Source of the DNA: Ginglymostoma cirratum | Lineage: Eukaryota | Length of the DNA stretch: 64,000 nt | NCBI GenBank assembly: GCA_024137785.1 | Contig: JAHRHZ010000016.1 | Span: 37,381,404 to 37,445,403, forward strand | Direction of reading: 5' to 3' | Shown: positions 1-64,000 of the stretch, piece after piece | Layout of the letters: each line of letters starts with the position of its first letter | Position numbering within the stretch: the first letter of the stretch is position 1 | Notes under the pieces: generated by a model | Databases searched by the model: none | Told to the model about the DNA's origin: nothing | The model's input: the letters and a program-made list of their open reading frames with translations, nothing else | Program-made: the position numbers and the translations under genes

Positions 1-39
1 ATGACAGAAGGTAAAAGGGAAATTACATAAATTTAATAT

Positions 40-1050
40 TTTTGATTTATTATTGTTACATGTACCAAAATACAATGAAAAGTATTATTTTGCATGCTAT
101 ATAGGAAAATCATATCTTACGTAAGTACATCAGGGTAATAGAACACAGTACAAAATACAGTGGTACAGGTACAGAGAAGGTGCAGAGAAAGATTAACTCT
201 AATATATGAGATGTCCGTTCATAAGTCTAAAAACAGGGTGGAAGAAGCTGTTCTTGAATCTGCTGATAAGGGTTTTCAAACTGTTATATCTTCTGCCCGA
301 TGGAAGGGGGTGGAGGAGAGTATAATTAGGATAGGAGGGGTCTTCATCATGTTGACTGCTTTCCTGAGGCGGCAGAAAGTGTAGACAGAGTCAATAGAAG
401 GAAAGCACGTTTTCATGGTGGTCTGCGCTGCATTCACAACTCTCTCTAACTTCATGCATTCTTGGGCAGAATAGTTGCCATGCCATCCTATGGTACATCC
501 AGATTGGATGCTTTCAATGGTGCATTGATTAAAAAAATTGGTAACTGTCATTGTGGACATGCTAATTTTCCTTAATCTTCTGTGGTGTGCTTCCTTGACT
601 GTAATGTCAACATGGATGGATCAGGGCAGATTGTTGGTGATATTTATTCCTAGGAACTTGAAGCTCTCATCCACCTCCACCTCAGTACCATTGATGCAGA
701 CAGGGACGTGTCCTCCACTCAGCTCCCTGGAGGCAATGACCATCCTCTTCATTTTGCTGACATAGAGGGAGAGGTCGTCTTTACATCATTCCACTCAGCT
801 ATCTCTTTCCTGTACTCTGTCTTGCTGTTGTTTGAGATCCCACTCACTGCAAAGGTATCATCAGCAAATTTGTAAATGGAACTGGGGCGGGATTTGGCCA
901 CACAGTCGTGAGTGTATAAGGAATAAAGTCAGGCCCCGAGTACACAGCCTTGTGGGTCATTGGTATTGAAGCTTATTGTGAAGGACGTGTTGTCACCTAT
1001 CCTTGCTGATTATGGTGTGGGGCTCAGGAAGTTAAGGATCCAATTGCAGA
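40..1050 (-). mobile_element. Rex1/Babar-like LINE, degenerate RT C-terminal part and 3' end
   Basis: Minus strand ~970-840 reads NTNDPQGCVLG / LYSLYTHDCVAKSRPSSIYKFADDT, the PQGCVL..LYSLYTHDC..KFADDT signature of Rex1/Babar RTs; frameshifted. Confidence 0.8.
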
Positions 1051-4000
1051 ATACGTTCTTGAGCTTACCTGTGTATATTAAAAATCTTACATCTGCACTC
1101 TTCCTTTCATCACAACCTTTCCCATTGTAAATTACTCCATGTTTACCATTTCAATGTTTCTGTTAATGTTCAGTATTGTTACTTGTTGACACCCTCAGCT
1201 GGTATGGGAAGTAAGCACTACTATTGACAATACACGGTATCACAAGCCAGCCAACTACCGAAGTGAGCTAGCTGAATGCCACACAATGTCAACGTTGTTC
1301 CTTGCTGAAGCCCAATTTTATCTTTTTCTGTGACTATCCCTCTGAGAAGACTCGTACTCAGGAAGGCAGGTTCATTTTATTCTGGCCTAGCTACACAGAT
1401 CATGGCTCTCTTCTCATTTATGATTGGTAAAACAATAAAGGAACAGTTTCTGTTCAGAGAATAGATCTACTCTTGAGAAATTTTCTCAATAATAATCTCA
1501 GGATTTTTTTTCTTCCGAATGCCTTTCAACTGGGTCAGAACTTCAGGCTTTGTTTGTAAGTACATATTGTCATTAAATAAAAGAAGCTAAAAGTGAAGAA
1601 CCTATAATTCACCTTAAACTGAAACTATAGTCCTGATTTTCACCATAGAGGAAAGCATCTCTGGTGTGACAAAAATGCCAGACATTCAGGATCCCAAGTC
1701 CCAACCTTTACCTAACGTGAGTCATTTTCACAAGGGCAGGATTGGGGGTGAGCCATTGTTCACATTTGCATTGTTCCTGGAGGTAGCTGACCATCTAAGT
1801 GACCAGCTGCCTTTTCTGAAATCAGATTTTGGAGTCCTTGGCGTCTGGAATGCAGAATGTGGAACCTAGACTGGCAAGACCAGGTCTATTTCCAGTGCAT
1901 TTCTTTTAGATAGCTAAGGATCCCTTTGAATAGCTAAGGTACACCTGCAGATACAGTACCAGGATACTTTAGGAGTAGTGGTCAGAAATGCTTTGGGTCG
2001 GGGAGGGTTCAGGGTTCAGTGTCTCTTTGGGAGGCTTGGACGCACCGTGAGACTATGAATTGTGGAGAAGATGGTGCATAAGTGCCTTGGAACTGTCCAA
2101 TTGTCAAGAATCTCAACAAGTGTCAAGAAAGCCAAGAGATGTCAACAGTGTTGAACTGTCAAGAAGTTTGAAAAGGAACTAGAAGTAGCAAACTGTTAAA
2201 TGTGACAACTGGTGTCAAGATGCATACTGTGGCCTGCAATATAGAAATTGAAGTCATGGAACTGTATTCTTTGTCTCCTACTTGCATGGGAACATGTGGA
2301 CACCAGGTTAGTTGGAGTGGTAGATGAAGGGGGAAAGGGTGGTGAGTGGAAGTAGACAATTGAGATTGGGGTGTTAGGGACCACTGGGATAGGTAGAGGG
2401 AATTAGGCTGCATGGGATGACTTGGAAGGGGCGCGGGAAGTGTATGCAGATGAGGTGGGGTGTGTGCGGTGAGGAGTATGTGAGTGATAGATAAGGGCTG
2501 GAAGAAGGTTTTATAGTCCTACTTTTTTGGAAAGTAGGTGGTCTTTGGCGCAGGTAACACTTGGATTGTGGAAGGTATGCATTTGCATTAAAAAATGCAT
2601 AAATTCTTTGGGACTAATAAAGTTGTCAAGAAAATCTCCAAAAAAGGAGTTTAAAAAGGACAGTGTCAGCTACTTCAGATGATTAATTTCAAGCTATCGT
2701 TTTAACAGTGGAATGGGTATTGATGGACAGATCTAATGCTTATTGAATTGAAATATTTGTTTACATAATAGATTAAGCACTCACATGAAATACTTATTTG
2801 TATAAATAAATCATTGAGCACTTGCATCAAATATATGTTTCTATAAGGGATCAGTTGATTTAGTTGGGATTTGTTTATTTTTGTATCAGTGAGTGAGTGT
2901 TTGTTTTTCGTTACTGCCATCCTCAATGGGCTGGTTACTTTATTTTCTACCCGAATGTCTCTTGAATTGTGTCATGACTGGACAAGGAAAGGTAAACGTT
3001 GGTGGCTAGGGAATATGAGTTGGCTCTGAGTTAGTATAGTTGTTAAGATGGTTCATGGAGATGAGCGATGTCACACAGGATATGAAGAACCATGATGGGG
3101 GTGGGGTGGGGGTACTGAGATTTTGGAATGGATTGACATGGAGAATGAAGAATGAGAGCAAGATTATGCTTAAATTTTTATTTTTAAACTTTGAAAACAG
3201 CACTGAGCCCCAAAGCAGCTTTCCACCCAGGCTGCCTCAGGAACTCAGCAGCTTCTTAAACTGGCCCCATGCCCAATACAGCCCCAGCTTTCCCTCTGCC
3301 CTTTTGGGTTGAAAGTTACGCCATTTATAAACGCTGGGTTCACAACTGGAAACTCTGCTGACTATGTACACCCAACCAGCGGATGAAAATTGGAGTATTA
3401 AGTTCAATGTTTTAGCCCTCAATATGACACATAATGGATGCCACAAGCTGCACAATTATTTACAGGGTAAATTCGTATTTTGTGGTGCTTTGTTTCATAC
3501 TAATTACTCATAGATTGTTTGAGAGAATGTTGAGTCTTCAGAACTTCTCAGTTATGTCTTTAGAAAAACATGCTGCCAGCAAGTTACTTTCTACTATTTA
3601 ATGTAAGCATTTCAATCATTTGACAAAGATTAGTAAAACAATAATATTGGTTATTTGTGAGATGATAGAACTATACTCTAACGATGGTCCTGCTATATGC
3701 TGAATGCAGAGTCACAGGACATTGACATCAAATCCTCTGTCAGTGGTAGCCATTGAGTACTGCTCCTTAAAAGAACATATGCATCATATGACACCATCCT
3801 CCTATTCATTGCTGGTAGACATCAGAGCTCTGAAATTCCTAATGTTCCTAAAGCTGATACAGGACTTGCTCGCTCAGCACCCTCAAATGTTACTCCCTAT
3901 CCTACTTTAAAATTGTAGTAAATGGAAATAGTCTTCACTTGTGTAAAGGGCAGTTAACCATTTCACTTGCAACTTGAATGTTACCTATCCCATTTGCCTG

Positions 4001-4359
4001 CCCTCCTGTTAGGGAAGGGAGGAGGTTTGTCCAAACTGCTTCTCACCCACAAGGTAATTATTGTAATCAGGGATCAGCAAGGAAAGTGATCTTTGAATTA
4101 TATTTGCAATGATTAAGGTCCCATGTTTTGTCCCAAGAAACAACCCTGCAAAGAATATATGTATACAAAACTGCTCATATACAATGTTCATAAATTGATG
4201 CACAGAGTTATGTAATTCAGTCAAAGCTGAAATAAAAATTTTATCACAGTCCTTCAACTGCTTCACAATGGTTTGACAGCAACTATCTTGAGCGGGAGGG
4301 CTGAAGCAGTCACCTTCAAAGTCTGCATTAATGTGAAGCAAGCCTGTATGGTAGCTGGG

Positions 4360-4555
4360 GAGGTGATGTCCTCATGTTATTATTGCTGGACTGTTAATCC
4401 AGAGATCCAAATAATGTTCTGGGGACCTGGGTTTGAATCCCGCTATGGCAGATAGTGGAATTTGAATTCAATTTTTAAAAAAATCTGGAGTTAAAAGTCT
4501 AATGGTGACCATGAATCTATTGTCAACTGTCAGAAAAACATCTGGTTCACTAAAT
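4360..4555 (+). mobile_element. tRNA-derived SINE, 5' part, cut off by a PLE-derived element
   Basis: B-box-like GGGTTTGAATCCC then GCAGATAGTGGAATTTGAATTCAA..AAAATCTGGA, also seen in the copy at 7735-8060. Confidence 0.65.
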
Positions 4556-4670
4556 AATAACCGAAAGAACTGCAGATGTTGTAAATCAGGAACAAAAGTG
4601 AAGTTGCTGGAGAAGCTCAGCAGGTCTGGCAGCATCTGTGAAGGAGAAAACGGAGTTAACATTTCGGGTC
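4556..4670 (-). mobile_element. PLE terminal-repeat fragment (family B) running into an assembly gap
   Basis: GAACTGCAGATG..AAGCTCAGCAGGTCTGGCAGCATCTGTG..GTTAACATTTCGGGTC, similar to 22776-22880. Confidence 0.7.
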
Positions 4671-5070
4671 NNNNNNNNNNNNNNNNNNNNNNNNNNNNNN
4701 NNNNNNNNNNNNNNNNNNNNNNNNNNNNNNNNNNNNNNNNNNNNNNNNNNNNNNNNNNNNNNNNNNNNNNNNNNNNNNNNNNNNNNNNNNNNNNNNNNNN
4801 NNNNNNNNNNNNNNNNNNNNNNNNNNNNNNNNNNNNNNNNNNNNNNNNNNNNNNNNNNNNNNNNNNNNNNNNNNNNNNNNNNNNNNNNNNNNNNNNNNNN
4901 NNNNNNNNNNNNNNNNNNNNNNNNNNNNNNNNNNNNNNNNNNNNNNNNNNNNNNNNNNNNNNNNNNNNNNNNNNNNNNNNNNNNNNNNNNNNNNNNNNNN
5001 NNNNNNNNNNNNNNNNNNNNNNNNNNNNNNNNNNNNNNNNNNNNNNNNNNNNNNNNNNNNNNNNNNNNNN
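4671..5070. other. Assembly gap (400 N)
   Basis: Run of N. Confidence 1.
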
Positions 5071-5133
5071 TTCATCCAGCCCCACGCCTTGTTATCTCGG
5101 ATTCTCCAGCATCTGCAGTACCTTTTATCTCTC
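5071..5133 (+). mobile_element. PLE terminal-repeat fragment (family A), 3' end
   Basis: TTCATCCAGCCCCACGCCTTGTTATCTCGGATTCTCCAGCATCTGCAGTACC, near-identical to 39130-39190. Confidence 0.85.
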
Positions 5134-5249
5134 CCCAAAGACCAGCTGTCCTCTGGTTTGTGTACTAAATACTGCCTGATTGAAAAGTCTTTAATCTCAG
5201 TTGGATCCATGCCAAAACTTAAATGACCACCATAGACATATTAATGCAG

Positions 5250-6230
5250 TGTTATTGTCCACTCTGTACCAGATTTGCAAACTGTTCTCAATCTCTTCAA
5301 TTATGAAGGTACAAGACTCAACCCATCCTTTGAATGTTTCCAAACGAACCTCATTAATTAGCCTCCACCTGGTCAGCCAATCATTCCACCTTGCAAATAT
5401 GTTGAAGGAAAGATTATGGAATTTATTGAACATTGCCATAATATGAGAGGCAACTTTCCCAAAAGATCACCATGACAAGAAGATCCAGCACTGAATCAAC
5501 TATCCCAGTTCTGTCTTCTACAAGCTAAGACAGTAAGTGCTTGACTCAAAGACCGATGACAGTCAACAAAAGACATAGTGAACAAAGCAGTTATCATCAC
5601 CATGTTCCTGTACTGAAATCCTGGACCATGAACTTTATCAGTGAAGTAGATGAACACCAATGAAATTCCACCAGCAATGCCTTAGCCACGTCGTCCTGAT
5701 TCAACACAAGGACTGTGGAACAAATGCTCATGCCCTTCTCGAAGGCAGCTCAACAAGCATTCAGGCAAAACTTCTACGAAACCAACTACAATGGACGCTG
5801 TAACCCAATGGCTGAAAAATGGCTCTCCTGCCTGGTCCTGTTTTCTCAAATTTCAAATGGCCAATGTTTTCAGGAAGAACAAAGAAGCTCTACAAATAGT
5901 CTTTGAAGTGCTCCTTGAAAGGTAGCAGCATTGATATTAATGATTGGGAGGCGCTTGTGGCTTACTCAAAATGCTGACAACTTGTCCATTACGCTGCATT
6001 GTGCTTTGAGTCCAGAGCACAGCTTTCAAACAAAGCAGAGACAGAGAAGTAAAGAAAAACACAGGAAGCAAATCCTGCACTTTGAATAACACTACTTCTT
6101 GATTGTTCTGCTCCAAGTGCCCAATGATCTGCAGACTGAGCATCAAACTATTGTCACAGGAATACCCATAGAAGAAATCCATAACCATGAATAGATATCA
6201 TCCTGGAATTGAGGGACAGCTAATAATGAC
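5250..6230 (+). mobile_element. Highly degenerate RTE-clade LINE 3' region
   Basis: Decayed similarity to the RTE copies at 11500-12550 and 51620-52200 (ESWT-like and G.QR..YK..LK.SLK-like segments). Confidence 0.5.
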
Positions 6231-7521
6231 AAAAAACACCCCGAGCTGCCATGTAATAAAGTAGAATGTGTCTTTTCCAGTCACTGGAAACCAGCAGTTT
6301 TTATGCCAAATCTTACTTAGTACAAACATTCCTTTTGTTATTGTTTGACTCTCATGAGCAATGCCATGGGAAATCTGCGAGCTTATAATACATTTTTATT
6401 AATTTAACTAACCTTTTGATGAAATGGGAAGTGAAAACAAAAATTTAGGACTTTTTTTTGGAATAGTGCTTTATTTTATGTTGGCTCTTGCAGGTAGGAG
6501 TTTATTTACAGCAGCAAGTAATGTTAAAAAAATTAATAAGTCCTCAACTATGAGAAATAAAAATGGGTATCAAATTTCATTATATGTTTAGCAGCCTAAG
6601 GGTTGATTTTCATGCATAATGAATAGAAAATGCATAATGTATAAATGACTATCACACATCTTAATGTCTGCTAATGTTTCTTTTCCTGACACCAGCTACA
6701 TGGCTCAATAATTCTCAGGCCATCTGTAGAAACACATTTATAAAGCAATGCATTGAACAACCTATTACTTTACATTTCTTGTCATATTTGATGAACATTG
6801 CATAAACTTGTACGAACATTTACATTACCAATAAGTATTAAAAGCAATATTATTAGATGGTTGGTTGCTTTTCAACTTAATCAGAAACTTGGAAAAGAAG
6901 GCCCAGAAAATAATGAAACCACTTTTCCCAGGCTACATCTAAATGTGTGGCCTCTTGTCCTGTGGTCATCTGATATCTTCACCCTGCTAGAAAACATCCG
7001 TTATCTCAAATCAACATACTTCAGCATGATTACTATTAAACACAAATGTAGTGCATTGAGGAGAATGACTGGTGCACAATTAAAAGACAAGAAATGGTGC
7101 ATATTGCAGCAGAAAGCTTAGAGAGCAGTAAGTAAGTAGTCACTTCTATCAAATAGTGCTAACAAATGGTATGGAAGGATGACTGAACAAATGTGTATCA
7201 GTCAAAGTTTGGTGAGGCTTCTTATCTGAGCAAAGGGATCCCCATTTCAGAACATCCCCTTCCAAAGCGACTTTTCCTGAAGCAGAAACTTCAACAGTCC
7301 ATCAAGATGTTCCTTACCAGTTGAGCCCGAGTGTGGAGACTCAGGAGTTGTAAGGGTTGAGAGAGACAAGGAGTTAGATGATGTGTGGTGTGGTGGTAGG
7401 GTGGTTGGTATGGATTACAATGAGGTGCTTGGATTTTAGACTGATTGTGTTAATAAAAGAAAGATGTTTCTGTAATAGCAAAGCTCTGTTACAATGGCTA
7501 ATGTCACAATTTGTGACAAGG

Positions 7522-7665
7522 AGTTCTGAAGAAGGGTCACTGGACCTAAAGCATTAACTCGGATTTCTCTGCACAGCTGCTGCCAGACCTTCTGAGTTAG
7601 TTTTTCCATCAATTTTTGTTTTTGTTTTTATTTCTGATTTCTAGCATCTACAGTTCTTTTGGTTT
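7522..7665 (+). mobile_element. PLE terminal-repeat fragment (family B) with decayed hammerhead motif
   Basis: GTTCTGAAGAAGGGTCACTGGACCTAAAGCATTAAC..GCTGCCAGACCT..AGCATCTACAGTTCTTT. Confidence 0.7.
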
Positions 7666-7734
7666 CCTATGTCATACTTTATGGCTGCATCAGCTAAGGG
7701 AGCAAAGTGTTGGAATAAATCAAAATATGGAGAG

Positions 7735-8065
7735 CTGGTGGCAGAGTGGTAATGTAATTTGTCGATTAATTCTGAACCCCAGACCAATGAGTGAGACATG
7801 AGTTAGAATTCATCATGGCAGATGATGAAATTTGAATTCAATAAAAATCTGGAATACAACAGTTGGTCTAATGGTAATGTAACCACTGACAACTGTCATT
7901 TAAAATCCATCTGGTTTACTCATGTTCTTTATGGAAGAAGCTCCATCATCCTTAACTGGTGTGGCCTTTACATCACTCCAGACCTACAGCAAGATGGTTG
8001 TCTCTTATCTGGTCTCCAACCAATAAATGCTCACCAGGCCAGCATCAACTACATCAAATGAATAA
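7735..8065 (+). mobile_element. tRNA-derived SINE with L2-like 3' tail
   Basis: A-box-like TGGTGGCAGAGTGGTAATG; body shared with 4360-4555; tail AATAAATGCT..GCCAGC..CATC..ATGAAT resembles the LINE tails at 18850 and 38470. Confidence 0.7.
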
Positions 8066-8269
8066 ATAATACAAAACAAAAGCATAAGAATTTTTGAATC
8101 CAATTTACAGATTTTTGGAGTTAAAATGCAACTAAGGAGAGAAGAGAAGTTAAGGGTAATGGGACAAAATCTCAAAAGTACCATATACCATGAACAGGAG
8201 GAATGTGAAGTGGAGCTGAGTGCCACTTCTCTCATCCTAGAATTGCTAACTTGCATCAGAACAGGAATA

Positions 8270-8420
8270 GGCCATTCAGTCCTTCAAGCTTGTTCCAGCA
8301 TTCAATGAGATCATGGTTAATCTGTGGCCTAACTCCACATACCTATCATTTGGCCTACATTCCTTTATATGTTTTACTTATTAAAAATCCACCTATCAGA
8401 TTTTAAATTAACAACCTTGT
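8270..8420 (-). mobile_element. CR1 LINE 3' tail fragment
   Basis: GAACAGGAATAGGCCATTCAG..CAGCATTCAATGAGATCATGG is the reverse complement of the CR1 tail type at ~44000-44050. Confidence 0.6.
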
Positions 8421-9255
8421 AAAAGATGTGATGAAAAAGACGTATGGTCCTTTTCTCTCATTTTGAAAGGGACAGGATAAAGTTAAAGAACACATGTCTT
8501 AACCCTGAGTATAATCTGACCATATAGAGGGAGCGTGCTTGTGTGAACACCATGAACTTAATTTTCAGGGCACCCCCTATTATCTGAAATGTAGAGGGGG
8601 GGCCCTAAAAATACTGGAGCCTGGCAGTTTGTCAGTTTCAAGAAGGAGATCCTGGGGCTATCAATAACCATATGGGTGGAGAGGGGCATGTAGGGCAGAA
8701 ATCCCACGCTCCTCCCAACTGAGGTCAATCTAACTTAGTTAAAAAAGAACTTGTTTTACCTCTCATTGAAGGGTTGAGAATGTGTGTATGTGAAATATTT
8801 TAAAGGATTCAGTAGTTTCACAAGACGTCCATTTTTAAACAGCTCAATTGAAGTGAGCATACTGTCCCAGGAGATACCCTGGCCTCGAGAACAGATGAGG
8901 TGGACTGGCCACTTTATAAGGGGATGCCAAATGGCACTGTATAGGTGGTAGAAGAAGTGAACCTACACTTTGGAAATAATCCTGTATGACGTAGCCAGAA
9001 AAAGGGACTGAAATGACCAGGTACAATTGGATAACTAACTGCACAGAAAAAAAGTTTCAACTGGAAACAGAGGCATTTCAATTAGATTTTGGGTTGAGTG
9101 GTAATAAGGAATAACATACTTCACAAGAATGGCAGAACTCTGTGTGTCTAGGGAGTATGGAAGAAGAGTGAAAGGCAGCAAGGTAATAGAGGCCAAACAT
9201 TCAAGATGGGATTGACTGTTGAAGTGCAAGCTGCTTGGCAATGACCAAGAACAAC

Positions 9256-9540
9256 TCATAGAATCATAGAATCTCTACAGTGAGGAAAAAGACTATTTGG
9301 CACATCAAGTTTGCACCAACCCTCCGAAGACTCTCCAAGCAGACCCAGCTCCAGCCCCCACCCTGTCCCTGTAACCCTGCATTTCCCATGGCTAATCCAC
9401 CTGGCCTGCACATCCCTGGATAGTACGGACAATTTAGCATGGCCAATCCACCTAGCCTGCACATCTTCGGACTGTGGGAGCAAACCGGAACATGCAGAGG
9501 AAACCCTTGCAGGCATGTGGAGAATGTGCAAACTGCACAC
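9256..9540 (-). mobile_element. HE1-like V-SINE, 5'-truncated
   Basis: (CATAGAAT)2 tail, CCCTGTAACCCTGCATTTCCCATGGCTAATCCACCT, duplicated GCCTGCACATC block, GGAGAATGTGCAAACT; matches other copies in the window. Confidence 0.85.
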
Positions 9541-10649
9541 AATTTTTTCTGCTATTTACTTGTTCCCCATTGTAATTTCATAGAATCATAGAATCCCTAC
9601 AGTACAAAAAGTGCCCATTCAAACCATCGAATATGCACAGACCCTAAACTGCCACACATCAATGCAACTCACCAGGGAGATAAATGGACACAAATATCTA
9701 CCTACACATTATCAAAGTTCGCACACCTTTCATTACTATTGTTATTAATGCTGCTTCAGCATGTATTAAATGCACCATCTACTTTGGGTAGTACAGCAAC
9801 ATTGTTAACCTTGGGTTACTATCCAAGAATTTAAGCTATTTTGACTCAGCTACTTACTATTTTTTTAAGAGGACTTATAATGTCTAATAGTTTAAGACTG
9901 GATTTTCACTTTGGTGTATCATACAACAAGCCACCATCACCTGTATTAATTAAGAAAAGAATCAGAATTAATAGCAATTATAATTGCAGAGAACAAAGTA
10001 TGCATTGTAAAGATGAATCAGAATAAGCAATACCAGCTTAATCCCTGGTTAAAACCTAATGAGTAATTGTAATTGTCCTGAATTTCAAACAACATGTGGG
10101 ACTTTAAGTCAGTTATATGTCAATTTGAAAATTAATAGATTAATGATTTGCTTCTGGAAAACAAATGACCAAATTAATGAAAAAAAAATTGTTAATTAAG
10201 TTAATAGTAATTATTTGAATTAAAATACACTGTATCTAGGGTTTGAATATGTGCTAAGAAGAACTAAATAGAATAGCACAGGACTTTTTGAGACCTTGGC
10301 AGGTTGCCAAACACTGGACAGAGTCAGATGGGAAGGCGCTTCAAACCATACAAAATCATGAAACAAAATAGTATTAGCAAAATGATTCATGTGGCATTTG
10401 TGGACATACAATGAAGAAGACAGCCTGTCTCTTTCTGCCACAAAGCCAACATATAAAGCAACACATAAGCTCCCCAGAGTTAAGCTAAAGATATTTTAAA
10501 GAAATGCTACTGGGTTGTGAGCATAGTTTGCTTGAAATCTATGTGGTTGAATATCCAATTTGTTTTTATGGTGCATTTGAACAGTGTGAATAACCAGTCA
10601 TATCATAATTACTTTTGATATTTTATTTGCTTCTTTATTATTTTTGTGG

Positions 10650-12560
10650 AGTTACACGAGTCAATGATGAATTGAGAAAGCTAAGGAGCTGCAATTCCTT
10701 ACTGACAAGCATGGCACCTGGATTTTCTTCAGTGCCACTGAGACCAATATATGGACCCAACTCCTTGACCCCAGTCCAATGTGGAGTAAGAATGATACCC
10801 TTTTGAGAGACAGACAATGTCAGCCTCCAACAGAGAGAACACTTCAAAGAGATCCTGAACCATAATGCAGTCATCGGCCAGGATATGGTTGAGGAAATCC
10901 AGTGAAGATTTTCAAACTTGGAGGAGTAGGATTTACCTGTCATCTCCATCAAATCTTCCTGCCAACTCTTGGATGCTGCCATGACCACTATCTTCAAGAG
11001 AAGAGACAAGTGGACTGTGGGAGTTACTGAGGAATCTCCCTGTTCTCCATCACCAAGAACATCATCACCTGAATTCTCACCAGGCGCATTCTCGTACTCT
11101 CGGAAGAAATCCTTCCTGAAAGCCTGTGTGACCTCTGACCAACCTGTGGGTTTTCACTGTTTGCTATCTTCAAGAGAAGTTGCAAGGAGCAGCACCAACC
11201 ACTCTGCGTTGCATTCATCGACCTGATCTTGGCTTTGACTCTGTCAGTAAGGAAGTGCTCTGGAAGATTCCATCAGAGTCTGCCTGTCCAGTGAAATTCA
11301 TCAACATCCTCTGGCTCCTCTATGACAAGATGTCAGTGCTGGTCTTCACTGAAAATAATGTGACAATATTTTGAGGTTGAGACAGGATTCAAGCCTGAAT
11401 TTGTCATGGCTCCCACCCTTTTCTCTATCTTCATTGTTGCTGTCCTTCACTTAGTCAAGAACAAGCTTCCCAGTGGTGTTGATGTTGTCCACAGGATGGA
11501 CAAAAAATTTTTCAACCTCAACCAGTGAAATCCAAGAAGAAAATGAAACTGACCTTGCTTGTGGAACTTCAGAATACAGATGACAGTCTTTAAGCTTCAC
11601 TTAATGCCTTTGTGGAAGCTTACTGAAAAATTGGTCTCAGCCTGAAGTTCAAGAACATTCAAATCCTTTACCAACCTGTGCCAGGTCAAGTTTCAGTCCA
11701 TTCCTCCATTAAGATCAACAGAGCAATTCTCCCAAATGTAGAATATTTCTAATACCTAAGAAACCAACACTCATTTAATGCTGACATCGATGTGGAAGTT
11801 CACTGTAACATCTAATTCACAATTGCCACTTTCAGATGCCTAAGGATGAGAGTCTTTGATGACAGCAGCATCTGTGCTGATACTAGGTTTCTAGTATATA
11901 AGACAATCAGCCATCCAACTCTTCTATATGGCTCCAAAACTTGGACTACATATAGACACCACCTTAAGGTCCTTGAGAGGTACCATCCATTATGTTTGAA
12001 ATGGATACTCTGCATCAGTTGAAAGACAGGCACACTGATATCAATATCCTTGAAATAGCCAACGGATCAGCATCAATGCCAAGATCATCCAAAACTAACT
12101 CTACTGAACCAGCCACATACTTAGGATGCCTGAGTTCTGCATATCAAAGTAAATCTTATTTGCCCAGCTCAAAGGAGGCCCTCAAACAAAAGGGAGACAA
12201 AGGAAATGTTTTTAAGACTCTCTGAAGGCTTCCCTTAAGAAGCGCAACATGGATGTCAATGTGTGAGAGACCTTTGTTCAGAAAAACATGACTAGGGGGA
12301 AACTCTGGTATGAAAGGACATAATTCTTTGCGAACAACCAAAGGTGACAAGAGGAAGTACAGAGAAGGAATCAGAGAAAGGAATGCCTGCGATCTCGAGG
12401 CCAAGGACCAATTCCACCTCCTGCAAACACCTACAAAATATACTGTTGGAGACTTGGCTCAAAGATCAAGCTCATCAGCCACACAAAGACCCACAGAGAG
12501 TCCATGACCAGTGACACAGAATTTCCCTGGTGGGCAATCATTCTTGTTAGCGAGTGATTG
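10650..12560 (+). mobile_element. RTE-clade LINE, degenerate RT and 3' end
   Basis: Remnants of CP.KFINIL.LLYD, VMAPTLFSIF, G..FNL, ELQ(Y)TDD, LLYGSKTWT.YR; many stops and frameshifts. Confidence 0.85.
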
Positions 12561-14569
12561 CCAGCAAAGGTGATTTTTGCTATTCCATGATACAGCTTGT
12601 ATTCTCGTAATTTAGAATTGAGTCTTAAAGTAAATATTCACAAACTAATATAAAAGAGTTGTGTCTTTCTTAGAATCCTTACTTAAGAATTCTAGGATAC
12701 TGTCTTCTAGATGTGGGCTCATGCGGATTTAAGTACTGATATTGGTTAACTTAAAAAAAAATCGACTATACTTATTTCAGCTGTTTTGACAACTCCTGAA
12801 AGAAAGAACATTTCATTACAGGACACAGTCTATAGCTGCTAAAGCTGCCTTTAAATATCTGAAGTTTTTTGTAGTTAAGGTTTTAAGCTGTCAATACGTT
12901 TGGCTGAGTGGCTTAAACTTGCTAAGGGAAAGCAATCACAGAACAATTAACAGAGCCACTTAAAAGTCAGTCAGACTATCATGTTAACTTTAAAATCAAG
13001 TCAAATGTTCTCCAGCTCAAAAAGCTAATAAGAAGGATTTGCTTGGTCGTGGGAAGAGTTATATGTAATGGCAGATAACTGTTTAATTTGCCTTCCTAAG
13101 CAACAGTTATGCCTACACAACTGCTCAATGCCATTTGCCTGGCAGAGGCTGCTGTTTGGGATAAGGGAGCCAAAATTAAGTAGCAGGACCCTCACTGGGC
13201 AGCCATGTGTAACGTCTTTGTTAATGTAATGTGGATTATGTAACTGTTGAGCAAGCTTAATTCTTTGTCAATGTCATCAAGTAACACTGCTAATAGTTTT
13301 ACATTGCAGAACATAAGTGACCAAACCCACAACCCTGTGGCTGGCAATAACATCACAATATTATTGTCTCCAATTTATAGTTCAAACGCAGACAATGGAA
13401 ATATACCCCAGATTTATCAGCATTTGAAAAAATAAAAAGCAGGTCAATATACTTTTTCCATCTTGTATTTCTATTATATTTCTGTGTCTCCACTGAAAGT
13501 GATGCATCTGCAACTCTACCATAACAGTGTATCCATTACTACTTGTAAACATGTAGCCCAACAAAATCCCCAAGTGATTGTGATGACATTAGCAGTGAAA
13601 GAAAATTAGATACGACTGAGAACTTCACCACCACAGGGAGCTGACTTAAATCACAGTCTACATCTCTGAATTATCTAATATTTCACTTAACTTGAGCTGA
13701 ATTTTACAAGACTCATTAATGATCCTAATTGACTTCCCTCCACTGATAGCTGGGAATCCATGTCAGACCCTTCTACTCCCCAGCTTAATTGGAGACGGCT
13801 TCGTTGCAGGAAGATAGACACAAGGTGTCTTGCGATTAAGTGGGCCTGGCTGCCATGTTTCTTGTTGTGGCATACTGCATTAAATTCTGCTCTACATTGT
13901 TTTCCTCTGCCTGGGCATGCCTCCTTATTTATTCTGTGTAGCTTTGATGACTGTTACTTATGCAACCACGAGCCCATACATACAAGTATAGACCAACTGA
14001 GACCTAATTGAATGCACTCACCCAATAAGGATCTTTACAGCTGATATTCACACACAAATGTTCACAATACTTAAGAAGCTGTGTAGGAACGTATGAACCA
14101 GCATCAACACTGTAACTCATGCTTGGAATTACAATTTCCACTTTGTATTAGGTGAAACTTACTGCCCGGATTTTGTTGCTATGTATTCAATGCATTACTA
14201 AAGATTGATGTTAATAACACGCTTTACACTTAAAGTAATGCAATGTGTAGTGATTATTAAATTGTTTATAGGCTCCAAAACACTGACTTGTACTTTGAGG
14301 AGGTTTTCACTTTCAGAATAACTTGTCTATGAACAACACCTGGATTGGAATAAATTGGTTTTCATTATGTGTAAAAAATCGGGCTTTGGCAATATCTTTT
14401 TAGGTACTTTGGACCTGAAATTCTATACTTCTTTCTAGGGGTCAGGATGTACATGAGGGTGGTATGGTGGGGAATTAAGTAGGCAGTTGCAGTGTAGCTG
14501 CTTCTCTGGGCTAGAAATAGGATGAAATATACTTATCAGGAGGGGTACAAGATCAGGAGTCTGATAGTG

Positions 14570-15050
14570 TAGTCTCCTATACCTGGAAGAGTGCAGGTCT
14601 AATAACAATCAAGAACATTGTCCAAGGCAAAGCATCCTGCTTTACTTGCACTCCGTTTACCATTCTCAGCATTCACTTACATTTGCAAGATGCACAGCAA
14701 TAACTCTCCCAGCCTCCTTCCATGAGGTAAAGGCAGGAGATGGAACAGCACCTAGAAGTTTCTCTCCAAACATTTCATCAAGCTTTCCTGCTCCTATGAT
14801 GCTGCTTGGCCTGCTGTGTTCATTCAGCCCCACAACTTGTTACCTCTATTTCATCACCCTGATTTGGAACTACATCATTGATCTTTCACTGTTGCTGGGT
14901 CAGAATTCCCTTCCTAATAGCACTGTGAGCTCCCTACTTATCAAGAACTGCAGCATTTGAAGAACACAGCTCACTATTACCTTCACAAGGGCAATTAACA
15001 ATAAATGTTGGCACACACAGAGATGAGCACATCTGATGAAGGCGTAAAAC
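14570..15050 (+). mobile_element. L2/Crack-like LINE 3' end, interrupted at 14781-14847
   Basis: Similar to 18400-18900 and 57460-58200; ends AAGGGCAATT..CAATAAATGTTGGC. Confidence 0.55.
14781..14847 (+). mobile_element. Short family-A PLE fragment with probable 9-bp TSD
   Basis: AGCTTTCCTGCTCCTATGATGCTGCTTGGCCTGCTGTGTTCAT.. flanked by ATTTCATCA at 14772-14780 and 14848-14856. Confidence 0.75.
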
Positions 15051-15079
15051 TGAAATAAGTTTACAGATATCTCTGGAGA

Positions 15080-15768
15080 CCTGGTTTTGGGATGCGGTGG
15101 GGGGAGGGGAGAGCGGAGCCTTGGGGACCGCTTTGCAGAACACCTATGCTCGGTTCGCACTAAACAACTGCACCTCCCAGTCGCGAACCATTTCAACTCC
15201 CCCTCCCATTCCGCAGATGACATGTCCATCCTGGGCCTCCTGCAGTGCCACAACGATGTTACCTGAAGTTTACAGGAACAGCAACTCATATTTCGCTTGG
15301 GAACCCTGCAGCCCAATGGTATCAATGTGGGCTTCACAAGCTTCAAAACCTCCCCTTCAAAACCGCATTCCAAAACCAGCCCAGCTCGTCCCCGCCTCCC
15401 TAACCTGTCCTTCCTCCCACCCATCCCCTCCACCCACCTGAAGCCCCACCCTCATCTCCTACCTTCTAACCTCATCCCACCCCCTTGACCTGACCATCCT
15501 CCCTGGACTGACCTATCTCCTCCCTACCTCCCCATCTACACTCACCTTTACTGGCTCCATCCCCGCCTCTTTGACCGGTCTGTCTCCTCTCCAGCTATCT
15601 TCTCCTCTATCCATCTTCTATCCGCCTCCCCCCCCTCCCTATTTATTTCAGAACCCCCTTCCCCTCCCCTATTTCGGAAGAAGGGTCTAGGCCCGAAACG
15701 TCAGCCTTCCTGCTCCTCTGATGCTGTTTGGCCTGCTGTGTTCATCCAGCTCTACACCTTGTTATCCA
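15080..15768 (+). mobile_element. Penelope-like element 3' end: GIY-YIG C-terminus, pyrimidine-rich UTR, terminal repeat
   Basis: Reads RSLGDRFAEHLCSVR..HLPVANHFNSPSHS.DDMSILGLLQC..EQQLIFRLGTLQPNGINV.F; followed by C/T-rich UTR and CGGAAGAAGGGTCTAGGCCCGAAACGTC. Confidence 0.9.
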
Positions 15769-16404
15769 AGAAATGTGCCATCTCTGTATCCCCATGTAGG
15801 AGGAATTACAGGGGCTTCAGTTTTAATTCTGCGTATGATCTCCTACTTAGGTTCTGCATCATATAACAATAGATTGAGTGCTTTCTCTTGTTCCAAATGC
15901 AGGAGTGGCTGCCTCTAATTCTGCTCTATGCCTTCCAGACAGCTGCAGACCATACCAAACAAATTACTAAATGTCTTTGTTAGTCATCAATTTGTAGGAA
16001 AACCTGTAACCAAAAATTGCTTCCTCTGCCCTGTTCCCAATGGCAACATGAAACACACAATCCTCACACCATGTAGGAATTCTAATTAGTTATCTTTGAT
16101 CCTAAATTGCTTTTATGTTAAGAAACAAGTAAGTAGTTCTCAGCACAACTGTGTTTAACTCAATAGTTACAACATCTTTCTGGGACTTGAATGACTCTGG
16201 GTTTATTTAATATACATTCAGGGCATCTGCCCTTATTTCCAAGCTTAAATACTTTGCATCATCTTTTTGGTAAAAGAATCTGTGTCCTTTGATCTCTAAC
16301 ACTCCAACATCTCAGGCTCACTGTCATGTAGACTGCAATACTTGTCATACTACCCCTTCAATTGCCCTAAATTTAAAGCTATGGTCCCAACATATACCAT
16401 ACTT

Positions 16405-16625
16405 GAGCTTGTTGACTTGCTCACCGAGCGGCTTGTTTTCATTCAGACATTTCATCACTATCCTAGGTGACATCATCAGTGAAGCCTCCGATGAAGTGAT
16501 GTTATTCTGCTCCACTTAGAATTTAAACTGCCTGCCATTATGGTGAGTAATGTCATTACTGGTTTTGATCTGTATGGGCTCGTACATGGGGCCCAATTCA
16601 ATATGTTTGTTGATTGCATATTACA
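16405..16625 (-). mobile_element. Second Penelope-like family (C), 3' end
   Basis: Minus strand encodes AINKHIELGPMY (PLE ORF-end motif like AINKHIDL.P.Y), followed by a hammerhead motif. Confidence 0.7.
16442..16483 (-). ncRNA. Minimal hammerhead ribozyme motif (family C)
   Basis: UUCA-CUGAUGA-U-GUCAC(CUAGGAUA)GUGAU-GAAA-UG-UC-UGAA: 4-bp stem I, 5-bp stem II, intact core. Confidence 0.75.
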
Positions 16626-17418
16626 TGCTTGTAAAACATGTTACTGCAGCATATTACAGAAATTACGTTGAAAAATGTGCAACACTCTTGGTTGGATTAT
16701 TGCTTTAGGTATGAAAATAATTTGTACATTTGGAAGATTCTATGCATTATTCATTGCACTGCAACCATAATATTCAATTTGATTCAAAATACCCCATAAC
16801 TATTATGCAACTCAAATAGTTAATTTATGGACCTCATTTGGTTTTACTCAGTTATTTTTACAGCATTATCTTGTGTAAGAAATGTTTGGAAACTTACAAA
16901 ATAATAATGTTTGTGATTGCGTCAGCAACTCTGCAAAGGTCAAAGGTAGTTACCTAAAGTTTCGATCATTGAGTTGCTACTTCCAGTTGTTACATAAATC
17001 TGACTTTATTATATTCCACATGATGGTTACTCTGAGTTGTCAATTCCATTTTCACCTTGCATTTTTTTGCAACATAGGAATCAAAATATTTAAATAAGTT
17101 GTTTGTCTTAATTGGCATTGTTGACAGTAAGCCTAGTGACATTGATTGTAACAACCAGCTATCCACCAATTAAAGCTTTATAATTACTTTACAGTGGAAT
17201 CCCCATTACTGTACTTTCCAAATTTTGTAGCACAATGGCCTGAGCTACATTGTCTCATCACAGAATCTATACTTTTCTTCATGTCTCATCTGTTTTTTGC
17301 TAAACAAATGCACATACTATTTGAGATAAAAGGTACTGCAGATGCTGGAGGATCCGAGATAACAAGCATGGGGCTGGATGAACACAGGATGTCAAGCAGC
17401 ATCATAGGAGCAGGAAAA

Positions 17419-17452
17419 CTTGACGTTTCGGGCCTAAACCCTTCATCAGAAA
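17419..17452 (-). ncRNA. Minimal hammerhead ribozyme motif (family A)
   Basis: UUU-CUGAUGA-A-GGGUUUAGGCCC-GAAA-CG-UC-AAG. Confidence 0.75.
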
Positions 17453-17464
17453 AGGGTTTAGGCC

Positions 17465-17864
17465 NNNNNNNNNNNNNNNNNNNNNNNNNNNNNNNNNNNN
17501 NNNNNNNNNNNNNNNNNNNNNNNNNNNNNNNNNNNNNNNNNNNNNNNNNNNNNNNNNNNNNNNNNNNNNNNNNNNNNNNNNNNNNNNNNNNNNNNNNNNN
17601 NNNNNNNNNNNNNNNNNNNNNNNNNNNNNNNNNNNNNNNNNNNNNNNNNNNNNNNNNNNNNNNNNNNNNNNNNNNNNNNNNNNNNNNNNNNNNNNNNNNN
17701 NNNNNNNNNNNNNNNNNNNNNNNNNNNNNNNNNNNNNNNNNNNNNNNNNNNNNNNNNNNNNNNNNNNNNNNNNNNNNNNNNNNNNNNNNNNNNNNNNNNN
17801 NNNNNNNNNNNNNNNNNNNNNNNNNNNNNNNNNNNNNNNNNNNNNNNNNNNNNNNNNNNNNNNN
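17465..17864. other. Assembly gap (400 N), probably spurious
   Basis: The same 22-mer lies on both sides of the gap. Confidence 0.9.
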
Positions 17865-18049
17865 TCATCAGAAAAGGGTTTAGGCCCGAAACGTCAAGTT
17901 TTCCTGCTCCTATGATGCTGCTTGACATCCTGTGTTCATCCAGCCCCATGCTTGTTATTGCACATACTATTCAGTTATTGTTTGATTTTACTGGTTTACT
18001 TCCCACGCCTACATTTTTGTTGTACCAGAATTGTGGCACTCTTGATTGT

Positions 18050-18130
18050 TGAGGATGGAATTTGAACCCAGGTCCCCAAAACAATGCTTAGATCTCTGGG
18101 TTAACAGTCTAGTGATAATACCCCTAGGCT
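18050..18130 (-). mobile_element. tRNA-derived SINE head fragment
   Basis: Reverse complement of GGGGACCTGGGTTCAAATTCC; similar to 4380-4445. Confidence 0.55.
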
Positions 18131-18394
18131 TTGATAACAGGTAATGGCCTGACAGGTTGGAACTTAGCACCTGATCTCTTTATGAAGCAGACTTAGGTAT
18201 AAGTCTGAACAACTGTCAGTCCCAGGCTGGGACTGGCCCATGTACAGTGGTTAGTGTGTAATGGCCCTATTTTCATGTTCAACAGTAAACAATATTCCTT
18301 TCTAGTCAGGCTTCCCAATGCACATTGTTTCCTACGTGGCTCACTGTAGCTATCAAAATAATTTAAGTAACTGACCACTTTCAATTGACAGTTA

Positions 18395-18900
18395 CCAGGT
18401 TCAGTATGATGGAGTTCATTCCACTTGCCTTGATATATGCAACTCCAACAATGATCAAAAGCTTGACACTCTCCAGAAAAAAGCTGCTAACTTGATTGCA
18501 GCCACCATCCACCACTTTGAACATTTATTCCATTCATTACAGAAGCACAGTGGCTGCAGTGTGTATCATCTACAAGATACATTATCGTAATTTACCCAGA
18601 CTCCTCCTCTGTCACCTTCCACAACTACACCATTGGGCTGCAAATGTGCAAAACACCACCACACAATAAATTCCTGTCCCAGCTGTTAACCTTCCTGACC
18701 TGAAACTATTACATTGTTCCTTCACTGTTGCTGGATCAAAATCTTGGAACTCCTCTCCTAACAGCATTGTGGCCATTCCTCTGCCCCAAAGACTGTAGTG
18801 GTTCAAGAAGGCAATCACCACCATTTTCTTCAGTGCATTTATAGATGAACAGTAAATGTTGGGCTAGCCAGTGACAGCCATATCCCATGAACAAGTAAAT
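18395..18900 (+). mobile_element. L2/Crack-like LINE 3' end
   Basis: AAGCTTGACAC..CCAGAAAAAAGCTGC, CACAGTGGCTGCAGTGTGTATCATCTACAAG, TCTTGGAACTCCTCTCCTAACAGC, GTTCAAGAAGGC tail. Confidence 0.7.
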
Positions 18901-20439
18901 GTGTCACAATAAAACTGGTTATGTTGTTCCTGCGAACACGTCCTCTTGATGCTCCCTTCATACTGTCTGACTAACAAAGCCACTGGAGCTATATCTGTTG
19001 AAATTTTAAACATCCAGGTCTTTTGGACAATGTAGTGCAGGGCATACAAGCAAAGAATAATTTTAATAGATCCTCTTGAAAATTTGCACCTCATTATCCC
19101 CCACTCCCGCCTTATCAACCAGAGAGTTCATCATCCATGAAATCAAATAGCACACTTTGCGATCCATGTGCAAACCAGATACTTGTGAGATGAAGACCTG
19201 GATGTGGAACGGAATGTTAAGATGCTGGAGATCAGCTTTTGAAGTTATTTAGACAGAAAATTAGTACCAAAAACAAGTAAGTGAGCCCACAAAATGGAGA
19301 GAAGTGAGGTTTGCTTCTTACTATTATTCAGTATGTACACTTCATCTGCAAGGTAATTTAGACCAAGCTCTGGTTCACTGGAGTGCTTTACAATTCACCT
19401 TCGGAAATCACGCAATGGCACACGTAAAAGAGACGTAATCTAGTTCTGATCACTAGGGGGTACTATTGTTACACTTGCTGCAATCCTGAATGGATACGTA
19501 TTTTGTTCCAAATCCTGGTCATTTCACAAATGTAGTAACAGAAACCGCTTTCATTAAAAACTAAGGAAAACATAGTTGCAAACACATCTTGAAGGAAATA
19601 CTTCAAAGCAATCTTCTCGACAATGTTTCACTTTGAAGTGTAACGTTGCTGTATTTTAGTCACTTACTTGGTCACATTCAAATTCACAAGAGACAACACA
19701 CAATACACCTTTAGTTATAAATCTTGGAAACATTTAACACTTTTTCAGTCTTAAGTTTCTGGGCATCAGATAAAAATCAAGAAAAAGAATTGTTCTGAGC
19801 CTCAACCAATCTGATTACTTCATGACAACAACATTTAAACACAGTGAGAACATATTTCTTTTGCAAAAAGCTAAATAAGTGACACACAGGAAAAGCTGAA
19901 ATGCTGTAGATAGTTGACTTGTGTGCTAACTGTGAATAGTATCACCCACTTTGCAGGAATTGAGCCAATGACTGATTGAGATATTTTTTATTTAAGGGGC
20001 CAAAGAAAAAGCACAAAATGGTTCCTTTAGTGACCAGAAAGGCACTGCCAAATACTGTTCAATAGGGCTTTCAAATGCTGGGCAGATATTTACAACAGGA
20101 CAACAGTTATGGCTCCTTCATTTTACCTCAACACTCTGGGTCTGAATGGGTGAGAGAAAAATAAAATTGCTCAACCTTCTTGCTCCTGATCATAATCCCA
20201 GTGGAATGTGTGCAAGTGAAGAAGTTAGATAAACTCTGTAGTGTCAGAAAATGGGTAGCCAGATGATGAAAATCAGAACACTTATGCCCGGTTTTAATAT
20301 AATTACTTGTACAATTTTGTATTGTATAATTTTGTATTAAATAGACACACTTTCAGACTGTTCCTGTACATACTTTTAATTAGATATGGATGCCACAAGC
20401 GCTGCATTTGAAAAGGACACTATTACGCCACACACACAA

Positions 20440-20600
20440 AAAATCCCACTATTGTCGAAAGTGTTCCTGTATATATGAGCACGAGATATTTTAAATCAAT
20501 CTGTTCAGACATGTTATGACACACTGCTGGAGCAGTGAGTCTTAGACCCAGGCCTTCTGTCTAAGTGGTAGGGACACTACCACTGCACCACAAGAGCCAT
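20440..20600 (-). mobile_element. tRNA-derived SINE fragment
   Basis: Minus strand begins GGCTCTTGTGGTGCAGTGGTAGTGTCCCTAC (A-box), then a decayed B-box. Confidence 0.55.
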
Positions 20601-21394
20601 CAAATATATGACAACGAGTGAGTTCCTAATTAATACCCACCATCTGAGTGCAATTAACACTCGTGATGTGCAATCATCATAAATCAGGCTGATTTACAAT
20701 ACCCTGGGCTGCTGGGGGACATACAAGATTATCAAATATTCAAAATGAGGGGACGATGGAATGAATAAATGAGCAGAAATATGCTTACTGCAAAAGGATT
20801 GAGCTGTTTCATCCAGCCATTTAATTCATTTATAATGAGTCTTTGTTGAGCTTAATAATTATGTTTATGTTTTTTAGCTTTAATTCGTTATGGAAATTTG
20901 TCTTTTGGTTTTATTTACCAGACTTCTGTAGGATAAACATAAAAATATAGAAGGCCAAAACATCAATGAAAGCACTACACCACTCGAAGCCATTAGTTAG
21001 CTTTATCGTTAATATTTTCAAAAGTTGCTTAAAAACTGCAAAGACTTCCAACAACTGATTTTAATATTTTAATATATCAAATGATCTATTTGCCACAAAT
21101 TGGAGGACATTTTCTACATTAGTATCAAATGTCAGGATCATCTTTTTGGAGTTCTTGGCACCTGTCCAAAATGGCCTGAAGTCCAAGTTACTTTTAAATT
21201 CTAACCCCATTAATGTTTCTCCAGTAAACATCAATAGGTTTTTCAGCGCACCTAAATCTTTTCCTGCCAAATAAAATTTGTTTACTGAAAAAGCAGCCAG
21301 TTGATCATTCAGGCTGTTGGAGGAGGCAGGTTGGGACAATGATTCTGAAGTGTCAGATCAGAGGATTGTTATGACTATGGCCTTCCTACTTCTG

Positions 21395-21662
21395 TAAGCC
21401 AGTACTGTGGCTTCACAGTGCTAGGGCCCCAGGTTCAATCCCAGTCTTGGGTGACTGCCTGTGTGGAATTTGTATGTTCTGTCTGCGTAGGTTTCCTCCC
21501 ATGGACTAAAGAAGTATAGGTAAGGGGGATTAGCCGTGTTAAATTGTCCCCTCTTATGCAGGTTATGTGGTTTAGCCATGGTAAATGTGGGACGCTTTTT
21601 GGAGGATCAGCATGGACTCAGTGGGCCAAATGGCTTCTTTCCATACTGTAGGGATTCTATAA
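21395..21662 (+). mobile_element. HE1-like V-SINE
   Basis: CCCAGGTTCAATCCCAG B-box, TGTGTGGAATTTGTATGTTCT, TAAATTGTCCC, tail TGGGCCAAATGG..TTCCATACTGTAGGGATTCTAT. Confidence 0.8.
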
Positions 21663-22149
21663 AATTCTTTTTGGGAAAATAACAACTGAGTTAGTCTAGC
21701 AAAAAGGGCTCTAACTGTCTTTTAAAGAACTATTCCTAGATCTATCAAAGCCTAATGGAAGTGAAATTAGCAAGTACTGTTTCTCCATGAAACTGACAAT
21801 CAAGAGCAGAGGCGCAAATGAACTTGCTCTGTGCCAGGCATTCTTGTTTCTGGGGCTGATCTGGGATAGAGTGCAGAACTGAAGGCCATGTGATTAAATT
21901 GGGAAGTTAAAAATAAAATTCAACACAGCAAATATTTCTTTAAAGAATGTTAGGGAAGAGTAAGCACCAAAGGGAAAATATATAATATTGTTTTAAAAAT
22001 AGCTGAAGTAAAGCTATGGAAAAAAATATGAAATTGGCAGAACAAATCTACATTGGAATGAAATAAAAGGGATCATTATTAAACAAGTCACAGTTTTATT
22101 GTAAAACAAAATGAATTACTAGAAAAACCTAGGTATTGTAATCAGCCTT

Positions 22150-22283
22150 TTTTTCTGAAGAAGGGTCTAGGCTCGGAACGTCAGCTTTCCTACTCCTCTG
22201 ATGCTGCTTGGCCTGCTGTGTTCATCCAGCTCTACACCTTGTTATCTCAGATTCTCCAGCACCTGCAGTTCCTACTATCTCTC
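22150..22283 (+). mobile_element. Single-arm family-A PLE terminal repeat, hammerhead core mutated
   Basis: TTCTGAAGAAGGGTCTAGGCTCGGAACGTCAGC..CACCTGCAGTTCCTACTATCTC. Confidence 0.85.
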
Positions 22284-22840
22284 CCAAATGCTACAGGCAT
22301 TACAGCTGGGAAAGACAACTAAAAGGATAACTAGAACAAATAAGCAATGGAAACAGATTCATGGGATGCAATGACAAGGACATACTGATATGCTTATGAA
22401 GCATTTTTGAGGGGGATAAGATGCTGCATTGAAACAGAAATTGTTATTTTATACCAGACACACACTGTGTGGAATGAAACAAAGAACTGCAAATGTTGAA
22501 GCCTGAAGCAAGAACAGAAAGTGCTGCCAAAACTTCTGTGGGAAGAAAGCAGAGTGAACGTTTCAAGTCCCATGGCATTTCATCAAAACTGATGGCAACT
22601 AGAAAAAGAGCTGTACATATGATGAAGACAACATAGGCATTAGGGTGTGGTGGGGGTATGGGGTGCAGGGTGGAATGGGAGAGGTGAGTGGGCAGGTGGA
22701 GATGGAACCCAGAGAAAGAGAGAGAGATATGAAAGGGGCAGTAAACAAAGAGATTCTAGATAGCAGGTCAGTGCAAAAGAAACAAAAACAGAAGTTGCTA
22801 CGACAGCTCAACAGGTCTGGCTGCATCGCTGAAGAAAAAT

Positions 22841-22880
22841 CAGTTAATGTTTCGTGTCTGGTGACCCTTCGTCAGAACTG
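22841..22880 (-). ncRNA. Minimal hammerhead ribozyme motif (family B)
   Basis: CAGUU-CUGACGA-A-GGGUC(ACCA)GACAC-GAAA-CA-UU-AACUG: 5-bp stem I; one mismatch in stem II. Confidence 0.65.
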
Positions 22881-22975
22881 ATGGTAGCTAGGAAAATGTT
22901 GGTTTATATGAAGTAGACACGGGTCAGGAGTAAACAATAGGTGGAGATAGAACTCAAAGAGAGATAAGACCATCA

Positions 22976-23382
22976 GAGATAAAAGGTACTGCAGATGCTG
23001 GAGAATCCGAGATAACAAGCATGGGGCTGGATGAACACAACAGGTTAAGCAGCATCATAGGAGCAGGAAAACTTGACGTTTCGGGCCTAGACCCTTCATC
23101 AGAAATGGGGGAGGGGAAGAGGGTTCTGAAATAAATAGGGAGAGAGGGGGAGGCAGATAGGGGATGGATAGAGGAGAGGATAGGTGGAGAGGAGGCAGAC
23201 AAGTCGAAGAGGCGGGGATGGAGCCAGTAAAGGTGAGTGTAGGTGCGGGGGTAGGGAGGGGATAGGTCAGTCCAGGGAGGACGGACAGGTCAAGGGGGCG
23301 GGATGATGTTAGTAGATAGGAGAGGGGGTGGGGCTTGAGGTGGGAGGAGGGGATAGGTGAGAGGAAAAACAGGTTAGGGAGG
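22976..23382 (-). mobile_element. Young family-A PLE 3' UTR plus terminal repeat inserted in an older PLE; intact hammerhead motif at ~23072-23105
   Basis: Reverse complement of 15390-15770; minus strand reads UUU-CUGAUGA-AGGGUCUAGGCCC-GAAA-CGUC. Confidence 0.9.
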
Positions 23383-24254
23383 TAGTTGGATAACAAAGGA
23401 GTTGATAACGATTTGGCTAGGAGGGCAAATTGCTGTTAATAGGGATTGTGAGTGACTAACAATAGGTAGTGTGCAATGGCAGACTATCACATAGTCTATT
23501 CCCAATATTGTAATTCCCAATATTGTAATTGCACGGGAAGGTGTTGTGGAAGTATGAGGAGGTTTTGGGAATAGATGAGTGTACCAGATGTCCCAGTTGG
23601 AATGGTCCTTGCAGAATGCTGACAAGGGAGGGAAGGGGAATATGTGTCTGGTTGTCGTATCCCATTGGAGATGACAGAAATGTTGGATTCCATTCTTTTG
23701 GATATCGAAGCTGGGTGGGGTGATAATTGGGTAGAACCTGGCCTCGTTGACCATGGTAGCAGAGAATCCTTAGTTAAGGAGAAAGGTGAACATTTCTCAT
23801 GCTTGCCTGCAGAAGGTGGCATCATCAGAACAGATGCGATAGAGATGGAGAAGCTGGGAGAATGTGATGTAGTCCGTAATGGAAGCAGAGTGTGAGGATA
23901 GATAGTCCAGGTAACTGTGGGAGTTGATGGGTTTGTAGTGGATATTAGTGGTCAGTCTATCCCCAGAAGTGGAAACAGAGATATCGAGAAAGGGTAAGGA
24001 GGGGTCAGAGAGGGGACAGGTGAAGATGAGAACAGGGTGGAAATTGGAAGCAAAATTGACAAATATTTCCAATTCAGAACGAGAGAGGGAAGCAGCATTG
24101 TTGATGTCATCAATGTTCTAGAGAAAGAGTTGTGGAGAGGTACTAAGTAGGATTGGAACAAGGAATGTTCGACATACTCCTCAACGAGACAGGCATAACT
24201 GGGGCCTCTGTGTGTGGAATTGAGTCAATGCTTTTGAATACTATGCTTTTGAAT

Positions 24255-24612
24255 CATGAGAGGTATAGACAGGATGGATAGCAAGAAGCTTTTTCCCAGA
24301 GTGGGGGACTCAATTACTTGGGGTCACGATTTCAAGGTGAGAGGGGAAAAGTTTATGGGAGATATGCGTGGAAAGTTCTTTACGCAGAGGGCTGTGGGTG
24401 CCTGGAACACGTTGCCAGCGGAGGTGGTAGACGCGGGCACGATAGCGTCATTTAAGATGTATCTAGACCGATACATGATTGGGCAGGGAGCAGAGGGATA
24501 CAGATCCTTGGAAAATAGACGACTGGTTTAGATGGAGGATCTGGATCGGTGCAGGCTTGGAGGGCCGAAGGGCCTGTTCCTATGCTGTAATTTTCTTTGT
24601 GCTTTGTTCTAC
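24255..24612 (+). mobile_element. Young CR1 LINE 3' end
   Basis: MRGIDRMDSKKLFPRV..GH.FKVRG..RGKFFTQR.V.AWN.LP.EVV.A.TI.SFK..LD; tail GGGCCGAAGGGCCTGTTCC; CpGs retained. Confidence 0.92.
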
Positions 24613-25919
24613 TATGAACGTCCTTAGCAATCAATATTACTGGGGTGAATAAAGTAAAAAAAAATTGAACCAGGCGTCACATTGCCGAGGGTGTTTTTAG
24701 GAATTCTACTTTCACAACTCCACATTATTAATATTCCACCAATCTATTGATTTTATACATTAATTTGTTCACAGGTTACCCTGGGAGCTGAACTTTCTTT
24801 TACATCTAGTATGTTCATTCAAGAATTGTATTTGTTTACAATTAAAGATTCAAAACCATTGAATATAATAATGTTCTAAATTGCTCAGCTTCAGCATTAG
24901 TGTTTAATTTTGAGATAATGCGGTATCTTAAGAACTATTGTAACATGAGGGCGTGCCTTATGTTCTGTACGGTCCTTCTCTGACCTTGAGTTTGTAAAGA
25001 AACATTATATTATCCTCTTCCATTATGCATTTATCCTCAATTTGCTGATTAATCTTAATACTGCAATGATATTTTAAATCTTTCATCTTTATATCGATTT
25101 AATCCTGTTATTCTTTGAGATAGCATTACTGTATTCATGAATGTTTTAAATTAAATGACTGTAGAAATTAATACACTGTTATTCAGAAAACATGAAATAT
25201 TACCTTATTTGTTGTTTTAACAATTAAAAAGGTGGCTACCCAATTCTTCCATCATTTAATCCACCTTCTGCAGCCTTGATGGAGTTTATTGCTTCCCAAT
25301 TTTTGCAGTCTAAAATACCAAATGTTTGCTTCGATGCGATATTTTCAACAAAGTTCTCTGGCGGCAGTCTTGATAAATTTTCCCACCAGAAGTCTTGGAT
25401 ATTCTTAAATGTCTAATTTTTCCTGACTTTATTTTTTCTGAAAGATTCTTTCACTTGGTATCCATACATTTGCTTATTTTCAGTTGAGATAAGTTCTAAA
25501 GCCTTCCTGATTCTCTAAACTCAGTCTAAGTTTATTATTTGGTCTTTTCACCGTTACTTGCAGCTGCAGGCATTATGAGAGCTCTCTTTTTTCATTCCCT
25601 TGCCTTCTCTTAGCCTTCTCCCTTGTCTTCCGTTGCCTTTCTTCTATGGTCTTTGCACCAATTTTCATAAAGCTGTTCCCTTTTTGGTTTGGGATGTCTA
25701 AAGTCATCTTTGGAGCCTTTAGTTGCTCATTATAGAACCATTTTTGCTAAGGTTCTGGTTAGGACACGTTTTAAGTGTAGCTGGCTTCCCAATCTCTTCC
25801 AGCACACAGCATTGCCCCCAATTCTTCTGACCAACTTTGCCTATGGAGTGCTGAACCTGATGTTTTGTTACTTCCACGGCTGCTGTTCTCTCTGCCTATA
25901 ATCGAGTTTACTGCTGACT

Positions 25920-26265
25920 GAAACAAACTTAGAAAGTGCTGCAGAAATGCAGCAGGTCTGGCAATATTTGTGAAGAGAGAAACAGAGTTAAGGTTTTGAG
26001 TCCAATATGACTCAATTTTCGGAAAAGTTCTGAGGAAGAGTTATATCCTGCTCTGGGCGAGTCCATCTTTAGATCCTAATAAGGTCAAACATGTCATTTC
26101 TAGCTCCTGATATTCTTAATAGTTATATCCAACTGGCCAATATAACTTCTACCTATAATAGAACAAAGAACAATGGAAGGTGGAGATCTGAAACAGAACC
26201 CAAAATTGCTGGGGAGACTCATTTCTGTTTGTTTCAAATCTCCAGCATCTACAGTTCTTTGTTTT
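25920..26265. mobile_element. Old PLE terminal-repeat fragments (family B-like) in mixed orientation
   Basis: GCAGCAGGTCTGGCAATATTTGTG..AACAGAGTTAA (25945-25995) and an internally deleted fold-back at 26165-26262. Confidence 0.55.
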
Positions 26266-27350
26266 CAGTCACAGAATCATGCAGTATGGAAACAGACTCT
26301 TCGGTTCAACTAGTCCATGCTGAATATGTTCCCAAACTAAACTAGTCCCACTGGCTTGTGTTTGACCCATATCCCTCCAAACCTTTCCTCCTCATGTACT
26401 TTTCCAAAATGTTCATTCCACACATGAACCACTCTCTGTGTAAAAAAAGTTGGCTCTTGTGCTCTTTTTTAAACTTTCTCCTGTCACCTTAAAAAAATAT
26501 GCCCTCCAGTTTTGAACTCCCCCACCCTTGGGAAAAGATCTTTGCTGTTCAACTTATCACGTCCCTCATGATTTTATAAAAGTCAGTAAGGTCACTTCTC
26601 AACCTCCTACACTCCGGTAAATAAAGTCCCAGCCTATCCAACCTCTTTTTTTTTAACTCAAACCCCTATTGCTGGCAACATCCTGATAATTTTTTTCTGA
26701 ACCCTTTCCAATTTAATAATATCCTTCCTATAGCAGGGTGACCAGAAACGTATGCAGTTCTCCAGTCAAGGCCTCACCAATGTCCCGTACAACCTCAACA
26801 TGACGTCCCAACTCCTGTACTCAAAAGTCTGAAAAATGAAAGAAAGCATGCTAAACGCCTTATTCATCACACTGCCTACCTGCAACTCTACTTTCAAAGA
26901 ACTATGAACTCCTAGGTCTCTTTGTTTGGCAACACTCCAAGACCCTACCATTTACTGTATAAGTAGTGCCCTGGTTTGCCTTACCAAAATGCAACACCTT
27001 ACATTTACCTAAATTAAACTCTATCTGCCACTCCCTGGCCCAATTGCCTATCTGATCAAGGTCCCATTGTACTCTCAGATAACCTTCTTCACAGTCCACT
27101 GCAAGACCAGTTTTGTTGTCATCTGCAAATTTATTAACTATACCTCTTATATTCACATCAAATTATTTATGCAAATGACGAAAAGCAGTGGACCCAGTAA
27201 CAATCCCTGCAGCACCCCGCTGGTCACAAGTCTCCAGTCTGAAAAACACCCCTCCATCACTATTCTCTGTCTTCTACCTTCAAGCCAATTTTTTATCCAA
27301 TTGGCTGGTTCCCCTGGATCCCATGTGATCTAACCTGATGAACTAGTCAT
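26266..27350 (-). mobile_element. CR1 (HER1-like) LINE, RT 3' half and tail
   Basis: SGVLQGLLLGPL, NKFADDNK, W..EWQIEFNLGKCKVLHFG, LYGTLVRP. Confidence 0.92.
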
Positions 27351-27351
27351 C

Positions 27352-28045
27352 TTCCTATGTGCCAGGTATGACTCCAACCAGGGAGAGTTTGCACCCGATA
27401 CCCATTGATTCCAGTTTTGCTTGGGATACTTGATGCCACACTTGATCAAATGTATCCTTGATGTCAAGAGCTGTCACTCTCACCTCACCTCTGGAATTCA
27501 GCTCTTTTGTCTGTGTTTGAATCAAGACTCTAAAGAGGCCAGGAGCAGAGTGCCCCTGAAGGAATCTAAACTGAGTGTCACTGAACAGGTAATTGCTAAA
27601 CAGGTATAGCTTGATAGCATTGTTGATGACTCCTTCCATTATTTTACTGATGATCGAGAGTAGACTGTTGGGACGGTAATTGGCTGGGTTGGATTTGTCC
27701 TGCTTTTTGTGTACAGGACACAGCTGGGCAATTGTCCAATTGTCAAGTAGTTGCCAGTGTTGCAACTCTACTGGAGGAGCTTGGGAAAGGGAGCAGCAAG
27801 TTCTGGAACACAAGTCTTCCGTGCTAATGCCAAAATGTTGTCGGGAACCATAGCCTTTGTAGTATCCAGTGTCTCCAATAGTTTCTTGATATCACATGAA
27901 GTGATTCCAATTGGCTGAAGTCTGGCGTCAATGATGCTGTGGACCACTGGAGGAGGCCAAGACAAATCATCCACTTGGTACTTTTAACTGAAGATTGTTG
28001 CAAGTGCTTCACCCTTAACTTTCATACTGATGTGTTGGGATTTTC
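27352..28045 (-). mobile_element. L2/Crack-like LINE, RT N-terminal part
   Basis: KAMVPDNI..CVPELAAP..KL, CPVHKKQDKSNPANYRP.SLLSIISK, ALDIKDTFDQVWH. Confidence 0.85.
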
Positions 28046-28099
28046 CAGCATAGAGTTTTAGGTTTTGCAGGCTATAATTCATCTAAGAATAAAGAAGTC

Positions 28100-28530
28100 T
28101 CACAATTGCACAATGAATTAGTGAGGCCACACCTGAGATACTGTGAGTATTTTTGGTCTTTTTACCTTACCAATAATATACTTGTCTTCTGGGGGATTGC
28201 AATAGAAGCTCACAAGACTAGCTTCTGGGATTGGGGCATTGTTGTATGAAGAAAGATTGAGTAGATTACAAGTATATTCCATGCAATTTAGATGAATGTG
28301 ATATGATCAGATTGGAACATATAAAATTTATGAAGGACTTGATTGGGTAGATGTTGCGAAAATGTTCTCGTGGCTGAGAAATTTAGGACACAGGGTCACA
28401 GTCTCTGAAAAAGTGGGTGGCCTTGTAGGACTGAAATAAGTAAGCTTTCTTTCACACAAGGCATTGTGAATCTTGCAATTCTCCACCCCACAAGCTCTGG
28501 TTGCTGCATTGCTGAGTGCATTCAAGATAA
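28100..28530 (+). mobile_element. Old CR1 LINE 3' fragment
   Basis: LVRPHL(E)YC, YEERL..L, TQG.VNL.N decayed motifs. Confidence 0.6.
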
Positions 28531-29009
28531 AGTGGAATTTATTCTATTCTCATGTAAATAAGGAGGCAGCACCAAATTCTTTTATGGTAAAGGTGTGCGT
28601 CCAAAAATAGTATGAACCAGTTTCTACACCACTATATTAAATGGATTCTCACAGTTTTGTCTATCTTCCCATGCCCTAACAGAATTCAGTATTTGAAGGT
28701 TGAGGCATTCTTCCCTGTGAACAGAAGTAAGATATTGCTAAAATTGGACAATCATTTCTACACAATTGACTTATGTAACACATGTACAGAGCTGCCTACC
28801 TTTTAACATAGTGACAGAATAGAAAATCAATCTTGTCGCAAGGCCAAGAATTTATCGGACAGCGTTTGGTGCAATGCAAAATTTCAAGCACATATATGTT
28901 TCATATCAAAAGGAGCTACCTGGTAGCTTTCAAATTTTAATCAGATAATATGGCATTTGAGTCTATTCCATTTTTAACAGTGGGCTGGATTTTTCTCATT
29001 ATTCATGTA

Positions 29010-29325
29010 CCAAATGTGGACATTATTTGTAAAGCCTGCAATTATTGTCTATTATAAATGTCCTTGAAGATGGTGGTACGTTAAAGCCTTGATTACAACA
29101 GATTGGTTTGCTAGGCTACTTCAGAGAGTAGATATGAATGTTGCCGTAGAGTTGAAGTCACGCTTAGAACAGTCCATGTAGGAATAACAGATTTTCTTTC
29201 CTGGTTTGACAAGGTTTGACAATAATTTGGTTATATCATGGTCACCGTTATTAATGTTAACTCTTTATTCTAGATTTATTTAATTAATGAAATTTAATTT
29301 CATGAGCTGCTGTGTTGGAAATTCA
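29010..29325 (-). mobile_element. Degenerate SINE of the 7735-8060 family
   Basis: Reverse-complement similarity (CAGATTTTCTTTCC, ATCATGGTCACC, TTCTAGATTTATT, AATTTAATTTCATGAGCTGC). Confidence 0.5.
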
Positions 29326-29949
29326 AGGACTGAACTGTCGCCCTGGATTTGGGAAACATGAGTCAGGTTAGATCACCGACACCCGTCTGTTCACCCCATG
29401 CCCGTAATATCTTCATTTTTATGAGAATTAGGTGGACAAGATTTAGGTCTGCCACCTCCTTAGGTAGGCTAAGGGGTGTGGAGATGTGTGGGTATTGAGG
29501 CAGGCTGATTAGAAGGCCTGCTCCTGTTCTCTGGGACATCAGGCCAGGCCTCCACAAAATTATGATGTTTCCTACACTTCACTTTTCACCCACCATCCGT
29601 GCGTCCTCCTATTCCCCATGTCATCTCCGTTCACCATACTCCACGCATGTATCCTCAAACCACTCATCCAGCATTCACTTTTAACAAATTTTAGCATCCA
29701 TGTCGAATCAATGCAACACCTTTGAAAAAGACTTAAAAATTTTCAATCTCACAAGCTCCTTAAACTGACCTCAAATATACATGCAGACATTCATATTGCA
29801 TAAAGAGGCTTCCGATCCCATTGAAACATATTTGAATTCTCTAAAGTGATCACAATGTTGTGAAAATGAACAAGTAGCTAATCAAAGACTAATGATCTAA
29901 TAATCTATTATATCCTAATAGTCCTGACAACCAAATGAAACTCTTAGAG

Positions 29950-30078
29950 ACAAAAAAAAAGCTGCAAATGCTGGAATCCAAGGTACATAAACAGGAGGCT
30001 GAAAGAACACAACAAGCCAGGCTGCATCTGGAGGAAAGGATCAGTCAATGTTTTGGGTATTACTTTTTTTCGGGACTC
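29950..30078 (-). mobile_element. Old PLE terminal-repeat fragment
   Basis: AAAGCTGCAAATGCTGGAATCCAAGG..GAACACAACAAGCCAGGCTGCATC..GTCAATGTTTTGGG. Confidence 0.6.
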
Positions 30079-30964
30079 TTATTCACTTGAACAGTTATGC
30101 AAACAACCTCTAAGTAATCTCTTAGCAACAAGCTAAGGGCATGACTAATTCGTGACTGTCGGGTGTGCATTTAAATTTGCACTGGCTGTGCTATCGGAGC
30201 ATTATATCAAATTGCAACGAACTCTGTTGAAATGGAATGAAACAATATTTTTCTTTCTTTTTAAACAACTATTCTTTTCTACTGTTTGGAAGCACAAGAG
30301 CACTTTTCCCGTTGAGAAGATGATTTCTTTAACACATCTGTACACTTACATAATACTGATTAATGTAACAATCGACTTTCCATGACAAAGCCCTATGATG
30401 CATCATTAAAACTTACCGTGGGGCTTTCAATTCAAAGTCCCCCAGTCTTCCTCAGTGGTAACCCTGACAGCACACAATGTGCATGCAGGTTCACAATTCA
30501 ACCCTTTTCCCATCCAAGAGATGTGTTTTTTGTAGCTTAAGTGGAGTATTCTATTGAATATTAAGTCCCATGGACCTTATTATTCCACTTTGTGACACCT
30601 TCCCCACTTTCAATTGGGATCAAAAACCCAGCCCCATGTCTTTGAATTCCAGGCTCCAGGCCTCTCTGGATTACTATTACAACAGTCTAACCACTATGAT
30701 CCAGATCCCTAAAGATTTGTTGTTTCAATTAAACTGGTTCATCCTGTGCATGAGATGTAAACATGTATCCTGTTTACCTCTTGATTTGGATAGTGAACAC
30801 CCACCGCACAGATTGCACAGCAGCATTGTGTTCTGGTGTCATCCAATCATGCTTTAAATTTCTTCCTCTAACAAATTCTCCTTTTATCGATACTACCAAG
30901 TACAGATCAATTGGAAATTAACATTATTTTAAGTTTATGCAAGCATGATTCAAATTTTTTTTTT

Positions 30965-31090
30965 TCTGTTCTGAAGAAGCTTCATACTGGACTAAAACAA
31001 ATTAATTCTGTTTTTGTCTCCACAATTGCTAGAGCCCTTCTCTAGCATTCTGTGTTTGCTTCCATTTCACGGCATTGCAATATTTTACAT
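30965..31090 (+). mobile_element. Old PLE terminal-repeat fragment
   Basis: GTTCTGAAGAAG..TGGACT..TTAATTCTGTTT..TCTCCACA..TCTAGCATTCTGTG. Confidence 0.5.
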
Positions 31091-31159
31091 ATATTCCAGT
31101 AACTCTTGTTGATGGAATAAGAGCCACTGCATTTAAAATTAGTTACATATAAACATCTG

Positions 31160-32620
31160 AATTTGGAGCAGGATTAAGCAACTTAGCCCCTCAAGGCTGC
31201 ATTGCTATTCAGTAAGAGTGTGGCTGTTCTCGTTATTTCACATTCTCGCCAACTCTTCATAACATTCCACCCACTACCTTATCAAGAATCTGGCTAACTT
31301 TGCTGGAAGAATCACCAAAGGAACTATTTCCACTGCCTTTTGAGGAAGAGAATTCCAAAACTCATGATCTGCTGTGAACAAAGATATCTCCTCATCCCTG
31401 TTTGAAATATGAGACCCCTTATTTTTAAGCAGTGACTCCTAATGCTGGATTCTCCCGCAGAAAAAAAACGTCTTTTTCAGGTGCATCATGCAAAAACTTC
31501 CAGGATCTTACATGTTTCAATCAACTCTTCTGAACTTCAAAGGAAACAAGCCTAAACTGTTCAACCTTTCCTCATAAGACAGCTCACCCATTCTAGTCTC
31601 TAAACTGCTTCAACACATCTACGTCCTCTATTTAATAAGGAAACTAATATTGTACACACTACTCCAGATGTGGCCTCAACAATACAGTGCATGATTGAAG
31701 CATAACCTCCCTACCTTTGTACTCAATTCCTTTCACAATAAATAATAACATTGCATCGGCTTTCTGAATTATTTATCCTGCCTGCGGACTAATCTTTTTT
31801 GATTAATGCCCTGAGATACCAGATCATTCTGCATTTCAAAGCTTTGAAATCTCAAAAACATTTAGATAACTTGATCATATGTTATTCTTCCTGCAAAAAT
31901 AATCGATTTTATATGTTCATACTTTATTCCCATTAGGTAGATCTTTGTTCACTCATGTCACTTATCTATATTCCTTATATTATCTTTACAACTTTCTTTC
32001 CTATGTATCTTTGCATCATCAGTAAATTTAGCAAATTAGTAAATTGTCACTGTTTTCATATTTCTAACGTGTACTCTCTCTTAAATATTTTATGTCCTTA
32101 TTAATTTTGTCATATCATGCTCATATTTTCAAATTCTGTCCAATCTTTTGACTTGATTCCCAACTTTATTTTCCATTAGCTTTAAGACTATATTTAACTT
32201 TGTTAGTTAAACATATATAGCAAATATAACACTTGTATTTTGCTTCTTCTCATTTGAATACGTCTATTCTGCATGTCCTGAAGCATCCCCTTAAATGTCG
32301 TCAACTCCATTTCTATTGATCTACCCCTCACCTAATTTGCCAATTTGGTTTACTTTCATGTCCTCCTAATTACCATTATTGATATTTGAAATCTATATTG
32401 ATATTTGAAGTGTTGGAATTACTCTGTTCTCCCTTAAACTCAATGTGAAATTTAATCATATTATGGCTGCTACCTCAGGGTGCCTTCGTTATAGGATCAC
32501 TAATTAATCCAATCCTGCACAATACCAGGTCAATTATAACAATATCTCTGGTTGGCTCCAGAACTCCTCATCTAGGCTATTTTGCCCATCTGATTTTCCC
32601 AGTCTATATGTGGATTCATT
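31160..32620 (-). mobile_element. Old CR1 LINE remnants
   Basis: Tail TTGGAGCAGGA..AGCCCCTCAAG, CACTACTCCAGATGTGG (HLE.CV), CATCATCAGTAAATTTAGC (KF.DD). Confidence 0.65.
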
Positions 32621-33269
32621 ATTTCTGACGTGCTTGCAGATGACTCTGAGATGCACGATAAAGTGTTATATGAGTTCAAGTCCATCTTTTTTCTCCTCTG
32701 TCAGAAAGACATTGAAGAAATGCAATTTGTGTGTCAACCTACAGCAGAGTTCATATTTTCAACAGAACAAATCGCTCCAAATTTAGAATTTCTAACCTAA
32801 AAGATACATTTTCTGCTGTTGCTGATTATTTTCCTCAAGAAATTTGCTTTCATTTGCTGAATTTCCACCCTTGTTATCAAGAGTTATTTTCATCCAACTA
32901 GTTATTTTTGTATTACAAACCACAATGCTGGAGTTTAGAAATAAAGTACAGAATAACATAGAAATAAATGAGAAGACAACTTGAAAAGTTATTTTCTCAA
33001 GTTTAAAAAGCTGAAGATTGTAATAATAACTTGGCAATTCTGATCTTGACTCCATTTGGATTCCTTTGTGTTGTCATATTTATGTTCCCAGTGCTTTAAA
33101 AACAAAGGCAGGAGAAAAGCTAAAATATTCCGGTTCTGTTCCATTTTCACAGCTTGTTGTGAAGTAATAATCTGCAGTAAATTAAACACACTGTGCAATA
33201 GTTTAATAATTTTCTTCCTGGATTACAAAACCTTAGGCTGAATTTTATGGGACACTTACAAATAGTAAA

Positions 33270-34520
33270 GTCATAACTTAGGACACTCTGCCATCGGTTT
33301 GACGTTTTATTTTGTGGAATGGATTTGTTTGCCAAACTTGTTTGAGCTTTGAGAGCGTTACCAACAGAATTGATAAAGGGGAATGGGTGGATGTAGTACA
33401 GTTGAATTTACAGGCTTTGATGAAGTGCCACAAAGAAGTGGGTTAGCAAAGTTAAAGCAGATGGGATAAGAGCTAATACGCAGACATAACTATTGGTAGA
33501 AAGCCAAAAGTAGGAATAAATGGGTCATTCTCAACTTTGTGGGCTATAATTGGGGGGATACTGCAATCATCAATACTGGGATCCCAGCTGTTCTTAATAT
33601 ATATCAATGATTTGGATGTGGAAACAGAATTAAATATTAACAAGTTCACAGATGGTACAAAGCTAGCTGGGAATATGTGCTGTTAGTAATATTGCTAAAG
33701 GATTTGAACAGATTTAACGTATGGACAAGAAAATGGCAGTGGGAATGTAATATTGAAAAATGTGAGGTCACCCACTTTGGTAGAAGGAACAGATGTGTGG
33801 AGTAAATCTTAAATGGTAAGAAATTGGAAGGCGTCAGTCTATAAAAGAATCTTGTTAATTCATTACTGAAGCCTAACATGCAGGTGCAGCAAGCTATTAG
33901 GAAGACTAATGGAACTTTAACTATTATTGCAAAAGGATTTAAATAGAGGTGTAATGCTTCAGCATTATAGAACTTGGGTTAGAAATCACCTAGGCTACTT
34001 TTGTGCAGTTTTGGTCCCCTTACTTTGAGGGGGGTGGATATTATAGCAAACAGAAGCAGTGCAACGAAGGTTCACCACATTGTTCCGAGGATGGCAGTAC
34101 TGTCCTATGAAGAGATTTGTTGGAAACTGGGCCTGCATTTTCTTGAATTTCAAAGAATAAGTGTTGATTTCATTGAAATCCACAAAATACATAAAGGAAT
34201 AGTCAAGTTAAGATAGTTCTTGTTGGGTTAGGGAGTCTGCAATCAGGGCACACAATTTCAAAATGTGGAAGAAGCTATTGAGGATAAAGTTAAGAGGATT
34301 TATTTTACCCAGGGAATTATGGAATTTTGGTGAATGTCTTTAGTCCAAAGGGTTTTGAAAGTACAATAATTGATTATGTCAAAAATAGAGATTGACAGAT
34401 TTCTAAATACCAATGAAGTAAAGAGATATAGTAACAATGTAGGAAAAAGATATTGAATTATGACCAGCATACTTGAAGTATAACAGTACATATGATCAGC
34501 AATGACTGTATTGAATTGAG
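33270..34520 (+). mobile_element. Old CR1 LINE RT and 3' region (tail resumes at ~35625-35680)
   Basis: Q..ILGSQLFLIYINDL, NKFTDGTKL, WQWECNIEKCEVTHFGR, FCAVLVP. Confidence 0.8.
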
Positions 34521-35622
34521 TCATTTGGATACAGAACTGCCTTGTAGGTGAGAGACAAAGCCAGGTGATAGAGGGTCACTTTTTCAGACTGGAGGCCTGT
34601 GACCAATGGTGTGGCACATAGATTGGTGCTGGGTCCACTGCTTTTCATCACTTATATAAACAATTTGAATGTGAACATAGGAGGTATGGTTAGTAAGTTT
34701 GCAGATGGCACCAATATTGGTGGTGTGGTGGACAGCCAAGAAGATTGCCCCAGAATACAACAGGACTTTGATCAGATGGACCAATGGGCTGGGGAGTGGC
34801 AGATGAAATTTACTTTAAATTATTGTGAGGTGCTGCATCTTGGAAAGTCAAATCAGGGCAGGGCTTATACACTTAATGATAAGTTCCTGGGAAGTATTGC
34901 TGAACAAAGAGACCTTGGAGTGCAGATTCATAGTTCCTTGAAAGTGGAGTTGCAGGTAGACAGGACAGTGAAGAAGGCATTTGGTATGCTTGCCTTTATA
35001 GGTCAGTTCATTGAGTATAGGAGTTGGGAGGTTATGTTGAGGCTGTACAGGACATTGGTTAGGCCAATATTGGAATACTGTGTTCAATTCTGGGCTCCGT
35101 GCTGTAGGAACAATGTTGTGAAACTTGAAAGGTTCAGAAAAGATTTACAAGAATGTTGCCAGGATTGGGGGGTTTCAGCTAAAGGCAGAGGCTTAATAGG
35201 CTGGAATATTTTCACTGAAGCATCGATGGCTGAGGGGTGGCCTTATAGAAGTTTATAAAATCTTGACGGGCGTGGATAGGGTGAATAACCAAAGTCTTTC
35301 CCCAGGTTAGGGGAGTTCAAAACTAGAGGGCATAGGTGTAAGATGAGAGGGAAAATGTTTAAAAGGGACTTAAGGTGCAACTTTTTCACACAGAGGGTGA
35401 TGTGTGTATTGAATGAGCTGCCAGAGGAAGTGGCAAATGCTGGTACAATTACAACATTTTAAAAACATCTAGATGGGTACATGAATAGAAAGAGTTTAGA
35501 GGGATATGGGCCAAATGCTGGCAAATGGTACTAGTTTAATTTAGGATATCTGGCTGGTATGGACAAGTTGGTCTGAAGGTCTGTTTGCATACTGTACAGC
35601 TCTGAGACTTTATGACTCTATG
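34521..35622 (+). mobile_element. Younger CR1 (HER1-like) LINE nested in the tail of an older CR1
   Basis: ORF 34599-35258: VLGPLLFITYINNL, SKFADGT, WQMKF..CEVLHLG, LYRTLVRPILEYCVQFWAP. Confidence 0.95.
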
Positions 35623-36272
35623 AGGGCAAACTTGACAAATTAAATGGCCTACTCCTGCTGTTATATTTCTATGGACTGGATAGCACCATATTTTGGCAAT
35701 GTGTAATTTTGGTTGAATTTCATTACAGGTTTCTCTCCAAGAGGCCAAGTGTGCTTTCTTGTATTATTATACCAAACTTGTCTCATTAACTACCTTCCAT
35801 GGTCCTATTGGTGTACTTTCATCCAATGCTAACCCAATTCTCCTACTTGCTGTACCCAGAAGCACTCACCCCTGCTGGGATTAGAATACCCGGTCCCAGC
35901 CCCATCTTTAAAAGGTCATTGGTTCACTCAGTCAAGCACTCTCAGTCAGGAGCAGTCCTGCATGGTTTGTGACAATTGACCTGAAAATAACAAATAAGGG
36001 GGAAATTGATATTCTGCTTTATAGACAGCCACCTGGAGATCATGTTGGGGTGGCAGTGCACAGGAAGAATATCATCTTCCCAAAGGACTAGCAAAGGAGG
36101 CTACAACACCAGACACTGCCAGCCTGGGCTAAGGCTGCCACCTGGGTCTCTATGGTCTCAGCCATCTGGAGAAACACCAAACAGTTTAGAAAGAAGATCA
36201 GTGACCTTCTCCACTCTACCAGAGGTAGAATAGAAAACTACATATTACTGAAGCAAGATGAAGTAACACTGA

Positions 36273-36459
36273 GAGATAGTAAGAACTGCTGATGCCGGAG
36301 TCAGAGATGACAGTGTGGAGCTGGAGGAACACAACAGGCCAGGCAGAATCAGAGGAACAGGAGGCTTGATGTTTCAGCTCAGGAAGGGTCCTGCCCTGAA
36401 ACATCAACTCTCCTGCTCCTCTGATGCTGCCTGGCCTGCTGTGTTCCGCCAGCTCCACA
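36273..36459. mobile_element. Older palindromic PLE-derived insertion with 15-bp TSD
   Basis: Arms TGTGGAGCTGG..GATGTTTCAG and CTGAAACATC..CCAGCTCCACA; ATGAAGTAACACTGA at 36258-36272 and 36460-36474. Confidence 0.88.
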
Positions 36460-36834
36460 ATGAAGTAACACTGACCATGATAAGGTGTGATAGTCCCCAT
36501 TTATAGGCTTCTCACTGGGGACTCACAAGAATCTAGTCTTGATGTACAGAACCTAGTTGGAAAATTTAGCTTGTTGCTGTCACTGATAAGAAAGTCTTCA
36601 CTTCTCACACAAGTTTCCCAATTTCTCTCTATAGCCCATGCCATTCAGCACTTTGGAAAATTCCACTTTATGTTCTATCTGCTTGTTCTCGATTAAATCA
36701 CAATTATTTTTAATCTGAAATGAATTTACCTAGAAAGTATGGATCTTCAATTGCAGATTTACCACTCAAAGTTGCACTGAGTCCTCTTTTGCTTGATCAA
36801 TGACTTCTATGTTTAAAAGTCCTTACAGTTTGCA

Positions 36835-37645
36835 TCATAGAGTTACAGAGTCATAGAAGTCTACAGCCGGGAAACAGGCCCTTCAGTCCAACTTGCCCAT
36901 GCTGCCCATTTTTCACAATTTAAACTGGTTCCATTTGCTTGCATTTGGTCCATATCCATCCATGCCTATCTCATCCATGTACCTGTCTAAATGTTTCTCA
37001 AATGACAAAATTGTACTTGATTCCACCACTACGTCTGCCAGCCCATTCCAGACACTAACCACCCTCTGTGTGAACAAATTGCCTCTCTCGACCCTTTTGT
37101 ACCTCTCCCCTCTCACTTAAAACCTGTGCCATCTCATTTTAGATTGCCCTACCTTGGAGAACAGCTGTTGGCTATCTACCTTATCTATGCCTCATGATTT
37201 TATAGACCTCTATCCTTGTTCAATCTCCTACGGTCCAGGGAAAAAAAGCCCCAGCCTATCCAACCTCTCGTTATAACTCAAACCTTCCAGTTCAGGTAGC
37301 ATCCTAGTAAATGTTTTCTGCATTCTTTCTAGTTTAATAATATCCTTTCTCTAGTAGGTCAACCAGAACTACAAGCAGTACTCCCAATGTGGCCATACCA
37401 AAATCTTGTACAACTGCAATAAGATGTCCCAACTCCTATACTCAGTGCTCTGACAGATGAAAGCAAGCATGCTGAAAGCCTTTTTCACCACCCTGTTTAC
37501 CTGTGACTACATTTTCAAGGGCGTATGAACCTGTACCCCTTGATCTCTTTGTTCTATAACACATCCCAGAGTCCTACCATTGGCTGTGTAAGTCCTGCCC
37601 TGGTTTGCCTTACCAAAATACAACACCTTGCATTTATCTAAATCA
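36835..37645 (-). mobile_element. CR1 LINE 3' portion
   Basis: RGNLFTQRVVSVWNGL..VVES.TI.SF.KHLD; CATAGAGT-type tail. Confidence 0.9.
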
Positions 37646-37701
37646 CAGAAAGCTTATTTTAGTCACTAGTGTTGAAAATCAAAAAAAAACTTTTGGAACT
37701 G

Positions 37702-37722
37702 ACACACACACACACATACACA
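37702..37722. repeat. (AC)n microsatellite
   Basis: ACACACACACACACATACACA. Confidence 0.8.
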
Positions 37723-38334
37723 GAGTCTCTCTGTCTCCCTCGCTCTTTCACAAGCAATGTTGAGAAGACGAAGACCAAGACCAAGCTGGGTCTTAGTCAG
37801 AAAATATGGCGTAATAGTCCATTAATACCCGATTTTTCTTTTCCCTTACACATAAAAGCTGCACATCAGGGATGGAGTTGCAGTAATATATGGACAGATA
37901 TTTGTCATGCAGAGACTGTGTTGCCTTATCTCATTCACTTATTCCTTGTTTCAGTCTCAGTTCATACACTGTGACCCCCATTGTGGAATAATTGAGAAAG
38001 ACAAGACTATCAGTGGGATGTAACATAGTTTGAAACTGAATCTGTTGAATACAGAATAGTTTATGAAACATTGCATCTTTAAAATGTATTATGGCATGTT
38101 GTGAACTACTTCAGGTACTGAAAACTGACAGAGGTTGAATTCATGAGCTCTGGGGTCATCTTTGCACTGCTATTCCATCAGCAATGTAATTAGGCTGTAT
38201 TGGAAATCCGTGAAGGACTGATAAAAACATATTACTTGATTCCTCGAACTTAGTAAGAAGTTTTTTTTAATCAATCTAAACATTGGACCATTACTGTTTG
38301 GATGCAATTTGATTATATAATCAGGGAACATGTT

Positions 38335-38527
38335 GAATTCTGGAATCTTGCCAGAGTCAAGATTCTGGAGCTTCCTTCCTACTGGCATAGTGGGTCGACC
38401 CACAACAAACAGACGGCAGCAGTTTAAGAAGGCAGCACCACACCACCTTGTCAGGGGCAACTAGGGATGGGCAAGAAATGCTGGCCGAACCAGCAACACT
38501 CATATCCTTTGAATTAATAAAAAAAAA
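38335..38527 (+). mobile_element. L2/Crack-like LINE tail
   Basis: GCAGTTTAAGAAGGCAGCACCACACCACC..GGGCAACTAGGGATGGGCAAGAAATGCTGGCC. Confidence 0.7.
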
Positions 38528-38541
38528 TCAATTTCCTTCCT

Positions 38542-39193
38542 AGATAACAAGCATGGGGCTGGATGAACACAGCAGGTCAAGCAGCATCATAGGAGCAGGA
38601 AAACTTGACGTTTCGGGCCTAAACCCTTCATCAGATTTCTGATGAAGANNNNNNNNNNNNNNNNNNNNNNNNNNNNNNNNNNNNNNNNNNNNNNNNNNNN
38701 NNNNNNNNNNNNNNNNNNNNNNNNNNNNNNNNNNNNNNNNNNNNNNNNNNNNNNNNNNNNNNNNNNNNNNNNNNNNNNNNNNNNNNNNNNNNNNNNNNNN
38801 NNNNNNNNNNNNNNNNNNNNNNNNNNNNNNNNNNNNNNNNNNNNNNNNNNNNNNNNNNNNNNNNNNNNNNNNNNNNNNNNNNNNNNNNNNNNNNNNNNNN
38901 NNNNNNNNNNNNNNNNNNNNNNNNNNNNNNNNNNNNNNNNNNNNNNNNNNNNNNNNNNNNNNNNNNNNNNNNNNNNNNNNNNNNNNNNNNNNNNNNNNNN
39001 NNNNNNNNNNNNNNNNNNNNNNNNNNNNNNNNNNNNNNNNNNNNNNNNTCTTCATCAGAAATCTGATGAAGGGTTTAGGCCCGAAACGTCAAGTTTTCCT
39101 GCTCCTATGATGCTGCTTGACCTGCTGTGTTCATCCAGCCCCATGCTTGTTATCTCGGATTCTCCAGCATCTGCAGTACCTTTTATCTCTGAT
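38542..39193. mobile_element. Palindromic family-A PLE-derived insertion with 14-bp TSD and two divergent hammerhead motifs, spanning a gap
   Basis: TCAATTTCCTTCCT at 38528-38541 and 39194-39207; intact cores at ~38604-38637 (-) and 39063-39093 (+). Confidence 0.9.
38649..39048. other. Assembly gap (400 N) at palindrome centre
   Basis: Run of N; flanks are reverse complements of each other. Confidence 0.95.
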
Positions 39194-40969
39194 TCAATTT
39201 CCTTCCTGTTTTGTTGGTCTGTGTTAATCCAATTAGAATTAATTGGGCTTAAATTGAAAATTTCCTTGAGTGCAAAACATAAGCAAACAGCCACTGTACA
39301 CTTAAATTTCCTTAATGTCCCACACAATTAATGCATTGTTCATACCATTTTTACAATCTATTGGATTTCTCAAACATAATTTCCACTTAAATTTAACTGG
39401 AAACAGGAGGGTCATTTTGGATAGAGGTATTAAGATAAACTGAATGGATTTCCTGACCTCTTGGTGTCTTACTACATTGGCATATGTTACAACTTTTAGC
39501 ATCAGTTGTGGTTGATATGGGGAGCAGTCAATAGTCACTTCTCAGCTGTGATGGAAACTTAACTTGTGCATTACTTCAAGGATAACAGATTTTATTTTGT
39601 GGTATCTGTGAAGGAATGGCATTCACTGTTGACTTTAAAAGAAAGTGCCCACTGACATGGTTTATCATTTTTCCAACAGCAGTTTAAACCTGGTGTGAGG
39701 TCAACAACAGTAATCTCAGCAGACAGATAAACAGCTAATAAAATTGGCTTATTCGTACACAGCAAACATCAATTATTTGATTATTTCAATGATTTTAATT
39801 AGTGAGTGTTTGGATGATTATTTGATATGAATCCTGTTTTTCAACACTGATTGGATTTCTTTTCTAAAAAAAAAAACCCTCCTTAGCTTAAATCAAGCTA
39901 AAAACCTAAAACCCTCAAAACATGGAGTATATCTTTCAAACACCATATTCACCTTTTAGGGAATTAGTTACTATATCTGGTAAATAAAGAATTTAAATTA
40001 CCCAAAGGTTGGGTGCTAGGTGGCAGATGGATGAAGTTTAGGTTAGCAAGTGGATGATGTGGCAGTGTTGGCACATGAGTAGGGAGGCAAGTGGCTAGAG
40101 TCATAGGATGGCAGGTGAGTGGTGAGTCAAGGGGGACTTGGGCTGGGTTGAGGCAAATTGGAGGAAACTGTGATTCAGGTGGAGGCGGAGAGTCAGGGAA
40201 TGTTGGGCCGTGAGTTCCATTTGGACATGAGGGCTTGAGGGGGATTCAGGTGCTGAGGGCAGGTCAAGTCAGGTTTGGGGAGTTGGAGAGTTGTTAGGAG
40301 GTGTAATCGTGGAGCTGTGTAGTGAGATCAGGTCAGAGTGAGTCAAGGGGGTTTAGAAGGAGTCAAAAGGGTGTCAAGAGAAATGGTGGAGAGGAATTTG
40401 GCTGTGTGGTCACTCAGGAGTTAAACTAAGATTTTTCCAATAACGCATCTTGAGTAACTGTGCATTGATGTAAGTTGAAACCACCCAAAGTCTCCAATCA
40501 CTGCCTCCCAATACGCCCCTCACCCCATCCCCAGGTCAATTCTTTTTTGCGGGTCTCGGAGAGCAGAGCTCTCCATCGAAAGCTTAAACTACCAAAGCAA
40601 TTTCCTGTGAAGATTTTGGATTGGGACTACTGTTGTTTCCTGACATGCATCTTAGGGGTGCATTCAATCTCCAACAATCCAGAGACCAGAAAATCTCGGC
40701 CATTTTATTTCACAAATTAAAATGACTTCTTCAGGGACAAGGAGGTTGTTGTATTTTAATTTTGTTTTTGTCTACAGAATGTGGGTATCACAGTCTGGGT
40801 CTGCATTTATTGATTATTCTTTTAATTGCCTTTGAGGAGGTGGTGGTGAGCTGCCTCTTTGAACTTCTGCAGTCCATTTGGTTTAGCAATAGTTATGCAC
40901 TTGATGCCCTCTCAAAAACTCGGCAACGATTTCTGTGGTACTCCACAAGCTGTAGTTCGCCAAAGTAAA

Positions 40970-41520
40970 AATAACCTATTTATCCTATCTCTTTGTTTCC
41001 TATTAGTTAGCCAATCCTCTGTCTTTGCCAATACATCACTCCCAACTGATAAGCTGTTATTCTATAAATTTATCTTTTATGCCCCCACCTTATCAATTAC
41101 CTTTTGGAAATCTAAATACATTACAGCCAAAGGTACTCCTTTATGCCCACTACTTGCGACATCCTCAAAAAACCTTTTGCATTTTTTAAATACATAGTTT
41201 CCCTTTCACAAGACCATGTTAACTTTATCTGATTGTGTTGGGACTTTCTGTCTGTGCTTCTAATACCTCCTTAATAATGGATTCTAGTATTTTGCCAATG
41301 ATGGATGTTCAGCTAACTGGCCTATAATTTCCTACTTTCTGTTTCCTTCTTTTCTTGGGATTACAGTTTGTATTACCCAATATACCAGGACTTTTTTTTA
41401 GAATCTAGGCAATTTTGGAAGATTACAATCAATCCATTCACCATTGCTGGAGTCACTACTTTTAAGATTTGCAGAGGCAGGCCATCAAGTCCAAGAGCTT
41501 GTCAGCCTATAGTTACATGA
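40970..41520 (-). mobile_element. Old CR1 LINE RT fragment
   Basis: GNYRPVS.TS, GLVKG, VGA.KINL and YLDFQK on the minus strand. Confidence 0.65.
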
Positions 41521-41679
41521 ATTGTGTTAATGATTACTTTAACTCCTGTGTCCATTTTTTTTAAACTTTGGGATACTTCTGTCCCCTCTAATCGCAATAG
41601 TAATGATCATAATGTCAGAAGGTTCAGTGCTAGAATTGCGAGTGGCGTAAGCAGGGCAGAGACTAAAGTAATGCTTGAG

Positions 41680-42200
41680 GAGAGATTATTGACAAACTAG
41701 CAAAACTAAAAGAGGATAAAACCCGAATTCAAATAATATGCATCCATGCATAGTCAAGGAAACTAGGGAGTAGATAATAATAGACATGCTCCTTTATATG
41801 TACAAAAGTTGCTTAGAACTAGAGAACTGTCAGAGAGACAATGTCATTCCTGTATGGAAAAGAGAGATAAAATTAAAACCCAAGAGTTATCATCTAGTCA
41901 AAGATAACAGAAGTATTTGACTCTAACAAAAGAATCTTCAGCAGTGATTCCAAAAGGTTACCAGCTGAATAAAATACCGAAAACATAATGGAAAATGTAA
42001 ACAAGGGTAATGCAATGGCTATCATATGCTCAGATCTTCAAAGAACCTTTAACAAAGTACAACAGAACAGTTTCATAACAAAGATTACAGAAATGGAATC
42101 GGAGATAAGTAACAGAGTAGGTTGCAAATTGGTTAAAATTGTGGAAAGCAGAGAACAGGAAGTAATGGGTATCATACAAAGCACTTCGAGAGTCTATGTT
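41680..42200 (+). mobile_element. Very old CR1 LINE RT fragment (continues at ~44120-44520)
   Basis: KLKEDKT..N.MHP, NVIPV.K, KGNAMAIICSDLQRTFNKV. Confidence 0.55.
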
Positions 42201-42289
42201 GACTTGTCAACCAGCAGTTTTACATGCATGTTACAGTCTGAAACCATAGATAGTGATGATAGAAGCTCCAATATCCTTTCCATCACATA

Positions 42290-42465
42290 GCTAACAAAGA
42301 ATTTCCTCCTCTTATCTGCTATTGGTATACGTTGGGAGCATTTTGAATGTTGACATCAACCCATCTCTCTGTGTCCTAAATGCTCTTTATTTAGCTATCA
42401 TGTCCTGGAATGGACTTCAAGCCTAGAGCTTCCGGTTCAGAGACATGACATTGACCACTGCATTA
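42290..42465 (-). mobile_element. Degenerate tRNA-derived SINE
   Basis: Minus strand GCAGTGGTCAATGTC..CTGAACCGGAAGCTCTAGGCTTGAAGTCCA (A/B-box-like). Confidence 0.4.
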
Positions 42466-42619
42466 CTCCTCAAAACATTAAGTAAAAATAATTATCTGAA
42501 TGGAGAAAGGAGACAACACCTTTCCATGAGCCTGTGCAAGGCCAACTATTATGCACGATTTAACATAGCAATTTTGATTTAGGAATAAATAACTCCTTAT
42601 AAAATTTGTAGGTAATTAG

Positions 42620-44065
42620 GAGTCACTGAAGTCCCAGGAAAGGTCCCAGACAACTGGAAAATGTCTAATGTAACACTCCTGTTTAAGAAAGGAGGAAGAG
42701 AGAAACATGGAAATTTATGGGCTGGTTAGCCTGACCTCAGTCTTTGATAAGATTTTAAATGATGACATTGTGGAGTCATTGGATGTGAATGCTAAAATAG
42801 GGTTTAGTCAACACTGTTTTGTCAAGGGGAGGTCACGCCTGGAAAATCTGTTAGAAGTCTGAGGCGGTAAGGAGCACGTTAGAGAAAAGAGAGCCAGTGG
42901 ACACTAATCCTAACCTGATTTGGATTTCAATAAAGCCTTTGACAAGGTTTCACATAGGAGGCTAAGCAATAAAGTAAGACTCCCTGGTGTTAGGGATAAG
43001 GCACTGGCATGGATAGAGGATTGACTGACTGGTGGAAGCAGAGAGTGTGGATCAGTATGACAGTCAGTGACTAGTGGAGTTCCACAGGGGTCGGTGTTCG
43101 TTCCACAACTTTTCACATTATACATTAACAAGCTGAATGAAAAAAACTGAGTATATTGTTGCTAAGTTTGCAGGTGATACAAATAGATAGATGGAGGGAC
43201 GGGTAGCATTGAGGAGGCAAGAAGGTTGCCAAAGAACTTAGTCAGGCTTAGAAAGTGGACAAAGAAGTGGCAGCTGGAATATAATGTGGGTAAGTGTGAG
43301 GCCATGTACTTCGTAGGAAAAATAGAGGCATAAACTATTTTCTAAAAGGGAAAAGACCTTGGCAATCTGAAGCACAAAGGGACTTAGGAGCCCTAGATCA
43401 GGACTCTCTTCAGGTTAACCAGCAGGTTCAGTTATCAGTTAGGAAAGTAAATGCAATGTAAGCATTCATTTTGAGAGGGCGAGAATACAACAGCAGAGAT
43501 GTACTCCTGAGGTTATGTAAGTCTCTGGTCAGATTGCATTTGGAATATTGTGAGCAGTTTAGGGCCCCATATCTGACGAAGGATGTGCTGGTCTTGGGGA
43601 ATCTAGAGGAGTTTACAAGAATGATCCTGGGGATGAAGGGCTTGTCATATGAGGAACAGTTGAAGACTCTGGGTCTGCACTTGGACTTTAGAAAGACGAG
43701 GGGGGATCACAATGAAGCTTAAGAGAATATTGAAAGAATAAAGTGGAATTTGAGAGGATGCTTCCACCTGTGGGGTACACTAGAACACAATGGCACAGCC
43801 TCCGAGTGAAGAGATGACCTTTCAGATCTAGGATGAGGTGGAATTTCTTTTGCCAGAGAGTAGCGAATTTGTGGAACTCATCGTCACAAGGCTATGGAGG
43901 CCAAGTCATTGAGCATCTTTACCCAACATAGATAGGTCTTGATTAGTAAGGAGATTAAAGGTTATGGGAAGACGGCAGGACAATAGGATTGAGAAATATA
44001 TCAGCCATGATCGAATGGTGGAGCAGACCCAAATGGCCAAGCGGCCTAATTTTGATCCTCTTTAG
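42620..44065 (+). mobile_element. CR1 LINE RT and 3' end
   Basis: VPDNWKMSNVTLLFKKG, LDFNKAFDKVSH, SGVPQGSV, KFAGDT, LVRLHLEYCEQF. Confidence 0.92.
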
Positions 44066-44531
44066 TATTTTCAAAACAATAGCTAAAATTAAGAGTAAAG
44101 GCAATATAAGAGAAGAAAATATCAAAAAACTTGCAGACTGGGCAGTGACATGAAAAGTTAATATTAATATAGATAACTGTGGGGTGGTGTGTTTTGGAAG
44201 GATAAATATTGTGTGCACCTTAGAAAATAAGAAGTTGCCTGAGCAGAGCAACAAAAAAAACCAAGGTTAGGGAAATAAATATTAAAAGTAGCATTGTATT
44301 TTAATGTTTAATTCAAAATACTAGCAGAGCACTAGGAATTATTTCTAGGCTGACATTATTCAAATATATTGAAGATATGTTAAACGTGTATACGGCCAAA
44401 TTAAGAGTGGATTATTCTGATTTCTGTACTATGAAAAGAACTTAGAAACACTGGAAAAATAAAAAAAATTTGGTTGGGTTGAGAATAGAAACATTAAGCT
44501 ATTGTGCCAGATTGAACAGGTTGAGCTTTTT

Positions 44532-44862
44532 TATAGAATCATGGAATCACTACAGTACAGATAGAGTCCATTCAGCCCATCATGTCCTCACTGTCCCTCC
44601 AAAGTGCATTTCATCCAGATTGCACCCCAAACCCATTCCCCGCCCACTCCATTCCTGTAACCCTGTATTTATCATAGCTAACCACCTAGCGTGCAAAGCT
44701 ATTCAATAATGTATAACCTAGCCTGCACATCCTTGGACATGACAGGCAATTTACCATGGCCACTCCACCTAACCTGCACAACTTTGGGCTGTGGGAGGAA
44801 ACTGGAGCACCCAATGGAGACCCACTCAGACACAAGGAGAATGTGTAAACTTGATACAGTCA
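44532..44862 (-). mobile_element. HE1-like V-SINE
   Basis: ATAGAATCATGGAATC tail, ACCTAACCTGCAC, TGTGGGAGGAAACTGGAGCACCC, GGAGAATGTGTAAACT. Confidence 0.8.
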
Positions 44863-45931
44863 ATAATTACAACATAGTTGTTAATACATCGGCTGGAGTT
44901 TTAATGAGAAATTTGGGTGGTTAATATGTAGAATTCACAGCCTTAGGAAGTACATGAGGTAAATAGCTTTCAAATAGAAACTGCACAAGTGCGTGAGTGA
45001 AAAGAGATTAGAAGGATTACTAAAAGGTGGATGGAATGGAGGAGCTTGTGGAAAACAAACACTAATCGCAGGCACCTCATGATTCATCACAGAAGGAGGC
45101 TACTTAGCCAATTGTCCTCTGCAAGCTCTTTAGCAAAGCTATTCAATTTTTCTATTCTTTCTTCATAGCTCTATAACTGCATTCATTCCAAGTATTTGCC
45201 CAATTTCCTCCCAGATGTAACTTTTAAATTAGCTTTTAATACACTTTCTTTGCATAATTGTATGTTTCCCCTGAATATCATGTTTTGTTTGCCGAACACC
45301 TTTAAAGTTTGTGTGAAGTCTATTCATCCTAATATTTCTCCATATTTCCTATATATGTTGCAGAAATTGAAATGGATGAAAAGAAACAAAAAGATAATTT
45401 AAATTGTCAGCAAATGAATTGTATTAATTAAATATCAACTCTGCTGTCAAGGATATGAGCTCTTGTTCATTTAATATCATAAGTATAAATATGAAACACA
45501 AATCAGGACTGAAATGTGAAAAAATAGAGTTTTTATACGATGCAGATAAGCTGCAAAATAAAGTCATTGTTACCATTGACTCTAGGGTTTTGGTAACCTT
45601 TAAAATTAATTTACAAAAAGCTTTGCTTGCTGCTTTTCATTGAGCCTATTCAGAGGTAAATGTCTGATTTATACCAAGGAGATTAGCTTGCTAGCTCAAA
45701 ACACATCTACCATCTACAGTTCTGTTAGAGGTAGATTTTTAAATAATGCATTTTCTACAATTTTGATTTTCTCTGGTTGGCTAAACTTAATGAATTAATT
45801 GTATTTGCATGATAATTCATTGTGCTCTGCTTCCCTATAAGAAGATATTTGAATTTTAGGAACAGGCAGAACTGTGTAACTGTCCACCAAATTGACAACG
45901 CAGCGTTTGAAGTTTCTAAAAAACAGACAAT

Positions 45932-45945
45932 TTTGCCATGGCAAC
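45932..45945. promoter_or_regulatory. Candidate RFX X-box
   Basis: TTTGCCATGGCAAC, 13/14 match to the palindrome GTTGCCATGGCAAC, in non-repeat DNA. Confidence 0.35.
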
Positions 45946-46344
45946 ACACAATTTTCAGAGTTGCACATGGATTTGCAAAATTGACATGTTATGTAAATCA
46001 TGATGGTTATCCCATCATCAACTGTGCTTAATGTTGAAAATGTTAGCTTGGAAAGTAAAGACCTGGCCGCACCATGTTGTATTTTCACCTGATAGCCAAT
46101 AATTTGCTGGAAAATGTCTTGGGAGAGAAATTTATTTATGTGGTACCACTTCTGGCTGTGCTAACTTCTGCCAATCACATCAATGAAGAATGCTATGCAA
46201 GTTCTAAAGTCAAATAATGGCTGTGTTGACCCTGATGAATCAGCACAGTCTGTATTTCACTACTTAGGAATGAACCTCTTCTCCCTTTTTGGTTCAAAGT
46301 GACTGCTGTTCAGTAACAGCAACTTCCTACCTATACAATTTAAG

Positions 46345-46740
46345 TGAGTCAGTTTGTAGTCAGTGTTAGCACTCTCCCTTATGATTCAAAATATTGTACA
46401 TTTAAGCATGACTCCATTGTCTTGAAATGTAATCTAGGGTAACATTTAGTACAGCACTGAGGGTACTCTGAAGTCAAATTTTTTAGATGCTGTGTAAACC
46501 TGATTCCGACTGTCCTGACAGGAGTATGGAATTGATCCCATGGCATTATCCGAAGTAGTAGTTTAAAAAAAGATCCTGGTCATTTAATGAATTGCTGTTT
46601 ATGGAAACTTGCTGTTCGTAAATTGGCTGCTATGTATCTTACGTCACGGCAGTAATTACAATTCAACAATAATTAATTGGGTAAAACATAATTTGGTATA
46701 TCCTGGCAATATGCAAGGTACTTTATAAATGCAAACTGTC
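46345..46740 (+). mobile_element. Ancient DeuSINE-like element (SacSINE1/AmnSINE type)
   Basis: CAGCACTGAGGG, GATCCCATGGCATTAT, TTGCTGTTTATGGAAACTTGCTGTTCGTAAATTGGCTGC, tail AAGGTACTTTATAAATGCAA. Confidence 0.6.
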
Positions 46741-47259
46741 TGGTCCAGGTTTTTGCCACAACAAAGACAAAAAAGAACCTGTTCCCTACCCCTGGAATCA
46801 ATATTTCCCATTTTCATTGAACAAGGTAAGGGGGGGAGGGGGGTGGGTGTGTGGGAGTGGAGTGGGCCTTGATTCACATGTGCTGTTTGCAGAGGAAGCT
46901 GTTTGTTTAAATTATCATTGCTTCCAGTCACATTGGATTTTGGTGCCCATGGTGTTTGGAACGCAGAGAGTGGAGATAGCCCAATTAAGAGCAGATATGT
47001 TCTTAGTGTTTTCTTTTGGGCAAGCCAGTGTATTCCTTTTGAAAGTTGAGATATCACTGTGAATCTGACTGCAGGACACCATTTTGTTTCCTGCTTGAAG
47101 TGTAAACAGTGGCCTCCTTAAGTTCTGTTGAAATTAATGAATGAGGTTTCAATATAGAGTCAGAACTAATTACTGATTTGCTGCACGGTATCCCAACAGT
47201 GTTTCTCCCAGCACAGTGTACAAAAAAAAAAGTAACCACAGCTGTAAACCAGTGTAGGG

Positions 47260-49570
47260 CATTTCAGTGGTGACAGTGCAAGACAGCTCTGCAGCAGTTT
47301 CTGCAAGTAAGTTAAAGAAACAAGACAAATACAAATCAACAGTTCCCAAAAAGGAGAATAAAATACTCAACATGGATTGGTAAACCACTGACTTTGTAGA
47401 AAAGTTACAATTATTTAAGCAAAGACTGAAACTCAACTTCATTGACCAATAAAACAAAACCATGAAAACAGTCAAACTCCCGATTGTTCTCGAAATTGAA
47501 GATTAAAGAATGGATATTTCCTCAGGTCTCTCCAACAATGACCCGGAAGACCCTGAAGACATATTTAATCCTATAGAGATGCAACTGAAAGTGATGGTAA
47601 ACATCAGAATTCACAGATTAAAATTTATGTTCAATAGGTACCAACCAAGTGAAATAATTGACTAATTTGTTAGCAGATGTTGATGTAAAAGTGCAGAATA
47701 TGACTTTACTGAAGATGAACTGGCTAAAAGATTTTCGGTATTGTTAATAGCTTCAATAGCAATCAAGTGATTCTGGAACACAATCTGTGATAAAAGTGAG
47801 CTATTGACACTTTATTAGAAGATGAATGAATGTTCAAAACCATTTTTAGAGGGAAGCAATATCTTCGAGTTCTTGACTGCAGCAGTAATAGTATGAGTAA
47901 ACAAGTTCAATATGCCACTCAAGATATGCATGAAATCTCATTCACCAAAGCAGTGGACTGCATTCTATGACACATGCAAGTTGTGCTCAACAAAGAGGCG
48001 ATGGACAAAATTGTGCAGAAAATCTAATTGTCAGGAAAAACTAAAGCTGCAGCAAAAAGTTCAACAGCATCAACAAATGAAAGGACTTCAACTAAAGTCA
48101 ATACAAAAATATCACCAAAGTTACATCCTAGCTAAGGTATGGATGATGTTCGGGGATTACTTGGAAGACAAACAGCTTCCTGATCCAAACCAAAGTTTAC
48201 ATATGCCTGATTTGACACACCACATTAACAATGTTGTTCACCACAATTGAGATTATGTGTCTCAGGAAAAAGGTACAATGTGAATTGCAAATCAAAATTG
48301 ACACAGGTTTGAGTGCTAACAATATCCTATTGCACATCCTAGATGAGGTATTTATGTAAAAATGGCACAGTCAGTGAACCGACTGACAAGCTCACTGCTT
48401 CTAATGGATCAGAGATTCCATCTATTGGCATTGATACACTCAAATATCAATGTTTAGTTTTTCTTTGCTGAATGAACATGTGAAACTTTCTATATTAGCA
48501 AAACAAGTGGTCCAACTGTTGGTGATGTACCCAGACATCCACACCATTATGATCTATTAGGTAGAAAAAACATCTGCAATGACACCAGGATCACAGACAG
48601 AAGAATTTATGTCATTTACTTTGGTCATAACCAAGTGGAACAAAGTCATCATGCTATATCAGATGATGACAGGCTACAATGGTCCAGGATGCATGATCAT
48701 TTGCAGGCAGCCTTAACATATTTAAGCAGGTTTCTGACAAAATGATGGTACACATCTGTGTAGCCATGTAAAGATGAGCCAACCCTATTGAGAAACATCG
48801 TTTTCATGGGAAACTGAGCTTAGGTGCTCAAAATTTTGCATCAAGACATGTGAATGGTCTCTACATTGGTCATGTGGTGTTGAAAAAGAAATATGCTTGT
48901 TGGTCCGACATCAACAAAAACATAAACTGATTGAGACAATTGTGCAAAGTATGTCAACTTCATCAAAACTAACAGCATTATGAAATACTTTTTGCTGTAA
49001 AAAAAAATCCCTCTGAACCTTGCTAGACACCAAATGCAGAACCAAGACTTATATATTGGTGACAGGCTACTTCACCAAATTTCCTTTCGTCGAGCACATC
49101 AAAGATGCTGTCAGTACCACATGTGAAGTGTTATCATCAGCATATTTTGCAACTTGCAGCAGATCATGTCAAACAACAACCCTCAGTATGCTGGTAAAAC
49201 ATTCCAAGATATGTATAGTAAATGGAGATTTCAACATATCCCATCATCTCGGCATTGCCTATAATGTAGTGATCTGGCAGAAAGCACTGCAAGCAGAGTA
49301 AAAGTAATGGTCACAAAGTGTAAAGCAACTTGTCAAGACTTCAGGATTGTCACATTGCACTTGTCAGGAACACCTCAAGGCAAGATCCTAACTTCATCTG
49401 CAACTATTATGCTCAGAAGACAGAAGAGTTCTTCCATCTCCCATGCTTCCTACCCAACCAGAAGCGCATGATTCTTATTGGAAGGACTGAGAGAATGATG
49501 TAAAAACATGATCAAGAGCATGTAGACATTATTTCAACTTCATCTAGATCAAAACATAGGAAAATGAGAC
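47260..49570 (+). mobile_element. Degenerate Ty3/Gypsy LTR retrotransposon internal region (gag, protease, integrase remnants)
   Basis: gag-like MDW.TTDFVEKLQLFKQR (47372); protease KIDTGLSAN (~48295); integrase CKVCQLHQ (~48940), YILVT(D)YFTKFPFV and WRFQHIPSSRH..LAE. Confidence 0.8.
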
Positions 49571-49696
49571 AATGACGGCAACACTTGGATCAGTGGGAGG
49601 CTACTGAGACAATGTAAGTGGGGTTGGTTCATCTCCTATAAGTATCTTGTAATCCTCAGGAAAGTCAGTCAGTCAACCAACCTGCTACATTGGGAC

Positions 49697-50612
49697 TTAG
49701 AGTTACATGGCACGGAAGTAGGCCATTGGAGCCAACTTATTTGAGCCAAAGAGATATCTCAATCTGATCTAGTCCCATTTGCCAGCATTTGGCCCAAAAT
49801 CCCTCTAAACTGTGCCTAAGCATCCATTCAAATACCTTTTAAATGTTGTAACTTTGTACATCTCCACCACTTCCCCTGGCAGCTAATTCCACACATTCAT
49901 CACCCTCTGCATGAAAAAGTTACCCCTCAAGTTCTTTTTAAATCTTTCCCTTCCATCTTAAACCTATGTCCTCTAGGCTTGGACTCTCCAACCTGAGGAA
50001 AAAGTCCTTGGCTGTTTACACTATCTATGCCCTCATGATTTTATAAACTTCTATATGGTCACCCCTCAGCTACCTATGCTTTAGTGAAAAAAGTTCCATC
50101 CCATCCAACGTCTCCTTATAACTCAAACCCTCCAGTCCCAGAAACATCCTGGGAAATATTTTCTGCATGCTCTCCAATTTAATAATATCCTTCCTTCGGC
50201 AGAGCGACCAGAACTGTACACAATTCTCCAAAAGTGGCCTCACTAATGTCCTGCACATCTACAACATGATGTCCCAAATCCTATGCACAATGGTCTGAGC
50301 AATGAAGGCAAGCATACTGTCTACCTCTGGTACTCAGGAACTATGTACCTGAACCCCTCAGTCTGTCTGTTCGACAACACTATCCACGGCCCTACCATTA
50401 ACTCCATAAGTCCTGTCCTTTTTTTTGTCTTACTGAAATGCAATACATCCCATTTATCAAAAGTAAATTCCATCTGCCACTCCCCAGCCCACTGGCCCAA
50501 TTGATCAAGATCCCTTTATAATCTTGGATAACCTTTTTCACTATCAGCCATACCACCAATTTTGGCATCATCTGCAAACTTACTAACCATGCCTCCTAAA
50601 TTCTCATCCACA
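49697..50612 (-). mobile_element. CR1 LINE 3' portion
   Basis: SKFADDAKIGG, RTLVRPLLENCVQFWS, GLEGLSYKE. Confidence 0.92.
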
Positions 50613-51614
50613 CCAGAATCAAGATTTTTTGTTGCTATCTATTATTCCTGGAGTACTTGCTAAAGGGAACACTGAGGTTATGACTGCCATTGATAAAGCA
50701 AGCTGATTTAGTTTGAAATATTCTCAACTGGTTAGCCATCCATTTGCAACTTTGAGTTAACCCTTTTCCCAATCAAGAAGGTGAACACATTGTTAATAGC
50801 TGTGAAGAAGCCTTCACAGTTCCAGCAAAAATGTGCATTTTTTAAAAAAACACTGCTTTTGATAGAAGGCTGTTGATCCTTTTTGAAATTAATGCCATTA
50901 TTTGGAGATAGTACATAATATTTGGTACTGTCAATACCTGATTCACTGAAAACCAGTTGATTTTTCCAGTAACCATTCTTTGTCACATAGCTGAACTTTA
51001 AAAGAGTATTTGACATTTGTTCAGAAAGAAAATAATCACTCTGCTCTTGTCAACTGCATGAATCATGAATGCTTTCAGTTCAGCTGTTCTTGGTGCATAT
51101 TATTAGATCTATGCTTTTTGTAGGTTTTTTCAAAGTCACGCTTTGTTGCTAATGGACCTGGATCAATAGAAAAAGTAACCTGAGACAATACTTTAATATG
51201 AAATAAGGCAACATGGCAACAGTGACTGAGGATATTTGCCATGGACAATCATAGGAGTTAGTAGTAAAATATAGAGGCTGATAAATAGCTGATATGTGAT
51301 TAGTTAGGGTGGTTGATGGTGAGTGCTGTACTTCTGTAAGAAATACTAGGGAAAATTCTGATATTAGAATGGTGGGGAGGGGTGTAAAGGGTTGGCATTC
51401 TTGGGGGGCTAAGTGTGCATTGAAAACTGAGTTGAAGCAGGCTGCTGTTGTGAATAAAAGATTCACAGATTTAATACCTAATAAGGAATGAGAGCTCATT
51501 ATTCATCAAGAGGTATGCGTAAGTGACACATTATACATAATATTATGGCATTAAATAATGTCAGCAAGTTACTGAGTGTCAGTATGATTTCAAATAAATC
51601 ATTTTAGTTCATCA

Positions 51615-52205
51615 CCACATTCATTCCTCAAGGCACTGGAGCAGTACCACCAACATTGCCCCTGCAAGATCCTGAGAATACCCTGGGAAGAAAGCTACAC
51701 CAACACCAGGGTCCTGATCAGGCCAACATCCCAAGCATCGAGGCACTGACCACCTTTGATTGTCTGCGATGGGCTGGACCTATTGTCCACATGACTGACA
51801 CAAGACTCCCCAAGCAGGTGCTCTACTCCCAGCTACGAAACGGCAGGCAAACTCCAGTTGGAAAGAGGAAGCTCTTCAGGGATACCCTCAAGACTCTACT
51901 GGTGAAGTGCAGCATTCCCACAGACACCTGGGAATCACTGACCCAAGACTTCCAAAGAGAAGGAGGAGCAACCAGGAAGGCATTGAGACTTGCCATCATG
52001 ATAAAATGGAAGCCAGGCGAAAACAGCAAAAGATGTGCACTGCCACACCAATGCCCCACCCACCCGTTCTAGTGACCATCACCTGCCCCAAGTAGAACAG
52101 AGCGTGCGGTAGCCACATCGGTCTGTACAGCCACCTATGGACTCACCACAAGAGTGTAAGAGAGCCATCCTCAGCTGCAAGGGACCACCAACAATTATGA
52201 TGATT
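51615..52205 (+). mobile_element. RTE-clade LINE 3' end
   Basis: LRWAGPIVHMTDTRLPKQVLYSQLRNG..GKRKLFRDTLK; C-terminal CP..RAC.SHIGLYSH. Confidence 0.9.
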
Positions 52206-52509
52206 TTTCTAAAATGAAAATGATTTTTTAAGAATCTTTACAATGATAATACCTCTAGACTAGAACAAGCACGTTGGAGAAATTTGTATACAAATATTAG
52301 CTTTTGCATTTATATCTGTTGTAGAGTGGAAAATCTTTGTGCCTTATTCCCTATATCTATTTGTAGTGCAGTATATTGTTATGATCACATTGTAAAGGAT
52401 GTCAGTATTGTATTATTGTGTGAGGACATGCATATCATGTACAGAATGAACAAATGGAGCAGAAAGTTGATATCACTGTGTCCCTTAAAATGATACCATC
52501 ATTACTTTC

Positions 52510-54428
52510 TGAGATACTTTTTATTCATTGAGAGATTATCAATGCTCTACACAAATATCAGTCACATTGTTTCAATTGAAGGATGTGAATTAGGAAGCTT
52601 TCCAAATAAATCTGAGTCGAGCAGGCTGCTCTGTCCTTTTTGTGTGTTCAAGCCTCTTGCTGAATCCCTCAGAAAGGATATGGTCATCAGAGAAGTGACT
52701 ATTCAAGGTATTGGAGGCACCTGTTGCCATCTTCTGCTCAGATCCACTATTGGTTTGTAGACTGATAGGATGCAGATGCCAATTTGAAAGGACATTGGGG
52801 GCCATGCTAATCGAGAGAAGAGCAAAACCAAGTACTCTGACTGATCCTTTGTCTCCTTTGTCAACAGGTTAGTTTACCTGAAAGTGCTTTAATAGACGTT
52901 AGATATGATTAGAGTAGCTGTGACATCTAAGAATCGAGTAGCAGTGATTAACCGAAAGCTGGCAGGAGGGATCATTGCTCCTTCTCCATTGTGTAGAAGA
53001 GCCTGGTCATCAAGTGTAAAGCACTCTGTGTTGTTAGACGTGGTGCAGGCAAATCCTGCAATCCTCATTCTTGCATTGTCACAATCATTTGAGTCCCCTT
53101 TGGCTTTATCTGGAAGTTGAAAACAGATTGTGTTTACAGAGATATCAAATACAAATCTCTAAGCGAAGGTGAATAAAACACACCTAAGATTTTCTGATGA
53201 AGGGTCTAGGCCCAAAACGTCAGCTTTCCTGCTCCTTTGCTGCTTGACCTGCTGTGTTCATCCAGCTCTTCACCTTGTTATCTCACCTAGTGTAACCTTC
53301 ATCCTGATGTCCAGTGTACTCTCCCAGTATGTAAATATCAAATGTAACTGCGTGCTAAGGTTCTTCTTGTCCCTGGTGTTGGGAGGATGGATCTGGTCAC
53401 ATTGCTGCAGGACACTCCAAGTAGTTGGATAGTGCTACACTACTGCCTCTTATGGAGAGGTTAATGCAGGAAAATACATTGACCACAAGTCTATCTCACA
53501 GTGATCGGCATGGAACATCCTTGAAGCCCTGTCAGTAAATGAGACTGTAGATCCTGCCAAATAGTTCCTTGAACTGACTGTCCAAGTCATCAGGCAGAAT
53601 GCCAAATCCCTAGAAATTACAAATGGGCACCATAGCTCAGCTTGGCTAGCGATGAGAAAGGTCCTTACTAGCAAATACACTCTGAACAACCAGATTCTTA
53701 ACTCCTCTACACATGGCTGTTGTGATGGGGAAGAGACTTGTTCACCTTCTCGTGAAAAATGTTTTTGTAAGGAAGGTCTTGGAAGAGATACAACAGTTTC
53801 TGTCATGGTTCATTCCACACAGTTTTGTGGGGCAGAGCTTCATGCACTGCAAAAAAATTCCAGGGTCGCGCATGGAGAAAAGTACAAACTGCACATAGTG
53901 GGCCATCATCTCAATGAAAGATGCTCTTATATCTGTCCTAGACCTGCTGGTCTTATAGTGAAAGGTATTGCCCTCGACTGATTGTTACAGACTATCACAT
54001 TTCAAGTTGCAAGACTGCATTGCTGAGGGATTAATTTGGGGTAACTATTGCAGAGGCACAATCGGGAGAAGTCACTTCCTAAAATCTTTCAGCCATCGTA
54101 CACCAGTAGGCTGGAAACTTCAGAGCCCCTTGGGCAGTGTGCCTTACAAAGCATGTATGCTCTGAATCAAGAGTATTGAAAATATATTGAGACACCTGAG
54201 AACATAACATGATGTATATTTATTAGAAGTGTTGTAATTTTCAATGTGGAACGTTTTGCTCTCAAGTTGTACACCTGGCATGGAATGCATTTTGTAAATA
54301 ATGAATCTATGACAGTTATATTGAATGTAACATTCTGTATGGGGACAAGTTGAATGTTGTCGCAAATTTTGTAAGATTCAAATAATTCTTCAGACATATT
54401 TGATGAATAAAGTGTATTTTGAGGAAAA
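52510..54428 (+). mobile_element. L1/Tx1-clade LINE ORF2 remnant with 3' end
   Basis: LYTNISHIVSIEG.E..SFP.KS..R...F.PLAESLRKD..IREVTI.G.GG; QNA.S.EITN.H..SAWL.MR; zinc-knuckle GC.GEET.VHLL; ends TGAATAAAGTGTATTTT. Confidence 0.85.
53187..53283 (+). mobile_element. Single-arm family-A PLE repeat inserted in Tx1, possible 6-bp TSD
   Basis: TTTTCTGATGAAGGGTCTAGGCCCAAAACGTCAGC..; CACCTA at 53181-53186 and 53284-53289. Confidence 0.85.
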
Positions 54429-54445
54429 TGAAGAGAGACTGTCAA

Positions 54446-55859
54446 TGTAATGCTAAATTAAGGGCAGGATTTGTTCCTGTTCCTTATCCCTTTGGTAACT
54501 GGACTGAGATTATCTTATTGATCTTAGAGAGAATTGTTGAAGTGAGCCATAAGAGGATGTTTCGATTCCAGCAGCCCGGATTATGTTAAAACTTGAATTC
54601 CAGGCATGAAAAGTAAAGTGTTGACTTTGAGCACTGGAGATTTGCTGTTTTGATCAGAATTTGTGTGATGGCAGAAAACCTAAGGTCAAAGCTTGGATGC
54701 TTACTTTATCACAGTCACCTTTTATTTATTCCAGATTTTCTTTTTTACAAATTTCACTTAGAATTTATGCCTTAAGAACACTAGTCTGAGGTTTTAGGTT
54801 ACTCATCCTTTGCTTTACTGTTATGTTTTTTTTGCCCCCGTGAGTTAGATCAGCAAGAGAACAGAATGCAGTGAAGGATGTGTGGCATATAGATTCACAT
54901 AATTTATGTTAGAATTTGAATTTTAAACTGGTGACTTATGGAAATTGTGAAGAGATTTAAAAATTAACCAGCTCAGTCTTTCTGGAACCATGATTTAAAA
55001 CCAGTATTTATCAAATAACAGGTCTGCAAGCCTCTTGGATATTAATGGAAACAGACTTACACTGTGACATTGCCTACAAGAGACAGAAAACATTAAGCCA
55101 TCAGCTTTATCATAATTAAAGGTGAATAATTTTCTAAAATTTAGTTCAAAAGCTTTTGAGTTGAGTTTGAAAGTGACCCAACTGGTATCAGAACAAGTAT
55201 TGGCTCTCCCAGAAAAGGAGTTTTTTCAAATCAGTTAAGGAATAAGTTACATTCGTAAAAGTATTTAGTTTGTGAAACTTAAAGACCAAGAATGTCTGAA
55301 TTAAAACCTGTATTGGTTATTCAAAACTGAGAAAATCTGAGATCTTAGTTGCGTGAATAGTTAAGAGAAAAGACCTCACAGCTCATCGGACAAGACCTGC
55401 AAACAAACACTTTAGCCATACCTATAGATTTGACAGAGAAGGAAATTTTCTCTGCACATTGATTAATTATAAAATGTGTTATTGAGTAGTAGATGGGATT
55501 TCATTTTGGCATGGGTTTTGAAATCTTTCAAACTGTTTCACATTTAGATGGCTTCCAAAGAAGTGTCTTATTGACTCGAAACATCAATTTTGTTTCTTGA
55601 TGGATACTGTCATATCTTCTGAGTTGTTCTGACTCTTTTTGTATTTATTCTTATATTTTAATAGCTTGGTTTGTTTTAATTCATTTTTCTATGTTTAATA
55701 ACCATCTGTTTTATTGTTGAAAACAAATATGCAACCTTGTTGGTATTTGTGTTTCAATGAAAGGATTTGCTTTAAATAAGAAAAACACAAACATGATCTA
55801 CCAAAACAGCTTTCATTCCAGGATTTGACTTGACCATTACGTCAGCTGGGATCATAACA
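54446..55859 (+). mobile_element. Possible old solo LTR containing small SINE/PLE fragments
   Basis: Begins TGTAATG and ends GGGATCATAACA (TG..CA, imperfect terminal inverted repeat); no TSD found. Confidence 0.3.
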
Positions 55860-56279
55860 AGGGGATGAGGTAGGTGGGTAAGGGCATATGTTGGGAGTTG
55901 CCAGGTGGGTAGGATGGTGGGTGGGAAGGGTAGTGTTGTATTTGCGCCAATTACCACTGCTGGCATCTTATGATATCTGCCCACTCCTTTTAGTATGTGA
56001 CATAGTGTAAAGGTTGTTTGACGCTGCTATGTGCTACCAGTCCCCCTTTGTTTCTTCTGTGCCTAGGGCCCATCAAATGATACAATACCACAGGTCCTTG
56101 CCAAAAGAGGCTTCGTTAGAAGTTAATAAGTTGGTTTATTGCATGATGACAATAAGTTCAACTGAATCGTTACTGAGTCATAATTACAAAGGATTCTCAG
56201 GAGTTGAATTAATATTTCCGCTTCCAGTGAAGACTAGTGAAAAACTCAGTGTCTCTGTCCAAATAGTATATAATACTTC

Positions 56280-56410
56280 AGAGATAATAGGAACTGCAGA
56301 TGCTGGAGAATCTGAGATAACAAGATGTGGAGCTGGATGAACACAGCAGGCCGAGCAGCATCATAGGAGGAGGAAAGCTTGATGTTTCGAGCCTAGACCC
56401 TTCATCAGAT
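56280..56410 (-). mobile_element. Single-arm family-A PLE terminal repeat with hammerhead motif
   Basis: Minus strand AU-CUGAUGA-AGGGUCUAGGCUC-GAAA-CA-UC-AAG. Confidence 0.88.
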
Positions 56411-57459
56411 TAGGTGGGGCTAATGCAAATGTGACATTAGCACTGTCAGAGCTATTATTTTCTACAACAGGTATGGTGAAAGAGTGGAGGAAGGCTGGAT
56501 GAGGGCTTAAGGGAGGTCAGGGAGAGTTGGGTGGTTGCAAAGATAGGTGCAGTCAAGAGGGAGGTTGTAGTCAGAGGTGGGGTTAGACATAGGGGAATGT
56601 GTCAGAGGGGAGTCTAGAGAGATTGGGGGAAGCGGCCAGAGACCAATGGGCATTACGGTGAATCAGCAGGGACCTACAGTCAGAGACAACTGCAGTTGGG
56701 GTTGTAGTGTTGGGTTTGGTTCTAGGACATAGAGTCAGGCAGTTTGGGTCAGTTGGGATGATGTCAGACTGAGGGACATGTTTGGTGTGTACGTGTGTGT
56801 CCATCCATCTGTCCATCATTCCTTACTTCCTTTGGCTTATATCGATGGCCAAAATCAAAATGAGTTTCTCAGTGTCCATTAAGGATAAGGAGATCATTGG
56901 CAGGTCAGACAGTCAATTTAATAATTACCCTGGAGTTAGGATAGGGTTTAGTTCCTCTAGCATTTCCTGACTAACAATTAGGCCAAGTGGTTGGAATCAT
57001 CCAAAGCCTGAGTGTTTCAGACGCCAGGTAATTCCCTGTTAGAAGTTTCAACTTCTGGACATATGCAGTTAGCAGCACTGAGATTTCTGCATGTCTTGTT
57101 GCAAAACTCCTGTCTATGTTTTTGCAAGACAATCTTGCGTTTGGAATGTCTGGGTCATTGTAAGTATTTGCATTCATATTGCATCTTGAATACTTGATAT
57201 ATTTATATTGGGACTTAATTTTTATTCTATTATGTACTGACTTTCTGAGTGCAATTCAACAGAAATCGGAGACCAGCAACTGAGTTTAAAATATAAATTG
57301 ATTTTCTGTGATATTTCTGCAACAGAGGACTAAATGTGTGTTAAAGAACAGAAGTAACACACAATAGACTGAATCAAGTGATCCCAACGATCAATGGATC
57401 AGATCAAAGCTCTGTAATCCCACCACGTGCAGTCATCGAGAACCATCCCCATTGAATAA

Positions 57460-58200
57460 AAAACTACCAAGTGGCAAGTAAAATGCACACAGCTACATGG
57501 AAATGAGCATCTGTAACAAAAGAGTCTTTAACATTTCCCCCTAGCATTCAAAATTATTACCGTTACTGAATTCCTTCATTGTGAACATTCTAGAGTTTCA
57601 ATTGACCAGAAACCCAACCGTACTGTGACTATAGGAGTGGGTTAGTAACGGGACTTTCTGGTGCAACTTACCTCCCAACCCCCCAAAATCTGCTCACCAT
57701 ATGGCATACAGAAGTAATGAATATTAGGAAATACTGTTGACTATGTGGCTCACATAGCCTTCAAAAATCTCAGCAACATCCAGGCCAAAGCTACCTGCTT
57801 GATCCCTACCCTGTCTATAGTTCAAACATTCGCTCCTTCTACCAACTTTACACAGTTACAGCAGCCTATACCATCACAGGATGCACTGCAGCAATTCTTT
57901 CAACCTCATTTACACCACCTTTCAAACATGTGAACTCAACCACCTATAAATTCAAGGGCAGAAGACACATCAATACACCACTTAGTCATTCCCCTCCACA
58001 CCACACTGATTTGGAATGATATTACCATTCCTTCATTGTTGATGAGTTAAAGTCCTGGAACTCCATTCTTCATGACACTGGATGGACCTATACCAGGTGA
58101 AATGCAGCAATTCAAGAAAGTTGTTCACCTTTATCTTCTCAAATGTAATTATATTGTGGACCACAAATACAGCCTTGACAGTAATATGCATATCTGAAGA
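57460..58200 (+). mobile_element. L2/Crack-like LINE 3' region, degenerate
   Basis: KWQV, NIL.V.IDQK, CAACATCCAGGCCAAAGC, AAAGTCCTGGAACTCC; similar to 18395-18900. Confidence 0.65.
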
Positions 58201-58211
58201 CATAGAGATTT

Positions 58212-58402
58212 GAAGTGGAGGAAGTGATGGAGGTGGGCACAATTACAACATTCAAAAGGCATCTGGATGGGTATGTGAATACGAAGGGTTTAGAGGAATG
58301 TGGGCCAAATTCTGGCAAATGGGATTAGGAAGTTTTGGATGTCTGGTCAGCACGGACGAGTTGGATCAAATGGTCTGTTTCCATGCAGTACGATTCTATA
58401 AC
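58212..58402 (+). mobile_element. CR1 LINE 3' tail
   Basis: GAGGAAGTGATGGAGG..ACAATTACAACATTCAAAAGGCATCTGGATGGGTAT; like 35420-35610. Confidence 0.85.
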
Positions 58403-59168
58403 TCTTTTTCTATAAGTCTCTTTCTACTACTCTTTTGTGCTAGTTCAAAAACAAATTGGACGAGACGTAGTCTTCACTGACCAAATAAGCCAATTTCCCA
58501 TAGAAAATCAGTAGAAAATTTTGTTAATTGTGTTCGTTTGAAGACTTGGAAAGGGTTCTGTGACTGAAAATATTTTAATGCAAAGACACTAGTGAGTATG
58601 TTTTAAAGTTTTAAATTTTTTTAAAAGTTTATTAAAAAATTGGCTATTGAATTCCACTATAGCTTATAAATAGTTTAATGTATTTAACAATAATGGTTTA
58701 TGAGCAGGTGAAGAATTTGTACTGTAATTTAGAGTTGCTTAATTTGTGTAGTAAACATGTTTTCAACAGTATGCATTGAATAATAAATAAATCTTCAATT
58801 CTATTAGAATCAATTAGACCGCAGGACAGACATGTTCCTTTGAAAATGAAGGACAGGAGTAGCAGGATAAAGGAACCTTGGATGACAAGGGAAATTATTA
58901 GCTTAGTCAAAAACAAACATACCTAAGATCTCAGCAACTAAAAACAGACAAAGTCCTTGAAGAATATAGAGGAAGTAGGAAGGAGCTCGAATGGGGAGTG
59001 AGGAGTGCTAAAAGGGGCTATGAAATGTCCTTGGCCAGCAGGGTCAAGGAGAAACCCCAAGGCATATATGAGAAGAAAGAGGGTGGTTGGGGAAAGAGTA
59101 GTCCAGCTCAAGGACAAAGGAAGGATGTTATGTGTAGAGCCAGAGTAAATGGGTGAGATCCTTGATGA

Positions 59169-59344
59169 CCAGGCGTGGGGCTGGATGAACACAGCAGGAC
59201 AAGCAGCATCATAGGAGCAGGAAAACTTGACATTTCAGGCCTAGACCCTTTCTGATGAAGGGTCTAGGCCCGAAACGTCAAGTTTTCCTGCTTCTATGAT
59301 GCTGCTTGGCCTGCTGTGTTCATCCAGCCCCACGCCTTGTTATC
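59169..59344. mobile_element. Fully assembled palindromic family-A PLE-derived insertion (176 bp) with 15-bp TSD
   Basis: ~80-bp inverted arms; TGAGATCCTTGATGA at 59154-59168 and 59345-59359. Confidence 0.93.
59249..59282 (+). ncRNA. Minimal hammerhead ribozyme motif (family A)
   Basis: UUU-CUGAUGA-A-GGGUCUAGGCCC-GAAA-CG-UC-AAG; predicted cut after C59279. Confidence 0.75.
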
Positions 59345-60104
59345 TGAGATCCTTGATGAGTACTTTACATTGACATTCACCAAAGAAAGGGCTATCAAGG
59401 ATATTGAAGTGAGGGAACTGTGTGTGAATACTCTCAGGCAGGTCAGCTTAAAGAAGGAGTAAGTATTGGATATCTTGAAATACATTAAGGTAGATAAGTC
59501 TCCAGGGTCAGATGGGCTCTACCCCATGACATTGTGGGAGACAAGGGAGGAAATAGCTAGTGCCTTAACAGATGTCTTTGCATCCTCTTTGGTCTCAGGT
59601 CAGGTTCCAGAGGACTGGAGAATGGCCAATATTGTTCCTTTGTTTAAGCCAGGAAACAGATAATCCAGGTAATTACAGGCCGGTGAGCCTGAATTCTGTA
59701 GTGGGAAAACTGTTGGAGAAGATAATGAGAGACAGGATTTATTCACATTTGAAAGTGAATTGGCTTGTTAGTGATAGGCAGCATGAGTTTGTGTGGGGAA
59801 GGTCATGTCTCATGAATTTGATAAGAGTTTTTTTGAGGAGATGACAAGAATGATTGATGAGGGGAGGGCAGTGAATATTGTCTACATGGACTTTGGTAAG
59901 GTATTTGATAAGGTCCCTTATGGTAGGCTGGTATAGAAGGTAGAATCTCATGGGGTCTGGGGTGAGCTGATAGATACAAAACTGGCTCCATCATAGAAGA
60001 CAGACAGTAATAGTAGAAGGGTGCTTTTCAGAATGGAGATCAGTAACTAGTGGTGCTCCACAGGGATCAGTGCTGGGACCTTTGTTGTTTATATATAAAT
60101 AACT

Positions 60105-60428
60105 GTATATTCCCGACAGAGGGAAAGCAAGCTATTCAGCCCACTGAGTCCACATTAACCCTCTGTAGAGCACCCTGCACAGACCGAGCCCACTGCCCTA
60201 TCCCTGTAACCCTGCATTTCCCGTGGCTAATCCCCCACCTATCCTGCACAACTATGGACAGTTTAGCATGGCCAATCTAAACTGCACTTCTTTGGACTGT
60301 GGGAGGACACCCACGCAGAGGGAGAATGTGCAAACTCCCCACAGACAGTCGCCTGAGGGTGGTATCAAACCTGGGTCCCTGGTGCTATGAGGCAGCAGCA
60401 CTAACCACTGAGCCACTGTGCTGCTTCC
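60105..60428 (-). mobile_element. Near full-length HE1-like V-SINE inserted in CR1
   Basis: Minus strand GCAGCACAGTGGCTCAGTGGTTAGTGCTGCTGCCTCA (A-box), CCAGGTTTGATACC (B-box), V-domain. Confidence 0.88.
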
Positions 60429-63400
60429 AATCTGGAAGAAAATGTGAATGGTCTGCTTAGTAAGTTTGCAGATCACACCAAAATTGATGGAGTTACAGAT
60501 AGGGAGGATTGTCAAAGGAACACAATGTGATATAGTTCGGTTGCAGAATTAGGCACAGAAATGGCAGATGGAGTTTAATCTGAATAAATGTGAGGTGATA
60601 CATTTTGGAAGATCAAATTCTGGTGCAAATTATACAATAAATGGCAGAACCCTTCGGAGTATTGACATGCAGAAGCCTCTAGGCACACAGGTCCAAGATA
60701 CCTGAAAGTGCCAATACAGATGGATAAAGTGATCTAGAAGGCATACAGTTGGCTTGCCTTCATCAGCTGGGGCATCAAATGCAAAAGTTTGCAAGGTATG
60801 TTACATCTGTACAAAACATTAGTTTAGCCACATATGGAATATCACATTCAGTTCTGGTTGCCACACTAAGAGAAAGATGTGGATGCTTTGGAGAGGTGCA
60901 GAGAAGAACTACCAGGATGTTGCAGCTTCTGGAGGGTTTTAGTTATGAGAAGAGGTTGGATAAACTCAGATTATTTTCACTGGAAAGACAGAGGCTGAGG
61001 GTCGAACAGATAGAGGTCTACAAAATTATGGGAGGCAGTGGTGGGGTGGATAGTCAGAGGCTTTTTCCCACGGTAAAAAAGTCAACTACGTGAGGACACA
61101 GATTCATGGTGAAAGGGGGAATGTTTAAGGGAGAAGTGTGGGGAGAATATTTCACACAGCGGGTAGTGTGTGCTTGGAATGGACTGACGGTGAAGTTGGT
61201 GGAAGTGGGCATATTAGCAACATTTAAGTACATTTTGATCGACACATGAATAGGAAGCGAACAGGGGGATAGAAACCATGCATAGACAATAAGTAATGGG
61301 ACTAAATAAGGATTAGAATCGGTGCAAACATAGTGGGCTAAAAGGCCCGTTCCTGTGTTATACTGATTTGTATTTTATTGTATCTATATATCAAACTTTA
61401 CATTATGTTTCAATAAATATTTTTGAAACTAAATATATCTTTTTTAAAAACATACTTTGAAACACTACCCAACTGAACTGATTTACCACAACTGTTGTAT
61501 TCAACAAATACAAATAAGTCTGAGTGGAAACTTGAGAAAATAAATCCACTGTTCAAAGCAGGCACAATTTTAGATGCAATTTGTGGCCAAAATGGAAAAA
61601 AAAATGTCGGCTTAGCTGACAAACTAGAATTCAGGCATCAAAATTAATCACAGAATTTCTGACTACTCCTATAACCCTGTGAACAGTACAGTACAGTGCA
61701 CAATGCAAAAATGAACACCAGCTGCCAGAACCATTGATATTATAAATGGAAGTCTACCTTTTAATGTAGAACGGCTAGTGGAACAAGACAAGTTATTCAT
61801 TCACCATGCTGGTAGAATACAATATTAGTGAGAACAGAACGCACAACTAATAAGGTCCAATGGAGGAAATTATTAGGTTTCTGAGGCATTTGAAATAAGC
61901 ATTTAGGGAGCTGTGCATTATTTCAAACTTTCAAAGTGAACTTATTTCGAAAGTATATGTCTAATGAAACTCCAAAGACACAGGAGGTCCACAAAGTTTC
62001 TGATCCCTTTTTAATGAGAGAAAAAGAATGATTAGTTCCATTCTATTAGTTCGCATAGCTTTGTCTTTTATTAGAAACAGTCCCTCAACTTGAAAAAGAA
62101 ATAAGAAGGAAAAATCCATTTTAACCACATCAGAAAAGATTGTTGATTTTAACTGCAAGATTCTAACACATAAAACTACAATCATACCTATGAACTCTAA
62201 AACAAATACAAAATTTTTATTTATTTAATTGACCTGAAGAAAGAGTTTTAGTCCCCACCGGTTCTGGAAGATGATGTGGGCATACATTATAAATAATGTT
62301 TTTAACTGGCTTACTGGTTGCCCAGCTCCAAACTACGGACCATTTCTCTGGTGGAGTAGGAACGTGAGTGTCAAGATAGAGTTACAGAAACATTCTGACC
62401 TAGTTTATCTTCCCATTACCTGTTTTTCATAAATAAATTTTAATAATATGGCATACTTTGCCAAATTTTATGACCATTGTTTAACTCCAACTAACAGCTT
62501 AGGTTATCACACTTGCGCTCAATCTGCCAATCTGTAGGCATTGAAAGTTGGGGCCTAAAATACCACCCCTGCAATTATTGTTCCAAGATGTCATAGTGTT
62601 TGAAAAACCGGAAAGATCTTGGTTTTATTACTTAAACCGTGGTCCTATCTACTTAGGCGTAGGCATGTTTTCCTTACGTTGTCAGCCTGGGTAAAACAGT
62701 GAAGAGGCACGGTTGCAGCAGAGAAAATCACACAGTTACTTTCCACCTTCATAAATATGTGTGAAATCCTCAGTGGAGGAGCTTCAAGTTTAGCTTTCAT
62801 TGTCTAGGCTCATTCTGAATAGTTGGAGGGAATTGAAACCTGCAGGATGATGCCCAAGGAGCAATTGGTGCCTTCAGGATAAAGGAAAATAAAAATAATA
62901 AATTTTAAAAAAGGGAAAAGAATAAGTAAATATTCTTACTGACATATTTTCATCATCAAAATGTAGATGTCAATTTTTCAGCCTAACAGGAAGGTGCTAT
63001 GTATTCAATATTTAACCAGCACTCTGATATAGATTTCAGCCCACACTACAGGAATAGCCAGACAAATGAACAGTTTATCTATGATGCTATGACGACATTG
63101 AAATAAGAAAATACAAGCATAAGGCATGCAAAGAAGCCTCATGAATAGGAATGAAAATGAAATATCAGCAATGTAACAGCTAACACAGAATTTAGTTGAG
63201 CACTTTTACTTGGCCTCGATAAAAGCATCATACCTCACCCTTAGCCAACAGTTAATATCCCGGTTTCCAAAAGTGGACATAAAATTGCATACTTAAGATT
63301 TGTCCTCTTGTGTGTTTTTTGGCAGTGCATATTAGAAAACAAAGTTTATGAGAAATTAACACTGGGTGTAACTATAGAGATTGCTTCACACAGAAAGATA

Positions 63401-64000
63401 ATTAGATGGCATCGGCATCTTGTGGACATTGTGGTCATGCTTTTAGTGACCTTGTTCTTGGCATTTCTTCAATTTCTGGAGACTGATTTTTTTTTGGACT
63501 GTGGTCTAGAAACTGGAGAAATATATATTGCTTGAAAATAAGGAAAATTATCGGAACGTGTTGCAGTGTTTGAAATGAGTTACTGGAATTCATTGTGAGT
63601 TGTATTTTCAAATTTTTCTTATTCAATCAGTGGGGAGAGAATGATGGATTCATTAAATCTTTGTGTGCATGAGTCCAGGGCAGTTTTGCTGAGCGATAGT
63701 CTTTTGTCTGTTTTTTTTTCTCAATTGACCACTGACTGGGGGCTCGGGAGGGGTCAGCGTAGGAACAATCATTTTACTTGTTCCTTAGCAACTGACCACT
63801 ACCTTGTACATGGGCAATATAGCAGAAACATCTAGTCTGTGAAGAGAAAGCATCTCACTCCCTTTGTCTCTCTATGTCTTCTTCCTGTGTGGAGAAGTAA
63901 AGGAAAATCTGACAGTAGCTGTTCTCACTCACCATTTTTCATAAACTTCTTTCTTAGCAAATTGCATGTCGACAGGAAAAAGGGGAGAAACCATATCTGA

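Follow-up and report, generated by a model that had tools for sequence, protein, structure and literature searches.

Minimal hammerhead ribozymes (min-HHR) of Penelope-like retrotransposons (PLEs) were described by Cervera and de la Peña in 2014 (PMC4209133). In the accessible part of that paper, they combine a type-I core with an additional nucleotide that separates position 9 from 10.1, a G10.1-C11.1 pair, a palindromic 15.2-16.2 dinucleotide without stem III and a helix I of 4-5 bp. Several covarying families are found per genome, mostly as single truncated copies, with opposite-strand pairs 100-700 bp apart. These motifs are thought to require a dimer, for which the same paper provides a model. 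Fish elements of the Xena, Poseidon and Neptune groups are covered, and no naming of sharks or rays was found in that part of the text. A Poseidon element of the green anole, PAc, has been studied biochemically (Frangieh et al. 2024, PMC11167929). As far as its accessible text goes, the ORF starts at stem II, the ribozyme cuts with protein and is partially rescued by C3G/G8C, and catalytic mutants still insert in vitro, uncut RNA being used. The Neptune/Nematis EN+ PLEs (Craig et al. 2021, PMC8557442, likewise seen in part) possess a C-terminal GIY-YIG domain and a CX2-5CxxC linker, and they show 5' truncation, an inverted 5' copy and an optional tail of 30-40 bp. Finally, the consulted portion of a recent preprint (bioRxiv 10.64898/2026.07.22.740005), in which one chondrichthyan genome was sampled, describes non-LTR retrozymes, tandem arrays with a type-I hammerhead in pLTR-derived sequence. 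No report of PLE ribozymes in cartilaginous fishes was found in a literature search that left most subscription papers and Repbase outside.

The window, i.e. the whole stretch of 64,000 nucleotides of Ginglymostoma cirratum DNA analysed here, was scanned with a strict descriptor (core, one extra nucleotide, stem II and GAAA-NN-UH). Exactly eight matches were obtained, with a mean of 0.07 and a maximum of 1 in 200 shuffled sequences, and they are the same eight motifs, at the same coordinates, as those reported in an earlier reading of this DNA (the original prediction). On sequence grounds, these motifs are minimal hammerheads in the 3' pseudo-LTRs (pLTRs) of PLEs, families A and B being related and Neptune-type, and family C Poseidon-type. 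The features of the window are as follows.

16404..16638, minus strand: 5'-truncated Poseidon-type PLE with the end of the GIY-YIG ORF, the hammerhead and the first part of the tail (tblastn; blastn against the near-full-length copy L297)
16442..16483, minus strand: C (C1) minimal hammerhead (descriptor, protein comparison), palindrome decayed to AUGU, predicted cut after 16446; core residues U4-G5-A6 form the stop codon of the ORF
17419..17452, minus strand: A hammerhead, part of a short pLTR copy (17322-17456) bounded on its 5' side by an inversion junction
22841..22880, minus strand: B hammerhead with a stem I of 7 bp here, a G.A mismatch in stem II and a palindrome that has become ACAU by decay; cut predicted after 22846
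22778..24206, minus strand: decayed Neptune-type B element (homology searches) split by an A insertion; RT remnant 24206-23740 and 23682-23565, 3' UTR 23487-23384 and 22972-22778
22973..23383, minus strand: young A copy inserted into the 3' UTR of the B element, with 97% identity to other copies
23072-23106, minus strand: hammerhead of the nested A copy, the most intact of the window, with a 4-bp stem I and the CG palindrome; cut predicted after 23075
38542..38635, minus strand: tailless A pLTR arm, head-to-head with 39062..39189; its hammerhead, 38604-38634, has lost stem I
39062..39189, plus strand: tailed A pLTR arm; its hammerhead, 39063-39093, has lost stem I
56281..56409, minus strand: solo A pLTR, hammerhead 56378-56408, stem I lost, palindrome decayed to ACAU
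59176..59353, plus strand: two A arms placed head-to-head, the inverted one partial (59250-59176) and the direct one bearing hammerhead 59249-59282
15112..15750, plus strand: A2 copy that retains a GIY-YIG remnant, the core of its hammerhead at 15675 being mutated; absent from the original prediction
22152..22281, plus strand: solo A2 pLTR with mutated core; a similar one lies at 53191-53285, and neither had been listed before
36273..36457, no strand assigned: old head-to-head A pair, whose hairpin is the sole Rfam hit (MIR533)
7520..7665, plus strand: solo B pLTR with mutated core
4550-4670, 22531-22628 and 25931-26003, all minus strand: partial B copies

The core CUGANGA followed by one extra nucleotide before stem II is common to all eight motifs, as had been proposed. 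With a free offset (0-2), one extra nucleotide was the best fit in the six A copies and in C; the B copy, which carries a mismatch, is absent from the list of that scan, and offset 1 is thus best in 7/8. The GAAA-(CG)-UH element announced for all copies holds in the form GAAA-NN-UH, but CG is present in five and replaced in three, by CA in B and in A copy 56378-56408 and by UG in C. Likewise, the reduction of stem III to a palindromic ACGU is valid at the family level, but this palindrome is decayed in three of the eight copies. Stem I of family A, given as UUU/AAG, was found in half of the six copies; in the others (38604-38634, 39063-39093 and 56378-56408) it is down to 1 bp. The stems given for B (CAGUU/AACUG for stem I) and for C (UUCA/UGAA and GUCAC/GUGAU) were recovered unchanged. 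The proposed Rfam check was negative: a cmscan of the window at E values up to 1 gave no hammerhead match. Its one hit, MIR533, scores 43.8 bits for a gathering threshold of 80, corresponds to an inverted pLTR pair and was discarded.

The assignment to PLEs relies on the proteins encoded upstream of the motifs. An A-type protein precedes the motif in 42/117 A and 21/61 B copies (mean identity 49% in B), and a C protein in 42/45 C1 and 32/38 C2 copies. When loci were chosen by the RT fragment alone, a C motif was found about 1.3 kb downstream in 16 out of 30. The Pfam matches are GIY-YIG and, weakly, RVT_1; among the 120 longer homologs listed, most possess the RT together with PF28514/PF26215 and some GIY-YIG as well. 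The criterion of a linker between the RT and the C-terminal GIY-YIG was taken from the accessible text of PMC8557442. A and B display such a linker, CX4CX2C (CNRRKCYTC in L088, CKHRRCNTC in L060), and this zinc finger is absent from C in the Poseidon-type copy examined (L007). By this criterion, A and B belong to the Neptune/Nematis class, Neptune-type being their putative label within it. A search for full-length A elements among 30 loci yielded a single candidate, L309, whose same-strand hammerhead may be its own 5' pLTR; unresolved bases separate this hammerhead from the element, and two others belong to separate insertions.

The three families had been presented as unrelated. A and B, however, align across the core, the stems and about 40 nt of tail and are therefore one lineage, so that the window holds two independent witnesses of the fold and not three. 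Pairing was examined on 33 randomly drawn copies of six families. Paired cells amount to 82.4%, versus 52.4% after shuffling and 29-41% in slid controls, and the covariation score is 0.766 versus 0.256 for shuffled data. Majority strands of stem I fit their own family best at 26/30 positions, the top of 720 permutations, a rank which is not a probability since the families are related. Two-sided pairs number 10/11, a count reached by 339 of 500 shuffles, and A plus B alone provide one two-sided change in an earlier alignment with one stem I pair a column off. The conservation of stem II and of the core is partly circular, both having been required by the descriptor. Stem I and the palindrome lie outside this descriptor, and their covariation between families is real; the proposal of a conserved minimal hammerhead fold with pairing preserved between families is thereby upheld.

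Stem I comprises 4-5 bp in the majorities of A1, B, C1, C2, D and E (AUUU/AAGU, 4 bp, in untruncated A1 copies) and 2 bp in A2, versus the 4-5 bp of helix I in the accessible part of PMC4209133; helix II comprises 4-7 bp, versus 7-8 in the Schistosoma families described there. The first pair of stem II is G-C or G-U in 108/117 A, 56/61 B and 42/45 C1 copies. The 15.2-16.2 dinucleotide is CG, intact or as decay products, in A, B, C1 and C2, and GC in D (33/35), family D swapping ACGU for AGCU; a self-complementary or CpG-decayed palindrome is present in 282/299 family copies, single copies showing CpG-type decay. Uncompensated variants are common, such as C.A at the third pair of stem I in 19/45 C1 copies and C.C at the fourth pair of stem II in 21/35 D copies. 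Core and palindrome are both kept in only 37/71 A and 4/34 B copies covering the motif. Within families, conservation of the core versus the tail is 0.966 versus 0.919 in A and 0.912 versus 0.923 in D; the queries held the core and mixed subfamilies, and these values are therefore no evidence for selection on inserted copies.

According to the literature, two copies in one tandem transcript would form a common stem III of 4 bp through pairing of their ACGU (or AGCU) palindromes, and the protein of the element would assist folding. In energy models, the stem-III dimer is not preferred to other folds: the homodimer minimum was this dimer in none of the copies folded, and the monomer minimum agrees with the hammerhead stems only for B among six copies. 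The nearest A pairs of the window are head-to-head and thus provide no same-sense partner.

The strict motif occurs at about 79 per Mb (30 in 380 kb of blind-picked 100-kb blocks, of which 4/8, all N, were dropped), which extrapolates to an order of 10^5 copies genome-wide. Those of the window are dispersed, nested or head-to-head, several with ORF remnants, and none forms head-to-tail tandem units. Many head-to-head pairs comprise one arm with the tail and one without. Short A and B copies have their 5' edge 3 nt upstream of the core, and this one edge is common to about 40-50% of the copies of A and B: alignments start at -7 to +1 in 48/126 A and 29/58 B, versus +25 to +31 in 8/126 A and 3/58 B, without any pile-up at the predicted cut site. 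No mention of this sharp edge was found in the accessible part of PMC8557442, nor any report of it for solo pLTRs in a search reaching few subscription papers and not Repbase. One explanation considered for this edge was that transcription starts, with a cap, at an initiator A (-4); the cap-G signature is absent (A 1/26, B 8/18, p = 0.1) and the edge lies at -3, not -4, which leaves the idea unsupported. At the 3' side, copies end in two steps delimiting a tail. RNA reads were compared with A and B only: poly(A) RNA is rich in family A sequence, with 51,449 records out of 12.9 million, of which 89% continue into unlike sequence, and the ends of these reads do not pile up at the cut site, a weak test in a fragmented, unstranded library. 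Both the two 3' ends and the lack of reads ending at the cut site are also reported for PAc (PMC11167929, accessible text). In D. virilis, splice joints occur at the 5' edge of stem I; none of the 15 joints listed out of 217 lies there.

In family C, the stop codon overlaps the start codon of the next unit inside the hammerhead core, UGAUGAUG. The ORF begins at stem II, residue 1 of homolog P0127 aligning with A9-U-G10.1 in L297, and the core also codes for residues present in a fluke homolog. The stop codon of the upstream unit being inside the core, the tandem unit of 2,513 nt is devoid of UTR. Its predicted cut lies 28 nt after the AUG, versus 26 in PAc (PMC11167929, in part). Such a stop/start overlap in PLE hammerheads was not found in the literature, as covered by a search with few subscription papers and no Repbase.

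These data are best accounted for by minimal type-I hammerheads in the 3' pLTRs of 5'-truncated PLEs (probability about 0.85), the fold being likely selected in active source elements and the present copies likely inert. In the source elements, cutting would be slow and would occur only with a second copy and protein help. We infer that integrated copies would derive mostly from uncut RNA; cutting would then likely process or regulate the transcript rather than define insertion ends. A rather doubtful possibility is that the ribozyme, instead of serving maturation of the element RNA, marks the 5' edge of this RNA and acts as an off switch. In A and B, cDNA synthesis with priming at the tail of the upstream pLTR would then run off the uncut RNA 3 nt above the core and scatter "strong-stop" copies of about 100-130 nt through the genome; in C, the cut would remove the start codon of the UTR-less unit. 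Were this true, a fossil record this large would allow the function of PLE hammerheads to be tested from genomes. The avoidance of the cut site by copy and read ends, the codons and fluke-like residues in the C core and the insertion of anole catalytic mutants in vitro could also mean that the fold has been retained as a signal for protein binding or priming, with overlapping duties (promoter, start and stop codons), and that in vivo it cuts rarely or not at all. This is quite improbable, as A and B retain the same catalytic core some 260-300 nt downstream of the ORF, where it codes for nothing long, and the anole ribozyme does cut, with its partial rescue (PMC11167929, accessible text).

The common 5' edge, together with the vertebrate pLTR-derived retrozymes in the available part of the preprint, may suggest that the short copies spread by themselves via ribozyme-cut circles, as non-autonomous elements of a retrozyme- or SINE-like kind, and do not derive from full PLEs by truncation. 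Retrozymes are tandem arrays, however, whereas no copy of the window is in tandem; many pairs associate a tailed and a tailless arm, as in PLE insertions (PMC8557442, in part), and the ends of short copies, at -3 and at the tail, are not those of cleavage-defined monomers, which makes this origin unlikely. Co-option of one or more copies of the window to cut a host transcript is very improbable: even if family A RNA is abundant and copy 23072-23106 looks intact, the reads stem from all copies and are not assignable to this locus, no intact same-sense partner lies near this copy, and both the motif density and the low proportion of intact motifs argue against it.

With the class, its anatomy, the cross-family covariation and the dimer idea in print since 2014, the truncated-PLE reading adds members and not a kind. 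This genome nevertheless constitutes usable test material, with very many copies and a swap between ACGU and AGCU that occurs naturally in the dimer helix, and its insertion ends bear on whether cut RNA is ever used. Some ten further A and B fragments of the window were absent from the original list. As for the bracketed letter of stem II in B, GAC(C)C, it is the family letter, carried at 22855 by 675/711 and 686/742 reads.

All eight hammerhead motifs of the original prediction were found at their positions in the window, and a strict descriptor returned exactly these eight (mean 0.07 and maximum 1 in 200 dinucleotide shuffles). In blocks picked blind, 30 strict motifs were counted in 380 kb of non-N sequence (0-2 in 20 shuffles), a density of ~79 per Mb that rests on the non-N remainder, 4 of the 8 blocks being entirely N; by extrapolation, the 4.36-Gb assembly would hold on the order of 10^5 copies. 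A relaxed scan over all loci, in which the letters of stem I and of 15.2-16.2 were left free, gave 374 motifs, namely 117 A, 61 B, 45 C1, 38 C2, 35 D, 3 E and 75 unclustered. Three of these families are additional to those of the window: D (loci L211-L240), E (L126, L181, L186) and C2 (L241-L270). Near the window (G000:C16:37181401-37645403), 38 family motifs lie on the + strand and 23 on the - strand.

The stem I majorities of the families differ: AUUU/AAGU in A1, AGUU/AACU in B, UUCA/UGAA in C1, CUGCA/UGCGG in C2, AACAC/GUGUU in D and AGUC/GACU in E. When each strand is set against that of its own family, 26 of 30 positions pair, the top of 720 pairings (mean 13.5), a rank that is not readable as a probability because the families are kin; for A1, C2 and D alone, 14 of 15 positions pair. 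The expectation that different sequences keep the pairing was borne out between families, since 82.4% of the cells are paired in 33 randomly drawn copies vs 52.4% when shuffled and 29-41% when slid. The two-sided pair count alone was equalled by 339 of 500 shuffles. Exceptions exist: stem I of A2 has only 2 bp, C1 frequently carries uncompensated variants (C.A at I.3 in 19/45 copies) and a C.C mismatch is frequent in stem II of D. At 15.2-16.2, families A, B and C carry CG or the TG/CA left by its decay. Family D has GC there (33/35 copies), giving the D palindrome AGCU. This two-sided CG/GC swap is expected from an intermolecular stem III, and the palindrome rule fits 282/299 family members vs 37/75 unclustered motifs.

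Families A, B and C are each the 3' terminus of a Penelope-like element (PLE). Searches of the same genome gave 29 further loci per family. Upstream of A copies lies an ORF with reverse transcriptase (RT) motifs and GIY-YIG, and the longer homologs of the A protein, among the matches listed, have an RT-plus-endonuclease layout. This protein is matched upstream in 42/117 A and 21/61 B copies (the latter at a mean 49% identity), and the ORF of the matching copies ends ~260-300 nt before the core. The A and B DNAs align across core, stem II and tail, and both encode the CX4CX2C linker, a mark of Neptune/Nematis according to the available text of PMC8557442. A and B are one lineage, which reduces the three supposedly unrelated families to two. 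In the window, a copy of one is nested in the other:

22973-23383, young family A copy, inside the 3' UTR of an older B element

Family C is without the linker. Its protein is matched by 42/45 C1 and 32/38 C2 copies, and its nearest named relatives are from bamboo shark (58%) and flukes, the former apparently in agreement with a cartilaginous-fish host. In loci selected by RT fragment, the motif not being used, a C hammerhead lies ~1.3 kb downstream in 16/30. For D and E, the upstream matches to PLE proteins are weak and occur in a few copies, with a plausible placement in 2/35 for D, whose copies share up to ~960 nt of upstream sequence. Covariation and PLE position together uphold the predicted real structure and its assignment to the minimal PLE hammerheads.

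This structure class is already described, and the shark families are added members, which the supplements of the cited papers may cover. In the part of PMC4209133 available (Cervera and de la Peña), four hallmarks are given, namely covarying families, the extra nucleotide, G10.1-C11.1 and the palindromic 15.2-16.2; the families here show the same four. The same text reports monomers without cleavage and low dimer cleavage. Here, only B has the hammerhead stems as its monomer folding minimum. The palindrome duplex contributes 3-4 kcal/mol, and no homodimer folding minimum equals the stem-III dimer, so any cutting would need help. The close A pairs of the window, being head-to-head, would give long hairpins rather than dimers. 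In the anole Poseidon element, according to the accessible portion of PMC11167929 (Frangieh et al.), the ribozyme cleaves only when the protein of the element is present, uncut RNA is used for insertion and the tail is produced by two internal RT starts. Shark copy ends and RNA reads fit this picture.

In family C, the endonuclease frame reaches C3 of the core and stops at U4-G5-A6 (34/42 C1 and 25/32 C2 copies). A fluke homolog has its residue 1 aligned with A9-U-G10.1. Each of three C loci carries two direct hammerheads, spaced by 2,512, 2,513 and 2,379 nt. Read in this way, the C unit of 2,513 nt is predicted to be coding throughout, with no UTR and with a stop/start overlap inside the core, the 'extra nucleotide' of the hammerhead being the putative U of an AUG. 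The start-codon position is as already known for the green anole Poseidon element PAc; no published account of the stop overlap in PLE hammerheads was found, and the supplements of the cited papers may cover it. The overlap may not be general across relatives, since the bamboo-shark protein P0121 continues a few residues beyond LHRRL. The near-full-length C copies L289, L294 and L297 have the overlap in the core, and their reading frames are broken.

The 5' ends of A and B copies avoid the cut site, only 8/126 A and 3/58 B alignments beginning at +25..+31 (relative to C3). In 835 kb of unselected sequence, 48/126 A and 29/58 B alignments start at -7..+1, and one of each at -40..-8; in these counts a few B copies cross-match the A query. 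The match to the element drops between -3 (0.74-0.80) and -4 (0.29-0.48), in A and B alike. No comparable edge was seen among 9 family C ends (-140 to -571). The A/B edge may stem from the 5' terminus of an RNA, from nicking within the element's own pseudo-LTR (pLTR) or from short master elements. A capped RNA 5' end is unsupported, the cap-G test being negative. No pile-up of read ends was seen on the A/B stretch among 51,449 poly(A) reads, which come from a fragmented and unstranded library. The 3' ends of A form two groups, at about +76..100 and about +126, and head-to-head pairs mostly take one arm from each. Short A and B copies have this -3 edge, 3 nt upstream of the core, in common (window 17322-17456, 38542-39189 and 59176-59353; unselected loci L111-L210); it is frequently the axis of such pairs, and strand-switch joints in RNA reads lie at this edge at 23101-23109. 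A dense cluster of A and D copies at L182:1524-3440 includes a head-to-head pair that has been duplicated locally.

The window copies themselves are decaying. The sharing of GAAA-(CG)-UH by all of them held for CG in 5/8 copies, B and the A copy at 56408 having CA and C having UG; likewise, the family A stem I is down to one pair in 3 of the 6 window copies. The G.A mismatch in stem II of the window B copy is private, and almost none of the family's RNA reads show it. Core and palindrome are intact in 37/71 A and 4/34 B copies covering the motif, and the fold was most likely selected in the source elements. The proposed Rfam check returned no hammerhead match in the window. An MIR533 match below the gathering score (36321-36452, E 4.7e-06) is an inverted pLTR pair, and such pairs are a likely origin of false microRNA calls. 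Three N runs of 400 each adjoin pLTR sequence beside several A/B copies in the window, and runs of this length recur at other loci. Decayed LINE fragments, which we take to be CR1/L2-like, lie at 34572-35579, 26493-27246, 36880-37642, 49867-50610 and 60450-61093, some of them mutually inverted.

Follow-up and report, generated by a model that had tools for sequence, protein, structure and literature searches.

The 64-kb window of Ginglymostoma cirratum DNA analysed here contains a 176-bp insert (59169-59344) lying between exact 15-nt direct repeats (59154-59168 and 59345-59359). The insert is built around an inverted repeat (94 nt, 90% complementary, 7-nt spacer), and its predicted fold is a hairpin of -167.5 kcal/mol (z -23), a stability equalled by 0 of 200 shuffled sequences. 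Its two arms agree at 77 of 82 aligned bases, and two of the five differences are at CpG. Positions in the terminus from which both arms derive are numbered from the C of CUGAUGA (position 1), which lies at 59252. The features of the locus are as follows:

58830-60090 (bounds approximate), plus strand: host, an old decayed LINE ORF split by the insertion
59154-59168, plus strand: left copy of the 15-bp target-site duplication (TSD); its minus strand agrees with 8 of the 11 bases of parent positions 89-99, a possible priming microhomology
59169-59250, minus strand: left arm, terminus positions 7-88, tail-less and without the start of the hammerhead core
59249-59250, no strand: TT common to both arms at the inversion junction, a 2-nt microhomology read from the sequence
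59249-59344, plus strand: right arm, terminus positions -2 to 93, starting at the 5'-end hotspot and ending at the tail-less 3' site
59249-59282, plus strand: minimal type-I hammerhead motif (motif features as in the relevant part of PMC4209133), predicted to be sequestered in the hairpin; predicted cut after 59279
59345-59359, plus strand: right copy of the TSD, which agrees with 6 of the 9 bases of parent positions 94-102

The interrupted host ORF gives an RVT_1 match (E 7e-07) and is that of a LINE; its putative subfamily, CR1, is the label given by an earlier reading, made from the sequence only. Forty matches to the right flank were found in the 4.36-Gb genome, the closest paralogs being 79-84% identical, and 12 of them were fetched, one being the locus itself. 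The 15-mer is present once in all of the other 11, which are paralogous LINE copies, and the left flank is collinear in 10 of the 11; since it is single in these copies, the 15-mer is a true target-site duplication. Unsplit target sites were thus recovered, as paralogous LINE copies and not as an orthologous empty allele. The description of a non-coding hairpin insert, with inverted arms and an exact 15-bp TSD, was accurate. The 176-bp hairpin is a real insertion and an ordinary member of a known insertion type, and this single insertion is probably inert. Contigs from four DNA runs spanned no junction among the matches listed. Further downstream (60100-60430), what we take to be a SINE-like repeat of ~320 bp also interrupts the host LINE copy.

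The core of the right arm (59252-59279) reads CUGAUGA-A-helix II (GGGU/GCCC, loop CUAG)-GAAA-CG-UC, with a helix I of 3 bp and a helix II of 4 bp. It displays the features listed for minimal type-I hammerheads in the part of Cervera and de la Pena 2014 (PMC4209133) that describes them, namely the core boxes, an extra nucleotide after A9, a G10.1-C11.1 pair and palindromic positions 15.2-16.2. The left arm begins at core position 7 and lacks CUGAUG, so that the core is complete in the right arm only, as had been noted from the sequence. Helix II is conserved in related families, but its loop differs there. The minus strand of the insert encodes no complete hammerhead core, and an Rfam search returned no hammerhead family match, only sub-threshold miRNA matches of a generic hairpin type. 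The core is enclosed in an 82-bp stem, and forcing the ribozyme fold costs +40.5 kcal/mol in the hairpin versus +7.5-8.5 kcal/mol in a lone arm or in the parent terminus. On this modelling, the hairpin is predicted to trap its ribozyme in an inactive state, the motif at 59249-59282 is likely a passenger, and a transcript through the hairpin would form double-stranded RNA rather than an active ribozyme; the earlier term 'ribozyme-bearing' is not supported in a functional sense. In the sections of the literature that deal with cleavage, single minimal type-I motifs were not cleaved in vitro (PMC4209133) and the anole hammerhead motif needed protein (PMC11167929).

Both arms correspond to the terminal sequence of a 3.5-kb RT/GIY-YIG Penelope-like element (PLE) that is abundant in the genome. 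The arm has 17 BLAST matches within the 64-kb window, and exact 20-mers of the core of one subfamily occur 36,266 times genome-wide; 17,158 of these cores keep the upstream 8 bases of the body, mutation explaining part of the loss in the others. In longer copies, the sequence upstream of the terminus contains RT motifs, a linker rich in cysteines and a GIY-YIG domain. A decayed full unit of ~3.5 kb (L250:1555-5200; G000:C2) comprises a core, remnants of an RT and GIY-YIG ORF, and a second core. Its two pLTR hammerhead cores, at 1555 and 5077, are 3,522 nt apart, the pLTR being thus at both ends; therefore, one and the same stretch forms both the end of the 3' pLTR and the start of the pre-ORF region. 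In this unit, an RT domain (RVT_1, E 4e-05, under the curated cut-off) is followed by a GIY-YIG domain (E 2.2e-05, over the curated cut-off), and GIY-YIG was also detected in two other loci (L003; L013). A linker of the C-x4-C-x2-C-x-H type precedes GIY-YIG in the parent ORF; by the Neptune criterion, taken from part of PMC8557442 (a Zn-finger-like linker between RT and EN, together with placement on an RT tree), this CxxC linker would point to a Neptune-type parent. A PDB sequence search with the parent RT found nothing relevant. Four presumed-RNA contig sets cover the 5' region of the parent, contigs being of a nature that cannot show starts or strand. The decayed full unit also has an Ala/Thr/Pro-rich low-complexity stretch ahead of its RT. 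At three loci (L074; L081; L025), copies are nested within further copies, either of their own Penelope-like family or of a related one.

The ends of copies were collected by position in 364 kb (the window plus 300 kb of other blocks), one all-N block of 100 kb being excluded from every count. At the 3' side, copies end at ~+93 (22/69 matches) or at ~+129 with a 35-nt tail (32/69 matches). At the 5' side, 24 of the 60 readable copies begin at -6..0, 12 extend further upstream and three begin near the predicted hammerhead cut (27-30). The pile-up of 5' ends lies 2-5 nt ahead of CUGAUGA, ~30 nt upstream of the hammerhead cut site. Six of the 30 copies that read past the tail toward the ORF also begin at -2/-1, and the 5' hotspot is therefore independent of the 3' end. 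We infer from these positions that the hotspot would be a physical RNA 5' end, most simply a transcription start in the pLTR. The sequence around it presumably fits the initiator consensus.

The first 7 nt of the element are repeated at the start of 240 copies genome-wide (control 0). Among the 29 such copies viewed (L264-L293), 20 start with A at -3 and three carry the repeat twice. A cDNA ending at -3 could re-pair its last two bases at core positions 4-5 and copy to the end again, and a telomerase-like realignment at the RNA 5' end is a possible origin of the repeat. A cap-derived G at the 5' start was considered and rejected: G precedes the start at 53 of 100 listed sites (letters counted by eye) versus a background of 24-25%, and this evidence was dropped because most of the G's in 40 fetched sites are partner-arm or local-repeat bases. 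Minor clusters of 5' ends occur at +34/35 and +46/47 (blocks from C16 and C4), in addition to the three copies at +27..30, and some of these minor starts may be copies of cleaved RNA. Solo copies of 95-130 nt share the 5' hotspot, both in the window (22152-22282; 53191-53284; 56280-56409) and elsewhere (L010; L015; L029). These copies are SINE-like in look, and some are flanked by duplications of 14-15 bp and have an inverted tail of a few bases. They are likely one-armed outcomes of the reaction that yields the hairpins.

Genome-wide, head-to-head junctions at the hammerhead are numerous: a pattern with a 3-16-nt spacer gave 1,798/1,788 matches (control 2/0), and a second pattern, in which both core starts are kept, gave 5,822 matches (control 0), some of them double-counted across N runs. 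Junction matches include 579 loop-less palindromes (control 0), where the two ends, both at -3, share an AT; this class has few verifiable copies and its count includes double counts, 11 of the 12 fetched loop-less loci being at N runs and L256 being the gap-free example. In the 364 kb taken by position, 32 of the 69 arm matches form 16 head-to-head pairs, with arms ranging from tiny to several hundred bases. In the same 364 kb, 10 of the 12 N runs adjoin an arm of the element. At one locus (L057), the arm sequence continues in register on the far side of its N run. The assembly appears to be broken by such hairpins, and their counts are therefore minimum values that include some double counts. 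Three further head-to-head pairs are present in the window (17323-17958; 38538-39190; 36315-36458), two of which have their arms separated by an N run, while one comes from an older related family.

Eighty junctions, drawn from the first 52 places of the position listing and from the 30 best matches by similarity, were examined, and 32 hairpins with an N run in an arm were dropped, leaving 48 gap-free hairpins. A TSD of 11-17 bp (median 14.5) flanks 42 of the 48. Insert lengths range from 146 to 229 bp, 18 of the 42 measured lengths falling at 214-219 bp; short arms end anywhere from +22 to +99; and 34 junction types were found among 51 position-listed junctions, the type at 59249-59250 being seen three times. 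Junctions, lengths and TSDs are variable, and therefore each hairpin likely forms anew at its insertion instead of being copied as a unit, and the label 'stand-alone mobile element' is not supported. The hairpins measured have neither the fixed termini nor the constant short TSD expected of a MITE, and, with the parent found, the earlier attribution to retrotransposition by a Penelope-like RT/GIY-YIG protein, rather than to a DNA transposon, is upheld. The hairpins are the 'inverted truncated copy plus tail' insertion published for this class, at its minimum size.

The two arms are unequal in a regular manner. Exactly one arm is tailed in 42 of the 48 gap-free hairpins (50% expected for independent arms, p 4.7e-8), with 18/23 in the position-listed subset and 24/25 in the similarity subset. 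Four hairpins, including the insertion at 59169-59344, are tail-less on both arms, and two score as two-tailed, one of these being an alignment artefact. In 22 of 39 informative hairpins, the core start is retained on the arm without a tail. The TSD continues the element sequence over a mean of 2.1 nt at the long arm (40/42 scored) and 1.0 nt at the short arm (32/42), versus ~0.33 by chance, a measure that is somewhat inflated, since bases common to both are counted with the duplication. The arms of a hairpin are also related in sequence: they are alike at position 45 in 37 of 38 cases versus 23.6 expected (13/13 versus 6.5 in the position-listed subset), their concordance in that subset is above chance at positions 33, 45 and 80 and barely so at 32, 58 and 78, and they share seven rare variants. 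Such sharing fits an origin of both arms from one RNA or from one source locus, either of which would predict it equally. Gene conversion between arms was considered and is not needed, the arms differing by 4.5% (non-CpG) versus 2.3% for the duplications, a value biased low.

Taken together, we consider it fairly probable that the hairpin belongs to the smallest class of Penelope-like head-to-head insertions, made by priming at two nicks and joining of the cDNA ends. In brief, (i) a dimeric protein would prime at both nicks of a staggered target cut, usually with one RT start site each, (ii) the 3' sites at ~+93 and ~+129 would be the start sites of reverse transcription, as found in vitro for the anole element, (iii) both cDNAs would run off the RNA 5' end after 95-130 nt, and (iv) the cDNA ends would anneal via 0-4 nt of microhomology and then be joined. 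Two cDNAs from two nicks and two start sites could explain all hairpin classes. At 59169-59344, the likeness of the target to the RNA around +88/+93 (8/11 and 6/9 bases) likely led both primers to start at that place, and may explain the two tail-less arms. The product of such an insertion is likely dead on arrival. A precedent is provided in sections of PMC11167929, according to which the Penelope-like protein of the anole, a predicted dimer, cuts and extends both strands, its RT starts at two internal sites bounding the tail, and hammerhead cleavage is dispensable for insertion; this in vitro precedent concerns a different clade and species.

The insertion at 59169-59344, itself one of the few hairpins (4/48) with no tail, has a feature that speaks against priming at two nicks, namely a 7-nt loop closed by TT/AA, as expected if the 3' end of a single antisense strand folded over onto that strand and self-primed the second arm, an endonuclease later trimming either tail. 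This locus alone fits such a fold-back, which the sequence-only reading had proposed and which is close to Arkhipova et al. 2013 (PMC3846280), where, in the part concerned, junction palindromes are read as self-priming; likewise, a portion of PMC8557442 attributes the tail to endonuclease resolution. The subfamily bases and the seven rare variants shared by the arms would also follow from self-priming, but would arise just as readily from one RNA or one source locus. In a snap-back, the loop-keeping arm serves as the template and must hold all of the other arm, yet it is the tail-less one in 22/39 hairpins; unless a trimming step is added, the supposed copy would be longer than its template, which fold-back cannot give. 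Nor can it yield loop-less junctions or junctions with both 5' ends. As a general mechanism, simple fold-back is thus contradicted by these hairpins and junctions; followed by trimming of either tail, it is a live rival, though a less likely one than priming at two nicks.

The other explanations are weaker. A master hairpin of MITE or SINE type, multiplying as a whole after transcription or excision, would account for thousands of similar hairpins, for the 18/42 lengths at 214-219 bp and for the 39 other loci that match the junction region at >=93%, but not for 34 junction types among 51, for short-arm ends spread from +22 to +99, for lengths of 146-229 bp or for a tail that can be on either arm; moreover, duplications of 11-17 bp are no fixed transposase footprint, and the hairpins grade into solo copies as well as into pairs whose inverted arms are hundreds of bases long. 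This explanation is largely refuted, and we hold it to be very unlikely. That hammerhead cleavage of RNA makes the hairpins in a retrozyme-like manner, with the ribozyme as the working part, could draw on the intact minimal core with its published features, on the 3/60 copies that begin at 27-30, near the predicted cut, and on the proposal, in part of bioRxiv 10.64898/2026.07.22.740005, that retrozymes are non-autonomous PLE derivatives. The 5' hotspot, however, lies ~30 nt upstream of the cut site (24/60 versus 3/60), retrozymes are head-to-tail tandems and not inverted pairs in the sections of the preprint that describe them, and the energetic cost of the active fold and the in vitro behaviour of such motifs, given above, point in the same direction, which makes cleavage extremely improbable as the source of the hairpins. 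Finally, the chance of an assembly artefact at a palindrome, which the 10/12 N runs adjoining an arm might suggest, is close to negligible: the sequence at 59169-59344 is free of N, its arms differ at five sites, its TSD is exact and its paralogs have an unsplit target, and 42/48 gap-free hairpins have their own duplication.

A broader reading of the two-nick model, which we advance tentatively as something short of probable, is that the genome holds a thousands-deep fossil record of a dimeric RT with a fixed division of start sites, producing strong-stop cDNAs from the 5' end of the mRNA, sometimes with a telomerase-like re-addition of 7 nt. If true, it would answer how inverted pLTRs and one-sided tails arise, and would link a telomerase-related RT to repeat addition in vivo. 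Neither mini-hairpins in sharks nor a two-primer model for this class was found in the literature searched, Repbase and Dfam being outside its scope, which is not proof of absence; one cartilaginous-fish data set mentioned in part of bioRxiv 10.64898/2026.07.22.740005 may bear on novelty. The hairpin population separates the self-priming and two-primer models of an unsolved step of Penelope-like transposition, favours two-primer insertion from the RNA 5' end and makes this step testable, the model predicting the RNA start of the element to within a few bases. The same population may seed many long double-stranded RNA structures.

Among known systems, MITEs end in invariant terminal inverted repeats and are flanked by a short TSD of constant length. 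The shark hairpins are similarly short, non-coding, palindromic and of high copy number, but have no fixed termini or constant short TSD, and their parent is a retroelement. In L1 twin priming, a second nick primes a second cDNA, joining proceeds by microhomology and the inversion lies inside the duplication. There, what is inverted comes from another piece of the RNA, located upstream, whereas the shark arms copy the same stretch.

The closest systems are endonuclease-containing (EN+) PLEs, whose insertion units, as presented in parts of PMC3846280 and PMC8557442 (Craig et al. 2021), consist of an inverted 5'-truncated copy, a pLTR and a 30-40-bp tail at one end. They resemble the shark insertions in the head-to-head inverted copy, the one-ended tail, the TSD, the pLTR hammerhead and the order of RT then GIY-YIG; in contrast, the shark hairpins have no body, and both of their arms break off at a set position next to the hammerhead. 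TSDs are 8-10 bp in the rotifer EN+ examples given there and 11-17 bp in the shark hairpins, which number thousands of copies. The anole element PAc (Poseidon, Anolis carolinensis; Frangieh et al. 2024, PMC11167929, in the sections on its insertion) similarly has two 3' end sites ~35 nt apart that bound the tail, and a hammerhead near the ORF start. In vitro, both target strands are cut and extended by its protein, in line with the two-primer model for the shark hairpins. The ATG of PAc is at helix II, whereas the first long-frame ATG of the shark parent is ~160 nt after the core. The shark parent has a CxxC linker that may point to the Neptune type. Inverted products are not described in those sections for PAc. 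Lastly, the non-LTR retrozymes of bioRxiv 10.64898/2026.07.22.740005 are, like the shark hairpins, short, non-coding, PLE-derived and provided with a type-I hammerhead, but in the part of that preprint that describes them they are head-to-tail tandems with a complete hammerhead per unit, whereas the shark hairpin is an inverted pair with one sequestered core.
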